NCBI GenBank assembly: GCA_964658305.1
Contig: OZ210885.1
Coordinates: 8,370,001 to 8,434,000 of the forward strand
DNA from: Leptogorgia sarmentosa
Lineage: Eukaryota
Length of the DNA: 64,000 nucleotides
Reading direction: 5' to 3'
Shown here: one piece after another, positions 1 to 64,000 of the stretch
Layout of the letters: the number at the start of each line of letters is the position of its first letter
Numbering within the stretch: position 1 is the first letter of the stretch
Program-made: the position numbers and the translations under genes
Notes under the pieces: generated by a model
Databases searched by the model: none
What the model saw: the letters and a program-made list of their open reading frames with translations, nothing else
Told to the model about the DNA's origin: nothing

Positions 1-1368
1 GAGCACGGATCTTCGCGCATTGCGCATGTAAAATACGGTCTGCCAAAGCTCTCTTTCAACATGTCCTTAACCACGCGAAACTTTGCAGGTTTTCGATGAA
101 TCTCGCATATAGGCTGTTCCAAATTAGTGCTTCTTCACGTTGCGATGGCTTTTTGAAATAAAAAGCCCTCGTCCTCAACACAGATAAAACCACAGCCAGG
201 GTTTTGTCCACAAAACCAAAAGGATCCTTTCTTTGTAGTTGAACGTGATGCTGGTTTTCCATGTAGACACTCCATCTCTATAGCGTATGGCGTATGAGAA
301 TGAACAGCGTATCACTTCTTTTATACCTCATCATCGTCTCATTAATCGCTACATCCTTACGCACAAATTGTTAGCTTTGTCGCGCACATTTAAAATAAAA
401 GCTTGCATATAAAGGTTTAAAAATAAAAGTTTAAAAATAAGAGCTTGAATAAAAAAGTTTAAATATACGAGTTTAAAATAATCACTCCCTCTGTGAAGTT
501 CGTAGCATATTAAGTACACATGTTTTTGTTAGCTTTGTAACGCTACACCATTATTACAACACGCATTGTTAGCTTTGTCGCGCTACATTAAATTAAAAAT
601 ATTCATATAAGCTTGAATATAGATGTTTAAAAATACAAGTTCATATTTTAAATGTTTGAAAATAAAAATTTGGCCCTTTCGCAATATATGGGCAGATATA
701 TTTAATATCGAAATAGGTCAGGGTCATAACAGTGGTTCGGGTCAAGGTTACTGATTGTGAGAATACATGTGCGCCTCTGTATCACAATACAATATATATT
801 TGACATTTATTCTACTGTCACACGTCCTTTTTAGTCGCACACACACTCTTTTACTGAAAATTATACCATTTTTATATGCGTATACAAGTTCACTTTTATA
901 ACATGCATATGTGTCTGGAATACATGTCGCGACACGCTACTCTGCCTATAAGAATTCCCTCGCTAACCGCTGTCTGAATCAATTAACGTCTTGCATACTA
1001 ATTACTTCCGCCGCTATACGTACGGTATAACCTACTCAGAGTGCCACTAAAATATTTTCCCTCCCACCCCATTCCTACTCCTGGACAGGTATTTTTGAAA
1101 TACTGACACTAGGGATATTGAATAATGAATGAAGTAAAATGTATTAAACATTGAATCAGAAATAACCAATTTCCATCCATTTCCAGTAAATATGAAGCTT
1201 GCGTCTATTATCAAATTTAAGACTTTCAAAAATTTCCAGTAATGCGCCGATATAGAAATTTACCGATTTTCTGACACTGATATTCAAGGAATGATATTGT
1301 CCCATACACCATGCAACAAGTCAACTACCGCTTTCAATATCCTATTTCCCTTCGAATTTCACAACTAA

Positions 1369-1603
1369 AGGCTGCATTCCCATTAACCGTTTTTACACGT
1401 ACGTGTACGCACGTAAAGGTCTAAATCTCTCTACATTTTATTTTATTAATAGAATACCTTTTAGAAACACATACTACATCATTCATGGTATGAGATGTTT
1501 TACATGTATTCATGTGACTGCATAGAAACTAACGTTGAAATTAATTTCACTAATTTTTACATGTACGTACACGTACGAAAAACGCGTAACTGGAAAACAG
1601 CCG
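1369..1603. mobile_element. PIF/Harbinger-like MITE
   Basis: TAA|aggctgcattcccatt...actggaaaacagccg|TAA, with inverted acgtacgtgtacg blocks. Confidence 0.6.
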
Positions 1604-1727
1604 TAAGATTTACTCTGAAAATTGCATCTTAAGTATCACTTACGAACGACCCACACTTGAGATAAATATAGCCATTGATCGCTGATAACTTGGAATATGG
1701 TGAAATATCAAGTACCTACTCACCAGG

Positions 1728-2057
1728 CATGAGCCGCGGAAGCAACTCAAAAGTCGGGGGGGGGGGGGCACAATCAAAAAAGGGCACGGATGAAAAAGGG
1801 CACGGATGAAAAAGGGCACTTTCCTTTCAAAAAAAGGGCACATTTACCTTTGTCCAAATTTGGCGGGGCACTTGCCCCCAATGCCGTAAAATACTGATAT
1901 TAATGATTAATTACATTAGTATATCAAGCGCACATTATATGACACAAAAGGCCCTATATAACACAAAAAGGGCACAAATCTAATCGAAAAAAGGGCACAT
2001 TTTCTCGTTTTCAAAAAGTGGGGGCACCGTGCCCCCCCCCCTGTTCCGCGGCCCTTG
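1728..2057. mobile_element. hAT-like MITE with internal AAAAGGGCAC repeats
   Basis: Ends gccgcggaa...ttccgcggcc, with about six AAAAGGGCAC subterminal repeats. Confidence 0.55.
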
Positions 2058-2727
2058 TTAATATATCAAACCGAGGCCAATGTCAAAACATGAAGACCGA
2101 GGTTTGAAACTATCTTTCTTTTCCCATAGATTCTGTATTAAGAAAATTTGAAAAAATGCGAGGTGTTAGAACATTATATTTTGACAAAGGTACGTGATGA
2201 CAAATGAGCTAATCACGAGTGCCAAATACTCTATCAAGGGTGTCAATCCTGTGGGGTCCTCGACTGTTTACTGTTTACCATTTCTCGTTTTCTTTTCCCT
2301 GTGACAATATAATTATAAAAGTTATACAGCAATATAATACTTTAATGAAAGCGATCTTTGATTCGTACAGCTAAATGACCTCATCAAAGAGGTAGAGTTA
2401 AGGTTCTGAAATGGGCGTTTCCGGCGATCTCGAGGTTTTAAATGTTCATAATTTTCTGATTTAGCGCAAACCATGGTGACGCCTCGTGAGAAGTTGGGTC
2501 CTTACAAATAATCTGAAAACGTTCCTATAACCTTCCTCATGGAGTACTTGTAGGAACGTACTTGTAAGAAGGATGCAGAAACGTTTTCAACTCCAAAAAA
2601 ATCAAAACCCACACCCCCCGGTTTGGGAATGTATTGTCGTTCTTGTATTCTACACATTGTGCATATTACGTAGTAATAATAACGTTTAATATTCATTTCA
2701 GACGATGTTGCAATTCCTCTTAAGTCT

Positions 2728-3053
2728 TCAACCTTTCGTTTGGAGTTGTTTTGAATGGGAGGATAACTTATTAAGACGAAGGAAGCAGACCCGACCTCCT
2801 TCCAGGCCAACACAAACCATTCCATGTGAGCCACATGCGATGGCTAAAACATACCGGTCGAAATGAAACTCTTCAACACACTCTCCATTTGGTAGGTTCC
2901 ACAGTTTCAGCGTCTTGTCATAATCCGAGCATGACAACAGTGATTCACTTCCAGGCGCTAATGCCAACGCTCTGATCCAGCCAGCATTTTCAATTGGAAA
3001 TCTATAGAGAACCTTTCCAGTAATGAAGTCCTCAATCACCAAAGAACCATGAC
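2728..3053 (-). CDS. Exon 16 (terminal): WD40 and stop
   Basis: WIRALALAPGSESLLSCSDYDKTLKLWNL...VGLEGGRVCFLRL...KG*. The GxxxGxVxxL ending is typical of STAND-WD40 proteins. Confidence 0.88.
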
Positions 3054-6000
3054 CTAAAAGTGTGATTTAAAATTTTTAAATATGTTAAAGCAATGTTACA
3101 CGAGGCAATTTTTGCGATCAAGTTTGGATTGATTGCCATGTTTTATAAATTGGTTGTTGCGAACGAAAGATTTTGATCGCATTGCATACACAATGTTCTT
3201 CTTTCCCAAGGCAATTTTTGGTATATTAAATTGGATGTACAACCATTTTATCGAAGCGCATTGTCACTCGAATAATTTTTTGCCATCACTTGGGAGCCGA
3301 TCTTGGATTGTTTGCCGTGTTATCTAACAGCTACGTTATACAGAATAATTATTTTGCCAATATTTGTGACGCAATTTTGGCTTCATAATGATTTATGTTG
3401 CAGGTATGTTACCCAAAGGAATTTGTCGCAATTGGCAATTCAATTTCGAGTACCGAGCCGCCTCTTCAACAGTCGCTTTTATGCTTCTAATAGAAATTAG
3501 TAACAGGTGCGGGCGTAAATTTAGGGATGCCAGTCTTGACACCTTGGTAGTCTTGACACATCAACTTTCCCGGAAGTGTCAAAACTGCCCGCGCATCTCT
3601 GACTTGCAGCCCGCACAAATTCCTAATTTCTATTAAACGCATAAAGCGCCTGTGGAGGAGTTAGGGTCCAGAGGTCACGTTACATAAGTTGCGGTCTCAG
3701 AAATTGTTCACGTATACTGAAACCAAACTCGCTTTTCACAATTCTTTACATAACATATTAATTAGGGAATAATAGTAGAGTAAACAGGGACTTATCTGCA
3801 AATGTTTTCAGCGCGTCTCGTCTAAATTACATAGCTTTAAATCCGACGTTTCGTAACATGCAGCTAAAACTACCTGATCTAAGGGGCAATTAGTCAGGGA
3901 ATATTGCTGACCCATATAGCCGATGTGGAAACATGCCTATCTATCAGGTGATCTCAACACACGAAGAATGACTGGGACTAGATGTCGCGTAGCATACCAT
4001 TTTTCGATTGAAACAAATGAATTTCTGCTATTTCGATTCCATATTTTTGAATGCTATAGTTCTCGTAACCAAACATAATTACGAAATTTCAACTAGTTTC
4101 ATACAAAACAAGACGCCCGCTCTGGCGTTAGCTTGCGATGCGGTTACAGTCAGTGTTGATCGTCAAAGATCCTGTATGTACTACACAACTGTGCAACTAA
4201 ATATGAGGCTCAAGTTTAGACGTCAAACTTTTGTCGAATCAAATGCATTTCAAACAAAAAATAAACAGTCAACTCGTGACTTACTCGTCTAATTATCCAT
4301 TATTTGAATTGCATTTGACTTGACACAAGAGCGAACTGAGCGGCCTGAGTTCTAGACGAAAGAAGTTGGTACATTACGTGACACTATGACGTGCCCCGTT
4401 TTTACCTTTGTCTTGTTAGATAATTTATTCATACACGCTCGACACGAAATAATAATGTATTTGTTTACATTATACTGAAATGATCAACAACTTCGTTTAT
4501 TTAGTACACAAGCGCTACATAAGATATCATTCTGACGTTGTAGTTGGGTAGATCAAGTAATATTTGATGGCCAAAAGCTTAATTATTTAATTACCCAGCG
4601 CTAAATCGACAGAAGACGGCAAGCAAGTTCAGTATTTGTTTGGTTCGACTTACTAGCCAGATTATTCTGGCTAATATTTTGTATCTCTCTTGATATATAG
4701 TAATCCCTTGCTTTTGGCCAAGACATTTTATTGAAAGTTCTTACAGCTGCTCTTGCTTTACATTTGGTTAACAGTTAGCCCAGTGACATTTACGGCAAGC
4801 TATAAATCGCAAACGGCAAACAAATTCACATCTCATTTGAAAGTTGTACACGTATTGACACCTGAAATATCAACTACATCAACATACCTACGGTTTACTA
4901 TTCGACATTTACATATTTTGGACATCAAAATCGTTGTGACGAGGGACAGTGAAATGGCATTTTGCGAAAGATGAGATATTGGTGAACGGGAAAATTTTAG
5001 TTGCAATTTGTGGTTGAACTTTGCTATAGAAGGAACGAGTCACCGCGCATGCGTATTATATCACGTCTAGCTTTACTAAATAAATGGGTCCCACAATTTA
5101 TGCTAAAGACAATAGTAATGTGAATATATAGATAGCGAGACTATTAACTATTGAATAATTATTACATGTTTTAGTGTCACGCAAGCGCCGGAGACTCGGA
5201 GACAACGGGAGAGTTGACGGAATGACAGGCTTGAATACTAATGACCAGGGGGATACCCTCCAGAAAATCGGGAGACGCAATCGCGAATGTCCGTTGACGT
5301 TTAAAACTGAATAATAATGAGTTACTGGTAGTTTTAGCGGTTGACCGAGAGGGAGACTGCTGTCTACAACACGATTAAAAAAAAAAAACAATAATAAAAA
5401 AAATGCCGAATTTAAAGCTTGCTATGCTACGCATCGCAAGCAATAATGAAATAATTATTGAATTCGGTCCTCGTAGGATATGGGGAATTATTCAGGCCTC
5501 GGTTTGTGTTATCTGATTCAGCCTTCGGCTTCGGCAGATAACACAAACCTCGGTCTGAATAATTCCTCATATCCTACTCGGCCTCATTCAATAATTGTTT
5601 AATACTGCGGCTTCTTAATACAGGGCAGACTGTATTAGTTTGTTAATACTTTGTTTATTCCTCTTGTAAAATGTGGACATATATGTGTATTAATCCGTAA
5701 TTACTTCTAAATTATGCTGCCGGTATGAACTAAAAGCACATTCACATATAAACAATGTGGCATGGCTTTGTGTCATCGCGTGAGTGATGTCATACGATCT
5801 CTATGCAACAAGTATATGCAGCGCGAGTAAAATGGATCATGTTGCTATTGTCAATATTAACATGTTTATACCATGAATAAAAGTGAAGAAATAACTATAT
5901 TTTGTCATTTGCTGGTATAGATTACAAATACTATTGAACCTGTTACCGAAAATTGCTGGCATAGTTCTGGGAATTTCAATTAAACGGGCGTGCGAGCGCC

Positions 6001-9000
6001 TTTAAAAATGTTCAAACTTTCCGCGCGATTAATTGGTAGATAACATAGTTTCACGTCTAACAGGAGGTGAGGTGTTACCGTGAGATTACGCCTACGCGGT
6101 TGAAAGCGGGGTGTCATCTACTGTGCTTCTTGTTAAGACAGGTTTGTTGATGTAACATAAAAGGTCTGATCAACTGTATTAATTTTTTTTTGTAACTTTT
6201 GATGATTTCATCACAGAACTCGCCGATGGCTTAGATTATATTCGCATATTTTATGCTTCGAAAGGTTCTTAATTGCAATAATCTTGCGTACAGTAGCTTG
6301 ACGTCGCGTGCTTTGCTGCATGATTCTTAGGCGGGAATTTTGCTGGCAGCGCTAGAGACAGAGCAAATTTCGTTCCTAGTTAATATGATGTTTCTTTGAT
6401 AACGACCGAAGGAACTAAGCAGAAAAAATCGTTGTCATACCGCGAATAAAATTTTGGACCTTCGTTTTGTATTGCATGTTCAGGCAGTTTCTACCACTGT
6501 AACATGCACGGTTTTTGTTTTACAACTCTTGATGAATTTGAGTAGAATTTCCAACAGGCCTATAAAGTTAATAGAGAGGCTAAGATACCCCGGTTCCGGT
6601 TTACGGGTACGGCTGCATTTCCCGTTCCAGTACCCGTAAACCGGAACCGGGGTATCGTTACCTCTCAAATAACCACAGCTGGCCCAGGTTGCTCGCGCCC
6701 TCCTGGAAATTACTGAAAATAATAGGAGGAGACATTGCGAACAGACGAGGCATATGTCACACAAACTATCCTCGATTTTTCGCAATTAAATGTATCTCTT
6801 TCGAAATTAATCGATATTCCCAGCAAGAAGGATCCCGTGTAACTATCAAAATAATGATGCTTTTATCAAATAGCGTAAATTCGCTCTAAAATTCTCGAAG
6901 GAATGACAAAATTCGGCCAATATATATCCGCGTACCCGCTTTGCTGTGCGATAGACCGGACGTCGTTGAGCTACTCATTGAGTTCAAACCTGATTGGGCC
7001 GCGAATATTTAACAGTTATTCTGCGAACTCGAGTCGTATATGCTATTTCAGATTCATTTCAGAATCTTATTAAAATAAATGCACAATATACCTTCCTTTA
7101 GAACTTACTTAAGATTTCGTTGAAATCCAGCATAAAACAAGGACAATATACTCATTAAAATTGTTAGCTACACGTTCGTTATATTTATAGTTCACAAATC
7201 GCAATGACTGCGGCCGAAACGCCGGAAGTAAAATGTGCTTGACTAAAACATCAAAGGCTGCGACGTCAAATTATCCATAAAGTTACACCGATGTACCCAT
7301 TTATCAAGAAGCCGCCACTTTGCGACACCGTCGACGACAAAAGACACGGAGATGTTAAGACTCCGCTGGGTGGCTACGCCTACGTGGGCGGAGTAAAAAG
7401 GATTTCATTAAGTGCAAGTTTGACTTTGCCTGCTGTCACATGTACGCCCTGTGTTGGTGGCATTTCAAGTCTGCCGCGCTGTAATCTTAGAGGTCACTGG
7501 TATTATAAATGGCCTCAGGTCTCGCCCGGTGACGCTTTGCATCACTGTAGCGATAAATAATTTAATAACACAACATCGTCACGACCTTTTATTACGCGTT
7601 TGGTAGAGTTATCGTGGGCGTTGTAGTTCATGACAACAATTCTATTTTTGTAGCATGTGCGCATGCTAATGTTTTTCTTCTAGTTTTCCAATGTTATTCA
7701 CTCGAACCCTTCAGCTAATACTCGATGAATTACGCGATCACACCTTGTGCAATTGAGAATGGAAAATAAAATAATAACAGTTAAATTATTTACCTAATAT
7801 AGCCACAAGGTTGCCAGAATTGTTAATCCTTAAAACTTTCTCAGTGGGGAAAGAACTGCTGTACTCTTCCTTGGTGTCGTTCAAGTTCCACTTTGCGATT
7901 CTCTCTTCAGCTGTACCATCATAATATTTGAACAGATGAACACAAACAAGGGAGTTCTGGACCACGCGCATTGTTTTAATTCTCTCCATGTACCCCAACA
8001 TCCACATATCTTCGAGTTCGTAAGTATGCACGACTCCGGTGGCATTTATCCGATCAATCTGTCAAAATAATCAAACCACTGCTCAAAATAACGTCCTTCC
8101 ATTAAATACTTTCCCCACAAAATGATATGATCCAGTTATAAATGCTTATTATTACGTATTTTATATTCGAGAATTCCTTTCGAACTATTTTCTATTATTC
8201 TTGCTTGGTTTCGTCAAACAGCTCAATATAAAGTAGCAAAATGAACAAAAAATCAGCCGTCAGAATCGAAGTTCTTGAATTTATAATATGTATTTAAAAT
8301 GAATGAAGGCAAGAGGTAAATCGTGGAGGGGGATGACACAAGCATCGAGAGGGGGGAGGATGACACAAGTCACCAACTGTTTCGGCTGAAAGGATGAATA
8401 TTGTGTCGTCCCCTAACGTTTTAAGTCATGATTCACCGAGGATTTACATTTATATTTATCAAGTATAGTGTCCTTTATGTGCAGGAAACATTGTCTGTAA
8501 ATCTAATTCAACTGTTGCGTATATAGGCCGTCGGATGAGCGGGCAAAAGATGCTTAGAAAACGAATTCCGTTGCACCCCTCGCGGAACTACATAATTTTC
8601 ACATGAATGAATAGATAAAAACTTACTTTATCAGAATTCGTTGCTCCCCAAACGAAACAGGTGCACAATTTGGAGAAAAATGCTCCCAAAGTTTGCTAAT
8701 TCCGCGCTTTAAAATATTCGAACCGCCATTGTTTTGGTAGCAAATACGCATGCGCACGTCTGCTAAATTTGCACTGCGCAGGCGCACAAGAAAAATGGCT
8801 TTCCCCTGTGGGTTTTCCCTTGGTTTTTTCCACTGAGCTGTTATATTATCTTAGTACATCGCAGCGGTTTTCTTCGATTTTACAATTAACAGAAACGAAA
8901 ATTGAATTGAATTTTAACATTTATTTCTACTTATTAATATAAAATCCTAATTGGAATGGTTTTAACTCTCTATTAATGAGCTTAAGATGAGAAAGTAGAG

Positions 9001-12000
9001 AATTTTTTTCTTGCATTGCGCATTAATTGAATTTGTTCAGCTGAAATAACACAGAATGCAGCACTAGCGCTTGAATTCAAAGGATAGCCTTTTTTGTGTA
9101 GACCCACTGTATATGTACAAAATCAAGGAGATTATTCAATATTTGTTCAAATGCTTTTATGCTTCCTTGGCTCCCACATCTGGAAATACTGGCTCTTATT
9201 GCAAAAACAGAGTTTGTTTCCCGGAAAACCAAACTTTTTCTACTAAACTCAGAAACATTTGAAAAAACATCGTTTCTAGATCTTGACTTTCTCCACCTGC
9301 TAACGCTGGTAAGTCTACATGACGCGGTGTTATACTATATTTGCGCAATAACGTTTTCGAGTTTCTATCGGGATTTAAAAGGATATTCATATAATAGAAG
9401 AAAATCTCAACAAATTTTTCAATGATTATTTGACAACTAGGCAAGATACGCTTGGCTCTTTTAAATCATGCCTTTTATGTATCGCCTAAATATACTGGCT
9501 ATCATATGGATATCATCATGGCTTGGGACAAATTTTTCCATTTGTTTCAGTCATTTTTTCCAACCATGTGTTTTAAACGACGTATTTATTATTTAAGCTG
9601 TAGTAGTGATGTGCATGAACAACTTTAACTGTGAAAGAAACACTTCCCAGCCCCAAATTCATTATAACAAATTAAATTAAAATAAATATAAATAAATCCA
9701 TAACTTCATCATCATTAATTTAAGAACGGATTTTCGTCAGTGCAGTAAGATTCACTTGTTAGTTAAAGGCCTACGCTCAAATCCTTATTTTTTAATTTCA
9801 AAATACCATATACTGGTTTTTCGTGCCGAAGTTACTTGTCTTATAGATTTGTGGCTGTATTAGCGCCAGGTGCGTTTTACCTTCCACGATGATATACGTG
9901 TAAATATAGATAATGCAAATCCAATTGATAAAGTATAATTATACTGTTCTTGTACTTGGAAGATTTGGTCTGGGCTGGCCAGGGTTTTAGGTGTGTCGGT
10001 GTAAAGGATGCTCAGTGGCGTAACACCACCCCTGCCTGGCGCCCCACCGTTATTCGGCCACTTGTTGACACCCTGACACCCCTCCGTTACGCCACTGAAG
10101 GTGCTCAAGTCTCAGGTTGGATTCTTTCTCAACATTCCAGATAACAACTTAATTATGTAATAGTTCAAATATATACAGAAATATAAATTTTCCAGACAAA
10201 AGCCTAGATAGCTTTCTGTAGACTACATAATGTATTTTGGTTTTGAGCTTAGGCCCTCGGGATGCAACAAGAGGGATTTTTTGCAGTGATGACCAATTTA
10301 TAATTATCCATCATAACAGCTTTCCAGTTGGTGCCTGCACCTTCTTTTACAGTTAAAGGTCCTTCACTGGTGCGAGCCGGCGAGCCACCCTGCTTCGTTG
10401 TTCACTGCTTGAATTAGGATGTACAAGTAGAATTTGACATCAAAACGATATTTTGAAACAGTAGCCACTGAATATTTATCATTTATAGACCCGGAGCGAG
10501 GGGGATTCGGCGTAATATTTCCCGAAGTGATGATATTTTCCGAGGGGCTTTGCCCCGAGGAAAATATCATCACTGAGGGAAATATTACGCCGAATCCCCC
10601 GAGCGGAGGGTCTATAAATGATATATTATACCGAACGAAACATTTTTGCATCATTGTTTTCAAGAAGTCTATTTATTTCTTCGCCCGAGTCTTGCTCGCC
10701 CGCCATTTTGCATAGCTAATTAGCTATGCTAGGCGCGTGTTGCCCACGCGTCACGCGTGAGCGTGGGATACTATAATATCCCACGGTGGATTTGCCGTGG
10801 GATATTATAGTATCCCACGCTGGATTGCGAAATCATGAATTTGAGTGAAATACCGTAAAAAATCACACTATCACGTGGTACAAATGCTGTTTTTTCATTG
10901 GACAATTTGAATTTGAGGTATAATATATATATATATTTAACAGTTATTCTGCGAACTCGAGCCGTATATGCGCTGATAGTCGACGAGGCGCGTAGCGCCG
11001 AGTCGACTATCAGTCATATACGACGAGAGTGAGCAGAATAACTGTTTTATTATGTACACAAGCACTGGACAAAAACAACTTCCAAATTTATTTGTATTTT
11101 AGTTAATAACTGAATATAATTTCAAAGTGTTCTATCGCTTTGAAATCGACATATTTACAAATTTAAAACAGTTTTACTTGATAAATACACGCCAAAAACC
11201 ACGGAAAAAACAACAGTTACGGAATTAAAATAGTCGACGTTTCGTTTAACTATAGCTAGTTTTAAATTTCAGCAGTTTTCATCTGTATTTTTCTGCATTT
11301 GAAAGTAGCTACAAGACAAATTTCACTGTTGTAAAATGTCAACAAACAGCAACAAGCGATCCAACTCAGTCAAGCGATGAATATTACAGCGTCGAGTCTG
11401 GTTTCCCAGATTCACAAACTGCACAATTAACATTTACTCACTAAACTTTTTGAATTTTATTCTTTTAATCGATCGCAAAGACGTTTTTAACTGTTGAAAA
11501 CTTCAATTCCGGCTTCGCTCTTTCCGCCATTTTGTTTGTTTTTCTCTACTAGCAGGATATGAGCTAATATCCTGCTAGTAGAGAACCAATCAGATTGCAG
11601 AATAGCTCATATCCAGCGCTTGTGTATATAATAATTGTGAATATATGTGTTTGTGATTATGTGTTTGTACTTTTTTATTCGTTAATATCACAAGTTTTGA
11701 TGTCTATTCTGTCATTCTATGTTGTTTTTACTGAAAAAATTAGGGAAAACCCACAGGGAAAATCCGTTTATCCTATCTGCGCGTGCGCAGTTCGAGTATA
11801 GCTGATATGCGCATGCGTATTTTCACCAAAACAATGGCGGTTTGGCTATTTTAAGGCACGAAAATAGTAAACTTTGAGTGGATATTTCTCCCAATTGTGC
11901 ACCTGTTTCGTTTGGGGAGCAACGGATTCTGATAAAGAAAGTTTTTATCTATTCATTCATGCGAAAATTATGTAGTTCCACGAGGGGTGCAACGGAATTG

Positions 12001-15000
12001 TATCTTTTCGATGCTCATCCTACGGCCTAATACCTGCTTTCTTGGTTTAAGTATCTAACTTGCCGAACTCGCTTGGCAGCAAGCCTCAATCAAACCATAG
12101 ATTCATTGATTTATTTTTCCAACAAGTTATTTAGTTGCTCTGCTTTTTGAGTGTAAAAATCGGCTAAAACAGTTTTCGTGGGTTCCATTGAAAGCCGATT
12201 AACTAAAAGTAGCGAAAAACGCGTTTTTGACTTTGTTCTTGCAAGCAGAGCATTTTCCATCGTAAAACTGCAGTTTTTAATCAAAGTCAGTCGTGTTTCC
12301 TATCAAATTAGCTACTCAGCGAAACACAAGCTTTCTCATCCTGCATAAATCTCTGGGATAGATACGAGAGCAGTGATACATTTGGCCAGCATGCATTCCC
12401 AAGCTTAGCGCCGCTTCGCGGTAAAATTCGAAATTCTTGCTCAGTGGCTTTCTTCTTTGGTCTGCAAGTACCTTAAAGATTGCTTTTAAAATGTCTGACG
12501 CACGAGTAAACCTTAGTTTTGACCATTGCATGAGTTATGTCCGCAGAGATTGCATTTTTTATTGCGTAACTGTGACTCTGTTAGTTAACCGCAGAACGTT
12601 ACGCAGGCTCAAATGTCCGCAATTTCTGGGCATGATTTCATCCCCCGAACACGTGCTGAGTTGCATGCATTGCGAATTACTCGATTACTCGATGAATTTT
12701 GCCGCTCATCACACAAAAAAGGAACGTTTGGAAATCTAGGTTAAGGTTTATTAGTAGTAGTTTATTTTTTTTGCCAATTAATTGATATGTCCAATTTACA
12801 ATGTAAAGGAAGAAAGAAAGGAAATTATGGCGAGCAGACATAAACGGTTTATTTTTCGCTTCTGCCTCAAGAAGGATGATCTTTTTATCATAGTTTGTTC
12901 AATTGAATGCAATGACAAGCACACGAGTTCAAAGAAAAGAACAGAAGTCTTCGACAGTAGCTCTTCACAGGGAATTGCTTCACTTGTACAATAATTTAGA
13001 ACGAAAGTCCTTTTGCTCGAAACGTTGAGTTCTCTTTTTTTCAGGTATCGTGCTCACCATTTGACGAGTTGAACTAATTGATTGTGACCACACGTCAGAT
13101 CTAATCTACTAGATGCCATATCTTGGTAACAATGATATGAACACACCATGTAATATTATTCATATTTTCAACGTGTACGGAGCAATGCGACACATCAGCT
13201 AAACATGGACAGAAATATGCAACATTGGAGTCCACGCGCTCAGTTCATTTCACATTGACTGCAATTAAGCGGCACTAATAACCAGTAGAAAACAACCTTT
13301 GCGAATAGAATCGAGCAAAACCTCGCCAATTTACGACAGCTTTAGGACTTGGCAAAGTTATTTTACTGTTTTCAAAATGTATTTTCTACAAAAAACAGAT
13401 GATGATGGGAAAAAGAAGTTGTGGTGCTTTGGCATCTCGAAATTTGTTTGGTGTATGCCCTGAAATTGAGGATTTTTTCCGTAGAAAATATTCCTGAAAT
13501 AGAGGATTTTTTCCGTAGAAAATGTTACTTATCACGACTATTATTAACTAATGTATAATACATTGCAAGCTGTTAGACTTTTGTTCAAGGACGAGATTTA
13601 ATTTAATTTAATTGTTTTAACCTGATCGCTCGATTTCTAGCCCATGTTATTCGCAAATATATATTTTAATAAAAACTGCCTTCGCATACTTTAATTTTGA
13701 AGGTTTCGCCGTCTTATACAAAATAGTATGGAATTTTTTCATATTCATTTTAAAATTATAGCTTAGGGTTATTGCGTCATCGCGGCTCGCACATTTCTGG
13801 TAATGAAACAAAAATCCAGCAAGAAAAAAACTATTAATTTGGTTGATATCTTCCAGACATGGTGTGAACAATGGGGATTTATTCCGAATTTGCCTCCCAA
13901 TTTTCAAAATGAAGATTGGGACGAAGTTAATTTGCAATAATTCTAGAAACGCTTCATAATGTGTATGTGCATGTGCTGTTGTACATCATGAAGCAGCTCA
14001 ACCTAACAAGTAACACGTCCAAAAATAACATTTGAAAATCTCGTTTGGAAAATGATACACATACCTTTTTGTCAGAAGCAATTATGATATCATCCGAGCA
14101 GGGCACGAATTCTAACGCGATAATGGGATCCGAACAAATGTTGTCATGTGACCATATTAACGTCGGCAAGTTTTCTTCAACATTCCAAAGCTTCACAGAC
14201 CCACCGATGGACCCCGATGCAAAGCGACGTGAAAGATCATGACCTCCTAGCTCGCCTTTAACTTGAGAAATGGCATCCTTGTGTGCTAGGAATTTCAACT
14301 GCGATTTATTGTTAACATGGAAGCATAACAGTTCTCCGTCATCACAACCAAGCAATGCATATTGTGACCCAAGAGCAGTAATGCAAGTTACTTTAACATC
14401 TGGTTGACTCAAATTAATGCTGGTCTCGATATCATTAAGAGTTCTTAGTTCGATCCTGTTTACCTCGTTAACAAAAACGAAACGGACATCATCACTTAAT
14501 AAGCAGACAAAACGTATGGCGCCTCCAGATTCGGTCTTTGCGAATCGAACATTTTTAGAACACTCTATGTCGACCAGCGACAATGTTCCCGAACTGCTTC
14601 CAGACAAAGCAAATTTCCCATTTGATGTGATGTCAATTGCTGTAACTATCGAGTCGTCAGGGTGACCTGCATGAAGGAAGTAAAATGTTTATTTGAAGTA
14701 TTCAAGTATGCAACGCTTCAGCGGTGTAGCCTGCCAATCATTGAAAAATATCCTTCCGACGACAAGTATAACCTTTACAGGTGCAGCAACAGACATTTTC
14801 TTCTAATCCAGGTAGGAAAATGCATCGCTGATATCGAAAACGCAAAAATAAGTCGTTCACTGTTGTGAATAAAAGACTAGTATACTGGAATGAATGCCTT
14901 TTGCCATTACAGTCATTTTGCCCTCGCAGACGGAGAGAACGATTTTAACTTCGTCAAAAATCCGTCGCGCAGGCACGCCAAGAATGTTGAACGTAGTTCC

Positions 15001-18000
15001 ACTTCTAAGCGTCTCCGCGCGTGCAAAATTAGACAGAGAACGCTCAGATTAGACATCCATAGCAAAATTTGAAACATGTTCGCTCTGCCCGTGCGGGCAA
15101 AGCGACTGAAATGGAAAACGGCCTTAAATCACACCCATTTCACCCAAATTCAATCACTTTCACCTCATAAATGTAGTACGTACATTGCACGAACTTTAAT
15201 TTGAATGGCCATAATATGTTTTTTATTGTTTCCAATCATTGCAGTTATACTAATTTTGACACACTTTTACCAATTGTAGCGATGGATTTTTGTTTCTTTA
15301 CTTATTTTCAAATTTTTGAGATCGCTAGATTTCTCTATTATGTATACGTTTACTCTAGACTAAAAACTTGCAGTGGGCTGAGAACAGACTTTCACTAAGC
15401 TCATGGAAAGACAGTTTAGTAGAAAGGAACAGAACTTCCGTGTCAATTGACAGCTAATCCCCTAAGACGTCAGCTGAGGTTTAAATCTTGTGGTATGTTC
15501 GCACAGCGCGACTAGTTATATTAGGCTCGTTTAAGACGTCTAATTCAAACAATGAGGGAAGTAATCTCATGAATGAAACGGGGTTCAACTTTATTTGGAA
15601 ATCAGCAGAAAAAACGGCCGAAAAATGGCCTGAAAAATTGCAATGTGTTGACATCCTTCATATGTCGTGAAGGCACATGGATGGGAAACTTACTGTAGCA
15701 AAATACCCGTTTAGAAAAAGATGAGATCAAAAATAGCAAGTTGAAATTTTTGAAATCTCGTACGCGTAGCTTTGGTATTCTTTCGCTACATGCAACACGA
15801 CTAAAAACGGATACAGGTTTGTAGATACTCGTGACGAATCAGTTTTAATTGTATTCTCCGTAATCGTTTAATACATAATCAGAACAGAAAATAGCCTGTA
15901 AAGCTAGCCATGCAAGACAATTTCAGAGCTAACACGTAAATCGAATTCAATATTTGACTCATTCGCGAGTGAATGCAGTGGTTTTTCGGGGAAAATATAT
16001 TCTCATTTAAAACGGATATTTCACACATTTAAATTATTGTGTGTATGAATATAGTAAAAAATCCTGTAGTCGCATCAAAGACTTAAAAGTATTTAGAAGT
16101 TTCAAATATTGCTTGATTTACCCACCTGCATTATGGTCGATCCAACTATCAGTTAAAAGTTTCCACTGGAGAAACACATTTTTCTGAAGGGAGTCAAACA
16201 AAAGATCTTTGCCGTCGGGTGATATTACAGGTGCGACCCTCGGACGTACAGTCGATACTTGTAGTGAGTCGAGATTGATTTCACAAATATGCATATCAGG
16301 GCTGCATGTGTAAATCATGTTGCGATCACATGCTATTTCCATTGTATAGGACGCGGGTAAAATGACGTCTTTCAAAGAAGCATCAGGCTTTTGCCAGTCC
16401 CAGATGAACACATGGTTATCTTCGCATCCAATTATAACTTGCAACCCATCAGAACCAAAGTGAACAATCTCAGGTGTGCCATTGCCCTCAATTCCATTGA
16501 TCACACTGCCGTCAGACAAATTCCACATCTTAAAAAATAAAAGGAAAAATAAATATTTTGTATGAAGCGCAACACGCCCTTAAAACTTGTGACTACAGTG
16601 CGACCCACGGTATTAGTTTGGTACGATATTAGTGCATTGTAGATTACATGTTTGGAGGATTAAACATAATACGGGTGAATTTTGTTTGGTTCATGGTAGA
16701 AACAATATTGCAATGATTACATTTCATACTAGTCACGTGACAGCAAAATCCAGGTGTTCCTCCATAAAAGAGGTGGTCCACGCTATTAGTTTCATAAATT
16801 GCCGAGCAATATGGGAAGTAGAAAAGACCTAACCTGAGCCAAGAAAGCCATTATTATGAAAGAAATAGCAAAAACCAACACTACAAAAGCAATTTTTGAA
16901 AGATTTGATGGTCATGTTGTGACAATGACAAGATTTTTGCAAAATCCATTCTTCAAGTGGAAATTTCATGCTGATCGAAGCAATTAAAGCCAATTTCAAA
17001 GCAGGATACGAGTTGAGCAACGAGTAAGTTGCGTAAAATGCCTCCAACAGCAACTGGAAAATTTTCCAAGATAGTTGGTCCTCTCGATGTTCCAAAAACC
17101 ACTCCCAATCGTGGACCTGCGAAGACAGGTTCCATGGAGTAAATGAAGAATTGTTGACCTTTCACTGCTAGACACGATCAATTGAGGATGGAATGGGCGA
17201 GAAAATATATGAGGACGAACACAATGTTTGTTCTTTTCACTGACGAATGAAGGCCGACACTGGATGGTCCAGATGACTGGAGTAAAGGATGGAATGAAGA
17301 ATGCGCTAAGGGGATGAGACGCCAACATGGTGTTGGAGGATTATGAACAGTAGTGGAAGCATCACAGATGCACTCATTGGTCCCTTCCGTGTACCTGAAG
17401 GTCAGAAGTTGTCTTCTGCTACGTATTGCCCTTACCTGAAGAAATCCCTTGAGTCACGGTTGGATAAACTTCCTTTAGCAACATTGAAGAAGATTACCTT
17501 AAAGCATGTCATATGCAGCAAAGACAACAACGGAATCCCTTCAGTCGTTTGGTTTTGTGAACAAAATCGTAATGGTTTGGCAACTAAACTCGCCAAATTT
17601 GAACCCAATTGAGAACTTGTGGTGAATAATAAAGCGTCATGTTTATATCATCTAGATGGAACCCATCTTGGCAGGTCCACGATTGCGAGTGGTTTTTGCA
17701 ACATCGACCAGACCAGCTTTCTTGGAAAATTTTCCACTTGCTGCTGGAAGCATTTTACGCAAATTACTCGTTGCTCAACTCGTATCCTGCTTCGAAATTG
17801 GCTTTAATAGCTTCGATCAGCATGAAATTTCCACTTGAAGAATGGATTTTGCAAAAATCTTGTCATTGTCACAACATGACCATCAAATCTTTCAAAAATT
17901 GCTTTTGTAGTGTTGGTTTTTGCTATTTCTTTCATAATAATGGCTTTCTTGGCTCAGGTTAGGTCTTTTCTACTTCTCATATTGCTCGGCGATTTATGAA

Positions 18001-21000
18001 ACTAATAGCGTGGACCACCTCTTTTATGGAGGAACACCTGGATTTTGTTGTCACGTGACTAATATGAAATGTAATCATTGCAATATTATTTCTACCATGA
18101 ACCAAACAAAATTCACCTTTATTATGTTTAATTTTCCTCATATGTAATTTACAATGTACTAATATCATACCAAACTAATACCGTGGGTCGCACTGTATAA
18201 TGATTTACCAAAACTAATTGTGAATATGATAACTAACTAACAGAATAGGTTTCGTTACTTATATTATGCGTGCTACTCAAAGCTATTATTGAAAGTAAGT
18301 TTTCAAAGATGTAGATAGAGCATAAAAAGTTAGTTAATACGTTCCTGTCGTTCCAGATTAGATTTTGCGTTTTATTTTCCAAAATATACGTACACTGAGC
18401 AATAATATGACTGAACAAAGCTTCTGTAATGCATAAATAAACCAATGGCGGCCATATTGGTCTGAATAAATTTCCTCCAAAAATGGCGTCTTTTTCCTTT
18501 TAAATTTGGCCGTGATTCGACCATGCATGTTTGATCGATTTCACTCGTTTTAGTATTTCATCTCATTACAAATTTTCTAACTTCAAAATTATTGAATGAA
18601 TTGAACAGGATGATAAATTCAGTAGCTACTTCGAGATCAGTGGGTTAAAGGGCTCGAATCTGCTAACTGTTTTTCGATGTTTGATCGATTTCATTCATTT
18701 TAGTATTTCATCTCATTACAAATTTTCTAACCTCAAAATTATTGACTGAATTGAACAGGATGTTAAATTCAGTACTTCGAGATCAGTGGGTTAAAGGGCT
18801 CGAATCTGCTAACTGTTTTTCGATGTTTGATCGATTTCATTCATTTTAGTATTTCATTTCATTACAAATTTTCTAACCTCAAAATTATTGACTGAATTGA
18901 ACAGGATGATAAATTCAGTACTTCGAGATCAGTGGGTTAAAGGGCTCGAACAGCAAGTTTTGCCATTTCAAGAAGAGAATTCGCGCAAAAGTCCCAGAAA
19001 GCCACCTTAACGAACAACAATTACAGTTGTACTACTTTGTATTACGAGCAACTATTAGTGAGATATTTTACACCCTTTATTAAAAAAGTTGTCTTGTTTC
19101 AACGCATAACTTGAATAGCAATGGATCGAAGAAAGGCAACAAATTCACGACTTCATTGACTTCATGTGAGTGGGGAGGGCCTCCAGAGATCTCATCTTAC
19201 TGCGGGTCAGCTTTCTAAGATACAGTACCAACTGCGACGTTAGGAATTAGGCTTGGAGTTTGGAATAAATAAAAATAATTTCCATCACTCTAACACTTTT
19301 CTAGTAACATAATCTTGGTAATGATTTCGTTGAATGCATGTCTTCATATTTTATGTATGCATTTAACAGTTTAACTGCATGTATACAACCGCGTGAATAA
19401 AGCTACTGCAGAAAGTTTGACTGGTTTGCTTGAGTTCAGGAGTCTATTGGCATTTTTCATTATACGAACAATGAAGCGGCCATGCAAATTGTGGAAAATT
19501 CAGTAAGGGCTATTTACTTGTTAGCAAATATTTCAAGTTTCAACCATTGTTAAATTAAATGCTCGGAAAGCTATAAAATCGCAGATACGGAGCAGGCAAT
19601 TGCTAAAAGGTATGTTCAACTTCAAAATATTTAAGTTTTATTCTCGTCAGAGTTTTAACGGGTTGTTTTACTGGAAATTCAACAAAGAGCAACAGTCTTG
19701 CTCACTGCCTAAACGACAGAAACAGATTTAACGTTTCGATGAAACGTCCTTCCTCGGGAATTGGTGTGTTCACTAATGTAGTTAATCAGTGGATAGCGCA
19801 ATCTTACATGTGAACAACCATCTCGTTACAGGAACGTTATAAATTGTTACTGCATGAGACTTCCTCCATTAAACGAGCGGGGGAGTTGAAATTTGATTTC
19901 TTTCACCAGTTGACAGGTATTACTAGTTACGCATACAGGATTATCTCGAGCTTCATATTAATTGGACTATATGAAATGTCAATTATACATAACTATAGAT
20001 ACCGATCTTGAACAATATAAAATTATATCTTGTGTCGCATCACGAATAGGTAAAGTCGTACATGACAGAACTTCAGCATTAATATTCAGTAAGTTGTTGC
20101 TTGGTCTTCCAGCAACACAAAATAGATAGTAAGTATCTTTCCCGTATAGACGACAAATTGCATGGTGGGGATTTTAGTAATGGGGATATTTTACGATCGG
20201 GTTAATTTGGTTCCAAATTTTCTAACTACAATAGAAATAAAAGATGTATTTATAGTACTCAGTTGTGTTGGTAGTGGTTTTATTAACAGGCAGCAAAGAG
20301 TCTACTCACCACCTAAATAACATAAACAGATTTTACGTTTCGAGCAAGGCCCTTCGCTGGGATCGAATATTGTGTTAAACTAATTCCCGACGAGGGCCCT
20401 TTTGCTGGAAACGTCAAATCCGTTTGTATCCCGTCTATATGTATTGAGAAGAACTTTGTTTGTTGTTAATGTTGCCATCTGCTACCTACACTAGTCAAAT
20501 ATTCATACTTCAATTATTATCTATCATGGGTTATGTGTACGTTGACCTGAAACCGTCATCATATAGGTCTGAATGAAGTTGATGTATAGTTTGTCTTAAA
20601 TCATGCATGAGAATCCATAACACATGGTAAATTAGTAACTTACTGAATCTGTCGAAATTTAAAGCTGTTTATGAAATTAAAAGCCAATGCTTCAATGCTC
20701 GTATCCATATACTGATATACAAATTTACTAAGACTATTTTTAATATTAAAATATAACTTACTTCAAACAGTCATTCTTATCATGGCCAGAAATGCGCGAC
20801 AGTCAGCGGCTCGGACAACGGGCGCGTAATTGACAACAGAGCATGCGCATTACGATGAAGGACTTTCAATGGATAATTTAAATTGCAAATCCCCTGTTTA
20901 CGAGGCTTTGGACCTAAATTTTGTGCTAGAAATATGGACACGTTTGGGGCTAAAAGGAACCGCTTTCTGTGGACTTTTAAACATTACAAATGGTTTAAAC

Positions 21001-24000
21001 GGGTAGCGGAACTTTCAAACTTTAAAATACGATGTTGGCAACATTGAAAACTTGAAGATAAACCAGGGTAATTTTGCCACCAATTCGGGCATTACAACAT
21101 AAATTATGGATTTAATATAGCTTATTAATGGCATAGTTGGTTCGATAATTATTTTATGAGAAACCAACTCCCCGAATCCTTTGTATTATATAATTTCGTA
21201 CAGGTTCACGTTGGGTTGTTTTAATCATTTCTAGATATTGGCAAATAGGTTTATGCTCACAATACTAATGCTATTTGTGGAAAATGCATTTTACTAGTAT
21301 AATCTACTAGTAATAAACGCCATTTTGAATAAATACGTATCAGGCTTTGCGCATGCTAAGTAGCTGACTGTCGTGCATTTCCGGCCATGGTTTTCTTATT
21401 ATGTATTATATGTAAATGTACATTTCTTTCGGTTCCGCGGTTTAAAATATGTCAGCACGAAGTCCTGGAATGGATTAAATGTGAAGTTACAGGTTTCAAA
21501 ACAAAGCGCAAAACACGGATGTCGTGCAGTTTAAGCCAGTTTAAGAACACATCTGATATAGCATCAGAAAATCAAAGTTATAGTTTATGCCAATCAACCG
21601 AAATCTTCGTATTACATTATACTGACACCTGCACGCTGACGATTTTCTCTTTGTTTCTTCATAATTATTAATGCATTTCACAAGTATATGTACCCATGTT
21701 TTGTAAAAATTGTATACATTCCTAATAATGAATACGCCGAGTCGAAACGTGGGACAAACAATTCAAAACAATTGGACGTTTCTATTGTTTTGTATTTTTA
21801 TATGTACAGTATAGCTAGTAGGCTTGTGTACTACACCTTTATCGAGGACTTCGTTGAGCTCCATTCCTTTGACAGCGACACGACATAGCGATCATCAGCA
21901 GAGACTGCAACATGTTTTGCCCATTCAAGGTCACCTATTGATCAGGAAGGAAAAATAATCAATTCAGAAATTGAAGCAAACATTAAAAGGATATTTTCTG
22001 TAACAGTCACAAATAGGTTGTGCATGATCATGTTGGACGCGTTATTAAAATTAATGTAAAAATCTTTGCTATTTAAGGATTCATATACAATGAAAAGAAA
22101 AATCTTGAGTAGTGGATTAAATACTGTATCTAATATAACTTGATACTTTAACCAGCAGCAAAAGTTCTACTCACCAACTGAACGATAGGCAGTGAATTTG
22201 TTATCTAACGTTTAGGTAGTAAGTATAACTTTTGTTGCTTGTTGATGTTATTATATCCGGAACCTATACAGCAGTTGTCTACCAGCAGTCGATATTGTCA
22301 TTTTTTTATCATAGAAGATTTTCATCATCACAAATGGAGATGTATTTTTCACTTGTAAAAAAATGCACACATTGAGCTATCGCAAGCACCTCCATTCATA
22401 CGAGGTTGCATTGATAAATAACTTTGTAGCCATAAATTACGATGAACTACTAGACTACCATCCTTAGATATTTATAATGTAAGAACTGGTGGAATTGTGA
22501 GAAAGTACATTAGATAGCGTTACGATTAAGCGGATTGTGAAAGTTAAGATGCAAATATATATTGTAATGTATTATACAGGGTGTCTCAAAAAAAAGGTAA
22601 TCCAACTTTGGCATGCCATTGTGCGTTAATTACTGGGTGTACGAACGTTATTTTTGCATGGTCATAAAGATCAAGGTCTTAGCAGTTGAATGACATATTT
22701 GTTGTACGATATGGAAGAAAATCAGGCAAATGCGAGCGTGTTGAAAAATCTCGGTGAAAAACACATTCTTTCACCACTGAGAATTGCAGCTAAACTTATT
22801 CAAAATTAACTCCCTCTGGGACTCGAAGATGACGATCTTCCCTTCAACAATCGACCTGATTATGCATAATTATTAATAATCCTGATAAAATCTTTGTTAC
22901 CATGACACATTCGTGATGAATTGCATTTTTCTTTTGTTATGTACTGCTTTAATTAGGCACAGAGGTGAAAGAATGCGTTTTTCACCGAGATTTTTCAACA
23001 CGCTCGCATTTGCCTGATTTTCTTCCATATCGTAGAACAAATATGTCATTCAACTGCTAAGACCTTGATCTTTATGACCATGCAAAAATCACGTTCGTAC
23101 ACCCAGTAATTAACGCACAATGGCATGCCAAAGTTCGATTACCTTTTTTTTGAGACACCCTGTATAATAATAATATTATTGTTCCCACATGCTGGACCAT
23201 TTGTCAATATTTTAAATATATATAAATTTAATAAAAAAATCTGGTTTGTATTTATTACCGATAATAGGAGGGACTTCCACAGAAATTAATCAATGCAAAA
23301 CACGATATAGGAATATTCGCGCACTCTCACCCATTTAGACACACCAAAATTGTGCAAATTTACACTTAGTGTTCGCTGAACACTTCGGAATTTAGAGTGT
23401 GGTCGCATATTGAACCTTATTCTAGCGGACTAGACCATAAACTATCAAAAGAATGGACTGGAAACGCACACTGAAACTGCACAACAACCGCGTGATACGC
23501 TTTATGTGGAACCACGTAACTTCACATTAAATCCATTCCAAGACTTCGTATTGACATATTTCAAACCAGAAGAGAAATGAGTGTGCATCTATCCACCGTT
23601 CAACGCAAAAAGCACCGTTGCAATAAGTAGTGAGAAATTTTATATCTTGATATTATGCTGGCGTTGTGTTTGTGATCGTTGTCTGTCAGTTTCAAATATT
23701 CCGTATCTCTACACTCTTCTTTATACGCCTGTGATAAACAAATAACTTCACAGTTGCTCGTTTGTACCGTTATTATTCACTCGTTGTGATCGCTAAGCTC
23801 ACTCGTTCACTGCGCTCACTCGTTTATTTAGCGATCCATCACAATTGGTAAATAAAAATCGTACGCACTGGCCAACCGTAGCGTCAATGATGTAAATAGA
23901 GATGTCTACCGTACGATTCGCAAATAATAAAATTCGAACAAACGAGTCAACTGCGCATGAAGTAATTTGTTTATTATATGAATACAAGGAATAGTGTAGA

Positions 24001-27000
24001 GATACGGAATATTTGACATACACAGACGACAATGATAGACACAACACGAGCGAAACATCAAAATATAAAATATCTTAGCTTATTGTTTTGTTTTCAAGGA
24101 GGTTTATATCGTCATTCTGCATACTAGTTTTTGAACATGGTACAATACTTGAAGCACAAAAATTAACAAGGTTGAGGCTAGGTTCATATGAATTTAGTAA
24201 AATGAAAATGAATTTAGTGAAATGAAATGAAAACGAGATCGTCCGCAACCTATATTTATAAGAAAGCTGGCCCAAATAGACAATTTGAACTATACCTGTG
24301 ACAGAAAAGCACTGTGTGTGAAGATCCCAAACTTCGAAAGTACCATCTCTAGATGCGCAAACACATCTAGACTCATCACGAGCGATTTTAATATCTGTAA
24401 CGTCATTTGAATGATCAGAGAGACTATTTTGTTGCATGTACGCAGCAGTTCCCAGGTTCCAAACCCTGATACTTCCATCCAATGACGCTGTCAATACCTT
24501 CTTTTCTTTGGGAATTATTGCAACACCGCTGAAATATTACAAGTTGATTGTTTAATTCTAATAATAATTTTTTCTACCGAAAAAAGGAAAAGACGATCTC
24601 TGCCAGACTATTGATTCTTTCATATTATCAAAATATGCTGTATAATTTATTCATACATGATCAGGTAAATATGTCCTATTCATCGAATGTTAGTGCAAAT
24701 GAAAACTACATCTATGGTCACTTTATCTTTAGCAAAAATCGTTCTATTACTAAGTCGACAACAATTAAGAAGATAGATAGATAGATAAAACCTTTATTTA
24801 CACAAGGTAGTCCCGTCAGTAATAAAAATTGCTGTTATCAATGGGAGCCCTATAGACATATTGTGGAGTTCAGTACTGTTGATATCGACGAAAGCAACAA
24901 TACAAGATAGAGTAATGATAGATGTACAACAGGTAAAATAATGTTGCATTGGATGTCATACGCTCCTGACTAAATTTTAATCTAAGCAAGATGAACAAAA
25001 TCTTTCACCAATTAGTAATACTGCAAAATTCAATCGCAAAAGGTTGCAAAGTACGGAAAATACAGTCCTTCAAAGTTGACAAATTTGTATGCTTTTTATA
25101 TTTCCGTGAATTAGTAACTAATTTAATTATCAGTTTCAGCGCCTGTCAATCTGCAACTACGCACGGCTATATTTTCCGTATTCAGCATTTTCCGTATTCA
25201 ACACCTCGGAAGCGGGCGAGTGGGCTGGATAGGCTACTGCACCCCCCTCCCATCCCCTCCGATAACTTGCCAGAATTTTGCCAACGATCTCTTTGGAAAA
25301 ATGAAATATAAAAGGAATCTAGACTTCAACAAGATTTATTAGGTCTCTCCCAAAACCCGCCTAGAGTGTAATCACTAATATGCATTTTCAAGCGCCCAAT
25401 CGTGAGTCCTTTTCGATGGGCCTTGTATTATCAAACATTTCACAACCAAACATTTAGTTTTTCAAATTTTGATAACGTCACAAAATGTCCTTCGTTTATC
25501 CCTCATTAAAATCTTTCTAAAGCACAAGCCGTCCATTGCAGATAACTGAGATAAGCTTAAAGTATGTAGCACGACTATAACCGGGAGCCAATTAGTCTAA
25601 TAGTGAAATAAATAGAAATTCTTAAAGCGTTGTGAACAAGTGGATGACTGGAAATTAATTTCATGGAGTTCATGCTCGCTATCTTTTCAAGTCATCAATA
25701 ACCGATTTCAAGAAGCAGTACGTCTAAGTGTGACAGTGAAATATCGTAATAAATTAATACAATTACACAAAACAGAATGTGTTGTATGTTAAGCTTAATG
25801 TGATGTATCGGGTCTTCGTTTTTGCCTTGCCTGCATAACGATCCTTTCGCTAAATTAGATATAGCTGCTAGAGTGAACCCACCTGATGCGATCGGTATGA
25901 CCTTCATAACAGGAAAGGCACTTTCCAGTGTGCAAACACCACAACCTCGCACTTCCTCCGCCGTCTCCAGAGATAATATACTTTTTATCTCCGCTCACAG
26001 CGACACTGGTAACATCGGATTCATGACCCTTAAGAGTACGAATTTCTTGATATTTTTTTAAATCCCAAATTTTTATTGTCCCATCGTTTGAACCAGACAC
26101 AAGCATTGGATTGTTTTTTCCTGAATCTAAAACAGAAACGCACTTTAGTCGAACTGGCACAAAAAAAACTAGGGAAGGCAAAGTACATGATATCCTAAAT
26201 ATATTCAATAACTCGATCGCTGACAGGAGAAATTTTCATATATGCATTCTTCAAGTCCAGGCAATGGATTCTACAGTAGTAGAATACCGAAAGTTTATTT
26301 TGTTGGTACCGTTAGGATATTGAAGAGAAATTGACGCAAAAAGAAATTCCAATGTGTCAGGATAAACTTGAAATACTCAAAATATGGCCGAACCATCTTG
26401 CACAATTGTTTGGTATTACACAAGGAAGAGATGATTTGATTTTGGTTCAATTCGGCTGAGAATCAAGCAAAACATTTATGAAAAAAAACTTTCGTTCCTT
26501 TATTTTTTAATGCGTAATGAAGTTAATTGATAGTCTGGATGTGTTGTGTGAATTAGTATATTTACGGTACCAAATTTGGGTGAAAATTTATTAAACCCCC
26601 ACCATCTACTTAGTCCCCTCTTCAGATAAGCCCCCACCTGAAAGCAGGAAAACATAAATATTCCCCAAGGGGCTAAATAGAGGAAATACGGTAGTCTTTC
26701 TTGAAGCTGCTCGAATAGTTAATTTCGCAATACGTGTTTAATTGGATTTTATACAAAAACAAATTTCTTTCTCGTTTAATAAAAATACATAAGAAATACG
26801 CAGTCGTAATCAACATTTAATTTGGGTCTCAAAGTTCTAAAAGTTTGTTGAAGTTATTTCAAAATTTTATGATAATATAAGTGTTAAAACTAAGTTTAAC
26901 TTCTGAAAAGTCTATAATGTTTTTTCCTGAGGAAATATTCGAGTACCTAAATTTATACTTGCTATTTCTACCTATATCCATACTATGTACTGTAAAGTTA

Positions 27001-30000
27001 CGAAAAAGTCTAATGAAAGATCGTAAGAACTCTGCGTTGGTGCAATTACTCAAAACCAGAGTGTAACAGTACTGAACAGTACGTACACTGTAGCATGTAC
27101 CGCAATGGGAAATTTTCATTGCTGCATTTCATCATTATTAGTTTGCACATGTATTCATACTTACGTTTGGGAACATAACTGTGTTTAACTGCTCTTAACT
27201 GTTAACCTAAGTGCTTTTTCATGTCACTGAGTAGCTGTTGAAATTGACTGATTAAATTCAATTATTATCACATTTATTCAAGCAACTAACCTACCAAGTT
27301 CTAACAGTACAGCACAATGTTTGTCACAACAATTATAAAACAGGTCAAACTATATCAATTTTGTCTGTTGGAATAAAAGCGTCTGAGGTCAAGATGGACA
27401 AGATAAGTCAAACGACACTTGGCTATATACCTTGGCAATGGACAGTATATCTAAAACAATATTACTTTACAAACAACATTCATGTTGGCTTCCATTTGTT
27501 ACTTTATCTATATAATTTCATTAGTCAAAAACAAACGGTATAAAATGCTGTCATATTCTGTTGTGAGCTTGTAATTCAATTAATTCTCCTGTAATTGAAT
27601 TCTATTATATATTGTAGTTCAATTCGATATGTGTGCATTAATTAGATACATGTGAAACGGCTAGAATTGTTCTTGGTCGATATACCCCTATGAAATGCAT
27701 TTCAGAGCAGTGGCGTAGGATGGTGGGGCACTTGGAAGGAGCCCCCCCTAACTTTCACGGTAATAAGAAAAAGTGTCCTTTTAAAAAAGAAAGTGCCCTT
27801 CTTTCATGCCTAGGATTTGTACAGCTTTCTGATAGACATGAGAATTTGCCCAAATGTACTAAAATATTTTGTAGGATTCCATCATTCACTAGCTTTTAAA
27901 TGTTTTTTTTTGTGAAGATACCGCCTTGCTGATTGCAAGTTGCAAATACAGGAATAAGTTTTCCCAACCAAAAATATCACATCTTCTTGTTGCTAAGTTA
28001 AAGCAACTTCTAACAACAACAAAGCGTTCTAAAGTTAAAGTTGAAACTTATTTAAAGTTGCAACATTTAATAGTAAAGGTTTGGATTCTGTTCTCCTTGT
28101 GCCTCCCCCTCCCCTACAAACTACAACTTGATTCGTATGCCCTTGTTTCATAGCCTGCTTCTATTTTTAGGGCAGACTATTATTACTTACAAGAGGTCTA
28201 AATGCTAATAAAATATACAATACCCGGCCTAAATGCCAAGTCTTTTGAATCTACTTGTACAGTATCACAATTTATACATTAAGGTTTGCGACACAAGGTA
28301 ATCAGTTGAAATATACACACAAGCAAATTGTCTCAAAGTATTTTTAGAAAGCTAGCATAGATAAATCAATAGCCATTTTAAAATACTCTTAGCATATACA
28401 AATACAACCAGCCTAAAACTTTGAAAGAAATCAGAAAGTCCTAAAATAGTGCTTGTACATGAAAGCACTGGTTACCACCATACTAACAATTAAGGAAAGA
28501 CATAGCCTGCGCGCAGTCTCAACGGGGGAGGGGAAACTACGGGATCCCGTAGTTTCCCCTCCCCCGTTGAGACTGCGCGCAGGCTAGGAAAGACATTGCT
28601 TTCTTTCTAGGCATAATTTTTCATTGCAATATTACAATGCTGTTGCAAGCAGGTATTTTTGTGCAATAATTCGGAAAATTTCTTCCAAAACATGATATTC
28701 CCCTCCAATCCTTGTTTTATTGAACCATTAAGGAAGTTTATAATAAAGAATATGGTTTATCCGAATGAAATAACAAATATAATTCTGAAGAGACTCTATT
28801 GAAGTAAGATCTTCAAAATGTTATGAAATATTAACTCATACAGTATTACATACCAGTTGCGACAACGCATCTCACCCCATCTGTATGGCCAACCAAACTG
28901 GCCTCAAAATTTAGTGTATCGGCTTTCCACAACTTGATAGTCTTGTCAGGAGATGACCCATCAGTAGCAACAGTAGCAATGAACTGTCCATCTTTGGTCG
29001 TACACAGCGAGTAGACTCTCTCAGGAATACTTGTTGAGAGTTTTTTTCCGGTAGATACACAATACATTTTCAGCCCTACAACGCATGATGGATACTCGTC
29101 AGACTGATGTTTCAATAATGTCTAACTCTAGACGATTTTGTGAAATCTTGTTTTTAATTGTGTCCCTCTACGGCGCTGAACATGCTCTGGCTGTTGCTGG
29201 CTTATGTTTTTACACTGCGTTTCACTGCGCTCTACACGACGTTTACAGTTAACCGCTGGTTTGAAGATACGCAGTCGCTGGAATCCTCAAACCAGCTGTT
29301 GCAATTATTGTTTGAATATGAACAATTTGTACTTTTGGCGAAGGTTGAGAGGTGCTACTCAAACAGACGTATCTGGTTTTCCCAGGAAATCATTTTACTA
29401 CAGCTACGTTGTAAAACTGCTGTTCCTGGCATCAAACACAAAAAGAATTAGTGAACATGGTCCAATCACACGATACGATGCCGTTTGTAAATTTCATAAA
29501 CCCACCCTATACCATAGCCACATTGTGATCAAATTGTATGCATTGTACAGAGCATCCATACCAGTGGTAGTGTTGGTAAAACTTGGTTACAGATCGCGAA
29601 AGTTAGAACCGTAAAGCAAGGGCCATGTACGCCAGTGGGCTTCGCTTCAAAATAATGAAAATATACTTTGTTTTCAAATGTAGTCGATTATATACAAGTT
29701 GTAACCTGTTGTACAGTACAACAGGTTACAGGTACGAGTTCAGTAAAATGGTCGAAATGTACGACGGATTACAAACGAGCTCTCTTTCTCTCCAACACGT
29801 TTCCGAAAGTTGAAATACAAATTTTTATAAATCTTTTTTTTTCACTGAGTATATACCGCACGAAATAAAGACAAACACCGTTGAAATCCTAATAAAATGA
29901 TCTTTCGAACGGTGGGTTTCAAACGCATGGTAGTTAAAACACAACACACAAAAAAATAAAGATTGATCGTCGGAAACGTAAGGCATATTAGCATCTATCT

Positions 30001-33000
30001 GAGAAAAACAGAGTCCAATATGTTGAATTCCATGTCCTTATTTCTCCTTGAAGCCGCATAGTCATGAAACCTGTTTTATGAAACTTCATCTTTCCTTAAG
30101 GAAGACCTTTTTACCTATACCCTTGTAAAAAGGTAGAAATATAAAATTTTCTACCGCGATTTTATTGGTACTACTCCGAAGAACTAAAAATCAGTGGTTG
30201 CAGAGTTAAGGTCGAACTAAAGGTCGAAAATATGCATCTAAGTATTGTGGGTCACATTTTGCTGCGATGTATATTTCAATGGCTTCAAGTCAATACATTT
30301 TCCTATTGCATTATATATATATATGAACATTGCTTCGATATATAGAGTTTTTTTACGCTGAATAACAGAGTGTATTTTTGTCCTTGTTGGGTGCGTAAAA
30401 CTAGAGATACGGCAGCCAATTATAGTCATAGGAAGAATTCGACCTAAATTAATATAGCGTTCGGGAGAAAGAGTACTTTTCGTAAGAAACGGGAGTAACC
30501 TAGAATGTATTAACGATTATGCTGCATGAAACTGAGGAAATGCTTCTGAATTTCACATATTCGCTACGAAGCACAAGTTGAATATATACAGTGAATATTT
30601 AACTCAATGTGATGACTGCGTCGCTAATTAGAGTGTACTCCCGCTCAAATATGGAACGTTACGTGAAACCCAAGAACTGAAACGATATGCATCAATCCGC
30701 TTCATAAACGTTCTTGTATTAAAATGTGAATTTTATTTATATTTTTTTAGTAAATAGCGATGTACACAGTGGCGTAACTACTAGCGGGCCAACCTGGCCG
30801 GGGGCCCTGGGAAGAGGTTTCTTCAGGGCCGTGCCTAATGTGAAATTCAAACAATTTTTATTGAAATTGAAGATGCAAAAAAAGTTCGAAGTTAACAAAA
30901 TGTTTGATATCATTCAGTAGCTAGCTGAAACAATTTTGTTGCCTTTTAAATTGTGCTTGGATGTTGACAGTATATTAATTGTTGTATATTACAGTCAAAC
31001 TTTTACTGTTGTCATTGTTTCTGCTTTATAGGAACTTATTTTAGTGTGCTTCTTTTTACGGAACGTTTTTGTCTTTTGGGTATAATTGAAGCAGAAGAGA
31101 TGTTAAATAGCTATAATATGTTCGATAAGAAATAGCAGAATTAAAATGCATATCATATGCAGAATTCAGGAGAATATTTCGTAGAGTTAGCATAGTAAAA
31201 ATGTGAAGCTAAGAGGTATAATTAAGAGGCCATCCACAACAGTTCAACCGAGGGCCGTCACTGGAGATTTACGCCATTGAATTTGCAACGTAAAACAAAC
31301 ATTTTGTGAACGTACTTTCAAGTATTTTTATTTGAAGAAAAAATAATTATTTTAATTTAATAAAAGTATTCCAATATTCAATTTGGTACCGGCGGGGTAA
31401 CATATTTCCGAAAGTATGATCATTTGCGGAGTTATTTGACAAACATAATATGAAAAGGATTTAATTTTTTCTCCAATGGCATCGTTGCTGGTGTTGCTTC
31501 AGAACCGTTAAATCCGTACACGTCAGCAAAATCTTATTTCTTATCGAAACTCGCGCACTTTAATACTAACTTTTAAGCAGAGCGGAAGTCGAGAAAACGT
31601 TTATGCAAATTTTCGTTTACCTATTCTGAACAACATTTTGATATCCTTGTTTGATTTGTGTTTAAGATGCTTACCATCGTATGTTCCAATAAACACTCGC
31701 TGATCATCTGCACTGAAATCCAGAGCATCAACTGCACTCTCCCCTTGGAACACAAAAAGCTGTTCATAATTATCCATTCTCCAAAGGATTGTACTTCCGT
31801 CCGACGACCCCGACGCTAGTATTGTTCCACTTTGTGACACAGCCAAACAGATAACAAAATGTCCCCGTAGTTGTTGAACTTCTCTACCTGTTTATAAAAT
31901 AAGATAGCACGTACAAAAAATGGTGTAATAGATCATTTTCACTCATAATCGTTACTACACCGGAAGTATTGTTCAAAACACTGCGGCGATAAAATAAATG
32001 ATTGAGACAAGTAACTATAACATTAACTAACCCATCAGCTACACTCTGTTTACACCGCTTACTTTCATTTTTACTATCACGTAGCTACAGAAACTTAAAC
32101 AGCAATGTAAGTGATAGACAAACACCGAAACGATTGTTAATACTAAAAACAAAATAACAGCAATTATAAACTGTAACAGAATTAACTGTGGCGTTTTTCA
32201 CAGGCGTGTGTTTTTATTCGTTAATTCTTGGGATTTCATAAAGGTATGCCCTCATCTTTGTTGTGCAAGTCCATAGATATAGGTATCGAGTCAACTGGGG
32301 TTGATTGCGAATTCTACGATAATATAAGTGTGCGAAATATTTTTGTGACGTCTTCAACGCTTGGGTAAGATTCGCTACTGGTCCCCGTTGGCTCAATAAC
32401 TAAAGTGGTAGAGTAACGGTCAAGTAACCTATACACGTTATCTATTGCTGTTTTGATGTAACAAATTATATATTCGTTTATTAAATCGTAAATTTCACGA
32501 GAACATACTATACAAACATGGGTTTAATTGTAGAGCAGCCACACTTATGGCTGTTTTCCAATGCCGAACAGTTTACTGAAATTTATAATATATTTACCAC
32601 TGTTTAGATAAAATTTAGCGGCTGATGTTGGTGGTAGAGCAGAAAGTAGATAATTGGAAAGCATGCATGAGGCCATAAACAGGAAATGTTCTATACAGCG
32701 AATACCAATGATTGCACAGGAATGTTGTCCTACTTGTATTTGTAATTACTGAACTTTCACATTTTAAAATTGGCAGATATCATTTATGCACACGATTTCT
32801 TAATAATTGTATGTTTTATTGTTTAGAAGAAATAATATGTCACCCTGTCCGAATTAGTTTTTATAGTTTGATTAATATGTTGCAGACAAAAGCATTCCCT
32901 CCAGCCATTTGTGAGATTTTTTTTATTTTTTACCCAGTAAACATTGATCCTGTTCAAGAAATGACTGAATTAATTTTTATCCCAGCGTAAATCTGGACGA

Positions 33001-36000
33001 ACATGTCTCTTCAAGTATCTAATCCAAATTTCAAATATCATCATATGACGACGACTGCCGTACATGATTGGCTAATTTTCTAATGAATTATTAATTACTT
33101 TGAGTGTAAACCTTTGTTCCCTCACCCATATCAACTGCATATTAACTATATTCTCATTTCAATTGAATAACCAAGATCAAAGCTTTTGTTTAGCTAAAAA
33201 GGCATGTATGAATATGTTTAAAATATAATGATAATATATACGCTATAATTCAATTTGTCTGCTTCCAAAACTGAAGCTTTTCTCAAAAACCGGGGCAGTC
33301 GGCTACAGGTCTAATTATCCGTGTAACGAAATAAGATTTGGATGGCGTGATATTATTAATACTTACTTATTTGCGCGAAATATGACGTGTGTATACAGTG
33401 GTTTATTTTACACTGCACCAATATAGATTTTTTAAATTTTATCAAACTGTAACTATCACCAGACATTTCTGTCATTTCTAATAGAAAGACAACTGCATTG
33501 TGCCTATGTTCAAAAATGGTGTCATAGCAATTTTGTAGCAGAGGATTATGCTGAACAAAAACCAAGCATAAATTGTGGTATCAACGGCTTTGTTGTTATC
33601 AACGCAACGTTAAGCCAAGCATTATAACGTCTTCAAAGCAACGTGAAAACTGATTACAACGTGACCAACTCGACGAGCTTTCCGAAAAAACAAATTTTTA
33701 TGCTGAACAAAAACCAAGCATAAATTGTGGTATCAACGGCTTTGTTGTTATCAACGCAACGTTAAACTAAGCATTATAACGTCTCCAAAGCAACGTGAAG
33801 GCTGATTACAACGTGAGAGCTGTAACTTCAAGTTGACTACACAGCAACAATCACATTGCTTTAGCTGAACCTGTGTAGCTGTTTCTTGAAAAAATTTCAA
33901 CATCTATTTAAAGCACAAAAAGGTCAGCAGCCATTTTAAAGCTGAAATTTAGACCCCGTCTTCGAGTTTGTGGCGTTGTAGATCTTAAGGTCCCTACTAA
34001 ACAATTATTGGATGAGGCTGAGCATGATATCAAGTATTATTCAGACTGAGGTCAATGTTATCTGCCGAAGCGAAGCTGAGGCGGATAACATTGACCGAGG
34101 TCTGAATAATTCTTGATATCATGCAAAAGCCGAATCCAATAATTGTTTTATTATACATTTAAAAGAGAGTTCACTTTCATTCAGCGAAGCAAATTTGCTG
34201 CAGGACATTGTTTGTTTTTTTTCGCGGGCTTTTAGCTTCAAGCTTTTGACAGCGCTAGGGCTTGGGCACGAGAGAGTCCAATAATTTTTTTTTTGGATGC
34301 AAGTTCGATCCAAAAAAATAATTATTGGACGCTGATGACGTCATCGGCGGAAAATACGTAATAAATACCGAATACTGAGAATTAGCCGGTGCTTTCTGAC
34401 CAATCAGGAACGAGAATAAATTTTAAATGTATAATAATTATCAATTATTGGACGAGGTCGAGCAAAATATCGCGATTTGTCGGCGGCGAGCAGATCAATT
34501 ATTTGCCGATGCCGAAGGCAGAGGCAAATAATTGATCTGCGAGCCACCGACAAAATCGCGATATTTTGCGAGATCTCGTCCAATAATTGTTTTATTATTC
34601 ACTTACAAAGCATACTTAGCTACAAGGTAGACGTATACAACGAGCTTTACATAAAAATTTTATTTCATAAAAAAATAATACTGGTTTACAGAAAAAACCT
34701 TCTTCTTTTAAATTTTTCTTTCTTTTAAATATTGCCGGAAGACACTGAGTGACGGCCGTTTTGGTGGCTTTTTTTGTATCATCTGAATTTTTTTCCTCTA
34801 GTAAACAAGACAGCTCGTCTTCTGGTAGTTCAGGAAAACGAGCCGCCATTGTTTACAAAAAAGTGACGCATTGCGCATGCTCAGACTATTATTTGCAGGT
34901 GAGCAACCTTTTTAACAAATGCGCATGCTCAGACTATTATTTGCACGCAGTTATTTGCAGGTAAATTGACCAATCAAAATTGAGAATACTATAAAGTGAA
35001 TAATAATATCAATTATCGGAGACGCCGCACGAAATATCGCGAGTTATCGTTGGCGAGCTGATCAATTATTTGCCGATTCCGAAAAGAGAAGCACGTAAGT
35101 AATCTGAGAACAACCGATATATAACTGAAGCAAAGCATAGCCACATTGCCTAGAGTGCATAATAGGACGAGCCCTGACGCCAGTGGCCAGTGAGCTCCAT
35201 GAGATTATAGCGCCGTAAATTTCCGATGTAATCAACTACTGTACATGTGACAGCAGGTAAGTTAAACATGCACTTTATTAAACTTTTTATCTAGTTAATT
35301 CATTATCAGCGCTAACAAAAAGAATTGAAGCTGAAGGCTAGTACAACGTTTCTTGACAAGGGGTGATTTTGCACTGCAAAGTTTTGTTAATTAATAACGT
35401 CACCCGAGTGGCTTTGCGAAATTGAGAGCGATTTCAAATTTGCTTAGTTTTTTATTCACGTATATCGCGCAGCCGCTCAACTTGCATAACTCAGAACTGA
35501 TGATTCTTACAAATGTGAGTGAGGATATGGTTGCACATATAATTACAATTACAAACAGAGGCGGCATTGAATCTGTGTTTTATCCCTTTTCCGGACTGAC
35601 GATCGGTCAAAAGAAAAAAAAACTATTGAAAACCCCAAACCTTGCCATTAGTTTTATCCATAGTACGTTACCACACGGTTACCTACCTGTGTCAAGATCA
35701 AAGATTGTGATTGAACCATCCAATAAACCACAAATGACAAGGGTAGAGGATGAAATATTGGACGTCGCTAATGAGCATACGCTGGAATCAAGCGTTTTTC
35801 GAAAGATCTCAGGGCCTCCAAGATCTAAACATGAGAATTCCGGGATAAGACGGCAAGTCTCTCTGCATGTTGCACGGAGTTGTTCTAATAGCGTCTTTAT
35901 CCCCGGAAACTCTTCATAAGATAGCAGTCTGCCTGGAAAACAAAAATACACAACATTATTAACGTACGTAACAAAATCATAACATTTAAAATAGCTATAT

Positions 36001-39000
36001 AAAGATTAAGACAATTTTTTGACCGGAAAAAATTAAAATTGAACAACTAACGGGCCTATCTGATTATACTATATATATATCTGTTTCTTGATTATTAAAG
36101 CAATAGGTTCTTAAAATTAATCATATGAGTCCCTTTCTAATTTGTAAAGGAAGTTTTTCATTGTTTTAACAAAATTTTCGTTCCCCTTCAGTGACTTTCA
36201 TATAAAGGAGACATAAAGTAATATCAAAGTTTGAAAATGAGACACTGAAAAAACGTTTTTGAAAGCTTTGCAACTGTTGAAATGATGTTTTATTCTGTTT
36301 CATATTGTGACAGTAAAAAGATGAGTAATTTATTTTATGATAACGGAACGAGTATTTATGAAATGATTTATTTCCGCATATGTTACACTGACAAGGGTTA
36401 ATTCTGCTATATACCAGCAGTTGTCATGCTTAGTTGCTAGTTACAATTATTGACATAACAACCAACGATTAACAGAGTATAGTATGCATTTGTTCTTCAT
36501 TGAGTTAGCAATGTTCTTTACGACGGGAAGGATATGCAATATGTGCGGTTATGCATAAAGTCCATAAATATCGAATTCAGCTCTGGGAAGAATAATCCTT
36601 CTTTGGTCGTGTCTTCAAAAAATCTTGGAAGTTTTCATTGTATATAGTCATTTTCGGGAAGTTGAGATCACATACATATTTACGATCGTGCTATAGTTCT
36701 CTTATCTGATCATTGGTGGCTGACAGTTGATAGTTGAAGTACAGATGAAATACTGCATAACAGGTAGCCTTATAGCTTTTATATACTGCTGTTCTGATAG
36801 ACTTAGCTTCTGAGAAAATTCAACAAAATATTAATGTCATGGTTTCATCTGCCTTTGTAAATTTACGAGATCAGTTAAATAATCTGAGTCAGCTCTACAT
36901 GAAACATAACTATCGACAAACTCAGCAATATCTTCATCACTATATATCTTTACCATACTCAGGAGCATTTTTTATCCCGAATAAGCCGTGGATATGTGGA
37001 GAACCTCTTAGCGGAAATTCAACGCAATAGAGGAAGTCAACAACTTCTCCAACTGGATGACTAGGGCTTTTAATGAAGTTGTGATTGAATAATTGTACCA
37101 TATGTCAAAAATTTCTTGCATATGTGACTGGATCTTTCTGCATCAGTTCAGATTTCTTCTGCCATGTCATTTGTTTAATTTCGTCGTTAGTAGAATCTTT
37201 ATTGTCTATAAGACGACCAAGAATTTTGGTCAAATGAATCCACTGTGTTTCAGCTAGCTGCTGAAAATGAACAGAACCACGTATAGGATTACCAAGCTCA
37301 CGAATCATGGCAAATACATCTTTTTTACACCTTTTGTTCTCCCCAACTGGAGAATTATTGCCGGTTCAAGACAAATACAAAAAATAAAACCTCCAACACG
37401 GTTCTAGACAAAAAATATAATAATAAACCTCCAACACGGTTTTTTAACATTGCTCATCCCCTTTTGAGCCCGCGAAAATGTCAACATATACTTCATGTAA
37501 ATATGTTATTATTGACTGTCCGTAACATCCCCCTCCGAATGTCAAAGCATTCGCACTCAACCTAAAGCTAAATGTTCAACGCAACGATAAATATTAACTA
37601 GTCTAATGTCAATTAATTTTAGTTTCAATTCGATCTTCTGTTGTTCATTATATTTTTTCAAACATATTCCAACGGGCATAAACGGTGAACGGGTCTTAGA
37701 TATTCGTTTCCTCTCGCTTTCAATCTCACCACTCGTACCAAACCATCGTCTCCAGGATAGGTCTCTAGGATCCGTCCTAAAGGCCAGTCGCAGCGATTAG
37801 CGTTGGGTTCAATCATCAAAACCACATCCCCCTCCTTGACACTACGTTCAGGATGAAACCACTTTTTTCTGCGATTTAGCGTTGGAAGTAGCTCCTTTCT
37901 CCATCTTTTCCAAACTTGATTTATCAGTTCGTCAGCTGAGGATTAACAAGGTCTATCTGCATTCTGAGTAGTTGGGAGAAGATCACTTTTAATATAAGTT
38001 TTAGTATACAACTGTGGTTTGAGATTTGGAAAGTTCAGAAGTGATCTTCTCCCAACTACTCAGAATGTAGATAGACCTTGTTAATCCTCGGCTGACGAGT
38101 TGTTGTACCCGGTGCCATCTTTTACGGACATCCAACGTTTCTTCATCGCCGGCTTCTGCCGCAAATTTTCCTCCCAGTTGTCCGTGGATGAAGTGGTCTG
38201 GAGTGAGAGGACATAAATCCGTAGCATCAGAGCTAACGTAGGTGATGGGCCTTGAGTTCAGCAATCTTTCTGCTCCACAAATAGCGGTGTGCAATTCTTC
38301 ATCAGAAACTTCTGCATCTCCCAGTATACTCCTTATAGCCTTCTTGGCACTTTTTATCATCACTTCGTATACACCGCCAAAGTGTGGACCCGCTGGAGGG
38401 TTAAAATGCCATTCAATCTGTGATAGTCGTGAACTCTCGCGAATGATCTTTTCTTGATTCAACTTTTGGACAAGTTCTCGTAATTCTCGCTCTCCTGCTA
38501 CGAAGTTTGTACCGTTGTCTGATATGACGTATGAAGGGGTCCCCCTCCGTGATACCATTCGGGCGAACGCATTGATGAAAGAGTTCGTGTCTAGTGAGTA
38601 GGCCATCTCCAAGTGTACGGCACGTGTGACAAGGCAGGTGAACAAACACAGGTATCTTTTCGCTCGGGTCTTCCCACGCCCTTGTTTTGTTAGGTACGGT
38701 CCTCCGTAATCAACACCAACATGGTCGAAGGCTTTCATCGATGACGTTACTCTTTGTCTTGGCAGTGGTGCCATCATTTGACCGACAGGTTTCGCGTTAA
38801 ACCGTCTCTTACACGCCTGGCAATGGTGAAGAACTTCACGTACCAACCTTCTGCCCTTAATGACCCAAAATCGTGAACGTAACTCACAAAGCGTATGTTC
38901 AACCCCTGTACCGTGACCGAGTTTTTCATGCACCGATTGTACCACCAGTTTTGTAATAGGATGTTCCTTAGGCAATATTACTGGATGTTTGCTTTCGTAT

Positions 39001-42000
39001 GGTAATTCTGCGTGACGCAAACGCCCGTCTATACGAAGGAGTCCATCTTCATCTTTCATTGGATTTAGGTTCTGCAAACATTTCTACCTCACGTCATCTT
39101 GGAAGCTTTCAATCTGTGCTCGTTTGAACCAGAAGATTTCCGCTTGTTTTACCTCGTCGACAGTAAAGTTAGCAGTTAGGAGTCGTAGATTTGCCTCCTT
39201 CTGTCTGCAGTTACTCGCAAACCGTCTCACCCATGCCGTGAGGCGTACTAGGTGATAAAAACTCGAAAAGTTCCTAGGGTTGAGGCCATTCTCATCCGAT
39301 ATTAAAGCAACATGGGTTCTTTCGTTCTTCCTCTCCTCCGCTACGTCACCCTGAGGTGTTTCCACTCTTGTTAAACGTGCAGGCCAGACCGTCTCACTCC
39401 CCAACAGAAACTCCGGCCCTTCTTTCCACACTTTGCTTTTTGCTAACTCCGACGCGCTAATTCCACGAGTAGCCAGATCTGCTGGGTTAAGCTCGCCGGG
39501 CACATGCCTCCACTGTTCTGGGTTTGTGGTCTTTTGAATTTCTCCAATCCTGTTAGCTACGAAAGTTTTAAAGTTACGACTTTGGTTCTTGACCCAATAT
39601 AATACATTCGTAGAATCTGTCCAGAACACCACTTTGGACACCGCAATTGACCTGAGAATAGTGCTTGCAAGATGTGTTGAAATGACTGCCCCCATCAACT
39701 CCAAACGAGGAATAGATATTACCTTAATCGGAGCGACTCGACATTTGGATGCAATCAGTACTGACGTTGCTGTACTATCTTCATAACGGCACACGAGATA
39801 GCCACAAGCTGCGTACGCTTCTTTTGATGCATCAGAGAACATATGAAGTTCGTTCTCGTCAGGGGAAGGTTTTCGCAGACACCGACTTCAGTTCATCTGC
39901 CCAATGCTGCCAACGGTCAAACAGCGACTTTGATAGTGTGTCGTCCCAATCGAGACCAGCTGACCAGAGGTCCTGCATAAGGATTTTCGCCCGGATCGTA
40001 AATGGCGATAGAAGCTGTAGTGGATCAAACAGCGTGGAGATTGAACTTAGCACTTCTCTCTTTGTGGCGCTCTCTTTATGAACTGGTGGTTGGACGTTGA
40101 AGGTGAATACGTCATTCTCTGATCTCCAAGTCACCCCGAGGGTTTTTAACTTGCCTGTGGGTCGTCCAGCCTCTCGTATCTCTATGTCCGGTTGTCTGTC
40201 CTCTGTCGGTACATCCTCTAGTACGGACCGATCATTTGACGACCATTTTCGTAAATGGAAATGCGCTGCGTTCAGCATCTCTGAAAGCTGTCTCCTTAGC
40301 TCGATAGCCTCCTGTGGGGTCTCGGACGAGTCGAGAACGTCGTCAACATACATGGAATTATTGACTGTGTCGGCTGCTTTGGGATAATCTGCTGCCTTCA
40401 TCTCTGCATGGTTTTGGATAACGAATTGTGCACAAAATGGTGAAGCTGTATTTCCAAAGACTAGACTTTGAAACTCGTACACGCTTGGCTCTTGGGAAGC
40501 GTCGAAGCTTCGCCACAGAAATCGGTGGTACCGGCGATCCTCTTCCCGCAACCCAACTTGCAAAAACATCTCCGAGATATCTCCTGACAGGGCAACTGGT
40601 GCACGTCGGAATCGAATCAAAACAGTGAGCAAGTCCTTCTGAAGTTTAGGCCCAGGATGTATTGCATCGTTCAAGCTTTTGCCACGATTCTTTGCGGCAG
40701 CATCGAAAACCATACGCGTCTTCGTAGTTGTTCTATCTTCTTTTATCACGGCGAAGTGTGGTAAAAACCACTGGTTTTTGTCATTGTTCGTTCGAACTTT
40801 CTTTACGTAACCCTTTCTTTCATACTCCAAGATAATCTTGTCGTAAGCTTGCATTGCCTCGGATCCTTTTCTCCTAAGGATTTTCTCTTGACTCTTCAGT
40901 CTTTCTAATGCGACATCGTAGTTATTCTCCAGCTTTGGTTCTCCTTCCTTCCAGGGAATTCCAACAGAATATCTTCCTTCATTCCGAGTTAAACTTGCCG
41001 TCACTTTGGCCATTGCTTCCTTTTCGGCAGGGGTCTTGTGATCCTGGTTTTCCGTAATACCAAGGGCTTCAAGTTCCCAAAACTGTCTCAGCTGGTCATC
41101 TTGTTGTCGGTCTTTTGACTGTTCAACATGGTTAGAACGGTATGTGCGTGTAAAGTGTGAAGAAGAATTGCAGCGATGTTACTCCACCATAACTGGACCA
41201 AAACAAACCCACCCCAAATGGGTAAGTCTGGCGATGGGGTCTGTCGACTTGCTTCCGGGTATTTCTTCAAAGACTTGATGATAGAGCGGATGATCACTGC
41301 CGATCAGAACGTCGATCTGTCGGCGTCTGGCGCTACGATCAAAGGGAATAGGTGAAAGATGCGGCCATTTCTCTTTCATTTCCGCCCAATTGAATGCTGG
41401 TGTGTCCCCGGTTATGTTGCCCAAGACGTGGGCTGACAGCTGGTCGGAGAAATTCCCGTCCAGACTTGAGACTTCCAGGGTAACTTGTTTGGACTGTTTT
41501 TCGATTTGAATTCCACCAGTACCCGAAATCGTCAAGTCCTGCATTTCCCCTCTTAACTGTAATTCTTCCGCCGAAACTTCTGTTATATATGTCCCAGTTG
41601 AACACGGATCTAGCATCACGTTAACTTTGAGTTTCTTCTCTCCATTTCTGATAACAGCAGGTAGGACCATCAGAGCTACACGGTCCGTTCGTTGAGATAC
41701 ATAAGATCTGGTACCGTTATCCTTGTTTCCTTGTGTCCCACGTACGCTGTCTTGAGTGCCACGTTCCGGAACTTCTGGAATCCCCCCTCGATCACTCTGT
41801 TGATTGGCAATAGGAAGGTGAAGTAACCTGTTGTGTTGGTGACTTTCACAACCATCAACTCCACATCGCCTTGCTCGATTACATTTAGCTGCTCTATGTC
41901 CAATAGCTAGACATTTGAAACACCGTTTTGACTTGTCTATCAAGTCTTTACGCTTTGATACAGATAACGATTTGAATTCATCACAACTCCAAGGAGGATG

Positions 42001-45000
42001 GTTTCTCTTGCACGTTGGCACAACACACCTCACTTCTTTGAAACCAGAACTGAAACTTCTGTCTCGTCTTCGTCTTTGTTTGTCGTCATCACCCTTTTCA
42101 GACTTGTTTGTTCCAAGACCACCAGTTTCTTCCTTGGCCTCGTCCATAATTTGAACCCTAAGCTCAACCCATTCGACTAGGGTCTCAAATGTGTCCTCTT
42201 TGGAGTGCTCCATAAGCCATGCTTTATAACGCTGTACGTCTTCTTCGGTTAATTTTTCCTTACTTGTCATATTTAGACTCTGCCCCAGTAGATCTCCCTG
42301 TGAACTACAGGTGTCCTTTAGTACAATTAGTGTTCTGTCCAACACATTTGAGAATTCTTCTAACTCCTTCAGATTTTTCTGCTGCAATTTCTTCCAATTC
42401 TTCAAGACGGTTAGAGTCTTGATTTGAAGCCTCCGTTGGCCCCCGTATTTCTTTTCTAATTTTTCTTTAGCTCTGTCATATGCGTTGATGGTAAATCCTA
42501 GATCTTTAACCAATTTGAGTGCATTCCCTCTCAGGCTGCTTTGTAAACGTAACATTTTTTCATTCACGGGCATATTTGTTTGGTCAACGGCAGACATAAA
42601 TGCAGCTTTCCATTGTTCATATGCTGTTTTGTCTTCACCATCAAATGTTGGCAAGTCCACACCTTTCAATTTAATAGGTGCCACCCATTGTGGCGCCTGA
42701 ATGTTAAGGCTAGTGCAGGTAGGAGAAGGTTGCCATGTGGATGGAATGTGAGTAGGTTGTGCTTTCATAATTCTGTTAGGTTCCGGGTTATGCTGAGGTA
42801 TGTTGGCCATAACACGTAAGCTATCAGTTGTAGCTTGCTCAGTAACCTCTCTACATAAATTGTTATGGTCGCTTAACTCTGAATCTGGAACAGGGTGTTG
42901 AGGGAACTGGGTTGGGGTTCTCATAGAATCGGGCTGAACTGGATCTTTGCCCTCATGATGTCGTAAATACTTATTTGTGATAAAGGGTGGAAAACCTGGT
43001 TCCAAAACTTGATGCTGTGATTGGCTTCCAAGATTTTTGTCAAGCTGAGGAGGAGAGTCGGTGGGATCTGGGGCTTGTTGAAGTAATTCACTTGGGTATG
43101 GTGGGTTAGTGGCGTCTGGGACTTGTTGTAGTATGCTCGTGGTGAATGTTTCTACAGACTGATTTAAATTTTTTGAAGGACTGCTTATCTGCGATCTAGT
43201 GTTAATGATGGATGCAATCTTACTTGCTTCGGTCGTTCTTTGTTTTGCCAGTTCCAGCTCTGCTCTCTTTTGATGAAGTTCTTCTTCTTTTTTTCTTTCT
43301 TCTTCTTGGAGTTCCATTATCCTTCGATTGGCTTCATCTATATCTGATTGTTGTTGATACTCGTACTCCGATTGTAATGAGCCGCGACTTTTCGTTGACT
43401 CGTCCCAGTCCACTGAACGAGCTAGTGATTCTATTTCTCCTTGCTCTAACCGGTCTCTTAAATGTATATCTGCAGTTTCAATAATATTATCTACTTGTTC
43501 CCCGATTTCTTCAATCTCTTTGTCTAACTTTCCAACTTCTACTTCATTCTCTTCCTCATTGTCAAAAATATATAGTTCCTTTAAGTTGTTTATTAACTTC
43601 TCTATAATGTTAAACTCCGATTTTATATTATTTATACAGCGCCTAATTCCGTTCTTACTCGCAGTTTTCACTGATATCATCTCCTGTAATTTGTTTCTTC
43701 GTCTTGTTAATCTTGCTTTCGCGTTCTTCTTTTCTCGTTTTAGTCGTTCTAATTTCTGTAACGTTTCCGCCATCGTGGATAATTTTGAAGCTTTTACTTA
43801 ACTTTTATGCTTAAATTCGATAAAGGGATCCGGCTCGAAGGACCAATTGTTCTCCCCAACTGGAGAAGTATTGCCGGTTCAAGACAAATACAAAAAATAA
43901 AACCTCCAACACGGTTCTAGACAAAAAATATAATAATAAACCTCCAACACGGTTTTTTAACATTGCTCATCCCCTTTTGAGCCCGCGAAAATGTCAACAT
44001 ATACTTCATGTAAATATGTTATTATTGACTGTCCGTAACACCTTTCAAAGTATGGAGGTGATCCGCGTAAGTTTCTTAAAACTCTAAATCCTTCATCCAA
44101 ATTTATTAACTTGTTGACACAACTTTCTGATTTTAAAATTTTAACTTTAGTTTTACAGTTACGCAATGATAAATTGCACTTCCTTGAAATTGCCTGATCT
44201 GTAATTTCTTTAGTTCGTTAAAAATGTTTGGGACAGACTGCGCGAGTTTTCTATCTTTGCTTCGCAATCCCATCTACATATAGTGCTATAATGAACAAGC
44301 ATTCCTTCTCCTGGTGCAAAACGTATTATTCTGTCACCATCTTGGGTAATATCGGTTTCTTGTAATAATGTATCATAAGACCTGATGACCGTTCAGTCGC
44401 TGCACACCACTCATCATCTGTATCATCATCAATCAAGTCATTCTCTCAACTACTTCTTGACCGTGAGCGTTCACATTTTCTGAAGTGTTCATTCCATCCA
44501 TGGAAGTAATTTGCCACCACTCCTCTTCATTATTATCCACTTGATTTGATACATAACTGTCCATTACTTGTATTCCTTCGTTTTTAAATAATTCACTGGT
44601 ACGAACGAAGAATTGACTGAGCTGCTTCTGAAATTTTACTAATAGTATTCTGAAATTGGTAATGGTGCAAATACTAATACCTTTTAAGACGTGAGGTTGG
44701 GCGTGGTTAAAACGTGAGACGTACTCAATACTTCATATAAGCTTTCATGACTATGGCGCATTCCGGAATCCGCGCGATCATATCAAATTGCATAAGGAGT
44801 TGAAACTTGACGACATATGATATCGCATGTCATTGGGTCTTTAAAATAGAGACAGCGCTTTGCGATTGTTTGAGAAAAATGTGGCTCTCTAAAAACCAAA
44901 TTTACTCTTTTCAAAACCATATTATAATAATATATTTATATACACTATGTTCTGTCCATTCATGCAGCATTTGCCTGGACGCTGAAGTGTATGATCGGTA

Positions 45001-48000
45001 TGTGTGTAGGTTCAAAACAGAATATTTTAAACTATATACGATTTCGTTTGTTTTGTCTCGCGCTTAATAAACGCACAAATCCATTTTATTACATGCTACA
45101 AAATCTATTTTCCTGGGATTGAGAGTTTCAACCATTCTGTGCGGCAAATTGATACAATTGTCGTGAAAAGGATATCAATTTTGTGTGCGTAATACAAAAA
45201 TATACAAATTTTGAAAACTTCACAGGGGTATATTCCTCGCATTTTATACCATTTCGCAACCAAACTCTGCAATCTTACTAACTTTGGAATGCTCTTTAAC
45301 GCTGTTATTTTGAATTGTATATTATTTCGAGGTTTTTGAAAATTTTCTCTATTATGTAAGCGGTCCATTGACGCCCTTTTTACAATGCCAGGAAGCATAA
45401 AACATCGCTTCGCAAAACAAAAGTAGAAAGACTGTTAAAGTTCTGTGAATTCGTAAAGCACCGATCTCATGCTTAACACCAAAAAATACTTTACTCCAAT
45501 ACAACAGAACGTTACTTCCTACAGTTTTGTAAATTCTTAATATTATTGATTATTTAATGTCTAACTGAATTTGATTCCAATCTCCAATAATATATGGTGT
45601 GGGTGAATGACAGTCACTGTGAAAATTGACGGATCGCAAGCATACTTTGTGTGAATCATGGGCGTGTATTACCCATGGAGACGCATCATATTATGTAAGA
45701 ACCGCGTATACATACGAACTAGCTGGTTAACAACAGAGAATCTTTGTTTTCGGATAGCATGCCTAATGGAGTATTTATAAAGATAGGCATAACATTCATG
45801 AAGTAATACTTCGCGTTATATAGTGTGGTACCAATCCAAAACAATTGCCATTCATCTACATGCAAGCGTACTTGGGCAGTGGTGGTAGCCGTTTCGATGT
45901 ATCGAGCAAAGACCCTTAGTCGTTAATTAGTAGTTGAGTCGGGGGAAAACACAAGGGTTTTTATATTAGTGAATATATGGAAACCAAGTAAAAACCAATC
46001 GGATGGATTTGATACACCAGTTTTCGAAAGCCTTCGCCAGAAATGTGGACTCTTACGTATCGTGTAGGCAGTGAAACAAAATTTAGCAAAAAAAGAAAGT
46101 AATTACCTAACAGCTGTGGACCAATAGAATGCAAATTCTTCTCGATAACCGCGAAAGACCGCATCAACGACGTCTTGAGCAGTTCGATTTCTTTCGAGGG
46201 CTGGTCCAGAAAACGAAAATCTGACATTAAGAAGGGGAGATCGAATTGATTCACCTTTTGATAAAGCCAGTCAAAATTGAAGAACAGTTTATGTAGTTCA
46301 TCAAATTGCTCGGAGGAGTGGAGGTGATAGGTCAGGTACTTGAAATAATAATCCTTGTTGCCTTCAAATTTTCCCCAATCACCGTTCTCGCAATGACCAC
46401 GAAGTGCCTCCACGAACAAACACTGGACAGAACTTAGTTTGCCTCCCATTTTTGCACGTGCAAAACCCAAAAGGAGATCGTGGAGACGGTAGGTCTTCTT
46501 TCCATGTAAATCAGATCCTGAAAATTAGCGTCATAAGGCGAATTTCAATTATTAAGTGTAAAATTTTGGTTCGTGATCGCTTTCTTTTGAAATGCTTGCA
46601 ATTTAATGTTAATGAGAATCGTTGACTGTTTGTATTTCAAAATAAAGCGTTCGCTAAAAGTCGATCGCGCGCCATTTCGCACTGAATTAAATTCTGCCGT
46701 TAGAGAACATAGTCACATATGGTGATTCGAAACGTTTTTGTACAGGACACTAGAGCAGTCTGGGACTGCAGTCAGGCTATAGTACAGTAATTTTTCAGAT
46801 TTAGTATACTCCAGGGCGATGGAAGTATTTTCCATTCAATTCCATTTGTTACTCATCTAGCAATGCCAGAGGAAAACACGGAAAATATTGGGCAAATGAA
46901 CGGGCAAATTTGGCTTGCCCACATATGAGTCAACATATGATTATAGCTGAAAATTAATTTCCTTAGGCTTGTTTGCAATTGACGTTGGTTTGATTAAATG
47001 TTCAGCCTAACAACGTGTTGACAGTTAATATACAGCTTTCGCAAAAGGAGCTGTAGTAAAAAAATATTTCAGAAACTTCTCGTCGTAAGCGTGAATTTCA
47101 TTTCATTATGGTGCATGAAGCAACAGACAAATTTAGCGATCGCAAAAGTTCAAAAATAAGACAACAAGCACAAAACTAACATCATAGTTGGAAACAGCGT
47201 GCTGAAATTAGTATGAAAGCAAAGTTTGAAGAATAGAAATGATAAAATGGGGAAATTGTGCCCATGCAAATTTAGCACAATTTACATACTATTTATGACG
47301 CACAAGTAAGTTAATACACATTATCGTCTGAAATGGATATAATTTACTTTGTGCTGATAAAATAGTACACAAAATGAATGTGTCTGGCAATGATATTCCC
47401 ATTTTATGACATTTCTTCTTTAAACTTAGCAATTATGGTAATTTTTGCACGCTGTTTCCAACTGTGGCGATAGATTTTTGTCTATTATCATGCACCCTGT
47501 CTTCATTTACCTTGTTGAATCATCGACTTCTTTTCGAGCTCATCAAGTATACGTCTTCCTTCACGACGGCTGCACGAAGTTCTTCCGGCTACTTTGGAAG
47601 ACCAAAACAGCTCAAGAATGTCTAATGGTACATCCGTATCTTCTGGAAATAAAGCGAAATCTAGAAACTTTTCTCGTATTTCTTCGTCCAAATGTTGAAA
47701 GCTGGCGTTAATGGCTGTTAAGACGTTATCGTAAGGATAAGCTTTGGCGGGATATATTGAACGTAATTTTACCAAGTCTGCTTTTTTGAGGTCATTTAAA
47801 ACGTCTTCCCAGTCTTGTTCGTCGCGAGTGTCGGCTAAACTTGAACCCACAAGGGACAGAGCTAGCGGTAGATCGCCACAATGGTTTAACATTTCCTCTA
47901 TAATTCGCCGCATGTTTGAGCTAAACTCGGACTGCTCGTCCTCGGTGACTTGGGCGCTTTGATACAAGAGCTTGTAAGATCCAGTCCGTTTTAAAAAATT

Positions 48001-51000
48001 GAGTTTATACAAAGCAGAACCTCGTAAACCGCGAACAACTTCAGAATTCCTTGTAGTTATTAATAATTGGCATTTTCCAGAGAGATGATCAAATACAGAA
48101 GCGTGGTTTACACTCCAAACATCATCAAGAATCACCAAGCAATCTTTTTCACTCTGCAATACATACAAAACTGCTTTACATACTGTCGCTGTGCTGATGC
48201 TTATCGAGTTTCTTGTCGCATTGGTAAGATCATAGGCGTACGGGCACATTTTTTTGGGTGGGGCTGGGCTGAATTTGCCCGAATTACATGACGTCATAGA
48301 TTTCATGACGTCATCATAATATTATATAATCTGAGAATACTATAAATGAAAAGCTTTCCTTTGAAGATATAAAAAGAAATATGTCGTCCCTAGCCATTTC
48401 AATTATAAGCTAAATATATTCATTACGATTTACAGAGAAAGAGAAAGTTACTAGCGTAACAACATTTTATCTAATCACCAGACCGTCGCTGCCCGAATGA
48501 CAAGACAATTTTTGCCCGAATAGATGAATTCTCAAAAAATTCGAGGGGGCTGCAGCCCCCCCAGCCCCCCCCCCCCCCCCCCCCCTCGTACGCCTATGGG
48601 TAAGATTAACTGGATCGAAGCTGAAGCAACGTTGCCACTGCTTCAGAATTATCAATAGATGGGTAGCCAACCGGTAATTGGAGAAGGCACAATCATATAT
48701 CCGCGTTTACAAAGTTCAAAGACACTAGATTTCGAAAAAGTCATTAAGAATACGAATATACATGAATATGATCCCCGCGCATTATCGGGCTATGTATGGT
48801 ACTGATTAAAAGGGCGACCCTCACCTAGTGTATCGTCGTCTTTGTCATAGGCATACTGTAAGTGGTGAAAAGCTTACAGTGTGTTCGTTACTTTGCAACG
48901 AAAAAACCTGATATCCATCTCATCACGCTAATCACTTTCTCGGTTTTCCTCTTATGGCGGAATCAGTGGGAGTTTACATAACGCGCTATTTGCATCACCA
49001 GTAACGTAACAATGATTTTGTGTAATAACGCATCATGAGTATTACAAAAAGTTAAAATAATACACACATACCGTGTTTGCTGTGACCCAGGATTGCGCTG
49101 CCCGGATGTCAGTGAACGAGGCTTCGCCACCAAGAACTTTTATGAGCAGGTTAATGAGTGATAAGCAGTCAGGAGTTTCTCCAATGTCAAGCCATATTAC
49201 CTGACGAGATTCATTGGCAGCCCAAGCGACAGCCAGAGCTAAGATGGTCTTACCCAGACCCCCCATACCACGAATACCAACGACGTCGCCGCTACGATTC
49301 CCGACCACACCAACTCGATTATTTCCTTGTGTAAGTAGTTTCAATATGTCGTTCACTTCTGATGGTCTTTCCACCATGTCACGAGGTAGATTGCGTAATC
49401 CATACGCAACTACAATACAAAATAAACGGAATATGTCTAATATCTACAATCCCGTGCCAAAATGAGACTTTAGCTACTTCAAACATTTTTCTCATATTCA
49501 CACATGAATTTAACCAGATCTTCTTCAATTGGTTTTAACATTCCCCCCAGTGGCGTAACGGAGGGGTGTCATGGTGTCCAGTGACAGGGGGCCCCCGAAC
49601 TTTAGGGGCCCCCGACAAAATGAACATAAAAAATTGATAGCACATTTCTGGGGAATTAAAATACGAAAAACAGGCAGATAGGCAGGTGCCGGTGGAGTTG
49701 CCTATTAATGTGATTATGTTATCATTATGCAAAAAACAAAAATACTACGCAGCCTGCAACCTCCTGGTTTCCTCCCACAGAGGAGGGACAGGGACTTTTT
49801 AATAATTGGGAGTTATGGTGTATCCGTTACGGCGTTACCTGTTCTTTGGAAGAGAGAAGCGAAATTCATTAAATTCAAATTCGGGTTCGAGTCTATTCTG
49901 TAACAAAGTGAGGTTTGCCGTTGTGTAGACATAAGTGGTAAATTCAGCCTATTAATTAGTGGAGCAAAGGGGGCCCCAAAGTAGTCGACTGTCGGAGGGC
50001 CCCCAGAGGTTGCGTTCCGTCACTGATTTCCCCCCTTCCCCCTTTAACAATTCTGCCTCGACGGATCTTTTTGAGCAAACCAGATGGCGTGATATCGTTG
50101 TTACAAGATTGTTTCAGGGGGGAATGGGGGACAAGTAGTCAGTCTGAACAATTTTTGCACGCGATTGATCCCGTGCAAAAATAATGAGACTTTTTCTCAT
50201 TTCATCAGGTGGCAAATATAAGAAATTTCTGAAATCCAAATCTGACCTATTCTCACATGGAATCATGCTGACCTTCAAAAATAATGTGGCAGATAACTTA
50301 AAAGAACTGTTTGTTGATATTTACTCAATGAACGAGGTCAATCCGACGAATAACATAAGCTTTCAACCTGGCTCTTTGAGAAAAGACAAATTGTTGCATG
50401 GCGAACAAATCATGTCCGGAGCTGATGGAAGAGTCATAGAGCGTGATAGTGCTAAATCTGAATGCGAGGTAGTAACACATACTTCGGACATTTCAAATCT
50501 TGAAGAACTACAGGAAATTGTTGACCGATCTCATGAAGTGTGTTGCCCCGAAGTGGCAACATTAACGTGTCCGTTGAAAGAATTGATTTTTATAAAAAGC
50601 AATTCTAGTCTGTTGGAAAAGACCCCCTTGTTTTTTAACAAAATTCTAATTTAATTTGTTTTTGTTGATTCCACATATATAAGTACCCAAGCAATGTGTA
50701 AGTAACCAAAAACGTTTTACCTTAAGCCGCTTAACGAAGTTGAGAGCGATTTAAAAATTGTCTTTTGATACATCCTGTATATATTAACGTAACATTTTAG
50801 TTACGCTATCTCGTGCCATTGTCCATATTTTAAAAGGCATTGCATGTTAATTGCTCAGGTGATTAGAAATATATTTTGATTTGCTGACTTTATAAAATGC
50901 CGTGAATCTCATTATTTTGAGCCGTGTTGAAATTAAAAACTACTGCATTGTGGTGCATACGCATCTATGCAAGTGTTTGTTGGAAATATTAAATCTGTGC

Positions 51001-54000
51001 GTTATTCTTTGAGAGTGAGCAGAGCTTTTGCTGTTTATTGATGTTGTTATCCGTTATACCTAAACTGTAGCTACTGTTTGAAACATGTTATCATGAATTT
51101 ATTAAACTTGTTGTCACGAACTATTCCAGAGGGGGAGAAGAAATATGAATTACAGGGTCGCAGGGCTTGCCCATGCATAGAAAGTTGCCATTGAATATAG
51201 AATAAAATGTTTGCATGCTACAAAGATATAGATGAAAATTAACATAAGAGTGCAATAGAATAAAACGTATGATACAATTACGCTCTTCCTGTTCTATTAT
51301 ACTTTCGCAGGTTGGAACTTGTACACAAAAATCTTGTATAAAACTTATCAGGAACTTTTCACAACAACATTCGATCCCGATTTACCCTGTACTTATTAAT
51401 ATATTCTTTAGATAGGACGTCTCCTTGTCAATCCTAATTTTATCTATTTAAATGCTTGTATAAAAATATTATAATAGTTACCCTAGTAGTTTGTATATTT
51501 TTGTGCATTGGATCCAGTTCCGATCCAATCTCGTGTATTTATTATGTTTGTTACTGAATTAAATTCAATATCATAAATCAAAATGATAATGAGGCACTTT
51601 AGGACATAAATCAAGAGAAGGAGCATTTAACTACAATAAGCAACATTTAAGCATTCTTGTCGCAATTGAGCTGCGTCAACTTTTCACGAGCGTTTTTTAT
51701 TTTGCTGTGACCTACGCAGTTAACCCGCCCAACATTAAAATTCAATTTTAGTGATGATGAGTGCGACAGCGCGTACTGCACTGCCAATGCTTTCGGATTC
51801 CCACTAAATCTGGGAAGTGTTAGAAGACATATTGCATTCCTGTTGCCGTTTACTCTAACGAGATATTTTCCTACAAGAAATTCTTAGAAACAGAACGTTG
51901 AAGACCGGGAAGGTTCCTGGGGGGACAAATTTTGAAAATTGAATGGCTGCCTGATACTCTGTAAATTTTCCTGCATAATATAATCTGCATAAATAGATTC
52001 CCATCTTTCCTAGTTAATTGAAACACTACCTTTTTTCTCTGCAAAATCTGAATGCTCCGTCCTCGGCTTTTTCTGACGACATTCGATTTCATCTGTTTTC
52101 TCCGCCAGACGTTTAAGCTCCATTGAATTCTCAGCTGCAGACCTTTCAACCTCTGTAATTTTGCGAAGCAGTGTGGATTGTATGTTATCGAGTTTCTCCA
52201 TCACTGGATTTATCTGAATTGATAAAATTGATTTAGTAATATTCAATTTACGGGCTGAAACAAATCTGAAATCACTCTCAACTTCACAAAGCGGTTTAAG
52301 GTGTGTGATGTAATAATAGTTTATGGTTTCGAGTGCAATTTGAAAAAAACATGCACGAGTGAGTTTTTCAAAGACATTCAAATTGCACGAGTCCAAAGGA
52401 CGAGTGTAATTTGAAGTCTTTGACAAACTCACGAGTGTATGTTTTTCCAAATAGCATGAGAATTTAAGTAGATTTTACTTGTCTCGCTTTGTTCGACCGC
52501 TAATATACGGAGATGTTTTGCTTGTCCACCGAGCACTTGCTTGAACGAAGAGAAATCTCTGTCTCGTATTATAAAAAGGTTGTCATCATCGACTGCTGTT
52601 AATATCACTTTTAAGCTGTCTGCTTCATATTCATCGCCGTTTCTTTTTTAATTCACAGTTTTCGTTCAGCATAAAAAGAATCGAGCAAAATATATAATCT
52701 AACACCTCTTGCGGAATATTTTGTACTCGCGCTGTATTTTCTTTTCAATGCACCACTTTCTCCGCACAATCAACCACAAGAATAGATATCTTTCCTGGTA
52801 TTTTCATTTTTCAAACTATTTTTAAGCCCCTCTATCATTTGTCTGTTGCCAAAAAATCTAGAGGCAGCCATTTTTTCATCCTCGAATAATTTCATATTTT
52901 GTTATTGTTCGCCAGAAATGGCTTAATCTGATTGGATAGCTTTGTAATCTCAGCCAATCATAGGACATTAACATGAATTTTCTTTTTTGGCACTGTATTT
53001 CCTTAAAATTGCACTGCTCTCAGCCAATCAGAATCGAGAATTTTTTTCATGTATATTAGATTAGAGATTAAGATGAGACAATATATATGAGCCGAGGACG
53101 ACCTGACAAGTAAAGAGGGCAGGGCCACAAGGATTCGAGAAGAATTAGTTGGAATTGAAAGCGTGTATCGAAAACAATGAATCTTAGGTGACTGAAAACA
53201 ATGAATCTTAGGCGAGATGAGTAAAGTAAAATTGTTAGTTCTTGAATGAAAAAAAGGTGACGAAGAGTAACTAGCGTGGGGTGAACTAAGCTCCAAAACT
53301 GAAAAGAATCAACTGCGGTCTGATATCCTGAAGTTTAAAGACAGTCCTTCTATATTTGGAGCTAGTGCTTTGGCAAACTGAAAATAAAACTCCCAGTCGA
53401 TAAACGATGGAGTTATAACTCTCGCCCAGCAAAGGCGAGAAACCGAAGCCAGTCGCTTATAGAGTTAATTCCCAAATTAAATAGAATTACTGAAGAACTT
53501 CAAGGCAATTACCGAGCAAGTCAAGAATCCTAGGGACAGAAACTACGCATTGTGGCTAGCTAAAGAGAGAAGACGGAAACTCTGTGGACTTGTTTTGTTT
53601 GAACAGCGACGCACGCCCGTGTTCTTAACCGTCTGAGCTTTATCAATATTTTCCTGACTTTAATGGTTGGGATTTTAGGGAAAGGGAAAATTGCTTCGCC
53701 GATCTTTTACGAGCTACCCACATGCGTACCTATTTTTTCCTCTCTTATAAATTGGCCCTTTTTTCTCAAAATTTTCGAATTGCCATCGAATAATTTTTAC
53801 GTCACTGTGAGGACGAAATATTCCAATGCTTAGTCGACACAGATGTAAAGTCGAATACGAGTTAAAAGTTTTGTGACGACATTATACATAAGGTCTATTG
53901 AAATCTGATATGCAAGTTTCCTAGTTTGTAAACTTTTCAGAAATTTATAGTTCAACGTTGGAATAGCAATTTTGCAAGGAAAAATAATTGTTATCTATCA

Positions 54001-56144
54001 AAATTTAGGTTTATCTTGCCTATGAGAATGCCTCAATTGTTTTGCCTAATGGGTTGTCCCAGCCCCTTGGGCTAGTTTTTTTCCCCCTAAAAGAGTATTT
54101 TATTTATCAGTAATAATGTATTTAATAGAGTATTTAAAATATCTAAAAGAGTATTTAATTTATCAGTATGTAGTGTGTTTTTTTTATCAGTACACGCTTC
54201 GTTCTAAGTATTCTATTGCAAACGTGTCCCCAAAAAAGTATGCACATGTTTGACTTGGAACGTTTAACGGGTAAAGCAAAACTCATAAAAACAGCATTAT
54301 TGAAAAAAAGCACAGATTGCGTTCCCACGCTGAAAATTTGCACTCGCTCGCATTTGAAACATGTCTTATATTAATTTGAACAGCGTCTTCCTACTTCTTC
54401 AACGACTGTTAAATGAAACATCAAAAGTTCCTCAAACCTTTGTGGCGTCCAAATCGTAGTTTTTGATACAACGGCAAAGTTCAGCTACACTTTCTGCAAT
54501 TAGTTTTGCGTGGCGACCATCAACAAGAATGTCTGGAAATCATGCAGAAAATTTATCTTCAGTATCACAAACACTATAAATCTACCGCTGCTAATGCGCG
54601 TAGCACGAAGGATACATAAAAAAAAGCATGCCTTGCTGTCCATATATTTGCTAAGCATGGTCTGCTGTGGTTATTAGCAAACGTCAATATGCGCCCAGTG
54701 TAGTAGATAGGAGATAACAACATCAGCAAGCAGCACATGTCCTACCCACAACCTAAACAATGCAAATAGGTTGGACGTTTTGAGTAAAGTAGATTTTTTG
54801 CATGATATAGACATGCAAAAATTTCGAAATAGTACAATCCAGAGCAACAGCGTTAAAGAGTATCACAAAGTTAGTAAAACTGTAAAGTCTGGTTGAGAAA
54901 TGTTTTAAAATGCGAAAAATATGACCCTGTAAAGTTTTCAAATTTTGTATATTTTAGTATTACCCATGCATTTATATCCTTATCGAGAAAAGTCTATCAA
55001 TTTTGCGTGTCTAATACTAAAATGAAAAAATTGGCAAAATTGCGTTAAACATTCCCGACTTTTGAATGATTGAAGTTTTGAACACAAATGTCCAACTGGA
55101 ATTAGTACGATTTACGAAGTCTAATTCATGTGAAAATTTTGATTTTATGCATATGTCAGCATATATTAGTCGTACTATACTGTATATCATGTTGTATACA
55201 GTATTAAAGGCATTTAACTTCTGCACTTATATGAAGGTCTAAAAATAAATCACTGTCACCAATTCAACACTAGATTTCTATGTAAAGTTTCAAAGTATAG
55301 CTACACTATTGGAGAATTTAATTTTTTTTACCTGTTCGACCCCATATAATTTCAACGATTGATCGTATTGAGAATCGCATTGAATTGTATATATGGTAAT
55401 AAATGAATAAAATTGGATGATAATAATAATAATAAATGAATAATAAGAGAAATTCTTTCAACACATGGGGGTTTTCTTACCGGAGATAAAAAATGATCTG
55501 CGCAAAACATATTTAAAGGCATGATGAAATTCCGGCAATAATGCTAATAATACAGTACCTGTTTTATTCCAGAAATCTAGTTCATCACAAATTATTTTTT
55601 CGTCAGCTATTGGTAAATTTAATATTTTGACCAAAGATTCCATTCCTTGAAACGAGGCATTGAACATATGTACTGTCCATTCAGAGATGTTACAATGAGC
55701 CCATGGGTTTCTGATGTCCGACCGAACTTTGTTTGCTTCAGCTGAAGCACCCGAAGATACAAAAGGTGCTGCCTTGCCGATAATAGTCAAAAGAGCTGAC
55801 ATATCCATGGTTTCATCAAATCCAGTGAAATGTGCCATAAAGTCCGTGACGAATAGTTTCGCCAAAGAGACAGGATCTTTAACAGCATAATCATAAGCTG
55901 ATTTAGTACGCTTGTGGATAATGTTATTGTTAATGTTCTGATATTGTAGGTTATGTGTGGAAGGGGGTAATTTCTTCCTTCTGTATGCTGCGAAATCTTG
56001 CTTTTGAATTTCATCAGGTGGTTGGCATAAAGAATGATACCATTTCCCAAGTTCAGTGGCGACAACTTTCCTCAATGCAGGTGCAAGAACTTTGGTAAAG
56101 GCAATGCCAACTAAAACCCAATGTTGTTCTTCCTCTGATATCAT
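2728..56144 (-). CDS. Multi-exon gene (16 coding exons, ~1702 aa): putative HEPN-like N-terminal domain + coiled coil + NB-ARC + APAF-1-type helical domain + WD40 repeats (APAF-1-like STAND/NLR receptor lacking CARD)
   Basis: Exons 55559-56144, 54438-54532, 52030-52213, 49072-49409, 47511-48153, 46107-46517, 35687-35932, 31675-31887, 28854-29075, 25883-26126, 24296-24528, 21837-21934, 16126-16528, 14065-14666, 7794-8058 and 2728-3053. All introns are GT-AG and all phases match. Total 5109 nt, open to a TGA at 2728-2730. NB-ARC motifs and GH...WD/WN repeats are present. Confidence 0.85.
3488..3637. repeat. Imperfect palindromic element
   Basis: taatagaaattag...gtgcgggc / gcccgcac...ctaatttctatta. 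Confidence 0.55.
5452..5600. repeat. ~150-bp hairpin of the same element class
   Basis: aattattgaat...gtaggatatggggaattattcag...ctgaataattcctcatatcctac...attcaataatt. Confidence 0.7.
6572..6668. repeat. Palindromic mini-element
   Basis: gataccccggttccggtttacgggtac...gtacccgtaaaccggaaccggggtatc. Confidence 0.75.
7794..8058 (-). CDS. Exon 15: degenerate WD40
   Basis: IDRINATG...IAKWNLNDT...LRINNSGNLVAIL. Boundaries AG/GT, phase 0 to 1. Confidence 0.72.
10013..10097. mobile_element. 85-bp hAT-like mini-MITE
   Basis: cagtggcgtaac...gttacgccactg, with near-TSD aggatgct/aaggtgct. Confidence 0.7.
10470..10925. mobile_element. Hairpin-ended element of a different family, abutting the 10932 element
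   Basis: ~150-bp hairpin at 10476-10622, then tattatacc...ggtataata. A second internal hairpin lies at 10763-10820. Confidence 0.7.
10932..11634. mobile_element. Hairpin-ended element (Crypton-like), copy 1
   Basis: ~110-bp terminal hairpin followed by ttattatgtacacaagcactgga, whose inverse ends the element. A highly similar copy lies at 61183-61875 and a fragment near 7005-7045. Confidence 0.8.
14065..14666 (-). CDS. Exon 14: WD40
   Basis: GHPDDSIVTAIDITSNGKFALSGS...AHKDAISQV...FASGSIGGSVKLWNV. Phase 1 to 0. Confidence 0.88.
14893..15125. mobile_element. Diverged MITE
   Basis: Imperfect ~45-bp inverted ends (ttttgccattacagtcattttgccc / gggcaaagcgactgaaatggaaaa). Confidence 0.5.
16126..16528 (-). 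CDS. Exon 13: WD40
   Basis: MWNLSDG...IIGCEDNHVFIWDW...VISPDGKDLL. Phase 0 to 1. Confidence 0.85.
16596..18195 (+). mobile_element. Tc1/mariner-type fold-back element with ~550-bp inverted arms and a transposase remnant
   Basis: TA|cagtgcgacccacgg...ccgtgggtcgcactg|TA. The middle encodes the fragments LFTDE, TLDGPDDWSKGW, LIGPFRVPEG and NSPNLNPIENLW. Confidence 0.88.
18528..18950. repeat. Tandem repeat, ~146-150-bp unit, ~2.9 copies
   Basis: Units start at 18528, 18678 and 18824. Confidence 0.92.
20781..21389. mobile_element. TIR element (MITE)
   Basis: catggccagaaatgcgcgacagtcagc...gctgactgtcgtgcatttccggccatg. Confidence 0.65.
21837..21934 (-). CDS. Exon 12: WD40 (short; absent from the ORF track)
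   Basis: GDLEWAKHVAVSADDRYVVSLSKEWSSTKSSIK joins in frame to MWNL of the next exon. Phase 1 to 0. Confidence 0.75.
22577..23162. mobile_element. Tc1/mariner-type MITE, 586 bp with ~200-bp TIRs
   Basis: TA|cagggtgtctcaaaa...ttttgagacaccctg|TA. Confidence 0.9.
23730..23980. repeat. Diverged hairpin element
   Basis: ataaacaaataacttca...tgaagtaatttgtttatt inverted ends. Confidence 0.45.
24296..24528 (-). CDS. Exon 11: WD40
   Basis: VLTASLDGSIRVWNL...HSNDVTDIKI...SRDGTFEVWDL. Phase 2 to 1. Confidence 0.88.
25883..26126 (-). CDS. Exon 10: WD40
   Basis: LVSGSNDGTIKIWDL...LKGHESDVTSVAVS...YEGHTDRI. Phase 1 to 2. Confidence 0.9.
27708..28145. mobile_element. hAT-like MITE
   Basis: cagtggcgtagga...ttcgtatgcccttg. 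TSD tttcagag/tttcatag (7/8). Confidence 0.7.
28503..28586. mobile_element. 84-bp perfect palindrome MITE with TAG...CTA ends and a 9-bp TSD (Academ-like)
   Basis: No spacer and no mismatch. GGAAAGACA flanks both sides. Confidence 0.88.
28854..29075 (-). CDS. Exon 9: WD40
   Basis: LKMYCVSTG...DKTIKLWKADT...LVGHTDGVRCVVAT. Donor GTATGT. Confidence 0.88.
30767..31279. mobile_element. hAT-like MITE
   Basis: cagtggcgtaact...atttacgccattg. TSD is degraded. Confidence 0.6.
31675..31887 (-). CDS. Exon 8: WD40
   Basis: LRGHFVICLAVSQSGTILASGSSDGSTILW...VFIGTYD. Donor GTAAGC. Confidence 0.88.
33548..33815. repeat. Tandem duplication, ~151-bp period
   Basis: tatgctgaacaaaaaccaagcataaattgtgg... at 33548 and 33699. 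Confidence 0.88.
33999..35120. mobile_element. Tandem cluster of three hairpin-ended Crypton-like elements (33999-34437, 34440-35006, 35008-~35120)
   Basis: Each starts caattatt/cgga. The first two have a long hairpin, a ttattat.. inverted repeat and a ccaatca..ataataa end. The second contains the ORF start MAARFPELPEDELSCLLEEKNSDDTKKATKTAV. Confidence 0.72.
35687..35932 (-). CDS. Exon 7: end of helical domain and first WD40 repeat
   Basis: GRLLSYEEFPGIKTLL...VICGLLDGSITIFDLDT. Phase 1 to 1. Confidence 0.85.
37335..37527 (-). repeat. 3' LTR
   Basis: Matches the 5' LTR. Preceded on the minus strand by the polypurine tract GGAGGGGGA (37528-37536). Confidence 0.96.
37658..43773 (-). pseudogene. 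BEL/Pao gag-pol polyprotein, disrupted
   Basis: Gag LPTFDG, zinc knuckle CFKC..GH..C, protease MLDPCS, RT YVDD, RNase H FSDAS, integrase HHCC and D..SDNG..E, tail WPLGRI..G.DGLVR. Lesions: in-frame TAA at 41179, frameshifting deletion at ~39880, in-frame TAG at 39084, MITE at 37930-38097. Confidence 0.93.
37930..38097. mobile_element. 168-bp MITE inserted in the integrase C-terminal coding region
   Basis: ~59-bp TIRs (cgtcagctgaggattaacaagg...ccttgttaatcctcggctgacg) and AGTT duplicated on both sides. Removing it restores ...RVQQLINQVWKRW... Confidence 0.92.
43828..43845 (-). promoter_or_regulatory. Primer-binding site complementary to the tRNA-Tyr 3' end
   Basis: TGGTCCTTCGAGCCGGAT, 2 nt after the 5' LTR. 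It is complementary to ...CCGGCUCGAAGGACCA. Confidence 0.85.
43848..44040 (-). repeat. 5' LTR
   Basis: Direct repeat of 37335-37527 with one mismatch (agaagtattg vs agaattattg). Confidence 0.96.
45195..45310. repeat. Dispersed repeat with an inverted, diverged copy at ~54845-54955
   Basis: aatatacaaattttgaaaactt...ctctttaacgctgtt matches the reverse complement of aacagcgttaaagag...aagttttcaaattttgtatatt. Confidence 0.65.
46107..46517 (-). CDS. Exon 6: winged-helix LHD (MHD-equivalent) motif and APAF-1-like helical domain
   Basis: YRLHDLLL...DYYFKYLTYHL...FNFDWLYQKV...LMSDF. Phase 1 to 1. Confidence 0.9.
47511..48153 (-). CDS. Exon 5: NB-ARC Walker B, sensor 1, GxP(L) and RNBS-D-like motifs
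   Basis: CLVILDDVW, LLITTR, CGDLPLAL, FLDFALFPED. Phase 0 to 1. Confidence 0.93.
48231..48598. mobile_element. hAT-like MITE with perfect 8-bp TSD
   Basis: ggtaagat|cataggcgtacg...cgtacgcctatg|ggtaagat. Confidence 0.88.
49072..49409 (-). CDS. Exon 4: NB-ARC N-terminal part with Walker A
   Basis: LPRDMVERP...VVGIRGMGGLGKT (Walker A at 49246-49269)...VIWLDIG. Phase 1 to 0, donor GTATGT. Confidence 0.92.
49548..50025. mobile_element. hAT-like MITE
   Basis: cagtggcgtaacg...cgttccgtcactg. TSD attccccc/atttcccc (7/8). Confidence 0.75.
52030..52213 (-). CDS. Exon 3: predicted coiled coil
   Basis: INPVMEKLDNIQSTLLRKITEVERSAAENSMELKRLAEKTDEIE shows a heptad-like pattern. Boundaries AG/GT, phase 0 to 1. 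Confidence 0.7.
52311..53058. mobile_element. Hairpin-ended element (diverged)
   Basis: Hairpin at ~52340-52455 and a terminal ctcagccaatcagaatcgag...atgtatatta. Confidence 0.5.
54438..54532 (-). CDS. Exon 2 (linker; absent from the ORF track)
   Basis: tttccAG|(D)ILVDGRHAKLIAESVAELCRCIKNYDLDATK|GTttga. 95 nt, bridging phase 1 to phase 0 exactly as required. Confidence 0.65.
55559..56144 (-). CDS. Exon 1: N-terminal helical effector domain with HEPN-like Rx4H motif
   Basis: ORF MISEEEQHWVLVG...VRSDIRNPWAHCN...FWNKT. Donor GTACTG at 55558 (phase 1). Acceptor AG at 56152-56153, 7 nt before the ATG. Confidence 0.8.
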
Positions 56145-57693
56145 TATCGTTCTATGAAGTAAACATAAAATAATGGTGTTACAATTTTAGCTACGAAAGC
56201 ACAAAGCTTTTGTAAACAGTACAGACATAATTACTTTCTGACATTTTAAGTGTTTTACAAATATGTGAAAGTAGAAGTTTCTTTGAAAATAATTGTATGG
56301 AATCATCTGGTAACAAACTTTAACATGTGGCCAGTAGCTATATAGGTACCGCTACCGAATAACAACATCAACAGGCAGCTAAAGTTCTGCCCACTAGCTG
56401 AACAAATGCAATAAGAATTAATGCTTCAAGCAAAGTCCAATAGTAAAAAATTAGTGTGTGTTAAAATGCCCGAGGGCCGTTGCACAAAACATCGAATCCT
56501 AGTTTAGCCTTTAGGTAATTAGTAGAACTTTGGCTGTTTGTTGACATAATCTAGTATCCACTGCCTTTGACAATTATATGTAATTATTCAGTAATTTGTA
56601 GGTAAGACGTGGGGTGAGAGGGAAAGTCCAAAGCAGGTCATCAGATTTACAAGATAGTAATCTGTTCGGGATGATATGTAATGCAGAATGCCTTTGTCTG
56701 CCGGATGGGAAAATAGGATTACAAGCACCAGGATTTATGAAATAATAACCAAATAAAAGTAGGTATAATATTGCGATTTGAGCAGAACAAATGCCGAGCA
56801 TTCAAATTCCATTTTCACAGCAAACTGTCGATTTGGACCCATCGTTTAGACCCACACTTTAGCCCCCCACACCCTATGAATAACCGGTAAAGCTCACGGG
56901 TAGCGCCAGCAACTCCCCGGTGGAGGGGATATGTTCCCCGACGAGTGGGCTAGTAAATAAAATGGAGACTAAATGATCAGGCCTGGATGAACGAAATTTG
57001 AAGTGGTGGGGGAAAGGTTGGTGCGCTCAGGGGGCTAAAATAACACAACAGATAGTTTAAGCTAACGAGGCGCGAAGCGAGAAAATTGAGAAGTTGAGGT
57101 CTCTAGATCGTCAGAAATGCCATTATCGAGGTCTCATATAAATTGGAACATTTTGCTGCAATAACGATAAATCAAATAACTATTCGGCAGCAAAAGGTAT
57201 TCTGGCCCCTTTCTTATGGAATATTAGGGGGCGGCCCTGACGTTACCTAGAGAGGCACACAATTTTCATTCCCGTTGCTCTGCAAAATTTGGCGGGGGGG
57301 GGGGTCAACAGGCCACTGGCCCCCTCTCTCGCTGGGACAAATGATACGTTAACAGGGCGTATGAGTAACCCAGTTTTTAACAATCAGACAAGCCAGATTT
57401 ATTCAATTTGTAAGACGAATGGGAAGTATTGACCACTCAACGCTGTCTCCAAATATTCGTTGCCTCGCAGTGTGTTCCGTATTTCGAGCATATTATGGAT
57501 AGTTGTAAACTGACAACGATTAAATATATCTCTGTCGTTAATTGTGTCATTCAAGCCGTGCCATATTAATGTAATAAGCGCTTAAAAGTAACTTAGATCA
57601 TAGACAATCGTCTATGCTCAGACATAAGTAAAACATTGTTCTTTTTACATATCCTGTCCATCCTGAAATATGCGTATACATAGCCTACTTATA

Positions 57694-58154
57694 ATTACGG
57701 GAAACACTGAGTATTTTCATGAAATACACAACAACGGTAACTCCGAATAACGTAAGCATTTTGATTCAACGTTTCGACTTTATTTAGTCATCATCAGGAT
57801 TCAGGAATGGTTATATTTCATGTGCATGCGTTATATATACTCTACGTAATTTGATATCTAATCAGAACTACGTTGTTGTAGCTTCAGCAGTTGCGAAATT
57901 CATGAGCCAGCGTGGATGACGCACATCATTTGCGCATGTGCAGAACTGCGATAATCATGTACTTAGCAAGTCAGGAATTTCGCGTCACAACGGATTCCCT
58001 AAAACATTGGCCAACAAACTTAGATAAAAATCACATCCTAATCCTAATCCTGAAGATGACTAAATGAAGTCGAAACGTTGAATCAAAATGCTTATACGTT
58101 ATTCGGAGTTACCGTTGTAGTGTATTTCATGAAAATACTCAGTGGTTCGCGTAA
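57694..58154. mobile_element. Inverted ~105-bp arms each with a minimal hammerhead-like core (Penelope-like pLTR remnant)
   Basis: Right arm (+): CTGAAGA-tGAC..GTC-GAAACGTT. Left arm (-): CTGATGA-tGAC..GTC-GAAACGTT. Confidence 0.6.
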
Positions 58155-58649
58155 TAATTACACTCTTACAGTAAATCTAAGGCACGTAAGCATCGCATGG
58201 TAAAGAATTTGAAGAGAAGCGGCGAAAAATGATATAAATGGTCCGAAAATGGAAAAATATTAGAAATTTAATGTTGTGAAATTTGTATAGTGTTGTGAAT
58301 TGCTTCGGATCTCGTGAATGAGTTAAGCAACGCTTGCACACAGGTGGATTTTGGCTGTTTTCTCCAACTACAGCAGTTCAAGCGTTCGAATAAAGTTGTC
58401 CGCTTACTCTTTTTCACACTTAAGTTACTCTTTTTTACACTAAAGTTGTCCGCTTATAAATCACGACTGAATCATGAAGGAATCTCGACATGATCTCGTA
58501 GGATCAACCGTGTCTGGGGATGTCGAAGCGAGGATTTAAAATAGTTGATGAATTACGGACGATGAAAGAGGTCAACCAACACAACATATCTTTGCTATAG
58601 GTTACGCCAACACATCAACTAGGGATCCAAGGATAGTGCAAAGTTTCTA

Positions 58650-58771
58650 AGGCTTAGGTCAAACGTCGAACTTTTCATGCGCCGAACCTAATGCAAATGA
58701 GCTCAAACAAAGAACTTTCCTCATTAACATTAGGTTCGGCACATGAAAAGTTCGACGTTTGACCTAGGCCT
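58650..58771. mobile_element. Palindromic Harbinger-like MITE
   Basis: ~55-bp inverted arms (aggcttaggtcaaacgtcgaacttttcatg...) in a TAA/TTA context. Confidence 0.75.
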
Positions 58772-59674
58772 TAGAAGGCATTAAAATCATATTTTTTAAA
58801 AGAAAACTAAGGAAACATTGTTGACGAGATACGAGAACATAATCACTATTTTATTGTCAGGAAGCAACTGCCATCGCAGCAGCGACTGAGTTTAATTGTA
58901 GTAAATCATTCTTTCGCATCAGGAGTACATTAGTACATGAATGGCAATACCGCGAGGCGACGAAGAGTCGGAGACAGCGAAAACAAACACGAAAGCTATA
59001 AATGCGAAAGCTCGCAAATATGTTGCCTTTCATCAACCGATTTAAAATTATGGCTATCTTGTTGTGACGAGTTCTACTGTGTTACGCATCTTAGTTTGCC
59101 CGCTATTTACGAATTGCGATGGCAATGTCGGCCAACTAAATTTTTAATATAAATACGCACGGCGGCTGTTAACAGTACCGAGTAGCTATTTTAAATTGAC
59201 CATGACAAATAGAAGTTTTCTACTGATAATGATAACAATTCAAATTTCTAGATTCATTCCTGATATATAAAGAACATTTTAACTGCTTTATCAACGCATT
59301 CAAACATGTTGGCCACATTATATTATCATCATACAGTTCATACTGAATTACTGATTCATGGCCCCACTCTTAGCGTCCGCCATATTGTGTAATTTCATTC
59401 CCCAGAAGTGCTGAGTTGCAATTTTTGCAAAAACTGAAATTCCGGAGGGGCGTCCGCCATTGTGTACTGTATTTCTGCGCTTCTTTGATCACATTTCACA
59501 TCTAACAAACTTTCATATCAATGAGAACAACTGCAAATAATGATGAGCAACAATATATAACTGCAATCGAATCATTTTTGTTCAAACATTTCATGGATAT
59601 CAATCAAATACCGAGTTTCGCATGTCAGGAGAATTTGGGACGCTCCCCCCGGAGTTTACACTATGAATGAATGA

Positions 59675-59727
59675 ATGACTACATGACTATGACTACATGA
59701 CTACATGACTACATGACTACATGACTG
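59675..59727. repeat. (ATGACTAC)n microsatellite
   Basis: About six copies visible. Confidence 0.85.
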
Positions 59728-59871
59728 ATGTGAATTTTCGCCACTCATCACAATACTGCAAAGTTTCTTTGAAACTTTGCACTAAAAAACTAAAATACCA
59801 ACAATGTCCGTTTTGCAGAGGTACTAGATAGATAGATAAGTCGTTGAAAAATTATATACTAACACACTTAC

Positions 59872-59921
59872 CAAAAACTTAGGTTGATTTCCACAAGAGG
59901 CGACCGGAGCAAAGATTGTTC
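59872..59921 (-). other. Candidate 5' non-coding exon of the STAND-WD40 gene
   Basis: tttctctAG acceptor and consensus GTAAGT donor around 50 nt. Splicing to 56151 would place an in-frame TGA just before the ATG at 56144. Speculative. Confidence 0.25.
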
Positions 59922-61182
59922 CTAGAGAAATCAGAAATATATCATGAAGTCAAAAAAAAAGTTCCATTACTTTGATCTTTTAGGATGTGTGTTTTTGGCA
60001 AAAAATTTCTTGTTGGATATGGTACAAATTTGTCAATCAAGAGTCTTCGCACAACAGTGATAGTAGCAATTACTTAAATATTGTAGCAGTGAAACAAGAT
60101 TTAGTGTACAATAAGGATGGCCTCAAGTGCACAGTAGAATACTTGCAGACTCCCGGGAAACGCGAGATAGAAGAATATCGGTGTAATCAATAGTGATGCT
60201 CGTTTTGCTCGATTAAAGGCCTTATTCAAATGCTTAAAATAAAGAATTCTATAATCTATCTGCCAATGTTGTTTCTTACATACCTTTCTACGTTAATACG
60301 ATCCTACCATCAGAAAAGTTGAATTTAACGTTGAACTCAAATGACAAATTTGAATTGAACTCCCTACAAACGCAAATAAATATGGTTTTTGCCTTTCGTT
60401 TCGTGGTGGACAAGCAACTACACACATTCAGAATTAAAGAATATTTCAAAATTCATTAGTAAATACAAGCACTGCCACTATTCATCACCAAAAGGCATAC
60501 GATAGAAATACATTGACCATATATACATCCGTATACATCTGTACAGTATATACATTTTAAGCATCAGACCACTTTTCCCATGCTTGTTTTTGCCAACAAC
60601 AACATGTGATGATCCAGAAAGATTATGACAAGATCTCGTCAAAGAAGAGTTGATAATAACATCAACAGACAGCAAAGAAAGGTTCTACTTAAACGACACA
60701 TTTGATATTTCGAGTAAAGGCCCACCTTCCGGCGGCAATTTGTAATTAAGTAACTCCCAACGAAGGGCCTTCGCTCAAAACGTCCAATCTTCTGCTGATT
60801 ACACATGGCGAGACGTTATGAAGATAAATCTTCCATGAATCTTGAAACATTCCGGGAAAATTTTGTCGAGGCATTTAACAGGTGTTATGCCAGGATCTTA
60901 CAAGATCATGATTGATACAATCTTGGCAAGAGCATGGCAAGATCTCGGATCATGGGTAATTGTGGCAACAGAATGGGAAGATCCAGCAAAATCATGAAGA
61001 TTTAGAAATACAGATACAAAAGGATCAAAGATACAAAAGGAGAGAAACTACCCACAAAAAATGAAATCCTAATTTTAACATTATCTTGAAATTGGGTTAA
61101 CTAATGTCTGAGTGCGATGACTGAACATGTATAATGTAATAACTTATCGACAACCAGCTAATTTATTCCCCACTATATCTAC

Positions 61183-61875
61183 ATATTTAACAGTTATTCT
61201 GCGAACTCGAGTCGTATATGCGCTGATAGTCGACGAGGCGCGTAGCGCCGAGTCGACTATCAGTCATATACGACGAGAGTGAGCAGAATAACTGTTTTAT
61301 TATGTACACAAGCGCTGGACAAAAACAACTTCCAAATTTATTTGTATTTTATTAATAACTGAATATAATTTCAAAGTGTTCTATCGCTTTGAAATCGACA
61401 TATTTACAAAAACAGTTTTACTTGATAAATTACACGCCAAAAAGCACGGTAAAAACAACAATTACGGAATTAAAATAGTCAACGTTACGTTTAAACTATA
61501 GCTAGTTTTAAATTTCAGCAGTTTTCATCTGTATTTTTCTGCATTTGAAAGTACAACACAAATTTTACGGTTGTAAAATGTCAACAAACAACAACAAGCG
61601 ATCCAACTCAATCAAGCGATGAATTTTACAGCGTCGAGTCCGGTTTTCCAGATTCAAAACTGCACAATAAACATTTACTCACTAAACTTCTTGAATTTTA
61701 TTCTTTTAATCGGTCGCAAAGACGTTTTTAACTGTTGAAAACTTCAATTCCGGCTTCGCTCTTTCCGCCATTTTGTTTGTTTTTCTCTACTAGCAGGATA
61801 TGAGCTAATATCCTGCTAGTAGAGAACCAATCAGATTGCAGAATAGCTCATATCCAGCCCTTGTGTATATAATAA
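61183..61875. mobile_element. Hairpin-ended element (Crypton-like), copy 2
   Basis: Highly similar over ~690 bp to 10932-11634. Confidence 0.85.
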
Positions 61876-64000
61876 TAAATGATATACCACAAGGTTTGAC
61901 ATTTTGACCAACTGGGCCCTTTGTCAGGAAATATTGTGGGAGATGAGAGACACATGGTATATACAATTGTATACAATTGCATTAAGTAGTCTATATGTAG
62001 GGGACTAAACCATATTGGAAAACCATTGACAACAAAGATGTTAATATGTTCACCCTCATAAAAATAATATGTGCAATTTCCTTGACTATCAACACTGATT
62101 CTCAATCAAGGAGCACCTCATGCTTGTCGATTCTGTTATCTGCTGGTAATACTGACCACATTCTGAAGTTTGTTACTGGACAATTAACTTACCTTAATTT
62201 ATTTTATAATCTCAGGAAACTAAATGTTCTAATTTGGCAGCCTTGATTCAGGTTGAAAATCAAGTTTTTCACACTCTGTATTGTTGTTCGATGATGTCAA
62301 CAGATGAACAAATCACATTTCTATAAGGAGATAAGAAAATGGGGCAGAGTCAGTGTTAATTTTGACAAGAAATCAACAATTTCATTGATGTTTCATAGAC
62401 TAACTAAATGTTGTGATCTACTTTATTATAACTTGACCCAAACTAAAAAATCAGTGCCCCCTCCCCCTTGTTCTCCCCCACCCACCATCTATACTCTAAG
62501 CTATCGGCAAAGTACAGGAATATATAATAAATGAGATAATCAATGTGAGGATTATATATACTGTAGCTACCATGTTTTAGACCTGATCATGACCAGGGAT
62601 GGGAAATAAAACACTTAATGTTCTTTGGCAGTATCTGTGGCAGTTTGATTTTGTTTGGACAGTATTATATAACAACTGAGCAATAACAACCAACCATCTG
62701 CACAAATACAAGATAAATCTACATGAACTTAAAGTTATTACTCAACAAGTGACTTCTATAGCTCGGTCGGTCAGAATGCTGGTCTGGAATCTCATGGTTA
62801 CAATTCCTGACAGTCAGGTTTTATAGATTCAAACAGTTTATAAACTTATCATAAGCTAACAAATCTGACAATGAAAATTAAAGTAAAATGTGCGAGAGGC
62901 AGGGGATTTTTCCAGTAAGTGGCAGAAAGAAATTCATGTCTAGCTTGACAGTTTATGTACATGCAAAATGGAAATTAAGGAATGAAAAACATGTGGGCAA
63001 AAAACATGCATGATTTGTTTTGCAGTTTCAGGCCCAGTCATATTCTTTCTGCAATAAAATTAGGATTTCACATTCAATGCATTATTTTCAATCAGCAATT
63101 CAATCCTTCCAGATTGAAATCAAAATCAAAATTGACTCAATCCAGAATGAGTTGTGACTCAATTCAGATTGATGTAGTCAAATCAAATCTAATCCAATCC
63201 CTTATTAGCCTTATGATTTCAAAACACAAATGAAATATGTAGATCTGATCTAAATCTGAGGTAAAAACACTCTAAATTCAATTGTGACACTTGAAATTTG
63301 CAGTGAAATATAACATCAGTATGTAAATCAATATGGTTTTATAGAACTTCACTCAATGTGAAAATTTTTGAGGGGAGTTAATGTGTCTTAATATTGAGTA
63401 AAATTTATACACATGCTGGGACAGTTGCTGCAATGTATTAAAATGCTCCAAAATGTCTTTTTGTCAAATTTCTGGTTGTGTAGTTTTTATTTTTTGATGG
63501 GTGTTAAGTGTAAAATACATTTTTTTAATAGAGAAGCAAAATGCATGTAATATGGGGCTCATATATCGTTTCCGTGCTACTAAAATCTTGAAGGGAATGG
63601 TAATTTCATCAGCCCAGGAGATTGACATCCTTGTAACATCAAAACATGATTGAATTCTTGTGGTATAAAGCAGCTATAAATATATGTAACACAAAACTTG
63701 TTTGCTGGGCAAATAATAGAATTGTCTTCACTATTTAATAAATTTATATTAAGCATAATATAATTGTACTGAAAGAATGTGGGTTAGCAGAGCAAAAGCT
63801 AGAGGTTTTGGTGGCGTTTTTAGAGCAAGTGAAGGCGCTGTGTAACAGGGAATGCTCTGGACTTATGTGCCCTGCTAGGAATCACCAGCTAGGTGACAAA
63901 CTACTGATGCAATATACAACTTGATGCATGCTGTACTACAGTATAAAGTCAATGATGATAGGGTTAGAGTTTCTATATCATTTATTAATGTATGTCTGAA

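Follow-up and report, generated by a model that had tools for sequence, protein, structure and literature searches.

A likely HEPN ribonuclease head on an intact, octocoral-type APAF-1-like STAND receptor gene of Leptogorgia sarmentosa

Animal receptors that join a HEPN domain to a STAND NTPase have been predicted since 2013, and corals and bivalves carry them in copy numbers of tens to hundreds. Additional file 16 of PMC10236652, as far as its rows are covered here (APAF 7/7, DUF4559 23/27, WD40 30/200 and NB-ARC 30/240), contains many DZIP3-like_HEPN,NACHT,WD40 and DZIP3-like_HEPN,NB-ARC,TPR proteins of stony corals, together with DUF4559,NACHT fusions and one DUF4559,NB-ARC protein; the 7/7 rows with an APAF-1 domain carry CARD/DEATH or DUF4062, and none of them carries HEPN. 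In the available parts of the respective papers, 83 HEPN-NACHT proteins are given for D. gigantea (PMC8260672) and more than 50 for the pearl oyster (PMC9646362), and CXorf38 is described as an active Swt1-like HEPN that is fused to NACHT and DEATH in cnidarians (PMC3710099). The available text of a recent preprint (bioRxiv 10.64898/2026.05.28.728550) gives R[DNH]xxxH as the consensus, RNEIMH as the motif of CXorf38 and D134 as its predicted catalytic residue, the activity being predicted only. Among the invertebrate paralogues of APAF-1 described in PMC2246300, the heads are CARD pairs, Death, DED or TIR, in every case adaptors, and human SAMD9 is presented as a tested STAND-like tRNA nuclease in PMC10246899; further context is provided by the accessible parts of PMC8195603 and bioRxiv 10.64898/2026.01.04.697583. 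The literature searched, mostly papers available without subscription, yielded no account of an APAF-1-type NB-ARC-WD40 protein with a HEPN, no functional test of animal HEPN-STAND receptors and, for the RNase activity of human CXorf38, only predictions.

The DNA analysed here, hereafter the window, is a stretch of 64,000 nucleotides from Leptogorgia sarmentosa (assembly GCA_964658305.1, contig OZ210885.1, positions 8,370,001 to 8,434,000). In an initial annotation made from the letters of this stretch, an animal sensor-RNase fusion of HEPN, STAND and WD40 parts was proposed. The architecture stands, whereas the concept can no longer be called new, as fusions of the HEPN-STAND-repeat class are already in print for corals (PMC10236652, PMC8260672, PMC3710099) and molluscs (PMC9646362), in the parts of these sources covered. 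What is new, in that none of it was found in the literature searched, is the HEPN on an APAF-1-type chassis, the traceable DED-to-HEPN swap and a HEPN branch invisible to Pfam. On balance, we consider it moderately probable that the gene encodes an intact, spliced, octocoral-type APAF-1-like STAND receptor and that its head, likely a CXorf38/Swt1-type HEPN RNase grafted by exon shuffling in place of tandem DEDs, makes it a ligand-gated RNase.

On the minus strand of the window, 16 coding exons lead from an ATG at 56144 to a TGA at 2728 (5109 nt, 1702 aa). They are listed below from the 5' end, together with a probable 5' exon and a retroelement.

59872..59921, minus strand: 5' exon of 50 nt, probably non-coding (preceded by AG and followed by GT; X4/X5 contigs have a loose end at 56152)
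55559..56144, minus strand: coding exon 1, aa 1-195, likely a divergent CXorf38/DUF4559/Swt1-like HEPN domain (homologues, AlphaFold2, dN/dS)
55695..55712, minus strand: R145-N-P-W-A-H150, HEPN R[NDH]xxxH motif, predicted active site (conservation)
54438..54532, minus strand: exon 2, aa 196-227, helical linker (joints 54532/55559 and 52213/54438 in X4 and X5; L002, L003)
52030..52213, minus strand: exon 3, aa 228-288, predicted coiled-coil linker (joint 49409/52030)
49072..49409, minus strand: exon 4, aa 289-401, start of NB-ARC, P-loop GMGGLGKT at aa 336 (Pfam, joints)
47511..48153, minus strand: exon 5, aa 402-615, NB-ARC LVILDDVW, ITTR and GDLPLAL plus winged helix (Pfam NB-ARC E 7.5e-20, PDB, joints)
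46107..46517, minus strand: exon 6, aa 616-752, RLHD motif and APAF-1 helical domain (Pfam APAF1_C E 2.1e-11; joint, loose end to exon 7)
37329..44040, minus strand: Bel/Pao LTR retroelement in intron 6 (Pfam DUF1759, RVT_1, Peptidase_A17, integrase, DUF5641; repeats)
35687..35932, minus strand: exon 7, aa 753-834, start of the WD40 region (tblastn with P0001; loose end)
31675..31887, minus strand: exon 8, aa 835-905, WD40 (Pfam, tblastn with P0001)
28854..29075, minus strand: exon 9, aa 906-979, WD40 (Pfam; loose end at 26128)
25883..26126, minus strand: exon 10, aa 980-1060, WD40 (Pfam; joint 24528/25883)
24296..24528, minus strand: exon 11, aa 1061-1138, WD40 (Pfam; joints)
21837..21934, minus strand: exon 12, aa 1139-1171, small WD40 exon (phase scan; joints on both sides)
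16126..16528, minus strand: exon 13, aa 1172-1305, WD40 (Pfam; run contigs)
14065..14666, minus strand: exon 14, aa 1306-1506, WD40 (Pfam; run contigs)
7794..8058, minus strand: exon 15, aa 1507-1594, divergent propeller blades (joint 8058/14065 in X6 only; 34% identity to P0285; no Pfam match with this exon alone)
2728..3053, minus strand: exon 16, aa 1595-1702 and the stop codon, WD40 (Pfam; 50% identity to P0285)

The exon chain was built from tblastn with P0001, the closest full-length relative, from manual reading of splice sites and from run contigs. The assembled 16-exon ORF has no internal stop, one terminal stop and GT-AG borders at 15/15 introns, and all motifs quoted for it in the initial annotation were reproduced on the minus strand of the window: RNPWAH at 55712, GMGGLGKT at 49269, LVILDDVW at 48138, ITTR at 48060, GDLPLAL at 47877 and LHD at 46485. 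The nearest named relatives come from Dendronephthya (an octocoral), Paramuricea and Xenia. A different model of exon 2, in which exon 1 leads straight into 52013-52474, was ruled out by tblastn and joints, giving the 95-nt exon at 54438-54532. At the 5' end, the loose end at 56152 shows 5/28 mismatches to 59872-59921 and 11 mismatches to the next-best place; splicing of this exon to 56151 puts an in-frame TGA ahead of the ATG at 56144 (Met1). The Bel/Pao element has an interrupted gag-pol frame and 199-nt terminal repeats (37329-37527 and 43842-44040) whose 98% identity suggests a recent insertion. Despite the insertion, a run-contig loose end at exon 6 matches exon 7.

Run contigs were compared over window positions 45500-56500 and 7000-26900, and those of X4, X5 and X6 join 9/15 introns at the predicted bases. 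Introns 1-5 are skipped exactly in X4 and X5, and introns 10, 11, 12 and 14 in X4/X5/X6, intron 14 in X6 only; at introns 6, 9 and 13, loose contig ends match the neighbouring exon, and for introns 7, 8 and 15 the evidence is colinearity with L002 and P0285. X4-X6 belong to one study and were treated as RNA from their intron-skipping joints alone; because these joints come from short contigs with 90-93% likeness and many variants, some of them may stem from paralogues or alleles. Contig depth in X4-X6 is several-fold higher over exon 14 (14065-14666), and the junction of exons 10 and 11 (24528/25883) occurs there in several sequence variants, which may point to paralogues of the WD40 sensor or to diversity among its alleles. 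X1/X2, otherwise with the even intron coverage of DNA, contain a low-depth joint at 49411/52027, near the removal of intron 3, which is possibly a processed copy or mixed material.

The joining of exon 1 to the NB-ARC exons deserves separate consideration, as the fusion could be an annotation artefact and exon 1 a separate upstream gene. No single X4/X5 contig spans exon 1 through NB-ARC, and many head homologues are called as stand-alone ORFs of ~200 aa, both of which would suit such an artefact. However, introns 1, 2 and 3, which lie between head and NB-ARC, are each joined in two runs (X4 and X5), and a relative's contig of 4084 nt (L002) is a single intronless ORF from the N-terminal HEPN domain into the WD40 region, L002/P0001 being 57% identical to the window protein over aa 2-1139. 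In another relative's contig (L003), the exon 1-2 junction is likewise present and spliced, so that exon 2 follows exon 1 in both contigs. Moreover, these short ORFs have the look of individual exons picked up by ORF calling on genomic DNA, L001 being an example. A separate upstream gene is therefore barely credible, and the splicing of head to NB-ARC that had been assumed from the letters holds.

The chassis behind the head is that of an APAF-1-like protein. In Pfam searches with single exons, the NB-ARC and APAF1_C (PF17908) matches listed above were obtained, as well as WD40 matches in 7 exon ORFs (exons 8-11, 13, 14 and 16). The NTPase motifs, at aa 336, 407, 433, 494 and 626, are all intact, and we take them to be the P-loop, Walker B, sensor, GxP and xHD of NB-ARC; Pfam and motif positions together confirm the complete NB-ARC motifs, the APAF-1-type helical domain and the long WD40 region proposed earlier. 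Over aa 287-1691, the window protein is 52.8% identical to an 'APAF-1-like' protein of Dendronephthya, and P0001 matches mouse and human APAF-1 at E of about 1e-53 to 1e-57 (best 5.6e-57). When exon 5 alone is searched against PDB sequences, plant ADR1 comes slightly ahead of APAF-1, so the label 'APAF-1-like' is owed to the helical domain and WD40. The WD40 region covers about aa 795-1690 and may be long enough for a third propeller.

The head (aa 1-195) has no direct Pfam, PDB-sequence or PADLOC match, whether the domain or its profiles are searched, and its identity was approached through relatives. Its homologues comprise 127 of near its length and 15 longer ones, and a search with the head-family profile gives 555 clusters at 50% identity. 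Among 76 relatives scanned with Pfam (E<1e-28 to the head-family profile), 5 pass the cut-off for DUF4559 (PF15112) and 1 that for HEPN_Swt1 (PF18731), the query itself having no match, and 29/76 match one or the other at E<=0.002. We take DUF4559 to be the Pfam name of CXorf38; the match of P0188 covers positions 5-204 of this profile, and the HEPN_Swt1 matches fall on the motif-bearing part of the head domain. DZIP3-like HEPN (PF18738) is absent from the 25 families listed for 70 close homologues, and its only match among the 76 relatives (P0138) falls outside the homologous domain. Atlas neighbours were sought with P0002 aa 8-200 in place of the window sequence; they reach a score of 0.96, and 11% of the members carry HEPN_DZIP3 or DUF4559, in mixed clusters.

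AlphaFold2 models of the head are confident all-helical bundles (pLDDT 93.0 and 96.7). A death fold at the N-terminus, whose absence had been noted in the initial annotation, was rejected, given helices of 15-36 residues and the HEPN motif in the model and the lack of a death-fold Pfam match in exons 1 and 3 or among the 25 families listed for the 70 homologues. Structure searches with the head returned helical bundles of several kinds: Foldseek gave no match at E<=0.001, its weak rows including Csm6 and AbiF; in VIA-align, the C-terminal domain of yeast Swt1 (4pqz) ranks 2nd and 4th with Z 7.1-7.3 (119/136 residues, rmsd 3.3), tied with acyl-CoA dehydrogenase and other unrelated bundles, all at Z<8, and Csm6 (Z 5.5, rmsd 5.1, 120 aligned) is at or below unrelated bundles; a second structure search gave mostly bromodomains. 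With structural matches this non-specific and a query that lacks a direct profile match, the head might be taken for some other helical bundle whose motif only resembles that of HEPN. Such a reading is highly improbable in view of the transitive Pfam passes to DUF4559 and HEPN_Swt1, the matches of the latter lying on the motif-bearing part, of the 60/70 close homologues that match HEPN_Swt1 at E<=1, and of the Atlas neighbours. The HEPN assignment made earlier is thus upheld by the 6/76 relatives that pass the cut-offs and by the agreeing Atlas neighbours, and the head is very probably a HEPN. It likely represents a divergent CXorf38/DUF4559 (Swt1-like) branch, judging from Pfam passes that are transitive via relatives.

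In shuffles of the 195 aa of the head, Rx4H is present in 19% and R[NDH]x3H in 3%, so that a bare Rx4H is weak evidence; what is not chance is the conservation of the motif across aligned homologues. As had been anticipated, R and H are kept: R145 and H150 are invariant in 70/70 close homologues, and among diverse homologues (alignment A3) R145 is found in 134/137, N146 in 131/137, H150 in 136/137 and D114, which may be equivalent to D134 of CXorf38, in 130/137. R and H are both present in 123/132 covering segments of the 50%-identity representatives. Many residues outside the motif, such as L97, N72, N74 and S116, are conserved as strongly as R and H, and conservation alone is hence no proof of catalysis. 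The dN/dS of exon 1 against L001-L003 is 0.22-0.32, which indicates purifying selection.

A HEPN fold could also be non-catalytic, and the head could then serve for RNA binding or as a homotypic adaptor which, like a DED, links the ring to other HEPN receptors. It occupies the exact slot of the DED/Death adaptors in sister proteins, the domain is found on many receptor types, and inactive Swt1-family HEPNs exist according to the part of PMC3710099 covered. However, the inactive members given there have lost the motif, whereas R, N and H are each kept here in at least 131/137 homologues. We consider a non-catalytic head rather unlikely and catalytic activity as an RNase probable.

The head domain is generally mobile, and the company it keeps is that of an effector. 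A STAND-type NTPase is present in 25/33 long representatives (nSTAND3 in 15, NB-ARC in 5, NACHT in 3 and another STAND-like NTPase in 2); the rest include 2 with ROCO, 1 with AIG1, 1 with kinase-KEN, 1 with RRM and 3 with repeats only, and WD40 at E<=1e-7 was found in none of the 33. Several individual proteins can be mentioned. P0238 combines a HEPN-like domain with a protein kinase and RNase L/KEN, that is, two predicted RNase domains in one protein; P0138 has the head domain followed by a DZIP3-like HEPN; and P0142 bears two copies of the head domain, a possible intramolecular HEPN pair. In P0167, P0184, P0174 and P0259, the domain lies C-terminal to ROCO GTPases, N-terminal to an AIG1 GTPase or after PARP14-like RRMs. 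The octocoral STAND-TPR-beta-helix(-MYND) receptors P0002-P0011 bear an unannotated HEPN head; similar NB-ARC,TPR,beta-helix,Zinc_finger entries appear without an N-terminal domain in the covered rows of PMC10236652, where the HEPN may have been missed.

The origin of the gene can be followed exon by exon. Among its 12 top NB-ARC relatives, 4 carry DED (P0286 and P0289 above the Pfam cut-off, P0285 and P0287 below it), 2 carry tandem Death domains (Xenia P0292, which was scanned, and P0293, near-identical by eye), 1 carries HEPN (P0001), 1 (P0290) has no called head but a linker like that of exons 2-3, and 4 lack their N-terminus. Identity to the DED protein P0285 is 0, 12 and 18% in exons 1-3 and 34-71% in exons 4-16, climbing from 18% to 71% across intron 3; identity to P0002, a HEPN-STAND-TPR-beta-helix-MYND protein, is 60, 28 and 26% in exons 1-3 and 7-25% in later exons. 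The switch in ancestry thus falls at the phase-1 intron 3, after exon 3. The gene looks chimeric, with exons 1-3 like octocoral HEPN-STAND-TPR receptors and exons 4-16 like octocoral DED/Death APAF-1-like proteins, and the simplest reading of these identities is that exons 1-3 moved from the HEPN receptor family onto a DED-APAF-1-like gene. The HEPN head was likely grafted by exon shuffling, displacing tandem DEDs. In the initial annotation, the head had been placed in the position of a CARD; since the closest chassis relatives bear tandem DED or Death, it is DEDs, not CARD, that would have been replaced.

Two trees bear on this origin. In the NB-ARC tree of 17 rows, drawn up with P0291, P0294 and distant plant and STAND rows left out and without a vertebrate APAF-1 row, a clade (98/94) made up of the window, P0001 and P0290 lies within a 100/100 DED/Death clade, with a DED protein outside; forcing the DED/Death rows and P0288 into one clade gives p-AU 0.033, for a group that was named after the tree was seen. 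In the HEPN tree of 34 rows, the window is nested among octocoral HEPN-STAND-beta-helix proteins (97/93), and the long-branch warnings concern other rows. P0290, annotated in Paramuricea as a 'WD repeat' model, falls beside the window in the NB-ARC tree and opens with the exon 2-3-like linker, so the annotation probably missed its HEPN exon. When prokaryote genomes were scanned with head patterns (A1), 24 pattern matches and no relative were obtained, which is weak evidence on a bacterial origin.

The sister proteins also allow the HEPN to be seen as an integrated decoy that baits pathogen anti-RNase proteins, the tripped NB-ARC signalling via DED/Death paralogues in a mixed ring. Octocorals do have relatives bearing DED or Death that are 53-66% identical in the NB-ARC-helical region, and the variant junction sequences suggest several copies. 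However, the N-terminal position is the effector slot of STAND proteins (PMC10246899, in the part covered), and the head is under purifying selection with its motif intact, whereas the C-terminal WD40 exons diverge more; a decoy is decidedly unlikely.

For the preferred reading, a ligand-gated RNase, a mechanism can be outlined by analogy with APAF-1, NLR and SAMD9. At rest, NB-ARC would be held closed by the WD40 propellers and the helical domain. A cytosolic danger or pathogen ligand would bind the propellers, nucleotide exchange would lead to ring assembly, and the coiled-coil linker of roughly 90 aa, which in P0001 has visible 7-residue repeats, would bring the HEPN heads together. The paired RNxxxH motifs might then form a composite active site cutting RNA (tRNA, rRNA or viral RNA), and the cell would shut down translation or die, with no caspases recruited. 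More tentatively, and with the balance leaning against it, one may think of an 'RNase apoptosome', in which one exon swap on the octocoral APAF-1-type wheel lets the trigger that has DED/Death sisters recruit caspases, possibly a mitochondrial-damage or pathogen signal, now switch on RNA cleavage. If true, the apoptosome chassis would here serve a death or antiviral pathway that is free of caspases and resembles bacterial Avs, and the CXorf38 HEPN family, which humans also carry, would have its first demonstrable activity.

The gene is an unusually clean test case, as its chassis is related to the APAF-1 switch, whose working is well understood, and natural controls exist in the sister proteins that combine this chassis with DED or Death heads. 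If RNase activity were shown, an apoptosome scaffold would prove able to drive a direct enzymatic output, and a function would be at hand for a large, mostly Pfam-invisible HEPN branch related to human CXorf38.

Among known systems, the closest are the cnidarian and mollusc HEPN-STAND receptors (DZIP3-like HEPN-NACHT-WD40/LRR, HEPN-NB-ARC-TPR and DUF4559-NACHT-ankyrin/LRR/TPR), which, in the parts of PMC10236652, PMC8260672, PMC9646362 and PMC3710099 covered, likewise have an N-terminal RNxxxH HEPN, a central STAND NTPase and C-terminal repeats, and for which the same role, RNA-targeting immunity, is proposed. The window gene differs from them in its NTPase part, an APAF-1-type NB-ARC with APAF-1 helical domain and WD40, and in a HEPN subfamily mostly invisible to Pfam. 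With the APAF-1/CED-4 apoptosome family, it has NB-ARC, winged helix, helical domain and WD40 in common; however, its head is a predicted enzyme, whereas that of APAF-1 is a death-fold adaptor, and its WD40 region of about 900 aa is longer than that of human APAF-1. The head resembles CXorf38/DUF4559 in RNxxxH, in a conserved upstream Asp (D114 in the window protein) and in the helical/coiled region that follows, but as a divergent branch, in which 5/76 relatives pass the Pfam cut-off and the query fails. Finally, SAMD9/9L (PMC10246899, in the part covered) and the bacterial antiviral STANDs (Avs) are likewise STAND-like sensors with an intrinsic N-terminal nuclease effector; their nuclease and sensor domains are different and have been shown by experiment, whereas the nuclease of the window gene is predicted from sequence.

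Follow-up and report, generated by a model that had tools for sequence, protein, structure and literature searches.

A putative HEPN ribonuclease at the N-terminus of an Apaf-1-like STAND receptor gene in the octocoral Leptogorgia sarmentosa

On balance, we consider the hexapeptide RNPWAH, encoded in a 64,000-nucleotide stretch of Leptogorgia sarmentosa DNA (contig OZ210885.1, hereafter the window), to be the catalytic Arg-x4-His of a CXorf38/Swt1-like HEPN RNase that would serve as the N-terminal effector of a spliced Apaf-1-like STAND receptor. Among many cnidarian STAND receptors, HEPN is the N-terminal domain found most often. HEPN-STAND receptors in cnidarians have already been published (2013–2023), and HEPN was proposed as the RNase effector of animal STAND receptors in 2013 (PMC3710099). 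The pairing of HEPN with an Apaf-1-like receptor was not found in the literature searched, where the supplements of PMC3710099, PMC8260672, and PMC8662601 could list it, nor was an experimental test of HEPN in any animal receptor. The motif observation itself is ordinary, an equivalent check having been published for pearl oyster HEPN proteins, 194/202 of which carry Rx4-6H (PMC9646362).

Gene structure

The gene comprises 16 coding exons for a protein of 1702 aa, with no stop or frameshift and with GT-AG boundaries at 15/15 introns (Table 1). From its N-terminus, the protein consists of a HEPN-like domain, a linker, an NB-ARC, an Apaf-1 helical domain, and a series of WD40 repeats; exon 5 also matches Apaf-1 and plant NLR, and WD40 matches were obtained in exons 14 and 16. 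Joining the probable 5′ exon to exon 1 places an in-frame stop three codons ahead of the ATG (56144). Introns 1–11 are supported by spliced contigs (X8, X9, and X10), which come from one study, may include alleles or close paralogues, and are read as RNA only since GT-AG introns retained in contig X1 are skipped in them, as they are not RNA on record. Introns 12–15 are predicted on the basis of GT-AG boundaries and open frame, and a contiguous protein (P0288) aligns at 54% identity over 924 columns. A death-fold (CARD) search of exon 1 gave no match. The 228-aa ORF at 55458–56144 was rejected as an independent protein because its final 33 codons are intronic.

Table 1 Features of the predicted receptor gene (positions in the window)
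Feature	Position	Strand	Evidence
Probable 5′ untranslated exon, 50 nt, AG..GT bounded	59872..59921	-	loose end of spliced contigs, 23/28 letters match
Exon 1, aa 1–195, whole CXorf38/Swt1-like HEPN domain (predicted)	55559..56144	-	acceptor 56152, phase-1 donor 55558
D114 of D-x-S-A-L-L, best conserved acidic residue	55803..55805	-	115/115 close, 130/144 distant relatives
R145-N-P-W-A-H150, predicted HEPN Rx4H active-site motif	55695..55712	-	conservation in relatives, structure models
Exon 2, aa 196–227, linker	54438..54532	-	splice joints in X8, X9, X10
Exon 3, aa 228–288, linker, likely coiled coil (by eye)	52030..52213	-	splice joints
Exon 4, aa 289–401, NB-ARC, Walker A GMGGLGKT	49072..49409	-	Pfam match, splice joints
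Exon 5, aa 402–615, NB-ARC Walker B LDDVW, TTR, xLPLA, winged helix	47511..48153	-	NB-ARC E 7e-20, joints
Exon 6, aa 616–752, LHD (MHD-type) motif, Apaf-1 helical domain	46107..46517	-	APAF1_C E 1.7e-11
Exons 7–12, aa 753–1171, helical domain end and WD40 repeats	21837..35932 (35932-35687, 31887-31675, 29075-28854, 26126-25883, 24528-24296, 21934-21837)	-	contigs, open frame
Exons 13–16, aa 1172–1702 and stop, further WD40 repeats	2728..16528 (16528-16126, 14666-14065, 8058-7794, 3053-2728)	-	GT-AG, open frame

Assignment of the N-terminal domain

The domain very probably belongs to the HEPN superfamily. It has itself no match in Pfam at E ≤ 0.1, and its assignment as Swt1-/CXorf38-like (PF18731, PF15112) is transitive, being supported via its relatives: 83/115 close relatives match HEPN_Swt1 and 45/115 DUF4559 at E ≤ 0.1, while among 72 distant relatives, at E ≤ 0.003, 16 match DUF4559, 6 of them above the curated cut-off, and 15 match HEPN_Swt1, of which 1 exceeds its cut-off, so that 7/72 pass a curated cut-off for either family over the motif region. 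Atlas neighbours point to Swt1-type HEPN, with recognition values (2044 and 2022) below the Atlas threshold. The DZIP3-type HEPN (PF18738) was matched by 0/115 close, 0/45 long, and 1/72 distant relatives, this sole match being a second domain outside the one under study; PF18738 is present on 11–38% of the members of Atlas clusters. An earlier note on this DNA had recognized a Swt1/DZIP3-type layout, of which the Swt1 part is supported by the HEPN_Swt1/DUF4559 matches of the relatives and by a motif at a helix end, and the DZIP3 part is not supported, PF18738 having matched none of these relatives over the domain. The family comprises 553 clusters at 50% identity, and 33 of the 45 long relatives scanned bear a STAND-type NTPase, the others Roc-COR, AIG1, or kinase-KEN. 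PADLOC matches (best E 0.002–0.005, 1–2/76 members) were left out of the evidence.

Like the CXorf38 family (DUF4559; PMC3710099; bioRxiv 10.64898/2026.05.28.728550), the query has RNxxxH with an Asp ~30 residues upstream; human CXorf38 carries the motif as RNEIMH, and D134 is its proposed partner there (bioRxiv 10.64898/2026.05.28.728550). In 2013 this family was described as fused to cnidarian STAND NTPases and predicted to be active (PMC3710099). The query differs in that it is below all Pfam thresholds, has a conserved YxNINxN insert, and is fused to NB-ARC, Apaf-1 helical domain, and WD40 rather than to NACHT, DEATH, or dsRBD. It is also without the Zn-ribbon CxxC pairs of CXorf38 proper, no conserved CxxC pairs occurring in the family alignment, where the best conserved Cys are at positions 151 (81%), 113 (60%), and 15 (54%); the query has only C40, C151, and C186. 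The DZIP3-like HEPN-NACHT and HEPN-NB-ARC receptors of cnidarians and bivalves (PMC8260672, PMC10236652, PMC9646362) share the HEPN-STAND-repeat sensor layout, an intact Rx4H, and lineage-specific expansion, but represent another HEPN family.

Two AlphaFold models (pLDDT 89.9 and 96.9) are all helical, and in both a long helix (133–149) has the motif at its end, with a loop and another helix (158–174) coming after it; HEPN active sites are described as lying at this position (PMC3710099). Foldseek searches with the models gave no match at E ≤ 0.001, and PDB sequence searches with the query and two profiles gave nothing significant. With VIA-align, HEPN chains (the Swt1 C-terminal domain 4pqz at Z 7.1–7.3, rmsd 3.4, 120 aligned; also 2hsb, 5yep, 7ae2, AbiA, and sacsin) were matched at Z 6.4–7.3, tied with unrelated acyl-CoA dehydrogenase, Mob1, and bromodomain bundles, and the overall top (Z 8.2–8.5) consisted of unrelated bundles.

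Conservation of the motif

On the minus strand, AGAAACCCATGGGCTCAT encodes RNPWAH as residues 145–150 of the ORF starting at 56144, within the first coding exon. The earlier note had also described DMSALLTII about 30 residues upstream and an amphipathic helix downstream, and both were borne out: DMSALLTII begins at D114, with R145 31 residues further on, and FNASFQGMESLVKIL is inside the predicted helix 158–174. In 20,000 shuffles of the 196-aa domain, R-x4-6-H arose by chance in 48%, R[NDH]xxxH in 3%, and RNxxAH in 0.09%; as shuffles so often yield R-x4-6-H, the motif alone is weak and its conservation carries the weight.

The proposed check by profile search and multiple alignment found the motif conserved, with R145, N146, and H150 each kept in 114/115 close relatives (query included) and D114 in all of them. 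Among the distant relatives, taken as the best 150 of 553 profile matches (median identity 37%), R-x4-H is found in 122/131 rows, R145 in 126/132, N146 in 124/132, and H150 in 127/132, and R and H are each present in 38 of the 40 rows below 35% identity. The Ala of RNxxAH is less fixed (exact RNxxAH in 86/131 rows, Gly often instead), the D/E-to-R spacing is 29–31 in 99/120 rows, and Ex3[KR], a common HEPN motif, does not occur in the family alignment, in which no Glu exceeds 69%. Residues outside the motif (L97, N72, N74, L119, and W156) are conserved to the same degree among the distant relatives, so that conservation does not single out catalysis. Motif counts among 53 further loci were excluded as evidence, the motif itself having been one of the two search patterns.

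Purifying selection acts on the domain, its dN/dS against the three closest loci being 0.21, 0.24, and 0.32; across the 47 loci compared, dS was saturated or undefined except in the closest. Catalytic competence of the RNPWAH site is plausible in view of this selection and because few polar residues are conserved as well as R, N, H, and the upstream D; D114 is a candidate partner of H150 by analogy with D134 of CXorf38. As far as sequence can tell, the N-terminal domain is probably an active nuclease.

Receptor architecture and domain replacement

The domains of a CARD-less Apaf-1-like STAND protein (NB-ARC, winged helix, APAF1_C, and WD40) are present, with intact nucleotide motifs. For the NB-ARC part, the nearest relatives come from octocorals and anemones; they are Apaf-1-like proteins bearing DED or Death domains, the identity to DED-bearing ones being 64–65%. 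In a quick tree of this chassis, three HEPN-bearing proteins nest in a starred clade with DED/Death-bearing ones, the Nematostella DED protein lying outside, and the support for the HEPN-bearing clade is only 82. The cnidarian Apaf-1-like paralogues with DED/Death (PMC2246300, PMC10959488) share NB-ARC with winged helix, Apaf-1 helical domain, and WD40 with the query, whose NB-ARC/helical region is 43–65% identical to Nematostella, Xenia, and Dendronephthya proteins, whereas at the N-terminus they bear a death-fold adaptor and the query a predicted enzyme. A HEPN exon is likely to have replaced the caspase-recruiting module (tandem death-effector domains) on the Apaf-1-like chassis. The available parts of PMC2246300 and PMC10959488 name CARD, DD, DED, and TIR replacements, HEPN not being among them, and in those of PMC10236652, on five stony corals and covering 30/180 WD40 rows, the HEPN rows are HEPN-NACHT-WD40 and HEPN-NB-ARC-TPR, whereas an APAF-1 helical domain occurs in 7 rows, all of which begin with CARD/DEATH or DUF4062.

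Proposed mechanism and alternatives

In the resting state, NB-ARC would be locked by the WD40 propellers and the helical domains as an ADP-bound monomer, with the HEPN domains kept separate. A ligand (perhaps pathogen- or damage-derived) on the WD40 sensor would lead to nucleotide exchange and ring assembly, upon which the ~95-residue linker would let the HEPN domains of adjacent subunits pair, two R145/H150 motifs forming one composite site. Cleavage of RNA (host tRNA, mRNA, or rRNA, or viral RNA) would then turn translation off, and the cell would be killed or silenced with no caspase recruitment; that a triggered receptor would destroy RNA rather than recruit caspases is likely. Ligand- and nucleotide-driven oligomerisation is a family-level expectation for Apaf-1-like STAND proteins, and we hold with moderate confidence that the predicted nuclease is switched on by oligomerisation of the receptor. 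The bacterial RAZR offers a precedent for a HEPN activated in this way (PMC13017515); RAZR and the bacterial Apaf-1 orthologues share with the proposed receptor an enzymatic effector that is activated directly by ligand-driven assembly, although RAZR is without a STAND domain and the bacterial Apaf-1 orthologues bear proteases.

The HEPN fold could instead bind RNA or nucleotides without cutting, the motif being kept for binding and the receptor signalling via partners. Such families exist, and Swt1-like motifs are described as only partly conserved (PMC3710099), HEPN-NLRs have been interpreted as possible RNA sensors (PMC8662601), and N72 and N74, invariant within a large insert, suggest an additional binding site. 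We nevertheless regard it as rather unlikely, since R or H is lost in the non-catalytic HEPNs described in PMC3710099 while here both are kept along with the polar N (122/131), and since the domain takes the effector position on many different switches. It is also unlikely that an active RNase works outside apoptosome-like ring control, e.g., as a linker-held standing dimer freed by conformational change or proteolysis. The long helical linker (aa 196–290), the DUF4559 matches that extend into it in some relatives (P0198, P0231), a model in which CXorf38 is kept auto-inhibited by a helical bundle located downstream (bioRxiv 10.64898/2026.05.28.728550), and the hypothesis of PMC10959488 that Apaf-1-like proteins without CARD do not oligomerise all speak for it; yet Walker A, Walker B, TTR, xLPLA, and LHD are intact, as in a working STAND switch.

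A coincidental motif in a helical bundle unrelated to HEPN, acting as an adaptor in place of DED, would agree with the lack of direct Pfam, PDB, or Foldseek matches of the query, with the unrelated VIA-align top, and with the frequent R-x4-6-H in shuffles, but is very improbable in view of the relatives above the curated DUF4559 or HEPN_Swt1 cut-offs and of a motif placement and D...RN...H layout that agree with HEPN. A decaying copy with an irrelevant motif, disabled by the BEL/Pao element (LTRs 98% identical) in intron 6, is hardly credible given 1702 codons without stop or frameshift, the 15/15 GT-AG introns, dN/dS of 0.2–0.3, and contigs that join exon 6 to exon 7 (23/23 letters), though the individuals behind these may lack the insertion.

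Implications

The gene is a clean test case for HEPN as an RNase effector of animal STAND receptors, being intact and spliced, with the domain in a single exon and with DED-bearing sisters (65% identity) that could act as natural controls. If the domain is active, it would represent caspase-independent enzymatic execution by an apoptosome-type animal receptor and would give a handle on human CXorf38. Tentatively, and with our judgement almost evenly divided, we propose a joint reading in which an octocoral exon swap put a HEPN nuclease in the place of the caspase-recruiting DED pair of an Apaf-1-like receptor (an "RNase-some"), and in which this domain marks a large HEPN family mostly missed by Pfam. 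If this were true, an animal STAND receptor would, like the abortive-infection receptors of bacteria, execute cell death or translation shut-off directly through RNA cleavage, and the HEPN family would be plugged onto NB-ARC, NACHT, nSTAND3, Roc-COR, AIG1, and kinase-KEN switches across cnidarians and molluscs.

Conservation of the motif

Translation of the minus strand places the RNPWAH motif in the N-terminal domain of the Apaf-1-like gene, with D114, the start of DMSALLTII, 31 residues before it and FNASFQGMESLVKIL after it, and the earlier note had read all three elements accurately in this frame. A loose R-x4-6-H appeared in 48% of domain shuffles, R[NDH]xxxH in 3% and RNxxAH in 0.09%, therefore the case for the motif depends on conservation and context. 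Among 115 close sequences (query included), R145, N146 and H150 were each retained in 114 and D114 in all. The earlier note had proposed a profile search and an alignment of homologues, and here the motif proved to be conserved: the search against 1.84 billion representatives gave 553 matches at E ≤ 0.001, and in the 131 aligned rows spanning the motif from the best 150 of these (median identity 37%), R-x4-H was retained in 122 and the exact RNxxAH in 86. Of the 40 rows below 35% identity, again from the best 150 of 553, 38 kept the R and 38 the H. L97, N72, N74, L119 and W156 are equally conserved, which counts against singling out the motif residues; that the domain is a non-catalytic binder is nevertheless unlikely in our view. 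Within the insert preceding D114 lies YxNINxN, a possible substrate or dimer contact, whose N72 and N74 were each found in 139 of 143 distant rows (best 150 of 553), on par with the catalytic candidates.

Assignment of the N-terminal domain

The query domain itself had no Pfam match. At E ≤ 0.1, 83 of the 115 close sequences matched HEPN_Swt1 and 45 matched DUF4559. At E ≤ 0.003, 72 short distant relatives gave 16 matches to DUF4559 (6 above the cut-off) and 15 to HEPN_Swt1 (1 above), spanning the motif region. HEPN_DZIP3 matched one protein among these 72, on a second domain instead, and a DZIP3-type HEPN was rejected on this ground; thus the Swt1 half of the Swt1/DZIP3-type assignment in the earlier note was supported through relatives and the DZIP3 half was not, the observation being real and in the main correctly interpreted. 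Neighbour clusters in the Atlas carried DUF4559, HEPN_Swt1 and HEPN_DZIP3 (11–38% of members), with a recognition value below the Atlas threshold. AlphaFold models (pLDDT 89.9 and 96.9) were all helical, with helix 133–149 terminating in the motif, followed by a loop and helix 158–174, the active-site placement given for HEPN domains (PMC3710099). Fold comparisons did not separate HEPN from other helical bundles: Foldseek of the models gave no match at E ≤ 0.001, and in VIA-align the Swt1 C-terminal domain (Z 7.1–7.3, rmsd 3.4), whose alignment of 120 positions exceeded those of the other top rows, was tied with unrelated bundles, as were AF0298, HepT, AbiA, sacsin and Csm6. The Ex3[KR] motif was absent from the domain alignment, where the conserved acid is D114. 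Human CXorf38 has RNEIMH at 162 and D134 as proposed acid (bioRxiv 10.64898/2026.05.28.728550), to which D114 would correspond by spacing rather than by alignment. CXorf38 proper was rejected because the query has no Zn ribbon. The domain is very probably a CXorf38/Swt1-like HEPN.

Gene structure and repeats

The window is intron-rich animal DNA. Sixteen coding exons (56144 to 2728), joined with the guidance of the relative P0001 and of splice signals, give a stop-free frame of 1702 residues with GT-AG at 15/15 introns. In contigs of X8–X10 (three sequencing runs from a single study whose library type is not on record), introns 1–5 are skipped exactly, and introns 7, 8, 10 and 11 are skipped as well; for introns 6 and 9 the support comes from loose contig ends, and X1, a further run, has none of these joints within the stretch it covers. 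Predicted introns 12–15 are GT-AG, and the WD40 half is 54% identical to the contiguous protein P0288 over 924 columns. M1 is likely the true start, because the upstream exon, once joined, sets an in-frame stop just ahead of the ATG.

The BEL/Pao element has a pair of LTRs of ~199 nt that match each other at 98% and a target-site duplication of 5 bp, with gag, RT, Pao peptidase, integrase and DUF5641 divided among five separate ORFs. The sequence that it breaks is possibly an older, perhaps helitron-like, element. The long inverted repeat ends ~65 nt ahead of exon 13.

Features of the gene and repeats in the window
Feature	Residues	Window position	Strand	Details
N-terminal domain	1–195			single exon
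YxNINxN	68–74	55923–55943
RNPWAH	145–150	55712..55695	minus	translation from ATG at 56144
Linker	196–290
NB-ARC				GMGGLGKT, LDDVW, TTR, DLPLA
Winged helix				LHD motif
APAF1_C				after winged helix; E 1.7e-11
WD40 repeats				C-terminal to APAF1_C
Probable upstream exon, 50 nt		59921–59872	minus	23/28 letters match 5' loose end
BEL/Pao LTR retrotransposon		37329–44040	minus	inside intron 6
Flanks of BEL/Pao element		36800–37330, 44040–44750	minus	short ORFs, no Pfam match
Long inverted repeat		16594–18197		intron 12; 542-nt arms, 94% complementary, 520 nt between
Dispersed repeat, ~700 nt		10924–11635, 61174–61876		91–98% identical; intron 14, upstream of gene
Inverted repeat, MITE-like, 210-nt arms, 98%; 146-nt tandem repeat		22570–23169, 18477–18918		introns

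Origin of the architecture

Among named organisms, Dendronephthya and Xenia supply the nearest relatives, which makes an octocoral the likely host. Dendronephthya P0002 (NB-ARC-like NTPase, TPR, beta-helix, MYND) has a HEPN domain with 61% identity to that of the query, which nests among P0002-like proteins in a quick tree, while the NTPases of the two share 24%. Identity of the NB-ARC/helical part is 64–65% with the DED-bearing Apaf-1-like proteins P0285–P0287, falling to 53% with tandem-Death-domain proteins of Xenia and to 43% with a DED protein of Nematostella. Besides P0001, one of 116 relatives of this chassis (P0288) has the HEPN domain. The three HEPN-bearing proteins cluster in a quick tree (support 82, unstarred) inside a starred clade whose remaining members carry DED or Death domains. 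The simplest reading, resting on this tree and its unstarred grouping, is that a DED pair would have been replaced by the HEPN exon. Beyond cnidarian proteins, the NB-ARC/helical matches listed (P0298–P0400) were mostly NB-ARC-WD40 proteins from prokaryote-type records at ~25–33% identity, and none was a vertebrate Apaf-1 by name.

A STAND-type NTPase (NB-ARC, NACHT, nSTAND3, NPHP3_N) was present in 33 of 45 long relatives scanned, and others had Roc-COR (2), AIG1 (1) or kinase-KEN (1); such variety of partners across the domain family is what an immune effector that moves between receptors would show. In P0239 the query-type domain is fused to kinase and KEN (RNase L/IRE1-type), in P0138 it is followed by a DZIP3-type HEPN, and P0141 has two copies, both without the motif His.

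Proposed mechanism and comparison with known systems

STAND receptors such as Apaf-1 rest as monomers with bound ADP and assemble into rings once a ligand binds. HEPN RNases require two motifs at a dimer interface, and bacterial RAZR is a precedent for a HEPN activated by oligomerisation (both PMC13017515). We consider it reasonably probable, taking all steps jointly, that ligand binding by the WD40 propellers would drive receptor assembly, that the linker would allow HEPN domains of adjacent subunits to pair, and that the predicted RNA cleavage would stop translation without caspases. An active RNase under some control other than a ring is rather unlikely, its support being that oligomerisation of CARD-less Apaf-1-like proteins has been doubted (PMC10959488). 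An unrelated helical bundle is very improbable. A dead gene is hardly credible, dN/dS being 0.21–0.32 between the query and its three closest loci (more distant pairs were near or at saturation).

Related receptors have been reported. CXorf38-family HEPN-NACHT fusions in cnidarians were predicted to act in RNase-based defence or death (PMC3710099), and DZIP3-like HEPN-NACHT expansions are known from anthozoans, with as many as 83 in D. gigantea (PMC8260672), from stony corals (PMC10236652) and, with motif counts, from pearl oyster (PMC9646362); HEPN-NACHT receptors were termed unvalidated in PMC8662601. Apaf-1-like proteins are reported with exchanged N-termini, namely CARD pairs, DD, DED and TIR (PMC2246300). 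A combination of HEPN, NB-ARC, APAF-1 helical domain and WD40 turned up neither in the full-text literature searched, whose supplements might contain an example, nor among the 7 APAF-1 rows for five stony corals in PMC10236652. HEPN-STAND receptors are thus already known, and the HEPN/Apaf-1-like pairing is, as far as this literature shows, a new variant of them.
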